DNA from: the human T2T-CHM13v2.0 reference genome, Homo sapiens | Reading direction: 5' to 3' | NCBI GenBank assembly: GCA_009914755.4 | Contig: CP086569.2 | Location: 61,632,001 to 61,696,000 of the forward strand | DNA length: 64,000 bases | Position numbers and translations under genes: made by a program | Shown here: positions 1 to 64,000 of the stretch, in pieces | How the letters are laid out: each line of letters starts with the position of its first letter | Numbering within the stretch: position 1 is the first letter of the stretch | The notes under the pieces: model-generated | What the model saw: only the letters and a program-made list of their open reading frames with translations | Database searches by the model: none | What the model was told of the DNA's origin: nothing

Positions 1-222
1 AAACGGAATGCAAAGGAATGGAATGGAATAGTATGGAATGGAATGGAAAGGAATGGAGTGGAATAGACTAGAGTGGAATGGAATGGACTCAAAAGCAATG
101 GACTGGAATGGAACTTTCTTGAATGGACTGGAATCAAACGGAATGGAATGCAATGCAATCAAATGGCATGGAATAAAATAGAATGAAAGAGAATCAAACG
201 GAATTGAATCGAATGGAATCGA
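1..222 (+). repeat. HSat3 HOR unit U0, partial (3' 222 bp of a unit)
   Basis: Matches the last 222 bp of later units (e.g. 3540-3761). The phase used is arbitrary: units are cut at the anchor 'atggattggaaaggaatagaatgg'. Confidence 0.8.
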
Positions 223-3200
223 ATGGATTGGAAAGGAATAGAATGGAATGGAATGGAATTGACTCAAATGGAATGGACTAGAATGGAATGGATTCGAATG
301 GAAGGCAAAGGAATGGAATCTATTGGAATGGACTGTAATGGAATGGAATGGAAGGGATTGGAATGGACTCGAATGGAATGGACTGCAATAGAAAGGATTC
401 GAATGGAATGAAAAAGAATTGAATGGAATAGAACAGAATGGAATCAAATCGAATGAAATGGAATGGAATAGAAAGGAATGGAATGAAATGGAATGGAAAG
501 GATTCGAATGGAATGCAATCGAATGGAATGGAATCGAACGGAATGGAATAAAATGGAAGAAAACTGGCAAGAAATGGAATCGAAATGAATGGAGTGTTAT
601 GGAACGGACTCAAAAGGAATTGAATGTAATAGAATGGAGTGGAGTGGACTCGAATATAATGGACTGGAATGGAATGAAATCACATGGAATGGGAACGAAT
701 GGAATGGAATGGAAAGGAATGGAATCGAATGGAAAGGAATCGAATGGAAGGGAATGAAATTGAATCAACAGGAATGGAAGGGAATAGAATAGACGGTAAT
801 GGAATGGACTCGAATAGAATGGACACGAATGCTCAAATTGAATGGACTCGAATGGAATGGAAACGAAAGGAATGTCATCGAATGGAATTGAATCGATTGG
901 AATGAAATCGCATAGAATGGAGTGGAATCAAATGGAATTGAATCGAAAGGAAAGGAAGCGAATGGACTGAAATGAAATGGAATGGAATTGAATGGAAAGT
1001 AATGCAATGGAATAGAATGGAACGAAATTTCACGGAATGGAATCAAACTGAATGGAATCAAATCAATGGAATATAATCAAATGGAATGGAAAGGAATTGA
1101 ATGGAGTAGATTGGATTGGATGGGATTGGAATGAAATTTACTGGAAAGGACTCGAATTTCATGAAACGGAAAGGAATGAATTGGAATGGAATGGACTCGA
1201 ATGGAATGGAATGTCATGGAATGGCATCAAACGGAATGGCATCAAATGGGATGGAATCGAATGCAATGGAATGCTATGGAATGGAATGGAATGCATTGGA
1301 ATGGAATGTCCTCTAATGGAATGGATTCGGGTGGAATGGAATCGAATATAACGGAGTCGAATGAAATGGAATTGAAAGGAATGGGATCGAATACAATGGA
1401 ATATACTGGAATGTAACGTAATGAACTCGAATGTAATTGACTGGAATGGAATGTACATGAATGGAATGTAATCGAATGGAAAGTAATCCAATGGAATAGA
1501 ATCTAATGCAATAAAATCGACTGTAATAGAATAGAATGTAATGGAATGGAGTGCAGTGCAATGGAATGGAATGGAATGGAATGCAATGGAATGGAATGGA
1601 ATGCAATGGGATGGAATGGTATGGAATGGATAGTAATGGACTGGAGTGAAATGGACTGGAAAGGAATGGACTCAAATTGAAAGGGCTCGAAAGGAATGGA
1701 GTCAAATGGAATGGTCTGGAATGGAATGAACACGAATGTAATGCAATCCAATAGAATGGAATCGAATGGCATGGAATATAAAGAAATGAAATCGAAGAGA
1801 ATGGAAACAAATGGAATGGAATTGAATGGAATGGAATTGAATGGAATGGGAACGAATGGAGTGAAATTGTATGCAGTAGAAGAGAATAGAATGGAATGCA
1901 AGCGAAAGGAAAGGAATGGATTGGAATGGAATGGAATTCATTGGAATGGAAGGGAATGTAGTGTAATAGACAGGCCTGGAATAAAGTGGAATGCTACGGT
2001 CTCGAATGGAATAAAAATGTATGGAATGGAATGCAATGAAACGGAATCGAATGTCATAGAATGTAATGGAATGCAAAAAAATGGACTCCAAAATCATTGA
2101 CTGGAAAGGCTGGGTGTCGAATGGAATCGACTCCAATGGAATGGAATCGAATGGAATGGAAGTGAATAGAATCGAACTAAATCGAATAGAATGGAATTGA
2201 TAGGAACGGAATGGAAAGGAATGCAATGATTTGGCATGGAATGGAATCGAATGGCATCGAATGGAATGGAATGGAATGCAATGGAATGGAATGTATTAGA
2301 ATGTAATGAACTTTAATGGAATGTACTCGAATGGATTCGACTAGAATGGAATGTTCTGGAAGTGAATGGACTCCAATGGAATGGATTCGAAAGGAATGGA
2401 ATCGTACGGAATGGTATCCAATGGAATGGAATTAAATGGAAATGAATCAAATTGAATAGCACGGAATTGAATTGAATGGAATCGAATGCAATGGAATCTA
2501 ATGAAACGGAAAGGAAAGGAATGGAATGGAATGGAATGGGCTGGAATGGAATGGAATCGAAACGAATGGAATGGAATCGAACTGAAGAGACTGGAATGGA
2601 ATGCACTGGAATGGAAGGGAGTGTAATGGAAGGTTCTCGAAAAAAATGGAATCGAATGGAATGGAATTGAATGGAACGGAATAGAGTCGAATGGAATTGA
2701 ATGGAATGGAATGGACTAGAGTGAAATGGAATCGAACCACAAGGAATGGACAGGAATAGAATGGTCTCGAATTGAATGGAATCGTATGGAATGGCATCAA
2801 ACGGAATGGAATGGACAGCCACGGAATGGAATGCACTCGAATGCAATGGAGTCGAAACTAATGGACTGGAATAGAATGGACTCGACTGGTACGGACTCCA
2901 ATGGAATGGAATCGAATGGAAGGGATTCGAACGGAATGGACTTGAAGGGAAAAGACTGCAATGGAAAGGTCTCGAATGGAAAGGAAATTAATGGAATGGA
3001 ATGGAATCGAATGAAATGGAGTCAAAAGGAATGGAATCGAATGGCAAGAAATCGAATGTAATGGAATCGCAAGGAATTGATGTGAACGTAACGGAATGGA
3101 ATGGAATCCAAAGGAATGGAATAGAATGGAATGGAATCGAATGGAAAGGACTCGAATGGAAATCACTCGAATAGAATGCAATTTAATAAAATAGGATCAA

Positions 3201-3761
3201 ATGTAATGGAATGGAATGGAAAGGAATCGAAACGAAAGGAATGGAGACAGATGGAATGGAATGGAACAGAGAGCAATGGTATAGAATGGAATGGAATCAT
3301 CTGGAATGGAATTGAATGGAATGGAATAACATGAAATGGAATGGAATGGAATGGAATGCCCTTGAATTAAATGGACTGGAATGGAATGGACTCGAACAGA
3401 GTGGAATGGAAAGTGTTGAAATAGAATATAATGGACTCCTTTGGAATGGTCTAGTATGCAATGCAATCGACTGGCAGGGAATCAAAAGGAATGTAATCGA
3501 ATGGATTGGACTGGAATGCAATGGACTCGAATAGATTGGAAACGGAATGCAAAGGAATGGAATGGAATAGTATGGAATGGAATGGAAAGGAATGGAGTGG
3601 AATAGACTAGAGTGGAATGGAATGGACTCAAAAGCAATGGACTGGAATGGAACTTTCTTGAATGGACTGGAATCAAACGGAATGGAATGCAATGCAATCA
3701 AATGGCATGGAATAAAATAGAATGAAAGAGAATCAAACGGAATTGAATCGAATGGAATCGA
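223..3761 (+). repeat. HSat3 HOR unit U1 (3539 bp)
   Basis: Anchor at 223. It is 10 bp shorter than the modal 3549 because a (ggaat)n-gc block near 1,590 is contracted, (ggaat)3 against (ggaat)5 in U3. Confidence 0.8.
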
Positions 3762-6700
3762 ATGGATTGGAAAGGAATAGAATGGAATGGAATGGAATTG
3801 ACTCAAATGGAATGGACTAGAATGGAATGGATTCGAATGGAAGGCAAAGGAATGGAATCTATTGGAATGGACTGTAATGGAATGGAATGGAAGGGATTGG
3901 AATGGACTCGAATGGAATGGACTGCAATAGAAAGGATTCGAACGGAATGAAAAAGAATTGAATGGAATAGAACAGAATGGAATCAAATCGAATGAAATGG
4001 AATGGAATAGAAAGGAATGGAATGAAATGGAATGGAAAGGATTCGAATGGAATGCAATCGAATGGAATGGAATCGAACGGAATGGAATAAAATGGAAGAA
4101 AACTGGCAAGAAATGGAATCGAAATGAATGGAGTGTTATGGAACGGACTCAAAAGGAATTGAATGTAATAGAATGGAGTGGAGTGGACTCGAATATAATG
4201 GACTGGAATGGAATGAAATCACATGGAATGGGAACGAATGGAATGGAATGGAAAGGAATGGAATCAAATGGAAAGGAATCGAATGGAAGGGAATGAAATT
4301 GAATCAACAGGAATGGAAGGGAATAGAATAGACGGTAATGGAATGGACTCGAATAGAATGCACACGAATGCTCAAATTGAATGGACTCGAATGGAATGGA
4401 AACGAAAGGAATGTCATCGAATGGAATTGAATCGATTGGAATGAAATCGCATAGAATGGAGTGGAATCAAATGGAATTGAATCGAAAGGAAAGGAAGCGA
4501 ATGGACTGAAATGAAATGGAATGGAATTGAATGGAAAGTAATGCAATGGAATAGAATGGAACGAAATTTCATGGAATGGAATCAAACTGAATGGAATCAA
4601 ATCAATGGAATATAATCAAATGCAATGGAAAGGAATTGAATGGAGTAGATTGGATTGGATGGGATTGGAATGAAATTTACTGGAAAGGACTCGAATTTCA
4701 TGAAACGGAATGGAATGAATTGGAACGGAATGGACTCGAATGGAATGGAATGTCATGGAATGGCATCAAACGGAATGGCATCAAACGGAATGGCTTCAAA
4801 TGGGATGGAATCGAATGCAATGGAATGCTATGGAATGGAATGGAATGCATTGGAATGGAATGTCCTCTAATGGAATGGATTCGGGTGGAATGGAATCGAA
4901 TATAATGGAGTCGAATGAAATGGAATTGAAAGGAATGGGATCGAATACTATGGAATATACTGGAATGTAACGTAATGAACTCGAATGTAATTGACTGGAA
5001 TGGAATGTACATGAATGGAATGTAATCGAATGGAAAGTAATCCAATGGAATAGAATCTAATGCAATAAAATCGACTGTAATAGAATAGAATGTAATGGAA
5101 TGGAGTGCAGTGCAATGGAATGGAATGGAATGGAATGCAATGGAATGGAATGGAATGGAATGGGATGGAATGGTATGGAATGGATAGTAATGGACTGGAG
5201 TGAAATGGACTGGAATGGAATGGACTCAAATTGAAAGGGCTCGAAAGGAATGGAGTCAAATGGAATGGTCTGGAATGGAATGAACACGAATGTAATGCAA
5301 TCCAATAGAATGGAATCGAATGGCATGGAATATAAAGAAATGGAATCGAAGAGAATGGAAACAAATGGAATGGAATTGAATGGAATGGAATTGAATGGAA
5401 TGGGAACGAATGGAGTGAAATTGTATGCAGTAGAAGAGAATAGAATGGAATGCAAGCGAAAGGAAAGGAATGGATTGGAATGGAATGGAATTCATTGGAA
5501 TGGAAGGGAATGTAGTGTAATGGACAGGCCTGGAATAAAGTGGAATGCTACGGTCTCGAATGGAATAAAAATGTATGGAATGGAATGCAATGAAACGGAA
5601 TCGAATGTCATAGAATGTAATGGAATGCAAAAAAATGGACTCCAAAATCATTGACTGGAAAGGCTGGGTGTCGAAAGGAATGGACTCCAATGGAATGGAA
5701 TCGAATGGAATGGAAGTGAATAGAATCGAACTAAATCGAATGGAATGGAATTGATAGGAACGGAATGGAAAGGAATGCAATGATTTGGCATGGAATGGAA
5801 TCGAATGGCATCGAATGGAATGGAATGGAATGCAATGGAATGGAATGTATTAGAATGTAATGAACTTTAATGGAATGTACTCGAATGGATTCGACTAGAA
5901 TGGAATGTTCTGGAAGTGAATGGACTCCAATGGAATGGATTCGAAAGGAATGGAATCGTACGGAATGGTATCCAATGGAATGGAATTAAATGGAAATGAA
6001 TCAAATTGAATAGCACGGAATTGAATTGAATGGAATCGAATGCAATGGAATCTAATGAAACGGAAAGGAAAGGAATGGAATGGAATGGAATGGGCTGGAA
6101 TGGAATGGAATCGAAACGAATGGAATGGAATCGAACTGAAGAGACTGGAATGGAATGCACTGGAATGGAAGGGAGTGTAATGGAAGGTTCTCGAAAAAAA
6201 TGGAATCGAATGGAATGGAATTGAATGGAACGGAATAGAGTCGAATGGAATTGAATGGAATGGAATGGACTAGAGTGAAATGGAATCGAACCACAAGGAA
6301 TGGACAGGAATAGAATGGTCTCGAATTGAATGGAATCGTATGGAATGGCATCAAACGGAATGGAATGGACAGCCACGGAATGGAATGCACTCGAATGCAA
6401 TGGAGTCGAAACTAATGGACTGGAATAGAATGGACTCGACTGGTACGGACTCCAATGGAATGGAATCGAATGGAAGAGAATCGAACGGAATGGACTCGAA
6501 GGGAAAAGACTGCAATGGAAAGGTCTCGAATGGAATGGAAATTAATGGAATGGAATGGAATCGAATGAAATGGAGTCAAAAGGAATGGAATCGAATGGCA
6601 AGAAATCGAATGTAATGGAATCGCAAGGAATTGATGTGAACGGAACGGAATGGAATGGAATCCAAAGGAATGGAATAGAATGGAATGGAATCGAATGGAA

Positions 6701-7315
6701 AGGACTCGAATGGAAATCACTCGAATAGAATGCAATTTAATAAAATAGGATCAAATGAAATGGAATGGAATGGAAAGGAATCGAAACAAAAGGAATGGAG
6801 ACAGATGGAATGGAATGGAACAGAGTGCAATGGTATAGAATGGAATGGAATCATCTGGAATGGAATCATCTGGAATGGAATAACATGAAATGGAATGGAA
6901 TGGAATGGAATGCCCTTGAATTAAATGGACTGGAATGGAATGGACTCGAACAGAGTGGAATGGAAAGTGTTGAAATAGAATGGAATGGACTCCTTTGGAA
7001 TGGTCTAGTATGCAATGCAATCGACTGGCAGGGAATCAAAAGGAATGTAATCGAATGGATTGGACTGGAATGCAATGGACTCGAATAGATTGGAAACGGA
7101 ATGCAAAGGAATGGAATGGAATAGTATGGAATGGAATGGAAAGGAATGGAGTGGAATAGACTAGAGTGGAATGGAATGGACTCAAAAGCAATGGACTGGA
7201 ATGGAACTTTCTTGAATGGACTGGAATCAAACGGAATGGAATGCAATGCAATCAAATGGCATGGAATAAAATAGAATGAAAGAGAATCAAACGGAATTGA
7301 ATCGAATGGAATCGA
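3762..7315 (+). repeat. HSat3 HOR unit U2 (3554 bp)
   Basis: Anchor at 3762. A +15 bp duplication of 'ggaatggcatcaaac' near 4,780 gives the 104-aa ORF where other units have 99 aa. A -10 bp change near 5,150 loses 'aatggaatgc'. Confidence 0.8.
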
Positions 7316-10300
7316 ATGGATTGGAAAGGAATAGAATGGAATGGAATGGAATTGACTCAAATGGAATGGACTAGAATGGAATGGATTCGAATGGAAGGCA
7401 AAGGAATGGAATCTATTGGAATGGACTGTAATGGAATGGAATGGAAGGGATTGGAATGGACTCGAATGGAATGGACTGCAATAGAAAGGATTCGAATGGA
7501 ATGAAAAAGAATTGAATGGAATAGAACAGAATGGAATCAAATCGAATGAAATGGAATGGAATAGAAAGGAATGGAATGAAATGGAATGGAAAGGATTCGA
7601 ATGGAATGCAATCGAATGGAATGGAATCGAACGGAATGTAATAAAATGGAAGAAAACTGGCAAGAAATGGAATCGAAATGAATGGAGTGTTATGGAACGG
7701 ACTCAAAAGGAATTGAATGTAATAGAATGGAGTGGAGTGGACTCGAATATAATGGACTGGAATGGAATGAAATCACATGGAATGGGAACGAATGGAATGG
7801 AATGGAAAGGAATGGAATCAAATGGAAAGGAATCGAATGGAAGGGAATGAAATTGAATCAACAGGAATGGAAGGGAATAGAATAGAAGGTAATGGAATGG
7901 ACTCGAATAGAATGCACACGAATGCTCAAATTGAATGGACTCGAATGGAATGGAAACGAAAGGAATGTCATCGAATGGAATTGAATCGATTGGAATGAAA
8001 TCGCATAGAATGGAGTGGAATCAAATGGAATTGAATCGAAAGGAAAGGAAGCGAATGGACTGAAATGAAATGGAATGGAATTGAATGGAAAGTAATGCAA
8101 TGGAATAGAATGGAACGAAATTTCACGGAATGGAATCAAACTGAATGGAATCAAATCAATGGAATATAATCAAATGGAATGGAAAGGAATTGAATGGAGT
8201 AGATTGGATTGGATGGGATTGGAATGAAATTTACTGGAAAGGACTCGAATTTCATGAAACGGAATGGAATGAATTGGAACGGAATGGACTCGAATGGAAT
8301 GGAATGTCATGGAATGGCATCAAACGGAATGGCATCAAATGGGATGGAATCGAATGCAATGGAATGCTATGGAATGGAATGGAATGCATTGGAATGGAAT
8401 GTCCTCTAATGGAATGGATTCGGGTGGAATGGAATCGAATATAATGGAGTCGAATGAAATGGAATTGAAAGGAATGGGATCGAATACAATGGAATATACT
8501 GGAATGTAACGTAATGAACTCGAATGTAATTAACTGGAATGGAATGTACATGAACGGAATGTAATCGAATGGAAAGTAATCCAATGGAATAGAATCTAAT
8601 GCAATAAAATTGACTGTAATAGAATAGAATGTAATGGAATGGAGTGCAGTGCAATGGAATGGAATGGAATGGAATGCAATGGAATGGAATGGAATGGAAT
8701 GGAATGCAATGGGATGGAATGGTATGGAATGGATAGTAATGGACTGGAGTGAAATGGACTGGAAAGGAATGGACTCAAATTGAAAGGGCTCGAAAGGAAT
8801 GGAGTCAAATGGAATGGTCTGGAATGGAATGAACACGAATGTAATGCAATCCAATAGAATGGAATCGAATGGCAAGGAATATAAAGAAATGGAATCGAAG
8901 AGAATGGAAACAAATGGAATGGAATTGAATGGAATGGAATTGAATGGAATGGGAACGAATGGAGTGAAATTGTATGCAGTAGAAGAGAATAGAATGGAAT
9001 GCAAGCGAAAGGAAAGGAATGGATTGGAATGGAATGGAATTCATTGGAATGGAAGGGAATGTAGTGTAATGGACAGGCCTGGAATAAAGTGGAATGCTAC
9101 GGTCTCGAATGGAATAAAAATGTGTGGAATGGAATGCAATGAAACGGAATCGAATGTCATAGAATGTAATGGAATGCAAAAAAATGGACTCCAAAATCAT
9201 TGACTGGAAAGGCTGGGTGTCGAAAGGAATTGACTCCAATGGAATGGAATCGAATGGAATGGAAGTGAATAGAATCGAACTAAATCGAATGGAATGGAAT
9301 TGATAGGAACGGAATGGAAAGGAATGCAATGATTTGGCATGGAATGGAATCGAATGGCATCGAATGGAATGGAATGGAATGCAATGGAATGGAATGTATT
9401 AGAATGTAATGAACTTTAATGGAATGTACTCGAATGGATTCGACTGGAATGGAATGTTCTGGAAGTGAATGGACTCCAATGGAATGGATTCGAAAGGAAT
9501 GGAATCGTACGGAATGGTATCCAATGGAATGGAATTAAATGGAAATGAATCAAATTGAATAGCACGGAATTGAATTGAATGGAATCGAATGCAATGGAAT
9601 CTAATGAAACGGAAAGGAAAGGAATGGAATGGAATGGAATGGGCTGGAATGGAATGGAATCGAAACGAATGGAATGGAATCGAACTGAAGAGACTGGAAT
9701 GGAATGCACTGGAATGGAAGGGAGTGTAATGGAAGGTTCTCGAAAAAAATGGAATCGAATGGAATGGAATTGAATGGAACGGAATAGAGTCGAATGGAAT
9801 TGAATGGAATGGAATGGACTAGAGTGAAATGGAATCGAACCACAAGGAATGGACAGGAATAGAATGGTCTCGAATTGAATGGAATCGTATGGAATGGCAT
9901 CAAACGGAATGGAATGGACAGCCACGGAATGGAATGCACTCGAATGCAATGGAGTCGAAACTAATGGACTGGAATAGAATGGACTTGACTGGTACGGACT
10001 CCAATGGAATGGAATCGAATGCAAGGGAATCGAACGGAATGGACTCGAAGGGAAAAGACTGCAATGGAAAGGTCTCGAATGGAATGGAAATTAATGGAAT
10101 GGAATGGAATCGAATGAAATGGAGTCAAAAGGAATGGAATCGAATGGCAAGAAATCGAATGTAATGGAATCGCAAGGAATTGATGTGAACGGAACGGAAT
10201 GGAATGGAATCCAAAGGAATGGAATAGAATGGAATGGAATCGAATGGAAAGGACTCGAATGGAAATCACTCGAATAGAATGCAATTTAATAAAATAGGAT

Positions 10301-10864
10301 CAAATGTAATGGAATGGAATGGAAAGGAATCGAAACGAAAGGAATGGAGACAGATGGAATGGAATGGAACAGAGAGCAATGGTATAGAATGGAATGGAAT
10401 CATCTGGAATGGAATTGAATGGAATGGAATAACATGAAATGGAATGGAATGGAATGGAATGCCCTTGAATTAAATGGACTGGAATGGAATGGACTCGAAC
10501 AGAGTGGAATGGAAAGTGTTGAAATAGAATGGAATGGACTCCTTTGGAATGGTCTAGTATGCAATGCAATCGACTGGCAGGGAATCAAAAGGAATGTAAT
10601 CGAATGGATTGGACTGGAATGCAATGGACTCGAATAGATTGGAAACGGAATGCAAAGGAATGGAATGGAATAGTATGGAATGGAATGGAAAGGAATGGAG
10701 TGGAATAGACTAGAGTGGAATGGAATGGACTCAAAAGCAATGGACTGGAATGGAACTTTCTTGAATGGACTGGAATCAAACGGAATGGAATGCAATGCAA
10801 TCAAATGGCATGGAATAAAATAGAATGAAAGAGAATCAAACGGAATTGAATCGAATGGAATCGA
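7316..10864 (+). repeat. HSat3 HOR unit U3 (3549 bp, modal length)
   Basis: Anchor at 7316. This unit is used as the reference copy for the comparisons here. Confidence 0.8.
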
Positions 10865-13800
10865 ATGGATTGGAAAGGAATAGAATGGAATGGAATGGAA
10901 TTGACTCAAATGGAATGGACTAGAATGGAATGGATTCGAATGGAAGGCAAAGGAATGGAATCTATTGGAATGGACTGTAATGGAATGGAATGGAAGGGAT
11001 TGGAATGGACTCGAATGGAATGGACTGCAATAGAAAGGATTCGAATGGAATGAAAAAGAATTGAATGGAATAGAACACAATGGAATCAAATCGAATGAAA
11101 TGGAATGGAATAGAAAGGAATGGAATGAAATGGAATGGAAAGGATTCGAATGGAATGCAATCGAATGGAATGGAATCGAACGGAATGTAATAAAATGGAA
11201 GAAAACTGGCAAGAAATGGAATCGAAATGAATGGAGTGTTATGGAACGGACTCAAAAGGAATTGAATGTAATAGAATGGAGTGGAGTGGACTCGAATATA
11301 ATGGACTGGAATGGAATGAAATCACATGGAATGGGAACGAATGGAATGGAATGGAAAGGAATGGAATGGAATGGAAAGGAATCGAATGGAAGGGAATGAA
11401 ATTGAATCAACAGGAATGGAAGGGAGTAGAATAGACGGTAATGGAATGGACTCGAATAGAATGCACACGAATGCTCAAATTGAATGGACTCGAATGGAAT
11501 GGAAACGAAAGGAATGTCATCGAATGGAATTGAATCGATTGGAATGAAATCGCATAGAATGCAGTGGAATCAAATGGAATTGAATCGAAAGGAAAGGAAG
11601 CGAATGGACTGAAATGAAATGGAATGGAATTGAATGGAAAGTAATGCAATGGAATAGAATGGAACGAAATTTCACGGAATGGAATCAAACTGAATGGAAT
11701 CAAATCAATGGAATATAATCAAATGGAATGGAAAGGAATTGAATGGAGTAGATTGGATTGGATGGGATTGGAATGAAATTTACTGGAAAGGACTCGAATT
11801 TCATGAAACGGAATGGAATGAATTGGAACGGAATGGACTCGAATGGAATGGAATGTCATGGAATGGCATCAAACGGAATGGCATCAAATGGGATGGAATC
11901 GAATGCAATGGAATGCTATGGAATGGAATGGAATGCATTGGAATGGAATGTCCTCTAATGGAATGGATTCGGGTGGAATGGAATCGAATATAATGGAGTC
12001 GAATGAAATGGAATTGAAAGGAATGGGATCGAATACAATGGAATATACTGGAATGTAACGTAATGAACTCGAATGTAATTAACTGGAATGGAATGTACAT
12101 GAACGGAATGTAATGGAATGGAAAGTAATCCAATGGAATAGAATTTAATGCAATAAAATTGACTGTAATAGAATAGAATGTAATGGAATGGAGTGCAGTG
12201 CAATGGAATGGAATGGAATGGAATGCAATGGAATGGAATGGAATGGAATGGAATGCAATGGGATGGAATGGTATGGAATGGATAGTAATGGACTGGAGTG
12301 AAATGGACTGGAAAGGAATGGACTCAAATTGAAAGGGCTCGAAAGGAATGGAGTCAAATGGAATGGTCTGGAATGGAATGAACACGAATGTAATGCAATC
12401 CAATAGAATGGAATCGAATGGCAAGGAATATAAAGAAATGGAATCGAAGAGAATGGAAACAAATGGAATGGAATTGAATGGAATGGAATTGAATGGAATG
12501 GGAACGAATGGAGTGAAATTGTATGCAGTAGAAGAGAATAGAATGGAATGCAAGCGAAAGGAAAGGAATGGATTGGAATGGAATGGAATTCATTGGAATG
12601 GAAGGGAATGTAGTGTAATGGACAGGCCTGGAATAAACTGGAATGCTACGGTCTCGAATGGAATAAAAATGTATGGAATGGAATGCAATGAAACGGAATC
12701 GAATGTCATAGAATGTAATGGAATGCAAAAAAATGGACTCCAAAATCATTGACTGGAAAGGCTGGGTGTCGAAAGGAATTGACTCCAATGGAATGGAATC
12801 GAATGGAATGGAAGTGAATAGAATCGAACTAAATCGAATGGAATGGAATTGATAGGAACGGAATGGAAAGGAATGCAATGATTTGGCATGGAATGGAATC
12901 GAATGGCATAGAATGGAATGGAATGGAATGCAATGGAATGGAATGTATTAGAATGTAATGAACTTTAATGGAATGTACTCGAATGGATTCGACTGGAATG
13001 GAATGTTCTGGAAGTGAATGGACTCCAATGGAATGGTTTAGAAAGGAATGGAATCGTACGGAATGGTATCCAATGGAATGGAATTAAATGGAAATGAATC
13101 AAATTGAATAGCACGGAATTGAATTGAATGGAATCGAATGCAATGGAATCTAATGAAACGGGAAGGAAAGGAATGGAATGGAATGGAATGGGCTGGAATG
13201 GAATGGAATCGAAACGAATGGAATGGAATCGAACTGAAGAGACTGGAATGGAATGCACTGGAATGGAAGGGAGTGTAATGGAAGGTTCTCGAAAAAAATG
13301 GAATCGAATGGAATGGAATTGAATGGAACGGAATAGAGTCGAATGGAATTGAATGGAATGGAATGGACTAGAGTGAAATGGAATCGAACCACAAGGAATG
13401 GACAGGAATAGAATGGTCTCGAATTGAATGGAATCGTATGGAATGGCATCAAACGGAATGGAATGGACAGCCACGGAATGGAATGCACTCGAATGCAATG
13501 GAGTCGAAACTAATGGACTGGAATAGAATGGACTCGACTGGTACGGACTCCAATGGAATGGAATCGAATGCAAGGGAATCGAACGGAATGGACTCGAAGG
13601 GAAAAGACTGCAATGGAAAGGTCTCGAATGGAATGGAAATTAATGGAATGGAATGGAATCGAATGAAATGGAGTCAAAAGGAATGGAATCGAATGGCAAG
13701 AAATCGAATGTAATGGAATCGCAAGGAATTGATGTGAACGGAACGGAATGGAATGGAATCCAAAGGAATGGAATAGAATGGAATGGAATCGAATGGAAAG

Positions 13801-14413
13801 GACTCGAATGGAAATCACTCGAATAGAATGCAATTTAATAAAATAGGATCAAATGTAATGGAATGGAATGGAAAGGAATCGAAACGAAAGGAATGGAGAC
13901 AGATGGAATGGAATGGAACAGAGAGCAATGGTATAGAATGGAATGGAATCATCTGGAATGGAATTGAATGGAATGGAATAACATGAAATGGAATGGAATG
14001 GAATGGAATGCCCTTGAATTAAATGGACTGGAATGGAATGGACTCGAACAGAGTGGAATGGAAAGTGTTGAAATAGAATGGAATGGACTCCTTTGGAATG
14101 GTCTGGTATGCAATGCAATCGACTGGCAGGGAATCAAAAGGAATGTAATCGAATGGATTGGACTGGAATGCAATGGACTCGAATAGATTGGAAACGGAAT
14201 GCAAAGGAATGGAATGGAATAGTATGGAATGGAATGGAAAGGAATGGAGTGGAATAGACTAGAGTGGAATGGAATGGACTCAAAAGCAATGGACTGGAAT
14301 GGAACATTCTTGAATGGACTGGAATCAAACGGAATGGAATGCAATGCAATCAAATGGCATGGAATAAAATAGAATGAAAGAGAATCAAACGGAATTGAAT
14401 CGAATGGAATCGA
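10865..14413 (+). repeat. HSat3 HOR unit U4 (3549 bp)
   Basis: Anchor at 10865. The first ~700 bp carry the 'b-type' variants (MEWNGKESNGRE, GMERN...GSRIDGNG). The later part shares 'FPFHY...QLITF' variants with U8 and U11. Confidence 0.8.
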
Positions 14414-17400
14414 ATGGATTGGAAAGGAATGGAATGGAATGGAATGGAATTGACTCAAATGGAATGGACTAGAATGGAATGGATTCGAATGGAAGGCAAA
14501 GTAATGGAATCTATTGGAATGGACTGTAATGGAATGGAATGGAAGGGATTGGAATGGACTCGAATGGAATGGACTGCAATAGAAAGGATTCGAATGGAAT
14601 GAAAAAGAATTGAATGGAATAGAACAGAATGGAATCAAATCGAATGAAATGGAATGGAATAGAAAGGAATGGAATGAAATGGAATGGAAAGGATTCGAAT
14701 GGAATGCAATCGAATGGAATGGAATCGAACGGAATGGAATAAAATGGAAGAAAACTGGCAAGAAATGGAATCGAAATGAATGGAGTGTTATGGAACGGAC
14801 TCAAAAGGAATTGAATGTAATAGAATGGAGTGGAGTGGACTCGAATATAATGGACTGGAATGGAATGAAATCACATGGAATGGGAACGAATGGAATGGAA
14901 TGGAAAGGAATGGAATCGAATGGAAAGGAATCGAATGGAAGGGAATGAAATTGAATCAACAGGAATGGAAGGGAGTAGAATAGACGGTAATGGAATGGAC
15001 TCGAATAGAATGCACACGAATGCTCAAATTGAATGGACTTGAATGGAATGGAAACGAAAGGAATGTCATCGAATGGAATTGAATCGATTGGAATGAAATC
15101 GCATAGAATGGAGTGGAATCAAATGGAATTGAATCGAAAGGAAAGGAAGCGAATGGACTGAAATGAAATGGAATGGAATTGAATGGAAAGTAATGCAATG
15201 GAATAGAATGGAACGAAATTTCACGGAATGGAATCAAACTGAATGGAATCAAATCAATGGAATCAAATCAAATGGAATGGAAAGGAATTGAATGGAATAG
15301 ATTGGATTGGATGGGATTGGAATGAAATTTACTGGAAAGGACTCGAATTTCATGAAACGGAATGGAATGAATTGGAACGGAATGGACTCGAATGGAATGG
15401 AATGTCATGGAATGGCATCAAACGGAATGGCATCAAATGGGATGGAATCGAATGCAATGGAATGCTATGGAATGGAATGGAATGCATTGGAATGGAATGT
15501 CCTCTAATGGAATGGATTCGGGTGGAATGGAATCGAATATAATGGAGTCGAATGAAATGGAATTGAAAGGAATGGGATCGAATACAATGGAATATACTGG
15601 AATGTAACGTAATGAACTCGAATGTAATTGACTGGAATGGAATGTACATGAACGGAATGTAATCGAATGGAAAGTAATCCAATGGAATAGAATCTAATGC
15701 AATAAAATCGACTGTAATAGAATAGAATGTAATAGAATGGAGTGCAGTGCAATGGAATGGAATGGAATGGAATGCAATGGAATGGAATGGAATGGAATGG
15801 AATGCAATGGGATGGAATGGTATGGAATGGATAGTAATGGACTGGAGTGAAATGGACTGGAAAGGAATGGACTCAAATTGAAAGGGCTCGAAAGGAATGG
15901 AGTCAAATGGAATGGTCTGGAATGGAATGAACACGAATGTAATGCAATCCAATAGAATGGAATCGAATGGCATGGAATATAAAGAAATGGAATCGAAGAG
16001 AATGGAAACAAATGGAATGGAATTGAATGGAATGGAAACGAATGGAGTGAAATTGTATGCAGTAGAAGAGAATAGAATGGAATGCAAGCGAAAGGAAAGG
16101 AATGGATTGGAATGGAATGGAATTCATTGGAATGGAATGGAATGTAGTGTAATGGACAGGCCTGGAATAAAGTGGAATGCTACGGTCTCGAATGGAATAA
16201 AAATGTATGGAATGGAATGCAATGAAACGGAATCGAATGTCATAGAATGTAATGGAATGCAAAAAAATGGACTCCAAAATCATTGACTGGAAAGGCTGGG
16301 TGTCGAAAGGAATTGACTCCAATGGAATGGAATCGAATGGAATGGAAGTGAATAGAATCGAACTAAATCGAATGGAATGGAATTGATAGGAACGGAATGG
16401 AAAGGAATGCAATGATTTGGCATGGAATGGAATCGAATGGCATCGAATGGAATGGAATGGAATGCAATGGAATGGAATGTATTAGAATGTAATGAACTTT
16501 AATGGAATGTACTCGAATGGATTCGACTGGAATGGAATGTTCTGGAAGTGAATGGACTCCAATGGAATGGATTCGAAAGGAATGGAATCGTACGGAATGG
16601 TAATCAATGGAATGGAATTAAATGGAAATGAATCAAATTGAATAGAACGGAATTGAATTGAATGGAATGGAATGCAATGGAATCTAATGAAACGGAAAGG
16701 AAAGGAATGGAATGGAATGGAATGGGCTGGAATGGAATGGAATCGAAACGAATGGAATGGAATCGAACTGAAGAAACTGGAATGGAATGCACTGGAATGG
16801 AAGGGAGTGTAATGGAAGGTTCTCGAAAAAAATGGAATCGAATGGAATGGAATTGAATAGAACGGAATAGAGTCGAATGGAATTGAATGGAATGGAATGG
16901 ACTAGAGTGAAATGGAATCGAACCACAAGGAATGGACAGGAATAGAATGGTCTCGAATTGAATGGAATCGTATGGAATGGCATCAAACGGAATGGAATGG
17001 ACAGCCACGGAATGGAATGTACTCGAATGCAATGGAGTCGAAACTAATGGACTGGAATAGAATGGACTCGACTGGTACGGACTCCAATGGAATGGAATCG
17101 AATGGAAGGGAATCGAACGGAATGGACTCGAAGGGAAAAGACTGCAATGGAAAGGTCTCGAATGGAATGGAAATTAATGGAATGGAATGGAATCGAAGGA
17201 AATGGAGTCAAAAGGAATGGAATCGAATGGCAAGAAATCGAATGTAATGGAATCGCAAGGAATTGATGTGAACGGAACGGAATGGAATGGAATCCAAAGG
17301 AATGGAATAGAATGGAATGGAATCGAATGGAAAGGACTCGAATGGAAATCACTCGAATAGAATGCAATTTAATAAAATAGGATCAAATGTAATGGAATGG

Positions 17401-17937
17401 AATGGAAAGGAATCGAAACGAAAGGAATGGAGACAGATGGAATGGAATGGAACAGAGAGCAATGGTATAGAATGGAATGGAATCATCTGGAATGGAATTG
17501 AATGGAATGGAATAACATGAAATGGAATGGAATGCCCTTGAATTAAATGGACTGGAATGGAGTGGACTCGAACAGAGTGGAATGGAAAGTGTTGAAATAG
17601 AATGGAATGGACTCCTTTGGAATGGTCTAGTATGCAATGCAATCGACTGGCAGGGAATCAAAAGGAATGTAATCGAATGGATTGGACTGGAATGCAATGG
17701 ACTCGAATAGATTGGAAACGGAATGCAAAGGAATGGAATGGAATAGTATGGAATGGAATGGAAAGGAATGGAGTGGAATAGACTAGAGTGGAATGGAATG
17801 GACTCAAAAGCAATGGACTGGAATGGAACTTTCTTGAATGGACTGGAATCAAACGGAATGGAATGCAATGCAATCAAATGGCATGGAATAAAATAGAATG
17901 AAAGAGAATCAAACGGAATTGAATCGAATGGAATCGA
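14414..17937 (+). repeat. HSat3 HOR unit U5 (3524 bp; -15 and -10 bp variants)
   Basis: Anchor at 14414. A 15-bp deletion near 16,035 leaves 'ggaatggaaacgaatgg'. A 10-bp contraction of a (ggaat)4 run sits near 17,521. It also carries 'ggtaatcaatgg' and 'aatagaacgg'. Confidence 0.8.
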
Positions 17938-20900
17938 ATGGATTGGAAAGGAATAGAATGGAATGGAATGGAATTGACTCAAATGGAATGGACTAGAATG
18001 GAATGGATTCGAATGGAAGGCAAAGGAATGGAATCTATTGGAATGGACTGTAATGGAATGGAATGGAAGGGATTGGAATGGACTCGAATGGAATGGACTG
18101 CAATAGAAAGGATTCGAATGGAATGAAAAAGAATTGAATGGAATAGAACAGAATGGAATCAAATCGAATGAAATGGAATGGAATAGAAAGGAATGGAATG
18201 AAATGGAATGGAAAAGATTCGAATGGAATGCAATCGAATGGAATGGAATCGAACGGAATGTAATAAAATGGAAGAAAACTGGCAAGAAATGGAATCGAAA
18301 TGAATGGAGTGTTATGGAACGGACTCAAAAGGAATTGAATGTAATAGAATGGAGTGGAGTGGACTCGAATATAATGGACTGGAATGGAATGAAATCACAT
18401 GGAATGGGAACGAATGGAATGGAATGGAAAGGAATGGAATCAAATGGAAAGGAATCGAATGGAAGGGAATGAAATTGAATCAACAGGAATGGAAGGGAAT
18501 AGAATAGACGGTAATGGAATGGACTCGAATAGAATGCACACGAATGCTCAAATTGAATGGACTCGAATGGAATGGAAACGAAAGGAATGTCATCGAATGG
18601 AATTGAATCGATTGGAATGAAATCGCATAGAATGGAGTGGAATCAAATGGAATTGAATCGAAAGGAAAGGAAGCGAATGGACTGAAATGAAATGGAATGG
18701 AATTGAATGGAAAGTAATGCAATGGAATAGAATGGAACGAAATTTCACGGAATGGAATCAAACTGAATGGAATCAAATCAATGGAATATAATCAAATGGA
18801 ATGGAAAGGAATTGAATGGAGTAGATTGGATTGGATGGGATTGGAATGAAATGTACTGGAAAGGACTCGAATTTCATGAAACGGAATGGAATGAATTGGA
18901 ACGGAATGGACTCGAATGGAATGGAATGTCATGGAATGGCATCAAACGGAATGGCATCAAATGGGATGGAATCGAATGCAATGGAATGCTATGGAATGGA
19001 ATGGAATGCATTGGAATGGAATGTCCTCTAATGGAATGGATTCGGGTGGAATGGAATCGAATATAATGGAGTCGAATGAAATGGAATTGAAAGGAATGGG
19101 ATCGAATACAATGGAATATACTGGAATGTAACGTAATGAACTCGAATGTAATTGACTGGAATGGAATGTACATGAACGGAATGTAATCGAATGGAAAGTA
19201 ATCCAATGGAATAGAATCTAATGCAATAAAATTGACTGTAATAGAATAGAATGTAATGGAATGGAGTGCAGTGCAATGGAATGGAATGGAATGGAATGGA
19301 ATGCAATGGGATGGAATGGTATGGAATGGATAGTAATGGACTGGAGTGAAATGGACTGGAAAGGAATGGACTCAAATTGAAAGGGCTCGAAAGGAATGGA
19401 GTCAAATGGAATGGTCTGGAATGGAATGAACACGAATGTAATGCAATCCAATAGAATGGAATCGAATGGCATGGAATATAAAGAAATGGAATCGAAGAGA
19501 ATGGAAACAAATGGAATGGAATTGAATGGAATGGAATTGAATGGAATGGGAACGAATGGAGTGAAATTGTATGCAGTAGAAGAGAATAGAATGGAATGCA
19601 AGCGAAAGGAAAGGAATGGATTGGAATGGAATGGAATTCATTGGAATGGAAGGGAATGTAGTGTAATGGACAGGCCTGGAATAAAGTGGAATGCTACGGT
19701 CTCGAATGGAATAAAAATGTATGGAATGGAATGCAATGAAACGGAATCGAATGTCATAGAATGTAATGGAATGCAAAAAAATGGACTCCAAAATCATTGA
19801 CTGGAAAGGCTGGGTGTCGAAAGGAATTGACTCCAATGGAATGGAATCGAATGGAATGGAAGTGAATAGAATCGAACTAAATCGAATGGAATGGAATTGA
19901 TAGGAACGGAATGGAAAGGAATGCAATGATTTGGCATGGAATGGAATCGAATGGCATCGAATGGAATGGAATGGAATGCAATGGAATGGAATGTATTAGA
20001 ATGTAATGAACTTTAATGGAATGTACTCGAATGGATTCGACTGGAATGGAATGTTCTGGAAGTGAATGGACTCCAATGGAATGGATTCGAAAGGAATGGA
20101 ATCGTACGGAATGGTATCCAATGGAATGGAATTAAATGGAAATGAATCAAATTGAATAGCACGGAATTGAATTGAATGGAATCGAATGCAATGGAATCTA
20201 ATGAAACGGAAAGGAAAGGAATGGAATGGAATGGAATGGGCTGGAATGGAATGGAATCGAAACGAATGGAATGGAATCGAACTGAAGAGACTGGAATGGA
20301 ATGCACTGGAATGGAAGGGAGTGTAATGGAAGGTTCTCGAAAAAAATGGAATCGAATGGAATGGAATTGAATGGAACGGAATAGAGTCGAATGGAATTGA
20401 ATGGAATGGAATGGACTAGAGTGAAATGGAATCGAACCACAAGGAATGGACAGGAATAGAATGGTCTCGAATTGAATGGAATCGTATGGAATGGCATCAA
20501 ACGGAATGGAATGGACAGCCACGGAATGGAATGCACTCGAATGCAATGGAGTCGAAACTAATGGACTGGAATAGAATGGACTCGTCTGGTACGGACTCCA
20601 ATGGAATGGAATCGAATGCAAGGGAATCGAACGGAATGGACTCGAAGGGAAAAGACTGCAATGGAAAGGTCTCGAATGGAATGGAAATTAATGGAATGGA
20701 ATGGAATCGAATGAAATGGAGTCAAAAGGAATGGAATCGAATGGCAAGAAATCGAATGTAATGGAATCGCAAGGAATTGATGTGAACGGAACAGAATGGA
20801 ATGGAATCCAAAGGAATGGAATAGAATGGAATGGAATCGAATGGAAAGGACTCGAATGGAAATCACTCGAATAGAATGCAATTTAATAAAATAGGATCAA

Positions 20901-21451
20901 ATGTAATGGAATGGAATGGAAAGGAATCGAAACGAAAGGAATGGAGACAGATGGAATGGAATGGAACAGAGAGCAATGGTATAGAATGGAATGGAATCAT
21001 CTGGAATGGAATTGAATGGAATGGAATAACATGAAATGGAATGGAATGCCCTTGAATTAAATGGACTGGAATGGAGTGGACTCGAACAGAGTGGAATGGA
21101 AAGTGTTGAAATAGAATGGAATGGACTCCTTTGGAATGGTCTAGTATGCAATGCAATCGACTGGCAGGGAATCAAAAGGAATGTAATCGAATGGATTGGA
21201 CTGGAATGCAATGGACTCGAATAGATTGGAAACGGAATGCAAAGGAATGGAATGGAATAGTATGGAATGGAATGGAAAGGAATGGAGTGGAATAGACTAG
21301 AGTGGAATGGAATGGACTCAAAAGCAATGGACTGGAATGGAACTTTCTTGAATGGACTGGAATCAAACGGAATGGAATGCAATGCAATCAAATGGCATGG
21401 AATAAAATAGAATGAAAGAGAATCAAACGGAATTGAATCGAATGGAATCGA
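17938..21451 (+). repeat. HSat3 HOR unit U6 (3514 bp; -25 and -10 bp variants)
   Basis: Anchor at 17938. A 25-bp loss of one (ggaat)4gc block sits near 19,290. The same 10-bp contraction sits near 21,040. Confidence 0.8.
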
Positions 21452-24400
21452 ATGGATTGGAAAGGAATAGAATGGAATGGAATGGAATTGACTCAAATGG
21501 AATGGACTAGAATGGAATGGATTCGAATGGAAGGCAAAGGAATGGAATCTATTGGAATGGACTGTAATGGAATGGAATGGAAGGGATTGGAATGGACTCG
21601 AATGGAATGGACTGCAATAGAAAGGATTCGAATGGAATGAAAAAGAATTGAATGGAATAGAACAGAATGGAATCAAATCGAATGAAATGGAATGGAATAG
21701 AAAGGAATGGAATGAAATGGAATGGAAAGGATTCGAATGGAATGCAATCGAATGGAATGGAATCGAACGGAATGTAATAAAATGGAAGAAAACTGGCAAG
21801 AAATGGAATCGAAATGAATGGAGTGTTATGGAACGGACTCAAAAGGAATTGAATGTAATAGAATGGAGTGGAGTGGACTCGAATATAATGGACTGGAATG
21901 GAATGAAATCACATGGAATGGGAACGAATGGAATGGAATGGAAAGGAATGGAATCAAATGGAAAGGAATCGAATGGAAGGGAATGAAATTGAATCAACAG
22001 GAATGGAAGGGAATAGAATAGACGGTAATGGAATGGACTCGAATAGAATGCACACGAATGCTCAAATTGAATGGACTCGAATGGAATGGAAACGAAAGGA
22101 ATGTCATCGAATGGAATTGAATCGATTGGAATGAAATCACATAGAATGGAGTGGAATCAAATGGAATTGAATCGAAAGGAAAGGAAGCGAATGGACTGAA
22201 ATGAAATGGAATGGAATTGAATGGAAAGTAATGCAATGGAATAGAATGGAACGAAATTTCACGGAATGGAATCAAACTGAATGGAATCAAATCAATGGAA
22301 TATAATCAAATGGAATGGAAAGGAATTGAATGGAGTAGATTGGATTGGATGGGATTGGAATGAAATTTACTGGAAAGGACTCGAATTTCATGAAACGGAA
22401 TGGAATGAATTGGAACGGAATGGACTCGAATGGAATGGAATGTCATGGAATGGCATCAAACGGAATGGCATCAAATGGGATGGAATCGAATGCAATGGAA
22501 TGCTATGGAATGGAATGGAATGCATTGGAATGGAATGTCCTCTAATGGAATGGATTCGAGTGGAATGGAATCGAATATAATGGAGTCGAATGAAATGGAA
22601 TTGAAAGGAATGGGATCGAATACAATGGAATATACTGGAATGTAACGTAATGAACTCGAATGTAATTGACTGGAATGGAATGTACATGAATGGAATGTAA
22701 TCGAATGGAAAGTAATCCAATGGAATAGAATCTAATGCAATAAAATCGACTGTAATAGAATAGAATGTAATGGAATGGAGAGCAGTGCAATGGAATGGAA
22801 TGGAACGGAATGCAATGGAATGGAATGGAATGGAATGGAATGCAATGGGATGGAATGGTATGGAATGGATAGTAATGGACTGGAGTGAAATGGACTGGAA
22901 AGGAATGGACTCAAATTGAAAGGGCTCGAAAGGAATGGAGTCAAATGGAATGGTCTGGAATGGAATGAACACGAATGTAATGCAATCCAATAGAATGGAA
23001 TCGAATGGCATGGAATATAAAGAAATGGAATCGAAGAGAATGGAAACAAATGGAATGGAATTGAATGGAATGGGAACGAATGGAGTGAAATTGTATGCAG
23101 TAGAAGAGAATAGAATGGAATGCAAGCGAAAGGAAAGGAATGGATTGGAATGGAATGTAATTCATTGGAATGGAAGGGAATGTAGTGTAATGGACAGGCC
23201 TGGAATAAAGTGGAATGCTACGGTCTCGAATGGAATAAAAATGTATGGAATGGAATGCAATGAAACGGAATCGAATGTCATAGAATGTAATGGAATGCAA
23301 AAAAATGGACTCCAAAATCATTGACTGGAAAGGCTGGGTGTCGAAAGGAATTGACTCCAATGGAATGGAATCGAATGGAATGGAAGTGAATAGAATCGAA
23401 CTAAATCGAATGGAATGGAATTGATAGGAACGGAATAGAAAGGAATGCAATGATTTGGCATGGAATGGAATCGAATGGCATCGAATGGAATGGAATGGAA
23501 TGCAATGGAATGGAATGTATTAGAATGTAATGAACTTTAATGGAATGTACTCGAATGGATTCGACTGGAATGGAATGTTCTGGAAGTGAATGGACTCCAA
23601 TGGAATGGATTCGAAAGGAATGGAATCGTACGGAATGGTAACCAATGGAATGGAATTAAATGGAAATGAATCAAATTGAATAGAACGGAATTGAATTGAA
23701 TGGAATCGAATGCAATGGAATCTAATGAAACGGAAAGAAAAGGAATGGAATGGAATGGAATGGGCTGGAATGGAATGGAATCGAAACGAATGGAATGGAA
23801 TCGAACTGAAGAGACTGGAATGGAATGCACTGGAATGGAAGGGAGTGTAATGGAAGGTTCTCGAAAAAAATGGAAACGAATGGAATGGAATTGAATGGAA
23901 CGGAATAGAGTCGAATGGAATTGAATGGAATGGAATGGACTAGAGTGAAATGGAATCGAACCACAAGGAATGGACAGGAATAGAATGGTCTCGAATTGAA
24001 TGGAATCGTATGGAATGGCATCAAACGGAATGGAATGGACAGCCACGGAATGGAATGTACTCGAATGCAATGGAGTCGAAACTAATGGACTGGAATAGAA
24101 TGGACTCGACTGGTACGGACTCCAATGGAATGGAATCGAATGGAAGGGAATCGAACGGAATGGACTCGAAGGGAAAAGACTGCAATGGAAAGGTCTCGAA
24201 TGGAATGGAAATTAATGGAATGGAATGGAATCGAAGGAAATGGAGTCAAAAGGAATGGAATCGAATGGCAAGAAATCGAATGTAATGGAATCGCAAGGAA
24301 TTGATGTGAACGGAACGGAATGGAATGGAATCCAAAGGAATGGAATAGAATGGAATGGAATCGAATGGAAAGGACTCGAATGGAAATCACTCGAATAGAA

Positions 24401-24975
24401 TGCAATTTAATAAAATAGGATCAAATGTAATGGAATGGAATGGAAAGGAATCGAAACGAAAGGAATGGAGACAGATGGAATGGAATGGAACAGAGAGCAA
24501 TGGTATAGAATGGAATGGAATCATCTGGAATGGAATTGAATGGAATGGAATAACATGAAATGGAATGGAATGCCCTTGAATTAAATGGACTGGAATGGAG
24601 TGGACTCGAACAGAGTGGAATGGAAAGTGTTGAAATAGAATGGAATGGACTCCTTTGGAATGGTCTAGTATGCAATGCAATCGACTGGCAGGGAATCAAA
24701 AGGAATGTAATCGAATGGATTGGACTGGAATGCAATGGACTCGAATAGATTGGAAACGGAATGCAAAGGAATGGAATGGAATAGTATGGAATGGAATGGA
24801 AAGGAATGGAGTGGAATAGACTAGAGTGGAATGGAATGGACTCAAAAGCAATGGACTGGAATGGAACTTTCTTGAATGGACTGGAATCAAACGGAATGGA
24901 ATGCAATGCAATCAAATGGCATGGAATAAAATAGAATGAAAGAGAATCAAACGGAATTGAATCGAATGGAATCGA
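21452..24975 (+). repeat. HSat3 HOR unit U7 (3524 bp; -15 and -10 bp variants)
   Basis: Anchor at 21452. A 15-bp deletion near 23,065 leaves 'ggaatgggaacgaatgg', a different breakpoint from U5. It carries 'ggtaaccaatgg', 'atggaaacgaatgg' and a 10-bp contraction near 24,560. Confidence 0.8.
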
Positions 24976-27900
24976 ATGGATTGGAAAGGAATAGAATGGA
25001 ATGGAATGGAATTGACTCAAATGGAATGGACTAGAATGGAATGGATTCGAATGGAAGGCAAAGGAATGGAATCTATTGGAATGGACTGTAATGGAATGGA
25101 ATGGAAGGGATTGGAATGGACTCGAATGGAATGGACTGCAATAGAAAGGATTCGAATGGAATGAAAAAGAATTGAATGGAATAGAACAGAATGGAATCAA
25201 ATCGAATGAAATGGAATGGAATAGAAAGGAATGGAATGAAATGGAATGGAAAGGATTCGAATGGAATGCAATCGAATGGAATGGAATCGAACAGAATGTA
25301 ATAAAATGGAAGAAAACTGGCAAGAAATGGAATCGAAATGAATGGAGTGTTATGGAACGGACTCAAAAGGAATTGAATGTAATAGAATGGAGTGGAGTGG
25401 ACTCGAATATAATGGACTGGAATGGAATGAAATCACATGGAATGGGAACGAATGGAATGGAATGGAAAGGAATGGAATCAAATGGAAAGGAATCGAATGG
25501 AAGGGAATGAAATTGAATCAACAGGAATGGAAGGGAATAGAATAGACGGTAATGGAATGGACTCGAATAGAATGCACACGAATGCTCAAATTGAATGGAC
25601 TCGAATGGAATGGAAACGAAAGGAATGTCATCGAATGGAATTGAATCGATTGGAATGAAATCGCATAGAATGCAGTGGAATCAAATGGAATTGAATCGAA
25701 AGGAAAGGAAGCGAATGGACTGAAATGAAATGGAATGGAATTGAATGGAAAGTAATGCAATGGAATAGAATGGAACGAAATTTCACGGAATGGAATCAAA
25801 CTGAATGGAATCAAATCAATGGAATATAATCAAATGGAATGGAAAGGAATTGAATGGAGTAGATTGGATTGGATGGGATTGGAATGAAATTTACTGGAAA
25901 GGACTCGAATTTCATGAAACGGAATGGAATGAATTGGAACGGAATGGACTCGAATGGAATGGAATGTCATGGAATGGCATCAAACGGAATGGCATCAAAT
26001 GGGATGGAATCGAATGCAATGGAATGCTATGGAATGGAATGGAATGCATTGGAATGGAATGTCCTCTAATGGAATGGATTCGGGTGGAATGGAATCGAAT
26101 ATAATGGAGTCGAATGAAATGGAATTGAAAGGAATGGGATCGAATACAATTGAATATACTGGAATGTAACGTAATGAACTCGAATGTAATTAACTGGAAT
26201 GGAATGTACATGAACGGAATGTAATGGAATGGAAAGTAATCCAATGGAATAGAATCTAATGCAATAAAATTGACTGTAATAGAATAGAATGTAATGGAAT
26301 GGAGTGCAGTGCAATGGAATGGAATGGAATGGAATGCAATGGAATGGAATGGAATGGAATGGAATGCAATGGGATGGAATGGTATGGAATGGATAGTAAT
26401 GGACTGGAGTGAAATGGACTGGAAAGGAATGGACTCAAATTGAAAGGGCTCGAAAGGAATGGAGTCAAATGGAATGGTCTGGAATGGAATGAACACGAAT
26501 GTAATGCAATCCAATAGAATGGAATCGAATGGCAAGGAATATAAAGAAATGGAATCGAAGAGAATGGAAACAAATGGAATGGAATTGAATGGAATGGAAT
26601 TGAATGGAATGGGAACGAATGGAGTGAAATTGTATGCAGTAGAAGAGAATAGAATGGAATGCAAGCGAAAGGAAAGGAATGGATTGGAATGGAATGGAAT
26701 TCATTGGAATGGAAGGGAATGTAGTGTAATGGACAGGCCTGGAATAAAGTGGAATGCTACGGTCTCGAATGGAATAAAAATGTATGGAATGGAATGCAAT
26801 GAAACGGAATCGAATGTCATAGAATGTAATGGAATGCAAAAAAATGGACTCCAAAATCATTGACTGGAAAGGCTGGGTGTCGAAAGGAATTGACTCCAAT
26901 GGAATGGAATCGAATGGAATGGAAGTGAATAGAATCGAACTAAATCGAATGGAATGGAATTGATAGGAACGGAATGGAAAGGAATGCAATGATTTGGCAT
27001 GGAATGGAATCGAATGGCATAGAATGGAATGGAATGGAATGCAATGGAATGGAATGTATTAGAATGTAATGAACTTTAATGGAATGTACTCGAATGGATT
27101 CGACTGGAATGGAATGTTCTGGAAGTGAATGGACTCCAATGGAATGGATTCGAAAGGAATGGAATCGTACGGAATGGTATCCAATGGAATGGAATTAAAT
27201 GGAAATGAATCAAATTGAATAGCACGGAATTGAATTGAATGGAATCGAATGCAATGGAATCTAATGAAACGGAAAGGAAAGGAATGGAATGGAATGGAAT
27301 GGGCTGGAATGGAATGGAATCGAAACGAATGGAATGGAATCGAACTGAAGAGACTGGAATGGAATGCACTGGAATGGAAGGGAGTGTAATGGAAGGTTCT
27401 CGAAAAAAATGGAATCGAATGGAATGGAATTGAATGGAACGGAATAGAGTCGAATGGAATTGAATGGAATGGAATGGACTAGAGTGAAATGGAATCGAAC
27501 CACAAGGAATGGACAGGAATAGAATGGTCTCGAATTGAATGGAATCGTATGGAATGGCATCAAACGGAATGGAATGGACAGCCACGGAATGGAATGCACT
27601 CGAATGCAATGGAGTCGAAACTAATGGACTGGAATAGAATGGACTCGACAGGTACGGACTCCAATGGAATGGAATCGAATGCAAGGGAATCGAACGGAAT
27701 GGACTCGAAGGGAAAAGACTGCAATGGAAAGGTCTCGAATGGAATGGAAATTAATGGAATGGAATGGAATCGAATGAAATGGAGTCAAAAGGAATGGAAT
27801 CGAATGGCAAGAAATCGAATGTAATGGAATCGCAAGGAATTGATGTGAACGGAACGGAATGGAATGGAATCCAAAGGAATGGAATAGAATGGAATGGAAT

Positions 27901-28524
27901 CGAATGGAAAGGACTCGAATGGAAATCACTCGAATAGAATGCAATTTAATAAAATAGGATCAAATGTAATGGAATGGAATGGAAAGGAATCGAAACGAAA
28001 GGAATGGAGACAGATGGAATGGAATGGAACAGAGAGCAATGGTATAGAATGGAATGGAATCATCTGGAATGGAATTGAATGGAATGGAATAACATGAAAT
28101 GGAATGGAATGGAATGGAATGCCCTTGAATTAAATGGACTGGAATGGAATGGACTCGAACAGAGTGGAATGGAAAGTGTTGAAATAGAATGGAATGGACT
28201 CCTTTGGAATGGTCTAGTATGCAATGCAATCGACTGGCAGGGAATCAAAAGGAATGTAATCGAATGGATTGGACTGGAATGCAATGGACTCGAATAGATT
28301 GGAAACGGAATGCAAAGGAATGGAATGGAATAGTATGGAATGGAATGGAAAGGAATGGAGTGGAATAGACTAGAGTGGAATGGAATGGACTCAAAAGCAA
28401 TGGACTGGAATGGAACTTTCTTGAATGGACTGGAATCAAACGGAATGGAATGCAATGCAATCAAATGGCATGGAATAAAATAGAATGAAAGAGAATCAAA
28501 CGGAATTGAATCGAATGGAATCGA
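24976..28524 (+). repeat. HSat3 HOR unit U8 (3549 bp)
   Basis: Anchor at 24976. Private variants 'cgaacagaatgtaat' (IEQNVIK) and the YYIL codon change are shared only with U11. Confidence 0.8.
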
Positions 28525-31500
28525 ATGGATTGGAAAGGAATAGAATGGAATGGAATGGAATTGACTCAAATGGAATGGACTAGAATGGAATGGATTCGAA
28601 TGGAAGGCAAAGGAATGGAATCTATTGGAATGGACTGTAATGGAATGGAATGGAAGGGATTGGAATGGACTCGAATGGAATGGACTGCAATAGAAAGGAT
28701 TCGAATGGAATGAAAAAGAATTGAATGGAATAGAACAGAATGGAATCAAATCGAATGAAATGGAATGGAATAGAAAGGAATGGAATGAAATGGAATGGAA
28801 AGGATTCGAATGGAATGCAATCGAATGGAATGGAATCGAACGGAATGTAATAAAATGGAAGAAAACTGGCAAGAAATGGAATCGAAATGAATGGAGTGTT
28901 ATGGAACGGACTCAAAAGGAATTGAATGTAATAGAATGGAGTGGAGTGGACTCGAATATAATGGACTGGAATGGAATGAAATCACATGGAATGGGAACGA
29001 ATGGAATGGAATGGAAAGGAATGGAATGGAATGGAAAGGAATCGAATGGAAGGGAATGAAATTGAATCAACAGGAATGGAAGGGAGTAGAATAGACGGCA
29101 ATGGAATGGACTCGAATAGAATGCACACGAATGCTCAAATTGAATGGACTCGAATGGAATGGAAACGAAAGGAATGTCATCGAATGGAATTGAATCGATT
29201 GGAATGAAATCGCATAGAATGCAGTGGAATCAAATGGAATTGAATCGAAAGGAAAGGAAGCGAATGGACTGAAATGAAATGGAATGGAATTGAATGGAAA
29301 GTAATGCAATGGAATAGAATGGAACGAAATTTCACGGAATGGAATCAAACTGAATGGAATCAAATCAATGGAATATAATCAAATGGAATGGAAAGGAATT
29401 GAATGGAGTAGATTGGATTGGATGGGATTGGAATGAAATTTACTGGAAAGGACTCGAATTTCATGAAACGGAATGGAATGAATTGGAACGGAATGGACTC
29501 GAATGGAATGGAATGTCATGGAATGGCATCAAACGGAATGGCATCAAATGGGATGGAATCGAATGCAATGGAATGCTATGGAATGGAATGGAATGCATTG
29601 GAATGGAATGTCCTCTAATGGAATGGATTTGGGTGGAATGGAATCGAATATAATGGAGTCGAATGAAATGGAATTGAAAGGAATGGGATCGAATACAATG
29701 GAATATACTGGAATGTAACGTAATGAACTCGAATGTAATTAACTGGAATGGAATGTACATGAACGGAATGTAATCGAATGGAAAGTAATCCAATGGAATA
29801 GAATCTAATGCAATAAAATTGACTGTAATAGAATAGAATGTAATGGAATGGAGTGCAGTGCAATGGAATGGAATGGAATGGAATGCAATGGAATGGAATG
29901 GAATGGAATGGAATGCAATGGGATGGAATGGTATGGAATGGATAGTAATGGACTGGAGTGAAATGGACTGGAAAGGAATGGACTCAAATTGAAAGGGCTC
30001 GAAAGGAATGGAGTCAAATGGAATGATCTGGAATGGAATGAACACGAATGTAATGCAATCCAATAGAATGGAATCGAATGGCAAGGAATATAAAGAAATG
30101 GAATCGAAGAGAATGGAAACAAATGGAATGGAATTGAATGGAATGGAATTGAATGGAATGGGAACGAATGGAGTGAAATTGTATGCAGTAGAAGAGAATA
30201 GAATGGAATGCAAGCGAAAGGAAAGGAATGGATTGGAATGGAATGGAATTCATTGGAATGGAAGGGAATGTAGTGTAATGGACAGGCCTGGAATAAAGTG
30301 GAATGCTACGGTCTCGAATGGAATAAAAATGTATGGAATGGAATGCAATGAAACGGAATCGAATGTCATAGAATGTAATGGAATGCAAAAAAATGGACTC
30401 CAAAATCATTGACTGGAAAGGCTGGGTGTCGAAAGGAATTGACTCCAATGGAATGGAATCGAATGGAATGGAAGTGAATAGAATCGAACTAAATCGAATG
30501 GAATGGAATTGATAGGAACGGAATGGAAAGGAATGCAATGATTTGGCATGGAATGGAATCGAATGGCATCGAATGGAATGGAATGGAATGCAATGGAATG
30601 GAATGTATTAGAATGTAATGAACTTTAATGGAATGTACTCGAATGGATTCGACTGGAATGGAATGTTCTGGAAGTGAATGGACTCCAATGGAATGGATTC
30701 GAAAGGAATGGAATCGTACGGAATGGTATCCAATGGAATGGAATTAAATGGAAATGAATCAAATTGAATAGCACGGAATTGAATTGAATGGAATCGAATG
30801 CAATGGAATCTAATGAAACGGAAAGGAAAGGAATGGAATGGAATGGAATGGGCTGGAATGGAATGGAATCGAAACGAATGGAATGGAATCGAACTGAAGA
30901 GACTGGAATGGAATGCACTGGAATGGAAGGGAGTGTAATGGAAGGTTCTCGAAAAAATGGAATCGAATGGAATGGAATTGAATGGAACGGAATAGAGTCG
31001 AATGGAATTGAATGGAATGGAATGGACTAGAGTGAAATGGAATCGAACCACAAGGAATGGACAGGAATAGAATGGTCTCGAATTGAATGGAATCGTATGG
31101 AATGGCATCAAACGGAATGGAATGGACAGCCACGGAATGGAATGCACTCGAATGCAATGGAGTCGAAACTAATGGACTGGAATAGAATGGACTCGACTGG
31201 TACGGACTCCAATGGAATGGAATCGAATGCAAGGGAATCGAACGGAATGGACTCGAAGGGAAAAGACTGCAATGGAAAGGTCTCGAATGGAATGGAAATT
31301 AATGGAATGGAATGGAATCGAATGAAATGGAGTCAAAAGGAATGGAATCGAATGGCAAGAAATCGAATGTAATGGAATCGCAAGGAATTGATGTGAACGG
31401 AACGGAATGGAATGGAATCCAAAGGAATGGAATAGAATGGAATGGAATCGAATGGAAAGGACTCGAATGGAAATCACTCGAATAGAATGCAATTTAATAA

Positions 31501-32072
31501 AATAGGATCAAATGTAATGGAATGGAATGGAAAGGAATCGAAACGAAAGGAATGGAGACAGATGGAATGGAATGGAACAGAGAGCAATGGTATAGAATGG
31601 AATGGAATCATCTGGAATGGAATTGAATGGAATGGAATAACATGAAATGGAATGGAATGGAATGGAATGCCCTTGAATTAAATGGACTGGAATGGAATGG
31701 ACTCGAACAGAGTGGAATGGAAAGTGTTGAAATAGAATGGAATGGACTCCTTTGGAATGGTCTAGTATGCAATGCAATCGACTGGCAGGGAATCAAAAGG
31801 AATGTAATCGAATGGATTGGACTGGAATGCAATGGACTCGAATAGATTGGAAACGGAATGCAAAGGAATGGAATGGAATAGTATGGAATGGAATGGAAAG
31901 GAATGGAGTGGAATAGACTAGAGTGGAATGGAATGGACTCAAAAGCAATGGACTGGAATGGAACTTTCTTGAATGGACTGGAATCAAACGGAATGGAATG
32001 CAATGCAATCAAATGGCATGGAATAAAATAGAATGAAAGAGAATCAAACGGAATTGAATCGAATGGAATCGA
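28525..32072 (+). repeat. HSat3 HOR unit U9 (3548 bp)
   Basis: Anchor at 28525. The first part is b-type. A 1-bp contraction of an A7 run to A6 near 30,955 explains 3548 against 3549 and the aberrant ORFs at 30608-31232. Confidence 0.8.
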
Positions 32073-35000
32073 ATGGATTGGAAAGGAATAGAATGGAATG
32101 GAATGGAATTGACTCAAATGGAATGGACTAGAATGGAATGGATTCGAATGGAAGGCAAAGGAATGGAATCTATTGGAATGGACTGTAATGGAATGGAATG
32201 GAAGGGATTGGAATGGACTCGAATGGAATGGACTGCAATAGAAAGGATTCGAATGGAATGAAAAAGAATTGAATGGAATAGAACAGAATGGAATCAAATC
32301 GAATGAAATGGAATGGAATAGAAAGGAATGGAATGAAATGGAATGGAAAGGATTCGAATGGAATGCAATCGAATGGAATGGAATCGAACGGAATGTAATA
32401 AAATGGAAGAAAACTGGCAAGAAATGGAATCGAAATGAATGGAGTGTTATGGAACGGACTCAAAAGGAATTGAATGTAATAGAATGGAGTGGAGTGGACT
32501 CGAATATAATGGACTGGAATGGAATGAAATCACATGGAATGGGAACGAATGGAATGGAATGGAAAGGAATGGAATGGAATGGAAAGGAATCGAATGGAAG
32601 GGAATGAAATTGAATCAACAGGAATGGAAGGGAGTAGAATAGACGGTAATGGAATGGACTCGAATAGAATGCACACGAATGCTCAAATTGAATGGACTCG
32701 AATGGAATGGAAACGAAAGGAATGTCATCGAATGGAATTGAATCGATTGGAATGAAATCGCATAGAATGCAGTGGAATCAAATGGAATTGAATCGAAAGG
32801 AAAGGAAGGGAATGGACTGAAATGAAATGGAATGGAATTGAATGGAAAGTAATGCAATGGAATAGAATGGAACGAAATTTCACGGAATGGAATCAAACTG
32901 AATGGAATCAAATCAATGGAATATAATCAAATGGAATGGAAAGGAATTGAATGGAGTAGATTGGATTGGATGGGATTGGAATGAAATTTACTGGAAAGGA
33001 CTCGAATTTCATGAAACGGAATGGAATGAATTGGAACGGAATGGACTCGAATGGAATGGAATGTCATGGAATGGCATCAAACGGAATGCCATCAAATGGA
33101 ATGGAATCGAATGCAATGGAATGCTATGGAATGGAATGGAATGCATTGGAATGGAATGTCCTCTAACGGAATGGATTCGGGTGGAATGGAATCGAATATA
33201 ATGGAGTCGAATGAAATGGAATTGAAAGGAATGGGATCGAATACAATGGAACATACTGGAATGTAACGTAATGAACTCGAATGTAATTGACTGGAATGGA
33301 ATGTACATGAATGGAATGTAATCGAATGGAAAGTAATCCAATGGAATAGAATCTAATGCAATAAAATCGACTGTAATAGAATAGAATGTAATGGAATGGA
33401 GAGCAGTGCAATGGAATGGAATGGAACGGAATGCAATGGAATGGAATGGAATGGAATGGAATGCAATGGGATGGAATGGTATGGAATGGATAGTAATGGA
33501 CTGGAGTGAAATGGACTGGAAAGGAATGGACTCAAATTGAAAGGGCTCGAAAGGAATGGAGTCAAATGGAATGGTCTGGAATGGAATGAACACGAATGTA
33601 ATGCAATCCAATAGAATGGAATCGAATGGCATGGAATATAAAGAAATGGAATCGAAGAGAATGGAAACAAATGGAATGGAATTGAATGGAATGGGAACGA
33701 ATGGAGTGAAATTGTATGCAGTAGAAGAGAATAGAATGGAATGCAAGCGAAAGGAAAGGAATGGATTGGAATGGAATGGAATTCATTGGAATGGAAGGGA
33801 ATGTAGTGTAATGGACAGGCCTGGAATAAAGTGGAATGCTACGGTCTCGAATGGAATAAAAATGTATGGAATGGAATGCAATGAAACGGAATCGAATGTC
33901 ATAGAATGTAATGGAATGCAAAAAAATGGACACCAAAATCATTGACTGGAAAGGCTGGGTGTCGAAAGGAATTGACTCCAATGGAATGGAATCGAATGGA
34001 ATGGAAGTGAATAGAATCGAACTAAATCGAATGGAATGGAATTGATAGGAACGGAATAGAAAGGAATGCAATGATTTGGCATGGAATGGAATCGAATGGC
34101 ATCGAATGGAATGGAATGGAATGCAATGGAATGGAATGTATTAGAATGTAATGAACTTTAATGGAATGTACTCGAATGGATTCGACTGGAATGGAATGTT
34201 CTGGAAGTGAATGGACTCCAATGGAATGGATTCGAAAGGAATGGAATCGTACGGAATGGTAACCAATGGAATGGAATTAAATGGAAATGAATCAAATTGA
34301 ATAGAACGGAATTGAATTGAATGGAATCGAATGCAATGGAATCTAATGAAACGGAAAGGAAAGGAATGGAATGGAATGGAATGGGCTGGAATGGAATGGA
34401 ATCGAAACGAATGGAATGGAATCGAACTGAAGAGACTGGAATGGAATGCACTGGAATGGAAGGGAGTGTAATGGAAGGTTCTCGAAAAAAATGGAAACGA
34501 ATGGAATGGAATTGAATGGAACGGAATAGAGTCGAATGGAATTGAATGGAATGGAATGGACTAGAGTGAAATGGAATCGAACCACAAGGAATGGACAGGA
34601 ATAGAATGGTCTCGAATTGAATGGAATCGTATGGAATGGCATCAAACGGAATGGAATGGACAGCCACGGAATGGAATGTACTCGAATGCAATGGAGTCGA
34701 AACTAATGGACTGGAATAGAATGGACTCGACTGGTACGGACTCCAATGGAATGGAATCGAATGGAAGGGAATCGAACGGAATGGACTCGAAGGGAAAAGA
34801 CTGCAATGGAAAGGTCTCGAATGGAATGGAAATTAATGGAATGGAATGGAATCGAATGAAATGGAGTCAAAAGGAATGGAATCGAATGGCAAGAAATCGA
34901 ATGTAATGGAATCGCAAGGAATTGATGTGAACGGAACGGAATGGAATGGAATCCAAAGGAATGGAATAGAATGGAATGGAATCGAATGGAAAGGACTCGA

Positions 35001-35596
35001 ATGGAAATCACTCGAATAGAATGCAATTTAATAAAATAGGATCAAATGTAATGGAATGGAATGGAAAGGAATCGAAACGAAAGGAATGGAGACAGATGGA
35101 ATGGAATGGAACAGAGAGCAATGGTATAGAATGGAATGGAATCATCTGGAATGGAATTGAATGGAATGGAATAACATGAAATGGAATGGAATGCCCTTGA
35201 ATTAAATGGACTGGAATGGAGTGGACTCGAACAGAGTGGAATGGAAAGTGTTGAAATAGAATGGAATGGACTCCTTTGGAATGGTCTAGTATGCAATGCA
35301 ATCGACTGGCAGGGAATCAAAAGGAATGTAATCGAATGGATTGGACTGGAATGCAATGGACTCGAATAGATTGGAAACGGAATGCAAAGGAATGGAATGG
35401 AATAGTATGGAATGGAATGGAAAGGAATGGAGTGGAATAGACTAGAGTGGAATGGAATGGACTCAAAAGCAATGGACTGGAATGGAACTTTCTTGAATGG
35501 ACTGGAATCAAACGGAATGGAATGCAATGCAATCAAATGGCATGGAATAAAATAGAATGAAAGAGAATCAAACGGAATTGAATCGAATGGAATCGA
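32073..35596 (+). repeat. HSat3 HOR unit U10 (3524 bp; -15 and -10 bp variants)
   Basis: Anchor at 32073. It has the same 15-bp deletion as U7 (near 33,685), the same 'ggtaaccaatgg' and 'atggaaacgaatgg', and the 10-bp contraction near 35,181. Its first ~1.3 kb carries 'ggaatgccatcaaatgg' and PSFPFDS variants shared with U13. Confidence 0.8.
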
Positions 35597-38500
35597 ATGG
35601 ATTGGAAAGGAATAGAATGGAATGGAATGGAATTGACTCAAATGGAATGGACTAGAATGGAATGGATTCGAATGGAAGGCAAAGGAATGGAATCTATTGG
35701 AATGGACTGTAATGGAATGGAATGGAAGGGATTGGAATGGACTCGAATGGAATGGACTGCAATAGAAAGGATTCGAATGGAATGAAAAAGAATTGAATGG
35801 AATAGAACTGAATGGAATCAAATCGAATGAAATGGAATGGAATAGAAAGGAATGGAATGAAATGGAATGGAAAGGATTCGAATGGAATGCAATCGAATGG
35901 AATGGAATCGAACAGAATGTAATAAAATGGAAGAAAACTGGCAAGAAATGGAATCGAAATGAATGGAGTGTTATGGAACGGACTCAAAAGGAATTGAATG
36001 TAATAGAATGGAGTGGAGTGGACTCGAATATAATGGACTGGAATGGAATGAAATCACATGGAATGGGAACGAATGGAATGGAATGGAAAGGAATGGAATC
36101 AAATGGAAAGGAATCGAATGGAAGGGAATGAAATTGAATCAACAGGAATGGAAGGGAATAGAATAGACGGTAATGGAATGGACTCGAATAGAATGCACAC
36201 GAATGCTCAAATTGAATGGACTCGAATGGAATGGAAACGAAAGGAATGTCATCGAATGGAATTGAATCGATTGGAATGAAATCGCATAGAATGCAGTGGA
36301 ATCAAATGGAATTGAATCGAAAGGAAAGGAAGCGAATGGACTGAAATGAAATGGAATGGAATTGAATGGAAAGTAATGCAATGGAATAGAATGGAACGAA
36401 ATTTCACGGAATGGAATCAAACTGAATGGAATCAAATCAATGGAATATAATCAAATGGAATGGAAAGGAATTGAATGGAGTAGATTGGATTGGATGGGAT
36501 TGGAATGAAATTTACTGGAAAGGACTCGAATTTCATGAAACGGAATGGAATGAATTGGAACGGAATGGACTCGAATGGAATGGAATGTCATGGAATGGCA
36601 TCAAACGGAATGGCATCAAATGGGATGGAATCGAATGCAATGGAATGCTATGGAATGGAATGGAATGCATTGGAATGGAATGTCCTCTAATGGAATGGAT
36701 TCGGGTGGAATGGAATCGAATATAATGGAGTCGAATGAAATGGAATTGAAAGGAATGGGATCGAATACAATGGAATATACTGGAATGTAACGTAATGAAC
36801 TCGAATGTAATTAACTGGAATGGAATGTACATGAACGGAATGTAATGGAATGGAAAGTAATCCAATGGAATAGAATCTAATGCAATAAAATTGACTGTAA
36901 TAGAATAGAATGTAATGGAATGGAGTGCAGTGCAATGGAATGGAATGGAATGGAATGCAATGGAATGGAATGGAATGGAATGGAATGCAATGGGATGGAA
37001 TGGTATGGAATGGATAGTAATGGACTGGAGTGAAATGGACTGGAAAGGAATGGACTCAAATTGAAAGGGCTCGAAAGGAATGGAGTCAAATGGAATGGTC
37101 TGGAATGGAATGAACACGAATGTAATGCAATCCAATAGAATGGAATCGAATGGCAAGGAATATAAAGAAATGGAATCGAAGAGAATGGAAACAAATGGAA
37201 TGGAATTGAATGGAATGGAATTGAATGGAATGGGAACGAATGGAGTGAAATTGTATGCAGTAGAAGAGAATAGAATGGAATGCAAGCGAAAGGAAAGGAA
37301 TGGATTGGAATGGAATGGAATTCATTGGAATGGAAGGGAATGTAGTGTAATGGACAGGCCTGGAATAAAGTGGAATGCTACGGTCTCGAATGGAATAAAA
37401 ATGTATGGAATGGAATGCAATGAAACGGAATCGAATGTCATAGAATGTAATGGAATGCAAAAAAATGGACTCCAAAATCATTGACTGGAAAGGCTGGGTG
37501 TCGAAAGGAATTGACTCCAATGGAATGGAATCGAATGGAATGGAAGTGAATAGAATCGAACTAAATCGAATGGAATGGAATTGATAGGAACGGAATGGAA
37601 AGGAATGCAATGATTTGGCATGGAATGGAATCGAATGGCATAGAATGGAATGGAATGGAATGCAATGGAATGGAATGTATTAGAATGTAATGAACTTTAA
37701 TGGAATGTACTCGAATGGATTCGACTGGAATGGAATGTTCTGGAAGTGAATGGACTCCAATGGAATGGATTCGAAAGGAATGGAATCGTACGGAATGGTA
37801 TCCAATGGAATGGAATTAAATGGAAATGAATCAAATTGAATAGCACGGAATTGAATTGAATGGAATCGAATGCAATGGAATCTAATGAAACGGAAAGGAA
37901 AGGAATGGAATGGAATGGAATGGGCTGGAATGGAATGGAATCGAAACGAATGGAATGGAATCGAACTGAAGAGACTGGAATGGAATGCACTGGAATGGAA
38001 GGGAGTGTAATGGAAGGTTCTCGAAAAAAATGGAATCGAATGGAATGGAATTGAATGGAACGGAATAGAGTCGAATGGAATTGAATGGAATGGAATGGAC
38101 TAGAGTGAAATGGAATCGAACCACAAGGAATGGACAGGAATAGAATGGTCTCGAATTGAATGGAATCGTATGGAATGGCATCAAACGGAATGGAATGGAC
38201 AGCCACGGAATGGAATGCACTCGAATGCAATGGAGTCGAAACTAATGGACTGGAATAGAATGGACTCGACTGGTACGGACTCCAATGGAATGGAATCGAA
38301 TGCAAGGGAATCGAACGGAATGGACTCGAAGGGAAAAGACTGCAATGGAAAGGTCTCGAATGGAATGGAAATTAATGGAATGGAATGGAATCGAATGAAA
38401 TGGAGTCAAAAGGAAGGGAATCGAATGGCAAGAAATCGAATGTAATGGAATCGCAAGGAATTGATGTGAAAGGAACGGAATGGAATGGAATCCAAAGGAA

Positions 38501-39145
38501 TGGAATAGAATGGAATGGAATCGAATGGAAAGGACTCGAATGGAAATCACTCGAATAGAATGCAATTTAATAAAATAGGATCAAATGTAATGGAATGGAA
38601 TGCAAAGGAATCGAAACGAAAGGAATGGAGACAGATGGAATGGAATGGAACAGAGAGCAATGGTATAGAATGGAATGGAATCATCTGGAATGGAATTGAA
38701 TGGAATGGAATAACATGAAATGGAATGGAATGGAATGGAATGCCCTTGAATTAAATGGACTGGAATGGAATGGACTCGAACAGAGTGGAATGGAAAGTGT
38801 TGAAATAGAATGGAATGGACTCCTTTGGAATGGTCTAGTATGCAATGCAATCGACTGGCAGGGAATCAAAAGGAATGTAATCGAATGGATTGGACTGGAA
38901 TGCAATGGACTCGAATAGATTGGAAACGGAATGCAAAGGAATGGAATGGAATAGTATGGAATGGAATGGAAAGGAATGGAGTGGAATAGACTACAGTGGA
39001 ATGGAATGGACTCAAAAGCAATGGACTGGAATGGAACTTTCTTGAATGGACTGGAATCAAACGGAATGGAATGCAATGCAATCAAATGGCATGGAATAAA
39101 ATAGAATGAAAGAGAATCAAACGGAATTGAATCGAATGGAATCGA
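35597..39145 (+). repeat. HSat3 HOR unit U11 (3549 bp)
   Basis: Anchor at 35597. It shares the IEQNVIK, YYIL and FPFHY variants with U8. Confidence 0.8.
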
Positions 39146-42100
39146 ATGGATTGGAAAGGAATAGAATGGAATGGAATGGAATTGACTCAAATGGAATGGA
39201 CTAGAATGGAATGGATTCGAATGGAAGGCAAAGGAATGGAATCTATTGGAATGGACTGTAATGGAATGGAATGGAAGGGATTGGAATGGACTCGAATGGA
39301 ATGGACTGCAATAGAAAGGATTCGAATGGAATGAAAAAGAATTGAATGGAATAGAACAGAATGGAATCAAATCGAATGAAATGGAATGGAATAGAAAGGA
39401 ATGGAATGAAATGGAATGGAAAGGATTCGAATGGAATGCAATCGAATGGAATGGAATCGAACGGAATGTAATAAAATGGAAGAAAACTGGCAAGAAATGG
39501 AATCGAAATGAATGGAGTGTTATGGAACGGACTCAAAAGGAATTGAATGTAATAGAATGGAGTGGAGTGGACTCGAATATAATGGACTGGAATGGAATGA
39601 AATCACATGGAATGGGAACGAATGGAATGGAATGGAAAGGAATGGAATGGAATGGAAAGGAATCGAATGGAAGGGAATGAAATTGAATCAACAGGAATGG
39701 AAGGGAGTAGAATAGACGGTAATGGAATGGACTCGAATAGAATGCACACGAATGCTCAAATTGAATGGACTCGAATGGAATGGAAACGAAAGGAATGTCA
39801 TCGAATGGAATTGAATCGATTGGAATGAAATCGCATAGAATGCAGTGGAATCAAATGGAATTGAATCGAAAGGAAAGGAAGCGAATGGACTGAAATGAAA
39901 TGGAATGGAATTGAATGGAAAGTAATGCAATGGAATAGAATGGAACGAAATTTCACGGAATGGAATCAAACTGAATGGAATCAAATCAATGGAATATAAT
40001 CAAATGGAATGGAAAGGAATTGAATGGAGTAGATTGGATTGGATGGGATTGGAATGAAATTTACTGGAAAGGACTCGAATTTCATGAAACGGAATGGAAT
40101 GAATTGGAACGGAATGGACTCGAATGGAATGGAATGTCATGGAATGGCATCAAACGGAATGGCATCAAATGGGATGCAATCGAATGCAATGGAATGCTAT
40201 GGAATGGAATGGAATGCATTGGAATGGAATGTCCTCTAATGGAATGGATTCGGGTGGAATGGAATCGAATATAATGGAGTCGAATGAAATGGAATTGAAA
40301 GGAATGGGATCGAATACAATGGAATATACTGGAATGTAACGTAATGAACTCGAATGTAATTAACTGGAATGGAATGTACATGAACGGAATGTAATCGAAT
40401 GGAAAGTAATCCAATGGAATAGAATCTAATGCAATAAAATTGACTGTAATAGAATAGAATGTAATGGAATGGAGTGCAGTGCAATGGAATGGAATGGAAT
40501 GGAATGCAATGGAATGGAATGGAATGGAATGGAATGCAATGGGATGGAATGGTATGGAATGGATAGTAATGGACTGGAGTGAAATGGACTGGAAAGGAAT
40601 GGACTCAAATTGAAAGGGCTCGAAAGGAATGGAGTCAAATGGAATGGTCTGGAATGGAATGAACACGAATGTAATGCAATCCAATAGAATGGAATCGAAT
40701 GGCAAGGAATATAAAGAAATGGAATCGAAGAGAATGGAAACAAATGGAATGGAATTGAATGGAATGGAATTGAATGGAATGGGAACGAATGGAGTGAAAT
40801 TGTATGCAGTAGAAGAGAATAGAATGGAATGCAAGCGAAAGGAAAGGAATGGATTGGAATGGAATGGAATTCATTGGAATGGAAGGGAATGTAGTGTAAT
40901 GGACAGGCCTGGAATAAAGTGGAATGCTACGGTCTCGAATGGAATAAAAATGTATGGAATGGAATGCAATGAAACGGAATCGAATGTCATAGAATGTAAT
41001 GGAATGCAAAAAAATGGACTCCAAAATCATTGACTGGAAAGGCTGGGTGTCGAAAGGAATTGACTCCAATGGAATGGAATCGAATGGAATGGAAGTGAAT
41101 AGAATCGAACTAAATCGAATGGAATGGAATTGATAGGAACGGAATGGAAAGGAATGCAATGATTTGGCATGGAATGGAATCGAATGGCATCGAATGGAAT
41201 GGAATGGAATGCAATGGAATGGAATGTATTAGAATGTAATGAACTTTAATGGAATGTACTCGAATGGATTCGACTGGAATGGAATGTTCTGGAAGTGAAT
41301 GGACTCCAATGGAATGGATTCGAAAGGAATGGAATCGTACGGAATGGTATCCAATGGAATGGAATTAAATGGAAATGAATCAAATTGAATAGCACGGAAT
41401 TGAATTGAATGGAATCGAATGCAATGGAATCTAATGAAACGGAAAGGAAAGGAATGGAATGGAATGGAATGGGCTGGAATGGAATGGAATCGAAACGAAT
41501 GGAATGGAATCGAACTGAAGAGACTGGAATGGAATGCACTGGAATGGAAGGGAGTGTAATGGAAGGTTCTCGAAAAAAATGGAATCGAATGGAATGGAAT
41601 TGAATGGAACGGAATAGAGTCGAATGGAATTGAATGGAATGGAATGGACTAGAGTGAAATGGAATCGAACCACAAGGAATGGACAGGAATAGAATGGTCT
41701 CGAATTGAATGGAATCGTATGGAATGGCATCAAACGGAATGGAATGGACAGCCACGGAATGGAATGCACTCGAATGCAATGGAGTCGAAACTAATGGACT
41801 GGAATAGAATGGACTCGACTGGTACGGACTCCAATGGAATGGAATCGAATGCAAGGGAATCGAACGGAATGGACTCGAAGGGAAAAGACTGCAATGGAAA
41901 GGTCTCGAATGGAATGGAAATTAATGGAATGGAATGGAATCGAATGAAATGGAGTCAAAAGGAATGGAATCGAATGGCAAGAAATCGAATGTAATGGAAT
42001 CGCAAGGAATTGATGTGAACGGAACGGAATGGAATGGAATCCAAAGGAATGGAATAGAATGGAATGGAATCGAATGGAAAGGACTCGAATGGAAATCACT

Positions 42101-42694
42101 CGAATAGAATGCAATTTAATAAAATAGGATCAAATGTAATGGAATGGAATGGAAAGGAATCGAAACGAAAGGAATGGAGACAGATGGAATGGAATGGAAC
42201 AGAGAACAATGGTATAGAATGGAATGGAATCATCTGGAATGGAATTGAATGGAATGGAATAACATGAAATGGAATGGAATGGAATGGAATGCCCTTGAAT
42301 TAAATGGACTGGAATGGAATGGACTCGAACAGAGTGGAAAGGAAAGTGTTGAAATAGAATGGAATGGACTCCTTTGGAATGGTCTAGTATGCAATGCAAT
42401 CGACTGGCAGGGAATCAAAAGGAATGTAATCGAATGGATTGGACTGGAATGCAATGGACTCGAATAGATTGGAAACGGAATGCAAAGGAATGGAATGGAA
42501 TAGTATGGAATGGAATGGAAAGGAATGGAGTGGAATAGACTAGAGTGGAATGGAATGGACTCAAAAGCAATGGACTGGAATGGAACTTTCTTGAATGGAC
42601 TGGAATCAAACGGAATGGAATGCAATGCAATCAAATGGCATGGAATAAAATAGAATGAAAGAGAATCAAACGGAATTGAATCGAATGGAATCGA
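39146..42694 (+). repeat. HSat3 HOR unit U12 (3549 bp)
   Basis: Anchor at 39146. Its first part is b-type, like U9. Confidence 0.8.
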
Positions 42695-45600
42695 ATGGAT
42701 TGGAAAGGAATAGAATGGAATGGAATGGAATTGACTCAAATGGAATGGACTAGAATGGAATGGATTCGAATGGAAGGCAAAGGAATGGAATCTATTGGAA
42801 TGGACTGTAATGGAATGGAATGGAAGGGATTGGAATGGACTCGAATGGAATGGACTGCAATAGAAAGGATTCGAATGGAATGAAAAAGAATTGAATGGAA
42901 TAGAACAGAATGGAATCAAATCGAATGAAATGGAATGGAATAGAAAGGAATGGAATGAAATGGAATGGAAAGGATTCGAATGGAATGCAATCGAATGGAA
43001 TGGAATCGAACGGAATGTAATAAAATGGAAGAAAACTGGCAAGAAATGGAATCGAAATGAATGGAGTGTTATGGAACGGACTCAAAAGGAATTGAATGTA
43101 ATAGAATGGAGTGGAGTGGACTCGAATATAATGGACTGGAATGGAATGAAATCACATGGAATGGGAACGAATGGAATGGAATGGAAAGGAATGGAATGGA
43201 ATGGAAAGGAATCGAATGGAAGGGAATGAAATTGAATCAACAGGAATGGAAGGGAGTAGAATAGACGGTAATGGAATGGACTCGAATAGAATGCACACGA
43301 ATGCTCAAATTGAATGGACTCGAATGGAATGGAAACGAAAGGAATGTCATCGAATGGAATTGAATCGATTGGAATGAAATCGCATAGAATGCAGTGGAAT
43401 CAAATGGAATTGAATCGAAAGGAAAGGAAGGGAATGGACTGAAATGAAATGGAATGGAATTGAATGGAAAGTAATGCAATGGAATAGAATGGAACGAAAT
43501 TTCACGGAATGGAATCAAACTGAATGGAATCAAATCAATGGAATATAATCAAATGGAATGGAAAGGAATTGAATGGAGTAGATTGGATTGGATGGGATTG
43601 GAATGAAATTTACTGGAAAGGACTCGAATTTCATGAAACGGAATGGAATGAATTGGAACGGAATGGACTCGAATGGAATGGAATGTCATGGAATGGCATC
43701 AAACGGAATGCCATCAAATGGGATGGAATCGAATGCAATGGAATGCTATGGAATGGAATGGAATGCATTGGAATGGAATGTCCTCTAACGGAATGGATTC
43801 GGGTGGAATGGAATCGAATATAATGGAGTCGAATGAAATGGAATTGAAAGGAATGGGATCGAATACAATGGAATATACTGGAATGTAACGTAATGAACTC
43901 GAATGTAATTGACTGGAATAGAATGTACATGAATGGAATGTAATCGAATGGAAAGTAATCCAATGGAATAGAATCTAATGCAATAAAATCGACTGTAATA
44001 GAATAGAATGTAATGGAATGGAGTGCAGTGCAATGGAATGGAATGGAACGGAATGCAATGGAATGGAATGGAATGGAATGGAATGCAATGGGATGGAATG
44101 GTATGGAATGGATAGTAATGGACTGGAGTGAAATGGACTGGAAAGGAATGGACTCAAATTGAAAGGGCTCGAAAGGAATGGAGTCAAATGGAATGGTCTG
44201 GAATGGAATGAACACGAATGTAATGCAATCCAATAGAATGGAATCGAATGGCATGGAATATAAAGAAATGGAATCGAAGAGAATGGAAACAAATGGAATG
44301 GAATTGAATGGAATGGAATTGAATGGAATGGGAACGAATGGAGTGAAATTGTATGCAGTAGAAGAGAATAGAATGAATGCAAGCGAAAGGAAAGGAATGG
44401 ATTGGAATGGAATGGAATTCATTGGAATGGAAGGGAATGTAGTGTAATGGACAGGCCTGGAATAAAGTGGAATGCTACGGTCTCGAATGGAATAAAAATG
44501 TATGGAATGGAATGCAATGAAACGCAATCGAATGTCATAGAATGTAATGGAATGCAAAAAAATGGACTCCAAAATCATTGACTGGAAAGGCTGGGTGTCG
44601 AAAGGAATTGACTCCAATGGAATGGAATCGAATGGAATGGAAGTGAATAGAATCGAACTAAATCGAATGGAATGGAATTGATAGGAACGGAATGGAAAGG
44701 AATGCAATGATTTGGCATGGAATGGAATCGAATGGCATCGAATGGAATGGAATGGAATGCAATGGAATGGAATGTATTAGAATGTAATGAACTTTAATGG
44801 AATGTACTCGAATGGATTCGACTATAATGGAATGTTCTGGAAGTGAATGGACTCCCATGGAATGGATTCGAAAGGAATGGAATCGTACGGAATGGTATCC
44901 AATGGAATGGAATTAAATGGAAATGAATCAAATTGAATAGCACGGAATTGAATTGAATGGAATCGAATGCAATGGAATCTAATGAAACGGAAAGGAAAGG
45001 AATGGAATGGAATGGAATGGGCTGGAATGGAATGGAATCGAAACGAATGGAATGGAATCGAACTGAAGAGACTGGAATGGAATGCACTGGAATGGAAGGG
45101 AGTGTAATGGAAGGTTCTCGAAAAAAATGGAATCGAATGGAATGGAATTGAATGGAACGGAATAGAGTCGAATGGAATTGAATGGAATGGAATGGACTAG
45201 AGTGAAATGGAATCGAACCACAAGGAATGGACAGGAATAGAATGGTCTCGAATTGAATGGAATCGTATGGAATGGCATCAAACGGAATGGAATGGACAGC
45301 CACGGAATGGAATGCACTCGAATGCAATGGAGTCGAAACTAATGGACTGGAATAGAATGGACTCGACTGGTACGGACTCCAATGGAATGGAATCGAATGG
45401 AAGGGAATCGAACGGAATGGACTCGAAGGGAAAAGACTGCAATGGAAAGGTCTCGAATGGAATGGAAATTAATGGAATGGAATGGAATCGAATGAAATGG
45501 AGTCAAAAGGAATGGAATCGAATGGCAAGAAATCGAATGTAATGGAATCGCAAGGAATTGATGTGAACGGAACGGAATGGAATGGAATCCAAAAGAATGG

Positions 45601-46242
45601 AATAGAATGGAATGGAATCGAATGGAAAGGACTCGAATGGAAATCACTCGAATAGAATGCAATTTAATAAAATAGGATCAAATGTAATGGAATGGAATGG
45701 AAAGGAATCGAAACGAAAGGAATGGAGACAGATGGAATGGAATGGAACAGAGAGCAATGGTATAGAATGGAATGGAATCATCTGGAATGGAATTGAATGG
45801 AATGGAATAACATGAAATGGAATGGAATGGAATGGAATGCCCTTGAATTAAATGGACTGGAATGGAATGGACTCGAACAGAGTGGAATGGAAAGTGTTGA
45901 AATAGAATGGAATGGACTCCTTTGGAATGGTCTAGTATGCAATGCAATCGACTGGCAGGGAATCAAAAGGAATGTAATCGAATGGATTGGACTGGAATGC
46001 AATGGACTCGAATAGATTGGAAATGGAATGCAAAGGAATGGAATGGAATAGTATGGAATGGAATGGAAAGGAATGGAGTGGAATAGACTAGAGTGGAATG
46101 GAATGGACTCAAAAGCAATGGACTGGAATGGAACTTTCTTGAATGGACTGGAATCAAACGGAATGGAATGCAATGCAATCAAATGGCATGGAATAAAATA
46201 GAATGAAAGAGAATCAAACGGAATTGAATCGAATGGAATCGA
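42695..46242 (+). repeat. HSat3 HOR unit U13 (3548 bp)
   Basis: Anchor at 42695. A 1-bp deletion near 44,375 ('gaatagaatgaatgcaagcg') fuses reading frames into the 358-aa ORF at 43631-44707. The first ~1.3 kb matches the variant state of U10. Confidence 0.8.
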
Positions 46243-49200
46243 ATGGATTGGAAAGGAATAGAATGGAATGGAATGGAATTGACTCAAATGGAATGGACTA
46301 GAATGGAATGGATTCGAATGGAAGGCAAAGGAATGGAATCTATTGGAATGGACTGTAATGGAATGGAATGGAAGGGATTGGAATGGACTCGAATGGAATG
46401 GACTGCAATAGAAAGGATTCGAATGGAATGAAAAAGAATTGAATGGAATAGAACAGAATGGAATCAAATCGAATGAAATGGAATGGAATAGAAAGGAATG
46501 GAATGAAATGGAATGGAAAGGATTCGAATGGAATGCAATCGAATGGAATGGAATCGAACGGAATGTAATAAAATGGAAGAAAACTGGCAAGAAATGGAAT
46601 CGAAATGAATGGAGTGTTATGGAACGGACTCAAAAGGAATTGAATGTAATAGAATGGAGTGGAGTGGACTCGAATATAATGGACTGGAATGGAATGAAAT
46701 CACATGGAATGGGAACGAATGGAATGGAATGGAAAGGAATGGAATCAAATGGAAAGGAATCGAATGGAAGGGAATGAAATTGAATCAACAGGAATGGAAG
46801 GGAATAGAATAGACGGTAATGGAATGGACTCGAATAGAATGCACACGAATGCTCAAATTGAATGGACTCGAATGGAATGGAAACGAAAGGAATGTCATCG
46901 AATGGAATTGAATCGATTGGAATGAAATCGCATAGAATGCAGTGGAATCAAATGGAATTGAATCGAAAGGAAAGGAAGCGAATGGACTGAAATGAAATGG
47001 AATGGAATTGAATGGAAAGTAATGCAATGGAATAGAATGGAACGAAATTTCACGGAATGGAATCAAACTGAATGGAATCAAATCAATGGAATATAATCAA
47101 ATGGAATGGAAAGGAATTGAATGGAGTAGATTGGATTGGATGGGATTGGAATGAAATTTACTGGAAAGGACTCGAATTTCATGAAACGGAATGGAATGAA
47201 TTGGAACGGAATGGACTCGAATGGAATGGAATGTCATGGAATGGCATCAAACGGAATGGCATCAAATGGGATGGAATCGAATGCAATGGAATGCTATGGA
47301 ATGGAATGGAATGCATTGGAATGGAATGTCCTCTAATGGAATGGATTCGGGTGGAATGGAATCGAATATAATGGAGTCGAATGAAATGGAATTGAAAGGA
47401 ATGGGATCGAATACAATGGAATATACTGGAATGTAACGTAATGAACTCGAATGTAATTGACTGGAATGGAATGTACATGAACGGAATGTAATCGAATTGA
47501 AAGTAATCCAATGGAATAGAATCTAATGCAATAAAATTGACTGTAATAGAATAGAATGTAATGGAATGGAGTGCAGTGCAATGGAATGGAATGGAATGGA
47601 ATGCAATGGAATGGAATGGAATGGAATGGAATGCAATGGGATGGAATGGTATGGAATGGATAGTAATGGACTGGAGTGAAATGGACTGGAAAGGAATGGA
47701 CTCAAATTGAAAGGGCTCGAAAGGAATGGAGTCAAATGGAATGGTCTGGAATGGAATGAACACGAATGTAATGCAATCCAATAGAATGGAATCGAATGGC
47801 ATGGAATATAAAGAAATGGAATCGAAGAGAATGGAAACAAATGGAATGGAATTGAATGGAATGGAATTGAATGGAATGGGAACGAATGGAGTGAAATTGT
47901 ATGCAGTAGAAGAGAATAGAATGGAATGCAAGCGAAAGGAAAGGAATGGATTGGAATGGAATGGAATTCATTGGAATGGAAGGGAATGTAGTGTAATGGA
48001 CAGGCCTGGAATAAAGTGGAATGCTACGGTCTCGAATGGAATAAAAATGTATGGAATGGAATGCAATGAAACGGAATCGAATGTCATAGAATGTAATGGA
48101 ATGCAAAAAAATGGACTCCAAAATCATTGACTGGAAAGGCTGGGTGTCGAAAGGAATTGACTCCAATGGAATGGAATCGAATGGAATGGAAGTGAATAGA
48201 ATCGAACTAAATCGAATGGAATGGAATTGATAGGAACGGAATGGAAAGGAATGCAATGATTTGGCATGGAATGGAATCGAATGGCATCGAATGGAATGGA
48301 ATGGAATGCAATGGAATGGAATGTATTAGAATGTAATGAACTTTAATGGAATGTACTCGAATGGATTCGACTGGAATGGAATGTTCTGGAAGTGAATGGA
48401 CTCCAATGGAATGGATTCGAAAGGAATGGAATCGTACGGAATGGTATCCAATGGAATGGAATTAAATGGAAATGAATCAAATTGAATAGCACGGAATTGA
48501 ATTGAATGGAATCGAATGCAATGGAATCTAATGAAACGGAAAGGAAAGGAATGGAATGGAATGGAATGGGCTGGAATGGAATGGAATCGAAACGAATGGA
48601 ATGGAATCGAACTGAAGAGACTGGAATGGAATGCACTGGAATGGAAGGGAGTGTAATGGAAGGTTCTCGAAAAAAATGGAATCGAATGGAATGGAATTGA
48701 ATGGAACGGAATAGAGTCGAATGGAATTGAATGGAATGGAATGGACTAGAGTGAAATGGAATCGAACCACAAGGAATGGACAGGAATAGAATGGTCTCGA
48801 ATTGAATGGAATCGTATGGAATGGCATCAAACGGAATGGAATGGACAGCCACGGAATGGAATGCACTCGAATGCAATGGAGTCGAAACTAATGGACTGGA
48901 ATAGAATGGACTCGACTGGTACGGACTCCAATGGAATGGAATCGAATGCAAGGGAATCGAACGGAATGGACTCGAAGGGAAAAGACTGCAATGGAAAGGT
49001 CTCGAATGGAATGGAAATTAATGGAATGGAATGGAATCGAAGGAAATGGAGTCAAAAGGAATGGAATCGAATGGCAAGAAATCGAATGTAATGGAATCGC
49101 AAGGAATTGATGTGAACGGAACGGAATGGAATGGAATCCAAAGGAATGGAATAGAATGGAATGGAATCGAATGGAAAGGACTCGAATGGAAATCACTCGA

Positions 49201-49791
49201 ATAGAATGCAATTTAATAAAATAGGATCAAATGTAATGGAATGGAATGGAAAGGAATCGAAACGAAAGGAATGGAGACAGATGGAATGGAATGGAACAGA
49301 GAGCAATGGTATAGAATGGAATGGAATCATCTGGAATGGAATTGAATGGAATGGAATAACATGAAATGGACTGGAATGGAATGGAATGCCCTTGAATTAA
49401 ATGGACTGGAATGGAATAGACTCGAACAGAGTGGAAAGGAAAGTGTTGAAATAGAATGGAATGGACTCCTTTGGAATGGTCTAGTATGCAATGCAATCGA
49501 CTGGCAGGGAATCAAAAGGAATGTAATCGAATGGATTGGACTGGAATGCAATGGACTCGAATAGATTGGAAACGGAATGCAAAGGAATGGAATGGAATAG
49601 TATGGAATGGAATGGAAAGGAATGGAGTGGAATAGACTAGAGTGGAATGGAATGGACTCAAAAGCAATGGACTGGAATGGAACATTCTTGAATGGACTGG
49701 AATCAAACGGAATGGAATGCAATGCAATCAAATGGCATGGAATAAAATAGAATGAAAGAGAATCAAACGGAATTGAATCGAATGGAATCGA
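46243..49791 (+). repeat. HSat3 HOR unit U14 (3549 bp)
   Basis: Anchor at 46243. Confidence 0.8.
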
Positions 49792-52700
49792 ATGGATTGG
49801 AAAGGAATAGAATGGAATGGAATGGAATTGACTCAAATGGAATGGACTAGAATGGAATGGATTCGAATGGAAGGCAAAGGAATGGAATCTATTGGAATGG
49901 ACTGTAATGGAATGGAATGGAAGGGATTGGAATGGACTCGAATGGAATGGACTGCAATAGAAAGGATTCGAATGGAATGAAAAAGAATTGAATGGAATAG
50001 AACAGAATGGAATCAAATCGAATGAAATGGAATGGAATAGAAAGGAATGGAATGAAATGGAATGGAAAGGATTCGAATGGAATGCAATCGAATGGAATGG
50101 AATCGAACGGAATGTAATAAAATGGAAGAAAACTGGCAAGAAATGGAATCGAAATGAATGGAGTGTTATGGAACGGACTCAAAAGGAATTGAATGTAATA
50201 GAATGGAGTGGAGTGGACTCGAATATAATGGACTGGAATGGAATGAAATCACATGGAATGGGAACGAATGGAATGGAATGGAAAGGAATGGAATCAAATG
50301 GAAAGGAATCGAATGGAAGGGAATGAAATTGAATCAACAGGAATGGAAGGGAATAGAATAGACGGTAATGGAATGGACTCGAATAGAATGCACACGAATG
50401 CTCAAATTGAATGGACTCGAATGGAATGGAAACGAAAGGAATGTCATCGAATGGAATTGAATCGATTGGAATGAAATCGCATAGAATGGAGTGGAATCAA
50501 ATGGAATTGAATCGAAAGGAAAGGAAGGGAATGGACTGAAATGAAATGGAATGGAATTGAATGGAAAGTAATGCAATGGAATAGAATGGAACGAAATTTC
50601 ACGGAATGGAATCAAACAGAATGGAATCAAATCAATGGAATCAAATCAAATGGAATGGAAAGGAATTGAATGGAGTAGATTGGATTGGATGGGATTGGAA
50701 TGAAATGTACTGGAAAGGACTCGAATTTCATGAAACGGAATGGAATGAATTGGAATGGAATGGACTCGAATGGAATGGAATGTCATGGAATGGCATCAAA
50801 CGGAATGGCATCAAATGGGATGGAATCGAATGCAATGGAATGCTATGGAATGGAATGGAATGCATTGGAATGGAATGTCCTCTAATGGAATGGATTCGGG
50901 TGGAATGGAATCGAATATAATGGAGTCGAATGAAATGGAATTGAAAGGAATGGGATCGAATACAATGGAATATACTGGAATGTAACGTAATGAACTCGAA
51001 TGTAATTGACTGGAATGGAATGTACATGAATGGAATGTAATCGAATGGAAAGCAATCCAATGGAATAGAATCTAATGCAATAAAATCGACTCAGATAGAG
51101 TAGAATGTAATGGAATGGAGTGCAGTGCAATGGAATGGAATGGAATGGAATGCAATGGAATGGAATGCAATGGAATGGAATGGAATGCAATGGGATGGAA
51201 TGGTATGGAATGGATAGTAATGGACTGGAGTGAAATGGACTGGAAAGGAATGGACTCAAATTGAAAGGGCTCGAAAGGAATGGAGTCAAGTGGAATGGTC
51301 TGGAATGGAATGAACACGAATGTAATGCAATCCAATAGAATGGAATCGAATGGCATGGAATATAAAGAAATGGAATCGAAGAGAATGGAAACAAATGGAA
51401 TGGAATTGAATGGAATGGAATTGAATGGAATGGGAACGAATGGAGTGAAATTGTATGCAGTAGAAGAGAATAGAATGGAATGCAAGCGAAAGGAAAGGAA
51501 TGGATTGGAATGGAATGGAATTCATTGGAATGGAAGGGAATGTAGTGTAATGGACAGGCCTGGAATAAAGTGGAATGCTACGGTCTCGAATGGAATAAAA
51601 ATGTATGGAATGGAATGCAATGAAACGGAATCGAAAGTCATAGAATGTAATGGAATGCAAAAAAATGGACTCCAAAATCATTGACTGGAAAGGCTGGGTG
51701 TCGAAAGGAATTGACTCCAATGGAATGGAATCGAATGGAATGGAAGTGAATAGAATCGAACTAAATCGAATGGAATGGAATTGATAGGAACGGAATGGAA
51801 AGGAATGCAATGATTTGGCATGGAATGGAATCGAATGGCATCGAATGGAATGGAATGGAATGCAATGGAATGGAATGTATTAGAATGTAATGAACTTTAA
51901 TGGAATGTACTCGAATGGATTCGACTGGAATGGAATGTTCTGGAAGTGAATGGACTCCAATGGAATGGATTCGAAAGGAATGGAATCGTACGGAATGGTA
52001 TCCAATGGAATGGAATTAAATGGAAATGAATCAAATTGAATAGCACGGAATTGAATTGAATGGAATCGAATGCAATGGAATCTAATGAAACGGAAAGGAA
52101 AGGAATGGAATGGAATGGAATGGGCTGGAATGGAATGGAATCGAAACGAATGGAATGGAATCGAACTGAAGAGACTGGAATGGAATGCACTGGAATGGAA
52201 GGGAGTGTAATGGAAGGTTCTCGAAAAAAATGGAATCGAATGGAATGGAATTGAATGGAACGGAATAGAGTCGAATGGAATTGAATGGAATGGAATGGAC
52301 TAGAGTGAAATGGAATCGAACCACAAGGAATGGACAGGAATAGAATGGTCTCGAATTGAATGGAATCGTATGGAATGGCATCAAACGGAATGGAATGGAC
52401 AGCCACGGAATGGAATGCACTCGAATGCAATGGAGTCGAAACTAATGGACTGGAATAGAATGGACTCGACTGGTACGGACTCCAATGGAATGGAATCGAA
52501 TGCAAGGGAATCGAACGGAATGGACTCGAAGGGAAAAGACTGCAATGGAAAGGTCTCGAATGGAATGGAAATTAATGGAATGGAATGGAATCGAAGGAAA
52601 TGGAGTCAAAAGGAATGGAATCGAATGGCAAGAAATCGAATGTAATGGAATCGCAAGGAATTGATGTGAACGGAACGGAATGGAATGGAATCCAAAGGAA

Positions 52701-53345
52701 TGGAATAGAATGGAATGGAATCGAATGGAAAGGACTCGAATGGAAATCACTTGAATAGAATGCAATTTAATAAAATAGGATCAAATGTAATGGAATGGAA
52801 TGGAAACGAATCGAAACGAAAGGAATGGAGACAGATGGAATGGAATGGAATAGAGAGCAATGGTATAGAATGGAATGGAATCATCTGGAATGGAATTGAA
52901 TGGAATGGAATAACATGAAATGGAATGGAATGGAATGGAATGCCCTTGAATTAAATGGACTGGAATGGAATGGACTCGAACAGAGTGGAATGGAAAGTGT
53001 TGAAATAGAATGGAATGGACTCCTTTGGAATGGTCTAGTATGCAATGCAGTCGACTGGCAGGGAATCAAAAGGAGTATAATGGAATGGATTGGACTGGAA
53101 TGCAATGGACTCGAATAGATTGGAAACGGAATGCAAAGGAATGGAATGGAATAGTATGGAATGGAATGGAAAGGAATGGAGTGGAATAGACTAGAGTGGA
53201 ATGGAATGGACTCAAAAGCAATGGACTGGAATGGAACTTTCTTGAATGGACTGGAATCAAACGGAATGGAATGCAATGCAATCAAATGGCATGGAATAAA
53301 ATAGAATGAAAGAGAATCAAACGGAATTGAATCGAATGGAATCGA
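49792..53345 (+). repeat. HSat3 HOR unit U15 (3554 bp)
   Basis: Anchor at 49792. Pentamer-scale insertions, for example near 50,600-50,650, add a net 5 bp. Confidence 0.8.
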
Positions 53346-56300
53346 ATGGATTGGAAAGGAATAGAATGGAATGGAATGGAATTGACTCAAATGGAATGGA
53401 CTAGAATGGAATGGATTCGAATGGAAGGCAAAGGAATGGAATCTATTGGAATGGACTGTAATGGAATGGAATGGAAGGGATTGGAATGGACTCGAATGGA
53501 ATGGACTGCAATAGAAAGGATTCGAATGGAATGAAAAAGAATTGAATGGAATAGAACAGAATGGAATCAAATCGAATGAAATGGAATGGAATAGAAAGGA
53601 ATGGAATGAAATGGAATGGAAAGGATTCGAATGGAATGCAATCGAATGGAATGCAATCGAATGGAATGGAATCGAACGGAATGGAATAAAATGGAAGAAA
53701 ACTGGCAAGAAATGGAATCGAAATGAATGGAGTGTTATGGAACGGACTCAAAAGGAATTGAATGTAATAGAATGGAGTGGAGTGGACTCGAATATAATGG
53801 ACTGGAATGGAATGAAATCACATGGAATGGGAACGAATGGAATGGAATGGAAAGGAATGGAATCGAATGGAATCGAATGTAAAGGAATCGAATGGAAGGG
53901 AATGAAATTGAATCAACAGGAATGGAAGGGAATAGAATAGAAGGTAATGGAATGGACTCGAATAGAATGGACACGAATGCTCAAATTGAATGGACTCGAA
54001 TGGAATGGAAACGAAAGGAATGTCATTGAATGGAATTGAATCGATTGGAATGAAATCGCATAGAATGGAGTGGAATCAAATGGAATTGAATCGAAAGGAA
54101 AGGAAGCGAATGGACTGAAATGAAATGGAATGGAATTGAATGGAAAGTAATGCAATGGAATAGAATGGAACGAAATTTCACGGAATGGAATCAAACTGAA
54201 TGGAATCAAATCAATGGAATATAATCAAATGGAATGGAAAGGAATTGAATGGAGTAGATTGGATTGGATGGGATTGGAATGAAATGTACTGGAAAGGACT
54301 CGAATTTCATGAAACGGAATGGAATGAATTGGAACGGAATGGACTCGAATGGAATAGAATGTCATGGAATGGCATCAAATGGAATGGCATCAAATGGAAT
54401 GGAATCGAATGCAATGGAATGCTATGGAATAGAATGGAATGCATTGGAATGGAATGTCCCCTAATGGAATGGATTCGAGTGGAATGGAATCGAATATAAT
54501 GGAGTCGAATGAAATGGAATTGAAAGGAATGGGAGCGAATACAATGGAATATACTGGAATGTAATGGAATGAACTCGAATGTAATTGACTGGAATGGAAT
54601 GTACATGAATGGAATGTAATCGAATGGAAAGCAATCCAATGGAATAGAATCTAATGCAATAAAATCGACTCAAATAGAGTAGAATGTAATGGAATGGAGT
54701 GCAGTGCAATGGAATGGAATGGAATGGAATGCAATGGAATGGAATGGAATGGAATGGAATGGGATGGAATGGTATGGAATGGATAGTAATGGACTGGAGT
54801 GAAATGGACTGGAAAAGAATGGACTCAAATTGAAAGGGCTCGAAAGGAATGGAGTCAAATGGAATGGTCTGGAATGGAATGAACACGAATGTAATGCAAT
54901 CCAATAGAATGGAATCGAATGGCATGGAATATAAAGAAATGGAATCGAAGAGAATGGAAACAAATGGAATGGAATTGAATGGAATGGAATTGAATGGAAT
55001 GGGAACGAATGGAGTGAAATTGTATGCAGTAGAAGAGAATAGAATGGAATGCAAGCGAAAGGAAAGGAATGGATTGGAATGGAATGGAATTCATTGGAAT
55101 GGAAGTGAATGTAGTGTAATGGACAGGCCTGGAATAAAGTGGAATGCTACGGTCTCGAATGGAATAAAAATGTATGGAATGGAATGCAATGAAACGGAAT
55201 CGAATGTCATAGAATGTAATGGAATGCAAAAAAATGGACTCCAAAATCATTGACTGGAAAGGCTGGGTGTCGAAAGGAATTGACTCCAATGGAATGGAAT
55301 CGAATGGAATGGAAGTGAATAGAATCGAACTAAATCGAATGGAATGGAATTGATAGGAACGGAATGGAAAGGAATGCAATGATTTGGCATGGAATGGAAT
55401 CGAATGGCATCGAATGGAATGGAATGGAATGCAATGGAATGGAATGTATTAGAATGTAATGAACTTTAATGGAATGAACTCGAATGGATTCGACTGGAAT
55501 GGAATGTTCTCCAAGTGAATGGACTCCAATGGAATGGATTCGAAAGGAATGGAATCAAATGGAATGGAATTAAATGGAAATGAATCAAATTGAATAGCAC
55601 GGAATTGAATTGAATGGAATCGAATGCAATGGAATCTAATGAAACGGAAAGGAAAGGAATGGAAAGGAATGTAATGGGCTGGGATGGAATGGAATCGAAA
55701 CGAATGGAATGGAATCGAACTGAAGAGACTGGAATGGAATGCACTGGAATGGAAGGGAGTGTAATGGAAGGTTCTCGAAAAAAATGGAATCGAAAGGAAT
55801 GGAATTGAATGGAACGGAATAGAGTCGAATGGAATTGAATGGAATGGAATGGACTAGAGTGAAATGGAATCGAACCGCAAGGAATGGACAGGAATAGAAT
55901 GGTCTCGAATTGAATTGGATCGTATGGAATGGCATCAAACGGAATGGAATGGACAGCCACGGAATGGAATGCACTCGAATGCAATGGAGTCGAAACTAAT
56001 GGACTGGAATAGAATGGACTCGACTGGTACGGACTCCAATGGAATGGAATCGAATGGAAGGGAATCGAACGGAATGGACTCGAAGGGAAAAGACTGCAAT
56101 GGAAAGGTCTCGAATGGAATGGAAATTAATGGAATGGAATGGAATCGAATGAAATGGAGTCAAAAGGAATGGAATGGAATGGCAAGAAATCGAATGTAAT
56201 GGAATCGCAAGGAATTGATGTGAATGGAACGGAATGGAATGGAATCCAAAGGAATGGAATAGAATGGAATGGAATCGAATTGAAAGGACTCGAATGGAAA

Positions 56301-56899
56301 TCACTCGAATAGAATGCAATTTAATAAAATAGGATCAAATGTAATGGAATGGAATGGAAAGGAATCGAAACGAAAGGAATGGAGACAGATGGAATGGAAT
56401 GGAACAGAGAGCAATGGTATAGAATGGAATGGAATCATCTGGAATGGAATTGAATGGAATGGAATAACATGAAATGGACTGGAATGGAATGGAATGCCCT
56501 TGAATTAAATGGACTGGAATGGAATGGACTCGAACAGAGTGGAATGGAAAGTGTTGAAATAGAATGGAATGGACTCCTTTGGAATGGTCTAGTATGCAAT
56601 GCAATCGACTGGCAGGGAATCAAAAGGAATGTAATCGAATGGATTGGACTGGAATGCAATGGACTCGAATAGATTGGAAACGGAATGCAAAGGAATGGAA
56701 TGGAATAGTATGGAATGGAATGGAAAGGAATGGAGTGGAATAGACTAGAGTGGAATGGAATGGACTCAAAAGCAATGGACTGGAATGGAACATTCTTGAA
56801 TGGACTGGAATCAAACGGAATGGAATGCAATGCAATCAAATGGCATGGAATAAAATAGAATGAAAGAGAATCAAACGGAATTGAATCGAATGGAATCGA
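53346..56899 (+). repeat. HSat3 HOR unit U16 (3554 bp, more diverged)
   Basis: Anchor at 53346. A 15-bp duplication 'ggaatgcaatcgaat' near 53,640 extends two ORFs. There is a ~21-bp deletion near 55,555 and more substitutions than in internal units. Confidence 0.75.
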
Positions 56900-58795
56900 A
56901 TGGATTGGAAAGGAATAGAATGGAATGGAATGGAATTGACTCAAATGGAATGGACTAGAATGGAATGGATTCGAATGGAAGGCAAAGGAATGGAATCTAT
57001 TGGAATGGACTGTAATGGAATGGAATGGAAGGGATTGGAATGGACTCGAATGGAATGGACTGCAATAGAAAGGATTCGAACGGAATGAAAAAGAATTGAA
57101 TGGAATAGAACAGAATGGAATCAAATCGAATGAAATGGAATGGAATAGAAAGGAATGGAATGAAATGGAATGGAAAGGATTCGAATGGAATGTAATAGAA
57201 TGGAATGGAATCAAAAGGAATGGAATAAAATGGAAGAAAACTGGCAAGAAATGGAATCGAAATGAATGGAGTGTTATGGAACGGACTCAAAAGGAATTGA
57301 ATGTAATAGAATGGAGTGGAGTGGACTCGAATATAATGGACTGGAATGGAATGAAATCACATGGAATGGGAACGAATGGAATGGAATGGAAAGGAATGGA
57401 ATCGAATGGAAAGGAATCGAATGGAAGGGAATGAAATTGAATCAACAGGAATGGAAGGAAGTAGAATAGACGGTAATGGAATGGACTCGAATAGAATGGA
57501 CAGGAATGCTCAAATTGAATGGACTCGAATGGAATGGAAACGAAAGGAATGTCATCGAATGGAATTGAATCGATTGGAATGAAATCGCATAGAATGGAGT
57601 GGAATCAAATGGAATTGAATCGAAAGGAAAGGAAGCGAATGGACTGAAATGAAATGGAATGGAATTGAATGGAAAGTAACGCAATGGAATAGAATGGGAT
57701 GAAATTTCACGGAATGGAATCAAATAGAATGGAATCAAATCAATGGAATATAATCAAATGGAATGGAAAGGAATTGAATGGAGTAGATTGGATTGGATGG
57801 GATTGGAATGAAATGGAATGGAAAGGACTCGAAGTTCATGAAACGGAATGGAATGAATTGGAATGGAATGGACTCGAATGGAATGGAATATCATGGAATG
57901 GCATCAAATGGAATGGAATCGAATGGAATGGAATCGAATGCATTGGAATGTTATGAAAAAGGAATGGAATGTATTCGAATGAAAAGTCCTCTAATGGAAT
58001 GGATTCGAGTGGAATGGAATCGAATATAATGGAGTCGAATGAAATGGAATTGAAAGGAATGGGATCGAATAGAATGGAATATACTGGAATGTAATGTAAT
58101 GAAGTCGAATGTAATTGACTGGAATGGAATGTACATGAATGGAATGTAATCGAATGGAAAGTAATCCAATGGAATAGAATCTAATGCAATAAAATCGACT
58201 CAAATGGAATAGAATGTAATAGAATGGAATGCAGTGCAATGGAACGGAATGGAATGCAATGCAATGGAGTGGAATGGAAGGGAATGGAATGGGATGGAAT
58301 GGTATGTAATGGATAGGAATGGACTGGAGTGAAATGGACTGGAAAGGAATGGACTCAAATTGAAAGGGCTCGAAAGGAATGGAGTCAAATGGAATGGTCT
58401 GGAATGGAATGAACTCGAATGTAATGCAGTCCAATAGAATGGAATCGAATGGCATGGAATATAAAGAAATGGAATCGAAGAGAACGGAAACAAATGGAAT
58501 GGAATTGAATGGAATGGGAACGAATGGAGTGAAATTGTATGGAATAGAAGAGAATAGAATGGAATGCAAGCGAAAGGAAAGGTATGGATTGGAATGGAAT
58601 GGAATTCATTGGAATGGAAGGGAATGTAGAGTAATGGACAGGCCTGGAAAAAACTGGAATGCTACGGTCTCGAATGGAATAAAAATGTATGGAATGCAAT
58701 GCAATGAAACGGAATCAAATGTCATAGAATGTAATGGAATGCAAAAAAATGGACTCCGAAGTCATTGACTGGAAAGGCTGGGTGTCGAAAGGAAT
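56900..58795 (+). repeat. HSat3 HOR unit U17, truncated (1,896 bp) and most diverged; ends at the junction with the AT-rich satellite
   Basis: Anchor at 56900. Substitutions and indels are dense from ~57,700 onward. The unit ends within 'gtcgaaaggaat' at 58,795, where the full HOR would continue 'tgactccaatgg'. Confidence 0.75.
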
Positions 58796-58800
58796 AAATA
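58790..58800. other. Breakpoint between the HSat3 (DYZ1-like) array and the AT-rich HSat1B (DYZ2-like) array
   Basis: 'ggtgtcgaaaggaat|aaataatatacattatataaaat'. HSat3 homology ends at 58,795 (+/-3 bp, because of 'aat' microhomology). The sequence after it aligns with 61,212 onward in the next 2.4-kb unit. Confidence 0.8.
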
Positions 58801-59180
58801 ATATACATTATATAAAATATATATATTATGTCTATGTTATATATATTATAAAACAACATATAATAATATATAATTGTATACATAAAATATGACATATAAT
58901 ATATATTTTATTTGATGACATATAATATATATTATATATTATATATAATACGTTGTATGTATGATACCTATATTAAATAGATATTATAAGAATATGCTAT
59001 TAAATACATGTCATATATGTTATATATTATGTATTTTACATAGAATATACTGGTTACATATAATATATTCTATGTTACCTATAATGTATAATTTATTACA
59101 TATAATACGATGAATGTCACATATTATATATAATTTATAATATACAATATGTGGAATGTGATATATATAACATAAAATAT

Positions 59181-59270
59181 ATGATATATGATATACAATA
59201 TATGATATATAACACACAATATATGATACACAATATATATGGTATACAATATATACTTTATGATATGTAT
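59181..59270. repeat. Degenerate ~16-18-bp tandem sub-repeat (atgatatacaatat-like) inside the AT-rich block
   Basis: 'atgatat atgatatacaatat atgatatataacacacaatat atgatacacaatatat atggtatacaatatatac'. The equivalent copy is at ~61,595-61,690. Confidence 0.5.
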
Positions 59271-60040
59271 TATATATGTTTTACATTCTGTTATATATAC
59301 CTACTTGAAATTATATATAACTGTATAATATTTTATGTAAATATGTAATATAATATATAGAACTATGTAATATATTATATATAACTATATATTATGTTAT
59401 CTATAGTTTTATTACATAATTTACATAAAATATCACAATATAATATTTATTATATTATTTTATATTACATAATATATATTATATATCACACAATATAAGT
59501 TACATACATAATATTAAAATATAGATTATATTATGATATATTAAATATCATATATATCATGTATCATATATTGTATAATATATATTATACATTATATAAT
59601 ATGCAATGTGTCTGTTATGTGATATATATAACTATATATATAATTATATTATTATATGTATAACTACATAAACATGTAATTCTATAGATTTTCATTTATA
59701 ATATTTATAATTATATAATCATATATATTTATTTATATTCTATAAAAAATTATATCATTATATAAATTATAATATATATAAATTATAATATGTACTAAAA
59801 ATATATATATTATATATCATGTATGATATAGTATATATGTTATATATCATATTGCATATAACTATGTATTATGTTATCTATAATCATATATTTTCCTATA
59901 TAAGATATATAATATGTATTATATATTATATATGTTTTGTAACCTATATAGTATATATAAGATGACACAGGGTAAATATTATATACTATGATGTATAAAA
60001 TATATGAGGTTATATGTTAGATATAAAGCATAATACATAA

Positions 60041-60361
<321 letters not shown>

Positions 60362-60930
60362 ATATTTTTCAAATGAAAAAAAATTTCAAAGCTACTCTGC
60401 TTGGTACAATAATCAAATGTATAAACTGAGGAATAAAACATAACCATGAAACATACTTATAACTGCATATGGAAAATACAGAGGATAATTTTTTAAATAA
60501 CATATTTTGAAAGCCTTAACTAGTAATTGAAAGAGTTGGCATTTGAAAGGCCAGTATGAATATACCTTCAAAGCAGCAACACAGGTTCCCCATGAGAAAA
60601 ATCAAACTCAGGGAAAATGAAACCACAAAGGTTCAATCTCTTCTGACCTTTGAAAGACACAGCACAGACAGTGGCCCTTAGGACCAAGAGCAGGAGACCC
60701 CTAATCCCGTCACCATGGCGATAGGGCATAAACATTGCTGGGTGAGGGCACAATCCACATTGAGGGGTCCAAATGCTGCCAGGAAGACAGAAGTGCTTCT
60801 ACATAGACCGAAAGGTCACTGAAGGCTCAGAGTTTTGATTCAAAAACTGAATCCCAAGCCCACACGTTATTGTGCTGCGCTTCTTAAAACAAGTTATGAG
60901 ATGGGAAATAGGGCACCCACAAACATACGT
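60362..60930. other. Non-AT-rich ~570-bp segment of the 2.4-kb unit, origin unknown
   Basis: Ordinary-complexity sequence with roughly balanced composition, from 'catatttttcaaatgaaaaaaaatttcaaagctactctg' to 'gggcacccacaaacatacg'. It lies between the Alu 5' end and the resumption of AT-rich sequence. Confidence 0.7.
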
Positions 60931-62453
60931 ATACATTATGTATATAATAATATACAGTATCATATATATAATATATATAACCTATGTATAATATGGCTTT
61001 ACATCCTGCATCTTATATTATATATATTTTATATAATATAATAATTGATAATATATAAGATTATATTTATACATTATGACATACAATATATATTATACTT
61101 TATGACATATATAATATATATTATATATCATATATAGAATATATTATATGGTTAATATACGTATTATATATAACTATACATTATATATATTATTTGTAAT
61201 ATATCTGTTATATATAATATACATTATATATAATATATATAATGTCTATGTTATATATAGTATAAAACAACATATAATAATATATAATTGTATACATAAA
61301 ATATGACATATAATATATAATTTATTTTATGACATATAATATATATTATATATTATATATAATACGTTGTATGTATGATACCTATATTAAATATATATTA
61401 TATGACTGTGCTATTAAATACATGTCATATATGTTATATATTATATATTTTACATAGAATATACAGGTTACATATAATATATTCTATGTTACCTATAATG
61501 TATAATTTATTGCATATAATAGGATGAATGTCATATATTATATATAATTTATAATATACAATGTGTGGAATGTGATATACATAACATGAAATCTATGATA
61601 TGTGATATACAATATATGATATATAACATACAATATATGATACACAATATATATGGTATACAATATATATTTTATGATATGTATTCTATATGTTTTACAT
61701 TCTGTTATATATACCTATTTGAAATTATATATAACTGTATAATATTTTATGTAAATATGTAATATAATATATAAAACAATGTAATATATCATATATAACT
61801 GTATATTATGTTATCTATAGTTTTCTTTCGTAATTTATATAAAATATCATAATATAATGATTATTATATTATTTTATATTACAAAATATATATTATATAT
61901 CACACAATATAAGTTACATACATAATATTAAAATATAGATTATATGATGATATATTAAATACCATATATATCATGTATCATATATTGTACAATATATATT
62001 ATACATTATATAATAAGCATGTTGTCTGTTATGTGATATATATAACTATATATATAATTATATTATTATATGTATAACAACCTAAACATGTAATTCTATA
62101 TATTTTCATTTATAATATATTTAATTATATAATCATATATAATTATTTATATTCTATAAAAAATTATATCATTATATAAATTATAATATATATAAATTAT
62201 AATATGTATTAAAATATTTATATTATATATCATATATGATATAGTATATATGTTATATATCATATTACATATAACTATGTATTATGTTATCTCTAATTAT
62301 ATATTTTTCTATATAAGTTGTATAATATGTATCATATATTATATATGTTATGTAAACTATATAGTATATATAAGATGACACAGGGTAAATATTATATACT
62401 ATGTCATATAAAATATATGAGGTTATATGTTAGATATAAAGCATATTACATAA

Positions 62454-62774
<321 letters not shown>

Positions 62775-63343
62775 ATATTTTTCAAATGAAAAAAAATTTC
62801 AAAGCTACTCTGCTTGGTACAATAATCAAATGTATAAACTGAGGAATAAAACATAACCATGAAACATACTTATAACTGCATATGGAAAATACAGAGGATA
62901 ATTTTTTAAATAACATATTTTGAAAGCCTTAACTAGTAATTGAAAGAGTTGGCATTTGAAAGGCCAGTATGAATATACCTTCAAAGCAGCAACACAGGTT
63001 CCCCATGAGAAAAATCAAACTCAGGGAAAATGAAACCACAAAGGTTCAATCTCTTCTGACCTTTGAAAGACACAGCACAGACAGTGGCCCTTAGGACCAA
63101 GAGCAGGAGACCCCTAATCCCGTCACCATGGCGATAGGGCATAAACATTGCTGGGTGAGGGCACAATCCACATTGAGAGGTCCAAATGCTGCCAGGAAGA
63201 CAGGAGTGCTTTTACATAGACCGAAAGGTCACTGAAGGCTCAGAGTTTTGTTTCAAAAACTGAATCCCAAGCCCACACGTTATTGTGCTGCGCTTCTTAA
63301 AACAAGTTATGAGATGGGAAATAGGGCACCCACAAACATACGT
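62775..63343. other. Non-AT-rich ~570-bp segment, second copy
   Basis: Roughly 99% identical to 60,362-60,930. The differences seen are 'gagaggtcc', 'gacaggagtgcttttacat' and 'gttttgtttc'. Confidence 0.7.
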
Positions 63344-63624
63344 ATACATTACGTATATAATAATATACAGTATCATATATATAATATATATAACCTATGT
63401 ATAATATTGCTTTACATCCTGCATCTTATATTATATATATTGTATATAATATAATAATTGATAATATATAAGATTATATTTATACATTATGACATACAAT
63501 ATATATTATACTTTATGACATATATAATATATATTATATATCATACATAGAATATATTATATGGTTAATATACGTATTATATATAACTATACATTATATA
63601 TATTATTTGTAATATATCTGTTAT

Positions 63625-64000
63625 ATATAATATACTTTATATATAATATATATAATGTCTATGTTATATATAGTATAAAACAACATATAATAATATATAA
63701 TTGTATACATAAAATATGACATATAATATATATTTTATTTTATGACATATAATATATATTATATATAATATATAATACGTTGTATGTATGATACCTATAT
63801 TAAATATATATTATATGACTGTGCTATTAAATACATGTCATATATGTTATATATTATATATTTTACATAGAATATACTGGTTACATATAATATATTCTAT
63901 GTTACGTATAATGTATAATTTATTGCATATAATTTGATGAATGTCATATATTATATATAACTTATACAATGTGTGGAAGGTGATATATATTACATGAAAT
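63625..64000 (-). repeat. 2.4-kb unit copy 3 (partial, truncated by window end)
   Basis: It is collinear with 61,212-61,590. It shares copy-2-specific variants ('tatattatatgactgtgctattaaat', 'ttattgcatataat') rather than the copy-1 states. Confidence 0.7.

What the first reader, a model, noticed from the sequence alone, without database searches (positions are those of the whole stretch)
1..64000. Window spans the edge of a GGAAT-satellite HOR array and the start of an AT-rich/Alu composite satellite, the Yq12 DYZ1/DYZ2 signature
A 3.5-kb HOR built from GGAAT pentamers abuts a 2.4-kb AT-rich unit that carries one Alu. From memory this matches DYZ1 (HSat3) and DYZ2 (HSat1B), which alternate across the human Yq12 heterochromatin. 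There is no coding potential and no prokaryotic-style 'system' here. The value of the window is as a fully resolved interface between two satellite arrays.
Basis: partly seen in the sequence, partly recalled or inferred. Interest (0 to 1): 0.5.

Follow-up and report, generated by a model that had tools for sequence, protein, structure and literature searches.

The report
Human Yq12 DYZ1/DYZ2 satellite boundary
The window is ordinary, already well-described human Y-chromosome long-arm heterochromatin: the end of a DYZ1 (HSat3A6) satellite array joined directly to the start of a DYZ2 (HSat1B) array, with no genes or other system in it.

Summary

**Left array (1-58,795).** A GGAAT-pentamer satellite in 16 full and one truncated higher-order repeat (HOR) copies of 3,514-3,554 bp. 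Copies are 99.3-99.8% identical to their consensus, falling to 97% in the last copy.

**Right array (58,796-64,000).** This holds 2.16 units of a 2,413-bp composite: an 86%-AT segment, a minus-strand, 5'-truncated Alu about 20% diverged, and a 573-bp GC-richer segment.

**Tests against published sequences:**
- Of the 14 HSat2/HSat3 subfamily-specific 24-mers, only the Y-chromosome HSat3A6 one occurs, about once per HOR.
- All eight published DYZ1 primers map in the published order.
- There is one HaeIII site per HOR.
- GC (38.7% and 23.8%), CpG density (1/34 and 1/149), the 2,413-bp modal unit and the ACATACG motif match the published Yq12 figures.

**Junction.** It is a blunt join with at most 2 nt of shared sequence, and the units on both sides of it are decayed.

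**Limits.** The chromosomal position could not be confirmed directly, because no human reference genome was available. An acrocentric or HSat2 origin failed the tests run here.

**Verdict.** Already known. The T2T-Y assembly and the 43-Y-chromosome assemblies resolved many such junctions. Low interest.

The parts
1..56677 (-). DYZ1 (HSat3A6) array interior. It holds 16 complete HOR copies of 3,514-3,554 bp, starting at 1, 3540, 7094, 10643, 14192, 17716, 21230, 24754, 28303, 31851, 35375, 38924, 42473, 46021, 49570 and 53124. The published TTCCA/CATTC sense is the minus strand. The array runs off the left end of the window.
   Evidence: Copies are 98.9-99.8% identical to the consensus. The HSat3A6 24-mer is found in 13 copies and there is one HaeIII site per copy. 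The published primers are collinear with the unit.
56678..58795 (-). Terminal, truncated DYZ1 copy of 2,118 bp, ending at HOR consensus position 2137. It is 97.0% identical to the consensus. Nearly all of its 64 substitutions lie in the last ~1.6 kb before the junction.
58791..58800 (.). DYZ1/DYZ2 junction, ...GTCGAAAGGAAT|AAATAATATACATT.... It is a blunt join with at most 2 nt of shared sequence, no filler and no target-site duplication. It falls about 293 bp into the AT-rich part of the DYZ2 unit.
   Evidence: Alignment to interior HOR copies and to the next two DYZ2 units.
58796..60064 (.). DYZ2 (HSat1B) AT-rich segment, first and truncated copy: 1,269 bp, 86.4% AT.
60065..60356 (-). DYZ2 Alu-derived subunit. 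It is 80.5% identical to the AluY consensus, covers Alu positions 12-288 (5'-truncated), and its poly-A tail abuts the AT-rich segment.
   Evidence: A weak match to the mir-1268 precursor family sits inside it; that family being Alu-derived is my own recollection. The T2T-Y paper describes a 20%-diverged AluY subunit.
60357..60929 (.). DYZ2 GC-richer segment (the 'HSATI' part): 573 bp, 60% AT. It ends in ACATACG at 60,923-60,929.
   Evidence: The motif and the layout are described in the Hallast et al. methods.
60930..62477 (.). DYZ2 AT-rich segment, full copy: 1,548 bp, 86.2% AT.
62478..62768 (-). DYZ2 Alu-derived subunit, second copy, 80.1% identical to AluY.
62769..63342 (.). DYZ2 GC-richer segment, second copy, ending in ACATACG at 63,336.
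63343..64000 (.). DYZ2 AT-rich segment, third copy, cut off by the end of the window.

Best explanation
The window is a piece of human Y-chromosome distal long-arm (Yq12) constitutive heterochromatin. It contains one boundary between a DYZ1 block and a DYZ2 block. DYZ1 is the Y-specific HSat3 subfamily A6, a ~3.55-kb higher-order repeat of diverged CATTC/GGAAT pentamers. DYZ2 is HSat1B, a 2,413-bp composite of an AT-rich segment, an old 5'-truncated AluY-derived subunit and a GC-richer 'HSATI' segment.

It encodes nothing. Both arrays are tandem repeats, most likely kept uniform by unequal sister-chromatid exchange and gene conversion.
- **Shown:** interior DYZ1 copies are 99.3-99.8% alike. 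They differ mainly by indels in multiples of 5 bp and by interleaved variant types, including an apparent three-unit (~10.6 kb) duplication.
- **Shown:** the last ~1.6 kb of DYZ1 is about 3-4% diverged, and the adjacent DYZ2 units in the window differ from each other by about 3%.
- **Inferred:** array edges take less part in homogenisation and so decay.
- **Inferred:** the junction itself is an old non-homologous, blunt join.
For: **DYZ1**
- The 3,549-bp modal HOR has 16 full copies.
- It has 215-225 exact TGGAA pentamers per unit, against the 184-235 TTCCA reported for sequenced DYZ1 units (PMC3925983).
- One HaeIII site per unit gives 3,514-3,569-bp fragments. DYZ1 was classically defined as the 3.4/3.56-kb HaeIII fragment.
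- Only the HSat3A6 24-mer out of 14 published subfamily markers is present, with 13 exact hits at one per HOR (table in PMC4022460).
- All 8 published DYZ1 primers map onto one unit in the published order. Seven lie within 15 nt of their published coordinates and the eighth (H) overlies the next HaeIII site, and primer D sits at exactly 2564-2583.
- GC is 38.7% and CpG density is 1/34, against the published 38% and 1/35.

**DYZ2**
- The period is 2,413 bp, the modal Yq12 DYZ2 length reported by Hallast et al..
- GC is 23.8% and CpG density is 1/149, against the published 24% and 1/150.
- The AT-rich part is 86% AT, the Alu is 80% identical to AluY and 5'-truncated, and a GC-richer part follows. 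This matches the T2T-Y description of >85% AT and 20% divergence.
- ACATACG sits at the boundary between the HSATI part and the AT-rich part.

**Edge decay**
- It was measured. Hallast et al. reported the same pattern for Yq12 arrays.
Against: - No human reference genome or Dfam/RepeatMasker library was available, so chromosomal placement rests on published marker sequences and parameters, not on an alignment.
- HSat1B also exists on acrocentric short arms and chr10.
- Altemose 2014 lists chr7 as a minor second location for HSat3A6.
- The exact junction k-mer was not found in other public contigs, so the junction has no independent replicate here.
Confidence: 0.95

Rival explanations
1. The window comes from an acrocentric short arm (13, 14, 15, 21 or 22) or another autosome, where HSat3 and HSat1B also occur, and not from Yq12.
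For: The T2T-Y paper states that HSat3 is on many chromosomes and that HSat1B is also on acrocentric short arms and chr10. Hallast et al. treat DYZ2 as 'Y-unspecific'.
Against: - None of the 24-mers that mark the acrocentric or autosomal HSat3 subfamilies (A1, A2, A4, A5, B1-B5) or HSat2 occurs in the window. The HSat3A6 marker occurs about once per HOR.
- The 3.55-kb HaeIII periodicity and the collinear DYZ1 primers match the male-specific unit.
- The 2,413-bp unit is the Yq12 mode.
Confidence: 0.02
2. The junction is an assembly chimera, that is, a false join of DYZ1 reads to DYZ2 reads, and not a real genomic boundary.
For: Yq12 is very hard to assemble. The junction k-mer was not recovered from any other public contig.
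Against: - The divergence of the last ~1.6 kb of DYZ1 is what the literature describes for true array ends, which are less homogenised. The adjacent DYZ2 units are also only about 97% alike, though with 2.16 units no gradient can be shown on that side.
- A false join between interior reads would show interior-type, ~99.5% units right up to the break.
- The collections searched are microbial or metagenomic and would rarely hold a sequence present a few dozen times per genome.
Confidence: 0.02
3. The sequence is from a non-human great ape with related HSat3 and HSat1 satellites.
For: Pentameric and AT-rich satellites are shared among hominoids (own knowledge, not tested here).
Against: - Primers designed on human DYZ1 match with 0-2 errors each (five of eight exactly) at near-published coordinates.
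- The unit length, GC content and CpG density equal the human Yq12 figures.
- Human-contaminant contigs in bacterial assemblies are 98-99% identical to this HOR.
Confidence: 0.01

Closest known systems
DYZ1 = HSat3 subfamily A6 (Nakahori 1986 3,564-bp HaeIII unit; Altemose 2014; T2T-Y, Rhie et al. 2023)
   Same: - Pentamer-derived 3.5-3.6-kb HOR with one HaeIII site per unit.
- The HSat3A6-specific 24-mer is present.
- All published primers are collinear with the unit.
- GC is 38% and CpG density is 1/35.
- Units are more than 98% identical, with decay at array ends.
   Different: Nothing of substance. The modal unit here is 3,549 bp rather than 3,564 bp, and 5-bp-multiple indels of this kind between copies are already reported (PMC3925983).
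DYZ2 = HSat1B (RepeatMasker HSATI + Alu + AT-rich repeat; Hallast et al. 2023 2,413/2,420-bp consensus)
   Same: - 2,413-bp unit made of three parts.
- The AluY-derived subunit is 5'-truncated and about 20% diverged.
- The AT-rich part is more than 85% AT.
- ACATACG lies at the HSATI/AT-rich border.
- GC is 24% and CpG density is 1/150.
   Different: Only 2.16 units are visible. They are about 97% alike, lower than the >98% typical of array interiors, as expected for units at an array end.
Acrocentric and autosomal HSat3 (A1-A5, B1-B5) and HSat2 arrays
   Same: They have the same ancestral CATTC pentamer, and some lie near HSat1B.
   Different: Their published subfamily-specific 24-mers are all absent from the window. 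Not tested here: whether any of them has a 3.55-kb HaeIII HOR.

Membership tests
DYZ1 / HSat3A6 | Tandem array derived from the pentamer CATTC/TTCCA (GGAAT on the other strand) | tested here: met
   GGAAT makes up 32-34% of bases in the array bins, all on one strand. TRF reports a pentamer-derived array at 5-58,626. There are 215-225 exact TGGAA per unit, against a published 184-235.
DYZ1 / HSat3A6 | Higher-order repeat of ~3.5-3.6 kb, released as a single HaeIII fragment | tested here: met
   Modal period is 3,549 bp, with 16 full copies. One GGCC per copy gives fragments of 3,514-3,569 bp.
DYZ1 / HSat3A6 | Carries the HSat3A6-specific 24-mer and not those of other HSat2/3 subfamilies (Altemose 2014, Table 1) | tested here: met
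   TCGTTTCGATTCCTTTCCATTCCA has 13 exact hits, one per HOR, on the minus strand. The 13 other subfamily 24-mers have 0 hits (table read).
DYZ1 / HSat3A6 | Collinear with the published 3,564-bp DYZ1 unit | tested here: met
   All 8 primers of PMC3925983 Table 5 map onto one unit in the published order, seven of them within 15 nt of their published positions. Five are exact and primer D is at exactly 2564-2583; primer H is printed one G short and overlies the next HaeIII site. The full GenBank unit itself was not available.
DYZ1 / HSat3A6 | GC ~38% and ~1 CpG per 35 bp (Hallast et al. 2023) | tested here: met
   38.7% GC and 1 CpG per 34 bp, against the published values.
DYZ1 / HSat3A6 | Male-specific, located in Yq12 | not testable with these tools
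   No human reference genome or read sets were available. This is inferred from the marker tests above.
DYZ2 / HSat1B | Tandem unit of ~2.4 kb, modal length 2,413 bp in Yq12 | tested here: met
   Nearest-repeat spacing is 2,413 (1,139 k-mers) or 2,414 (299). The published mode was read.
DYZ2 / HSat1B | Three-part unit: AT-rich region (>85% AT), old 5'-truncated AluY-derived subunit (~20% diverged), GC-richer HSATI region | tested here: met
   The AT-rich parts are 85.4-86.4% AT. The Alu is 80.1-80.5% identical to AluY over positions 12-288. The third part is 573 bp at 60% AT.
DYZ2 / HSat1B | 'ACATACG' at the junction of the HSATI part and the AT-rich part (Hallast methods) | tested here: met
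   ACATACG occurs only at 60,923 and 63,336, exactly at that border and 2,413 bp apart.
DYZ2 / HSat1B | GC ~24% and ~1 CpG per 150 bp | tested here: met
   23.8% GC and 1 CpG per 149 bp.
DYZ2 / HSat1B | RepeatMasker/Dfam annotation as HSATI | not testable with these tools
   No Dfam or Repbase library was available.
Yq12 alternating DYZ1/DYZ2 block architecture | DYZ1 and DYZ2 arrays directly abut and alternate many times | tested here: inconclusive
   One direct DYZ1-to-DYZ2 abutment is present at 58,795/58,796. Alternation beyond the 64-kb window cannot be seen.
HSat2 | Carries HSat2A1, HSat2A2 or HSat2B subfamily-specific 24-mers | tested here: not met
   0 hits for all three.
Acrocentric or autosomal HSat3 (A1, A2, A4, A5, B1-B5) | Carries the corresponding subfamily-specific 24-mer | tested here: not met
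   0 hits for all of them.

The most novel reading that the evidence does not exclude
The exact breakpoint may be the single ancestral DYZ1-to-DYZ2 join, copied to every such boundary in Yq12 by the multi-block duplications described for T2T-Y. The breakpoint lies at HOR consensus position 2137, joined bluntly ~293 bp into the DYZ2 AT-rich segment, with ~1.6 kb of decayed DYZ1 beside it. If it is shared, the decayed edge units would be stable, low-copy markers for reconstructing the duplication history of Yq12 blocks across Y haplogroups. My searches neither support nor exclude this, and it may already be implicit in published dot-plots.
Probability: 0.3. Interest if true: 0.2.

Novelty: already known. 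Interest (0 to 1): 0.07.

Why it matters
It matters little as a discovery. The Yq12 DYZ1/DYZ2 architecture, unit structures, edge decay and block duplications were resolved at base level in T2T-Y (Rhie et al. 2023) and in 43 further Y assemblies (Hallast et al. 2023).

The practical value is in triage.
- The window can be labelled as human Y heterochromatin and excluded from any search for coding or prokaryote-style systems.
- The same HOR turns up as human contamination in ten GTDB 'bacterial or archaeal' assemblies, which is a useful flag for database hygiene.

Tried and rejected
1. **Classic DYZ1 sexing primers.** I recalled the Y1.1/Y1.2 primers from memory (Kogan et al. 1987). They match once per HOR with a 154-bp product. 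I found no paper in the library that prints them (the hit, 15 was irrelevant). I therefore treat them as a lead only and replaced them with the primers printed in PMC3925983.
2. **Junction k-mer scans.** A 28-mer found nothing in genome contigs or metagenome contigs. A 22-mer found one metagenome contig, L011, which is an unrelated bacterial coding contig and a chance match. The junction therefore has no external replicate.
3. **Rfam on 57,000-64,000.** The only hits were two sub-threshold matches to the mir-1268 family inside the Alus, at 30.9 and 30.7 bits against a gathering score of 83. No SRP/7SL hit and no structured RNA were found.
4. **ORFs.** There are 62 ORFs of at least 150 aa, all on the minus strand of the DYZ1 part, 61 with TTG starts and one with GTG. 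They recur about every 3.5 kb. Their Pfam matches (Pentapeptide_4 and Extensin_1) are below the curated cut-offs and reflect the 5-residue periodicity that a 5-nt repeat imposes on its translation. I rejected them as genes.
5. **TRF on the DYZ2 AT-rich part.** It gave only weak, overlapping short-period rows and no clean sub-repeat.
6. **T2T-Y probe primers.** I looked in the T2T-Y text for HSat1B/HSat3 probe primer sequences to test, and none are printed.
Full report
**Observation**

The window has two sharply different parts.
- From 1 to about 58,800, GC is 0.37-0.41 with a strong, constant G>C and A>T skew.
- From 58,800 onward, GC swings between 0.14 and 0.40 with no skew.

In the left part, GGAAT makes up about a third of all bases in every 4-kb bin, and its complement never occurs on the + strand. 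TRF sees one pentamer-derived array at 5-58,626.

The spacing between nearest identical 24-mers peaks at 3,549 bp, with side peaks at 3,554, 3,524, 3,548, 3,539 and 3,514. In the right part it peaks at 2,413 or 2,414 bp.

Anchored BLAST and a MAFFT alignment define 16 full HOR copies (3,514-3,554 bp).

**The left array is DYZ1 / HSat3A6**

Interior copies are 99.3-99.8% identical to their consensus, and 13 of the 15 non-zero length differences from the 3,549-bp mode are multiples of 5 bp (the other two are 1 bp). I tested membership against sequences printed in papers rather than against memory.

1. **Subfamily markers.** Altemose et al. [quoted passage not shown]
   - Only the HSat3A6 one occurs, with 13 exact hits at one per HOR. 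That paper localises HSat3A6 to Y, with a minor chr7 signal, and equates it with DYZ1.
   - The three HSat2 markers and the ten other HSat3 markers have zero hits.
2. **Published primers.** All eight primers used to amplify the 3,564-bp DYZ1 HaeIII unit (PMC3925983, Table 5) map onto a single HOR unit in the published order.
   - Seven of the eight lie within 15 nt of the published coordinates. Primer H, printed at 3586-3606, maps across the next HaeIII site.
   - Five match exactly, and primer D falls at exactly 2564-2583 from the HaeIII cut.
3. **HaeIII periodicity.** There is exactly one HaeIII site per HOR, giving 3,514-3,569-bp fragments. DYZ1 was originally defined as the 3.4/3.56-kb male HaeIII band.
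4. **Pentamer count.** Each unit holds 215-225 exact TGGAA pentamers, within the 184-235 TTCCA counted in sequenced DYZ1 units.
5. **Composition.** GC is 38.7% and CpG density is 1 per 34 bp. Hallast et al. report 38% and 1 per 35 bp for DYZ1.

**The right array is DYZ2 / HSat1B**

The 5,205 bp after the junction hold 2.16 units of 2,413 bp. Hallast et al. report that the largest share of Yq12 DYZ2 units (46.8%) are exactly 2,413 bp. Each unit has three parts.
- An AT-rich segment of 1,548 bp at 86% AT.
- A 573-bp segment at 60% AT that ends in ACATACG.

[quoted passage not shown] It also matches Hallast et al.'s description of an AT-rich repeat fused to a 5'-truncated Alu followed by HSATI, with ACATACG at the HSATI/AT-rich border.

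GC is 23.8% and CpG density is 1 per 149 bp, against the published 24% and 1 per 150 bp. The largest HaeIII fragment of the unit is 2,015 bp. From memory, this corresponds to the classical ~2.1-kb male HaeIII band of Cooke 1976. I did not find a paper in the library to cite for that size.

**The junction and the array edge**

- The last DYZ1 copy follows the HOR consensus up to ...GTCGAAAGGAAT (consensus position 2137). Interior copies continue TGACTCC..., while the window continues AAATAATATACATT....
- Aligned to the next two DYZ2 units, DYZ2 homology starts within 2-4 nt of that point, about 293 bp into the AT-rich segment.
- The join is therefore blunt, with at most ~2 nt of shared sequence, no filler and no duplication.
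- The penultimate copy is 98.9% identical to the consensus and the last copy 97.0%.
- 62 of the last copy's 64 substitutions lie in its final ~1.6 kb. The spectrum is mixed, and only 7 are CpG transitions.
- The first two DYZ2 units are also only 96.9% alike.
- Hallast et al. describe this pattern for Yq12: units in the middle of an array are more alike than units at its ends.

**How it works**

Nothing here is a gene or a system in the prokaryotic sense. The window is constitutive heterochromatin. The best-supported account is the standard one for satellites.
- **Shown here:** near-identity of interior units, 5-bp-multiple indels and interleaved variant types. Examples are variants shared by copies 3, 4, 8, 9, 11 and 12, or by copies 5, 7 and 10.
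- **Shown here:** a dip in differences at a lag of three units. Copies 8/11 differ by 6 substitutions and copies 9/12 by 7, against a mean of about 25. This points to a recent ~10.6-kb three-unit duplication.
- **Inferred:** unequal sister-chromatid exchange and gene conversion homogenise the interior, as T2T-Y proposes for Yq12. Edges take less part in this and decay.
- **Inferred:** the junction arose once by non-homologous joining.

**Rivals**

- **Acrocentric or autosomal origin.** This is the main formal alternative, because HSat3 and HSat1B also occur there. The subfamily markers for those arrays are absent and the Y markers are present.
- **Assembly chimera.** This is unlikely, because the DYZ1 copies decay towards the break, as real array ends do, and the DYZ2 units beside it are also only ~97% alike.
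- **Non-human ape origin.** This is unlikely given the exact or near-exact matches (0-2 errors) to human primers and the published human parameters.
- **What remains untested.** None of these rivals could be excluded by direct alignment, because no human reference was available to me.

**Searches elsewhere**

- The junction k-mer was not found in the bacterial/archaeal genome collection or the metagenome collection. The one hit to a shorter k-mer, L011, is an unrelated bacterial contig.
- The HSat3A6 24-mer did find ten contigs in assemblies labelled as bacteria or archaea.
- Seven of the ten are 96.6-99% identical to this window's HOR consensus; the other three are more diverged or mixed (87-93% overall).
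- Two of them are about one HOR long: L001 (3,637 bp, 98.6%) and L010 (3,604 bp, 99.0%).
- This is the human-Y satellite contamination of microbial databases that the T2T-Y paper reported.

**Verdict**

The feature is real and already known, so interest is low.

Noticed in passing
L001-L010 (GTDB genome contigs), e.g. L001 = BMRF01000076.1 'Actinomadura cremea' 3,637 bp; L010 = CAYVXY010000078.1 'Polyangiaceae MAG' 3,604 bp: Ten contigs in assemblies labelled as bacteria or archaea carry the HSat3A6 24-mer and align to this window's DYZ1 HOR consensus at 87-99% identity. Two of them are about one collapsed HOR long. They are evidently human Y-satellite contamination of microbial assemblies, as reported in the T2T-Y paper.
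   Followed up: partly
window 24754-46020 (HOR copies 8-13): Copies 8/11 and 9/12 differ by only 6-7 substitutions, against about 25 on average, and copies 7/10 and 10/13 are also close. This suggests a recent duplication of a three-unit (~10.6 kb) block inside the array. 24-mer spacing shows a matching minor peak at 10,621 bp.
   Followed up: partly
window 1313-58569, minus strand: There are 62 mechanical ORFs of 150-358 aa, all on the minus strand of the DYZ1 part, 61 with TTG starts and one with GTG. They exist because the ATTCC repeat lacks stop codons in those frames. Their translations have 5-residue periodicity and give sub-threshold Pfam hits to Pentapeptide_4 (36.7 bits against a cut-off of 38) and Extensin_1. 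A naive gene caller could be trapped by them.
   Followed up: yes
window 60168-60234 and 62581-62647, minus strand: Weak Rfam matches to the mir-1268 precursor family (30.9 and 30.7 bits; gathering score 83) lie inside both DYZ2 Alu subunits. My reading is that they reflect an Alu-derived origin of that family (own recollection, not checked) rather than a miRNA gene here.
   Followed up: no
window 5521-5542 (and each HOR copy): Primer 'DYZ1 H', as printed in PMC3925983 Table 5 (TGGACAGCCTGGAATAAAGTG), lacks one G relative to every copy here (TGGACAGGCCTGGAATAAAGTG). The missing base lies in the HaeIII site, so this is probably a misprint in the paper.
   Followed up: no
window 1837-1990 and the same phase in all 17 copies: Two 23-mers that I recalled as the classic DYZ1 sexing primers (Kogan 1987 Y1.1/Y1.2) match once per HOR, facing each other, with a 154-bp product. 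In the terminal, decayed copy one site carries 2 mismatches. No paper in the library prints them, so this remains a recollection and not a cited test.
   Followed up: partly

What the first reader, a model, noticed from the sequence alone, without database searches (positions are those of the whole stretch)
21452..42694. Super-repeat inside the array: a 3-HOR (~10.6-kb) segment present twice in tandem
U7, U8 and U9 (21,452-32,072) match U10, U11 and U12 (32,073-42,694) respectively in diagnostic variants, at a spacing of 10,621 bp. U7 and U10 share the same 15-bp deletion, 'ggtaaccaatgg', 'atggaaacgaatgg' and the 10-bp contraction. U8 and U11 share 'cgaacagaatgtaat' and the YYIL change. U9 and U12 share b-type first parts. 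U13's first ~1.3 kb also matches U10's first part, suggesting a third, partly converted copy. This is evidence for unequal crossing-over of multi-HOR segments plus patchy gene conversion.
Basis: seen in the sequence. Interest (0 to 1): 0.55.

Follow-up and report, generated by a model that had tools for sequence, protein, structure and literature searches.

The report
Three-unit tandem duplication in DYZ1 satellite
A 10.6-kb block of three repeat units really is present twice in a row inside what looks like a human Y-chromosome DYZ1 satellite array; it is the ordinary footprint of one unequal exchange, a process already well documented for this region.

Summary
At a spacing of 10,621 bp, about 10.6 kb of the (GGAAT)n array matches itself at 99.7-99.8% identity. 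Equivalent three-unit blocks elsewhere in the window match at 99.0-99.4%. No other spacing (1-13 units) gives a stretch longer than 3.9 kb at 0.2% divergence or less, whereas spacing 3 gives 11.0 kb.

The best register is 22,632-33,252 against 33,253-43,874, with 19 substitutions and one 1-bp indel.

One unequal exchange, crossing over within unit columns 1149-1371 (window 33,181-33,401), explains three things at once:
- U7 and U10 share tails.
- U10 and U13 share heads.
- U10 is the chimeric junction unit.

No third copy or extra gene-conversion patch is needed.

The array fits human Yq12 DYZ1 (HSat3A6):
- a roughly 3.55-kb unit;
- one HaeIII site per unit;
- the classical DYZ1 primer pair, giving 154 bp;
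- a neighbouring 2,413-bp DYZ2/HSat1B repeat with an old Alu.

Unit-multiple duplications by unequal exchange are already described for Yq12, so the finding is real but ordinary.

The parts
1..58795 (+). DYZ1-type (HSat3, GGAAT-derived) satellite array. It holds 16 full units of 3,514-3,554 bp, a partial unit at each end, and runs off the left edge of the window.
   Evidence: TRF finds a period 5/10/15 array over 5-58,626. There is one GGCC (HaeIII) site per unit. The DYZ1 primer pair hits once per unit. GGAAT-like sequence continues to about 58,795.
22632..33252 (+). Copy A of the three-unit duplication: U7 tail + U8 + U9 + U10 head. The left limit is uncertain within 22,560-22,780.
   Evidence: Sliding-window minimum of 20 differences at lag 3 units. 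Global alignment to copy B gives 19 mismatches and 1 gap, 99.81%.
33253..43874 (+). Copy B of the three-unit duplication: U10 tail + U11 + U12 + U13 head. The right limit is uncertain within 43,803-44,023.
   Evidence: Same as copy A. It is 1 bp longer than copy A because of an A7/A6 run (41,573 against 30,951).
32073..35596 (+). U10, the chimeric junction unit. Its head matches the U13 head and its tail matches the U7 tail.
   Evidence: Columns 1-1240: U10/U13 differ at 2 sites, U10/U7 at 11. Columns 1241-2420: U10/U7 3, U10/U13 12. Columns 2421-3596: U10/U7 1, U10/U13 6.
33181..33401 (+). Inferred crossover interval (unit columns 1149-1371), the junction between copy A and copy B. The equivalent intervals are 22,560-22,780 in U7 and 43,803-44,023 in U13.
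   Evidence: The last site where U10 = U13 but differs from U7 is column 1149 (and 1136). The first site where U10 = U7 but differs from U13 is column 1371. No indel or filler sequence is present.
21955..22631 (+). Part of the U7 head that is NOT in the duplication. It is a divergent patch relative to the U10 head and belongs to the left flank.
   Evidence: 11 differences from U10 in 677 bp. The nearest relatives of the U7 head are U3 and U14, at 3 differences.
58796..64000 (+). Flanking DYZ2/HSat1B-type satellite with a 2,413-bp period. Each unit has a part that is more than 85% AT and a roughly 1-kb GC-richer part.
   Evidence: Best self-lag is 2,413. GC is 10-20% in the AT-rich part and 31-50% in the other. 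TRF shows AT-rich periods. This matches the description in 10.1101/2022.12.01.518724 and 10.1101/2022.12.01.518658.
60065..60356 (-). Old Alu subunit of the DYZ2 repeat. A second copy lies at 62,478-62,768.
   Evidence: There is a weak Rfam mir-1268 (Alu-derived) hit at 60,168-60,234.

Best explanation
The window covers the last ~58.8 kb of a DYZ1 (HSat3A6) array, most probably human Yq12, and the start of the adjoining DYZ2 (HSat1B) array.

Inside the DYZ1 array, one unequal exchange between copies misaligned by exactly three units duplicated a 10,621-bp segment in tandem. Because the Y has no homologue here, this would most probably have been an exchange between sister chromatids. A replication-based template switch would leave the same product.

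The crossover fell in homologous sequence at unit columns 1149-1371. The array before the event read ...U6, U7, U8, U9, [U10 head + U13 tail], U14... After it, the array read ...U7, U8, U9, [U10 head + U7 tail = today's U10], U11 (= U8), U12 (= U9), [U13 head (= U10 head) + original tail], U14...

The two copies have since accumulated 19 substitutions and one 1-bp homopolymer indel. Seventeen of these 20 changes are private to a single unit.

What is shown and what is inferred:
- Shown: the two copies, their extent, the chimeric unit and the pattern of differences.
- Inferred: the molecular mechanism and the age. The age is about 2,300 generations at the pedigree Yq12 rate of 3.86e-7 per bp per generation, and up to about 30,000 generations at a euchromatic Y rate.
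For: Identity and extent of the duplication:
- The lag-10,621 ungapped identity is 99.2-100% in 500-bp bins across 21.5-30.5 kb.
- At lag 3 units the minimum is 20 differences per 10,621 bp. For lags 1, 2, 4, 5 and 6 the minimum is 53-61 and the median about 70.
- The longest stretch at 0.2% divergence or less is 11,037 bp at lag 3, against at most 3,867 bp at all other lags from 1 to 13.
- Identity is 99.81% in the shifted register. Control blocks give 99.0-99.4%.

Support for common ancestry of the pairs:
- Bootstrap sister support in the shifted phase is 99/85/96%.
- U10 is chimeric: its head is nearest to U13 (2 differences) and its tail nearest to U7 (3 and 1 differences).
- Six sites group U8 with U11 and U9 with U12 (columns 333, 519, 520, 587, 1292, 2092). 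No site supports the alternative pairings.
- 17 of the 20 differences between the copies are singletons.
- The diagnostic 31-mers of the pairs are absent from 26 independent DYZ1-bearing metagenome contigs, so they are local derived variants rather than common unit types.

Support for the DYZ1 identification:
- Unit size, one HaeIII site per unit, primers giving 154 bp, and the DYZ2 flank.
- These match the descriptions in 10.1101/2022.12.01.518724 and 10.1101/2022.12.01.518658.

Support for the mechanism from the literature:
- Rhie et al. report tandem duplications consistent with unequal exchange, and sister-chromatid exchanges in Yq12 in about 15% of Strand-seq libraries.
- Porubsky et al. 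saw de novo gains or losses of whole DYZ2 units about once per Y transmission.
Against: - The array is so homogeneous (99.0-99.8% between units) that the contrast is only about 3-4-fold in divergence. Exact-match runs at other lags (1,448 bp at lag 1; 1,355 bp at lag 2) are nearly as long as the best at lag 3 (1,498 bp).
- U9/U12 has no private shared variant and, taken alone, is no closer than U3/U12 in the middle third.
- U13 shares 1281t and 1396c with U7 and U10 just right of the inferred crossover. The right limit is therefore soft, and some three-unit similarity may have existed before the event.
- Only the window was available. With thousands of DYZ1 units elsewhere on Yq12, conversion from unseen donors cannot be excluded.
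- The species and chromosome could not be checked against a reference assembly.
Confidence: 0.75

Rival explanations
1. The duplication is in register with the unit boundaries (U7-U9 = 21,452-32,072; U10-U12 = 32,073-42,694). A third copy begins at U13 and was largely overwritten, and patchy gene conversion accounts for the mismatched heads.
For: In whole-unit comparisons, U7/U10, U8/U11 and U9/U12 are mutual nearest neighbours. About 29% of de novo Yq12 SNVs look like interlocus gene conversion (PMC12240836), so conversion patches are plausible in principle.
Against: - It needs at least two extra events: conversion of the U7 or U10 head, and loss or conversion of most of a third copy.
- 11 of the 29 differences cluster in 677 bp (P = 8e-8).
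- U11/U14 and U12/U15 show no special similarity (16 and 33 differences).
- Bootstrap support for all three pairs together is 36% in this phase, against 81% in the shifted phase.
Confidence: 0.1
2. This is a standing three-unit super-repeat (an A-A-B module) rather than a single recent event. On this view the array, or its unseen interior to the left, is organised in three-unit modules. The two copies seen here are just the two least-diverged neighbours, kept alike by repeated exchange.
For: U3-U4-U5 shows the same A-A-B order of unit types as U8-U9-U10. B-type tails recur in U5, U7 and U10. Lag-3 distances are lowish from U6 to U14, at 7-20 differences per unit pair. U13 shares 1281t, 1396c and 2753g with U7 and U10.
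Against: - Outside 22.6-43.9 kb the lag-3 comparisons are at background: U4/U7 35, U5/U8 34, U12/U15 33, U13/U16 56 differences.
- The A-A-B match of U3-U5 to U8-U10 is at lag 5, not lag 3, and is not above background (minimum 53).
- The high-identity stretch lasts one period (11.0 kb) and no more.
Confidence: 0.1
3. This is an assembly artefact: a false duplication or mis-join of reads in a near-identical satellite.
For: Yq12 is among the hardest regions to assemble. The only indel between the copies is in an A6/A7 homopolymer, which is a typical error site.
Against: The copies differ at 19 substitutions spread over the whole 10.6 kb, whereas false duplications are normally identical. The junction unit aligns column for column with no anomaly. 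Flanking units are distinguishable from both copies.
Confidence: 0.04

Closest known systems
Human Yq12 DYZ1 (HSat3A6) arrays alternating with DYZ2 (HSat1B), as resolved in T2T-Y (Rhie et al. 2023) and in 43 Y assemblies (Hallast et al. 2023)
   Same: - A pentamer-derived unit of about 3.5-3.6 kb with one HaeIII site.
- GC of 38-39%, matching the 38% that Hallast reports.
- A neighbouring unit of about 2.4 kb with a part that is more than 85% AT, plus an Alu about 20% diverged from AluY.
- Units more diverged at the array edge.
- Evolution by unequal exchange and tandem duplication.
   Different: The modal unit here is 3,549 bp, whereas the commonest HaeIII fragment in Hallast is 3,569 bp. The specific three-unit duplication is not described in the texts I could read. 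I could not align the window to a reference Y.
De novo whole-unit gains and losses in Yq12 seen in pedigrees (Porubsky et al. 2025, PMC12240836)
   Same: A change in array length by an integer number of repeat units within a homogeneous Yq12 satellite, attributed to sister-chromatid exchange.
   Different: The observed events were 1-2 DYZ2 units (2,416-4,839 bp) and were caught as they happened. This one is 3 DYZ1 units (10,621 bp) and is old enough to have gathered 20 differences.
Multi-unit (super-HOR) duplications and layered expansions in centromeric alpha-satellite arrays; Smith (1976) model of unequal crossover (from my own knowledge)
   Same: Tandem duplication of a block of several higher-order units, recognisable by shared variants at a spacing that is a multiple of the unit, with a chimeric unit at the exchange point.
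   Different: The satellite family is different (HSat3, not alpha satellite) and there is no centromere function. Only two copies are present, so it is a single duplication rather than an established higher-level period.

Membership tests
DYZ1 / HSat3A6 (human Yq12) | Built from diverged GGAAT/CATTC pentamers | tested here: met
   TRF consensus is GGAATGGAAT / GGAATGGAATGGAAT over 5-58,626. GC skew is strongly positive throughout.
DYZ1 / HSat3A6 (human Yq12) | Nested unit of about 3.5-3.6 kb with a single HaeIII (GGCC) site, giving the classical ~3.56-kb fragment | tested here: met
   Units are 3,514-3,554 bp. GGCC occurs exactly once per unit, with fragments of 3,514-3,569 bp. Sizes are compared with 10.1101/2022.12.01.518658.
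DYZ1 / HSat3A6 (human Yq12) | Amplified by the classical Y-specific DYZ1 primer pair (Y1.1/Y1.2, 154-bp product). The primer sequences and product size are from memory and were not found in the paper library. | tested here: met
   Both primers match once per unit, exactly in most units, in the right orientation. For example, 23,061-23,214 is 154 bp.
DYZ1 / HSat3A6 (human Yq12) | Adjoins DYZ2/HSat1B blocks: a ~2.4-kb unit with an AT-rich part, a diverged AluY and a GC-richer part | tested here: met
   Period is 2,413 bp. GC is 10-20% in the AT-rich part and 31-50% in the other. The Alu is 77% identical to the consensus.
DYZ1 / HSat3A6 (human Yq12) | Located on the human Y chromosome | not testable with these tools
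   No human reference is available. Indirect support: U8 is 96-99% identical to contigs in 26 metagenome records, one of them labelled human gut.
Tandem duplication by unequal (out-of-register) homologous exchange | Two head-to-tail copies whose spacing is an integer number of base units | tested here: met
   The spacing of 10,621-10,622 bp equals 3 units (3,524 + 3,549 + 3,548).
Tandem duplication by unequal (out-of-register) homologous exchange | The copies are closer to each other than to any other same-phase segment, over about one period only | tested here: met
   20 differences against at least 53 at other lags. The low-divergence stretch is 11.0 kb against at most 3.9 kb. Permutation gives 8/5000.
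Tandem duplication by unequal (out-of-register) homologous exchange | A chimeric unit at the junction, with no filler or microhomology-only junction | tested here: met
   U10 head equals the U13 head and U10 tail equals the U7 tail. The switch lies between columns 1149 and 1371 with no indel.
Tandem duplication by unequal (out-of-register) homologous exchange | A single-copy (ancestral) allele exists in other haplotypes, or the event is observed directly | not testable with these tools
   This needs other Y assemblies or pedigree data.
Established super-repeat (higher-level period of three or more copies across the array) | The three-unit period recurs beyond one pair of copies | tested here: not met
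   Lag-3 block identities fall to 99.0-99.4% outside the pair. U12/U15 differ at 33 sites and U4/U7 at 35. Only the last 58.8 kb of the array is visible.

The most novel reading that the evidence does not exclude
The three-unit block could be the seed of a new higher-level period in this DYZ1 array, an A-A-B module that recurs further into the unseen interior. Alternatively, it could be a young duplication (tens of thousands of years old at the pedigree Yq12 rate) that is polymorphic among Y haplogroups. In that case it would be a datable structural marker and a calibration point for exchange and mutation rates in Yq12.
Probability: 0.12. Interest if true: 0.35.

Novelty: already known. Interest (0 to 1): 0.15.

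Why it matters
This is a clean, base-resolved example of how satellite arrays grow. One out-of-register exchange copies several units and leaves a chimeric junction unit, and later point changes mark the time elapsed. It adds nothing new in kind, because Yq12 is already known to evolve by unequal exchange and whole-unit gains and losses. Compared across complete Y assemblies, however, such small duplications could serve as local clocks and lineage markers in a region where ordinary variant calling fails. For the scan itself, the lesson is that copy boundaries in satellite duplications need not coincide with the chosen unit boundaries. A phase shift can look like 'gene conversion plus a partial third copy'.

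Tried and rejected
- A global ungapped lag scan over the whole array was uninformative, because 5-25-bp indels between units break the register. A local lag scan and gapped alignments replaced it.
- The longest exact matches by lag do not single out lag 3 convincingly (1,498 bp against 1,448, 1,381 and 1,355 bp at other lags). Exact-match dot plots would therefore understate the signal, and difference counts over long windows were needed.
- The repeat finder on 17-47 kb was swamped by the pentamer repeat and returned only 300-nt families with 10-15-bp spacing.
- A third, older copy at U3-U5 (lag 5) was rejected. Its similarity is not above background.
- A third copy at U13-U15 was rejected.
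- A search for the recombinant-unit signature (1136c ... 1371a) in metagenome contigs gave no hits.
- A generic DYZ1 search found 26 contaminant contigs. These are collapsed short-read units or noisy long-read contigs with 23-49 gap openings per unit, so they are unusable for structure.
- Searching for the DYZ1 primer sequence in the paper library gave nothing, so the primers remain cited from memory.
- The Rfam scan of the flank found only weak Alu-derived mir-1268 hits below threshold.
- No protein-level analysis was attempted. This is a non-coding satellite.
Full report
**What the window is.** Positions 5-58,626 are a single (GGAAT)n-derived array with 38-39% GC and strong G-over-C skew.

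- A 60-nt probe from 21,452 recurs 17 times. This gives unit starts at 223, 3762, 7316, 10865, 14415, 17938, 21452, 24976, 28525, 32073, 35597, 39146, 42695, 46243, 49792, 53346 and 56900, and unit lengths of 3,514-3,554 bp.
- GGCC (HaeIII) occurs exactly once per unit.
- From about 58,796 the sequence becomes a different repeat with a 2,413-bp period. Each unit has a part that is more than 85% AT and a GC-richer part of about 1 kb, which holds an Alu 77% identical to the AluY consensus on the minus strand.
- This is the published description of human Yq12: DYZ1/HSat3A6 units of about 3.5-3.6 kb alternating with DYZ2/HSat1B units of about 2.4 kb made of an AT-rich part, an AluY about 20% diverged, and a GC-richer part (10.1101/2022.12.01.518724; 10.1101/2022.12.01.518658).
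- Unit U8 is 96-99% identical to contaminant contigs in 26 metagenome records, one of them labelled human gut.
- I could not align the window to a human reference, so the chromosomal assignment rests on these features.

**Checking the observation.** At a lag of exactly 10,621 bp, ungapped identity is 99.2-100% in every 500-bp bin from 21,501 to 30,500. Elsewhere it is about 30%, that is, out of register.

- In a MAFFT alignment of the 17 units, U7/U10 differ at 15 sites, U8/U11 at 7 and U9/U12 at 6. Each is the other's nearest neighbour, and other pairs mostly differ at 10-35 sites.
Adjacent three-unit blocks that do not overlap the event give 99.0-99.4%.
- Shuffling the unit order reaches the observed three-block sum in 8 of 5000 permutations.
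- Two qualifications apply. The 15-bp and 10-bp deletions are also carried by U5 (and U17), and by U5 and U6, respectively. U9 and U12 share no private variant: their 'b-type' head is also in U4, U10 and U13.

**How strong and how unique.** I counted differences in sliding 10,621-bp windows for each unit lag.

- Lag 3 reaches a minimum of 20. Lags 1, 2, 4, 5 and 6 never go below 53-61, and the median is about 70.
- The longest stretch at 0.2% divergence or less is 11,037 bp at lag 3 (22,632-33,668). At every other lag from 1 to 13 it is at most 3,867 bp.
- Exact-match run lengths do not discriminate: 1,498 bp at lag 3 against 1,448 bp at lag 1. The whole array is very homogeneous, so the contrast is about 3-4-fold in divergence rather than all-or-none.

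**Where the copies really begin and end.** The minimum of the sliding count lies at starts of about 22,560-22,640, not at 21,452.

- Of the 15 U7/U10 differences, 11 lie in unit columns 519-1221 (21,955-22,631). Only 4 lie in the remaining 2.4 kb. The Poisson probability of such a cluster is 8e-8.
- In that first third, U10 is nearest to U13 (2 differences) and 11 differences from U7. U7 is nearest to U3 and U14. In the other two thirds, U10 is nearest to U7 (3 and 1 differences) and far from U13 (12 and 6).
- The switch lies between column 1149 (U10 = U13, differing from U7) and column 1371 (U10 = U7, differing from U13). In the window this is 33,181-33,401.
- With copies defined as 22,632-33,252 and 33,253-43,874, the alignment has 19 mismatches and one 1-bp gap (99.81%).
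With units re-cut at column 1250 it is 99/85/96% (all three together 81%).

**Interpretation.** One out-of-register homologous exchange, offset by three units and crossing over within columns 1149-1371, accounts for everything.

- U10 is the chimeric junction unit: the head of the unit that originally followed U9, joined to the tail of U7.
- U11 and U12 are the copies of U8 and U9.
- The U10-like head of U13 is simply the end of copy B, followed by the original tail.
- No third copy is needed, and none is supported: U11/U14 differ at 16 sites and U12/U15 at 33.
- No separate gene-conversion patch is needed.
- Of the 20 differences between the copies, 17 are private to one unit, split about evenly between the copies. 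Three involve alleles also seen in other units (columns 1068, 2846, 3241). These could be small conversions or recurrent changes.
- Six sites group U8 with U11 and U9 with U12, and none support the alternative pairings.
- The diagnostic 31-mers of U7/U10, U8/U11 and U10/U13 are absent from the 26 independent DYZ1 contigs. They therefore look like local derived variants rather than common unit types, though that sample is small.

**Mechanism and age (inferred).** The male-specific Y has no homologue, so the exchange would be between sister chromatids or within a chromatid. A replication template switch would give the same product.

- Rhie et al. describe Yq12 duplications consistent with unequal exchange. 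They saw sister-chromatid exchanges in Yq12 in about 15% of Strand-seq libraries.
- Hallast et al. discuss replication slippage and NAHR for intra-array expansions.
- Porubsky et al. observed de novo gains or losses of whole DYZ2 units about once per transmission. They estimated 3.86e-7 SNVs per bp per generation in Yq12, with 29% looking like interlocus conversion.
- With 19 substitutions in 10,621 bp, that rate gives about 2,300 generations since the duplication. A euchromatic Y rate of about 3e-8 (from memory) would give about 30,000 generations. The age is therefore uncertain by an order of magnitude.

**Rivals.**
- A standing three-unit super-repeat is hinted at by the A-A-B order of U3-U5 and by B-type tails in U5, U7 and U10. 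But lag-3 similarity is at background outside the pair, and the U3-U5 resemblance is at lag 5 and not above background. Only the last 58.8 kb of the array is visible, so the interior cannot be judged.
- An assembly artefact is unlikely, because the copies differ at 19 well-spread substitutions.

**Comparison with what is known, and verdict.** This is a small instance of a process already documented for Yq12 and for satellites in general: tandem duplication of several units by unequal exchange. It is a member of that kind, with every sequence-level defining feature I could test met. It is not an established higher-level period. Its boundaries are shifted by about 1.2 kb, and its appeal to a third copy and to patchy conversion is unnecessary. 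Interest is low (0.15) and the novelty is 'already known'.

Noticed in passing
window 49,792-58,795 (U15, U16, partial U17): Units next to the DYZ2 boundary are far more diverged than interior ones. U16 differs from other units at 43-53 sites, and the half-length U17 at 55-64. U16 also has its own 15-, 10- and 15-bp indels. This matches the published pattern of divergent units at array edges.
   Followed up: partly
window 58,626-58,800: The DYZ1 array does not end at 58,626, which is where TRF ends it. GGAAT-like sequence, including a degenerate copy of the HaeIII/primer site at 58,636-58,658, continues to about 58,795. There it abuts the AT-rich DYZ2 sequence directly.
   Followed up: partly
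window 58,796-64,000: The DYZ2/HSat1B-type repeat has a 2,413-bp period. Old Alu subunits lie on the minus strand at 60,065-60,356 and 62,478-62,768, at 77% identity to AluY. The weak sub-threshold Rfam mir-1268 hits at 60,168-60,234 and 62,581-62,647 are just this Alu.
   Followed up: yes
whole DYZ1 array (alignment columns): All length differences between units larger than 1 bp are multiples of 5 bp (5, 10, 15 or 25). This is as expected from slippage of the pentamer. An example is the 25-bp deletion private to U6 at about 19,271.
   Followed up: no
window 30,951 (U9) and 44,374 (U13): The only two 1-bp indels in the array are in an A7/A6 run and a GG/G run. They could be real slippage or consensus errors of a long-read assembly.
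   Followed up: partly
whole DYZ1 array: Transitions and transversions are about equal among unit variants: 71:73 at biallelic sites and 55:50 among singletons. This is far below the usual genome-wide ratio of about 2, and is in line with the lowered ratio reported for highly identical duplicated sequence (PMC12240836).
   Followed up: no
window 14,415-24,975 (U5-U7) and 7,316-17,937 (U3-U5): The B-type tail variants (15-bp deletion, 2251a, 2294a, 2668t, 10-bp deletion, 3220g) occur in U5, U7 and U10, and the last two also occur at the end of U6. U3-U4-U5 has the same A-A-B order as U8-U9-U10. This suggests older exchanges at other offsets, but their similarity is not above background.
   Followed up: partly
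loci L001-L026 (metagenome contigs), e.g. L019 1-7186, L004 1-11798: DYZ1 units appear as human contamination in metagenome assemblies. Several contigs of 3.56-3.72 kb look like one collapsed unit. Two contigs of about 55 kb (BNJT01001888.1, BNJU01004413.1) hold noisy long-read DYZ1 arrays.
   Followed up: partly
window, GGCC spacing: The modal unit or HaeIII fragment here is 3,549 bp, and only one fragment is 3,569 bp. Hallast et al. give 3,569 bp as the commonest fragment length. This array edge therefore carries a slightly shorter unit variant.
   Followed up: no
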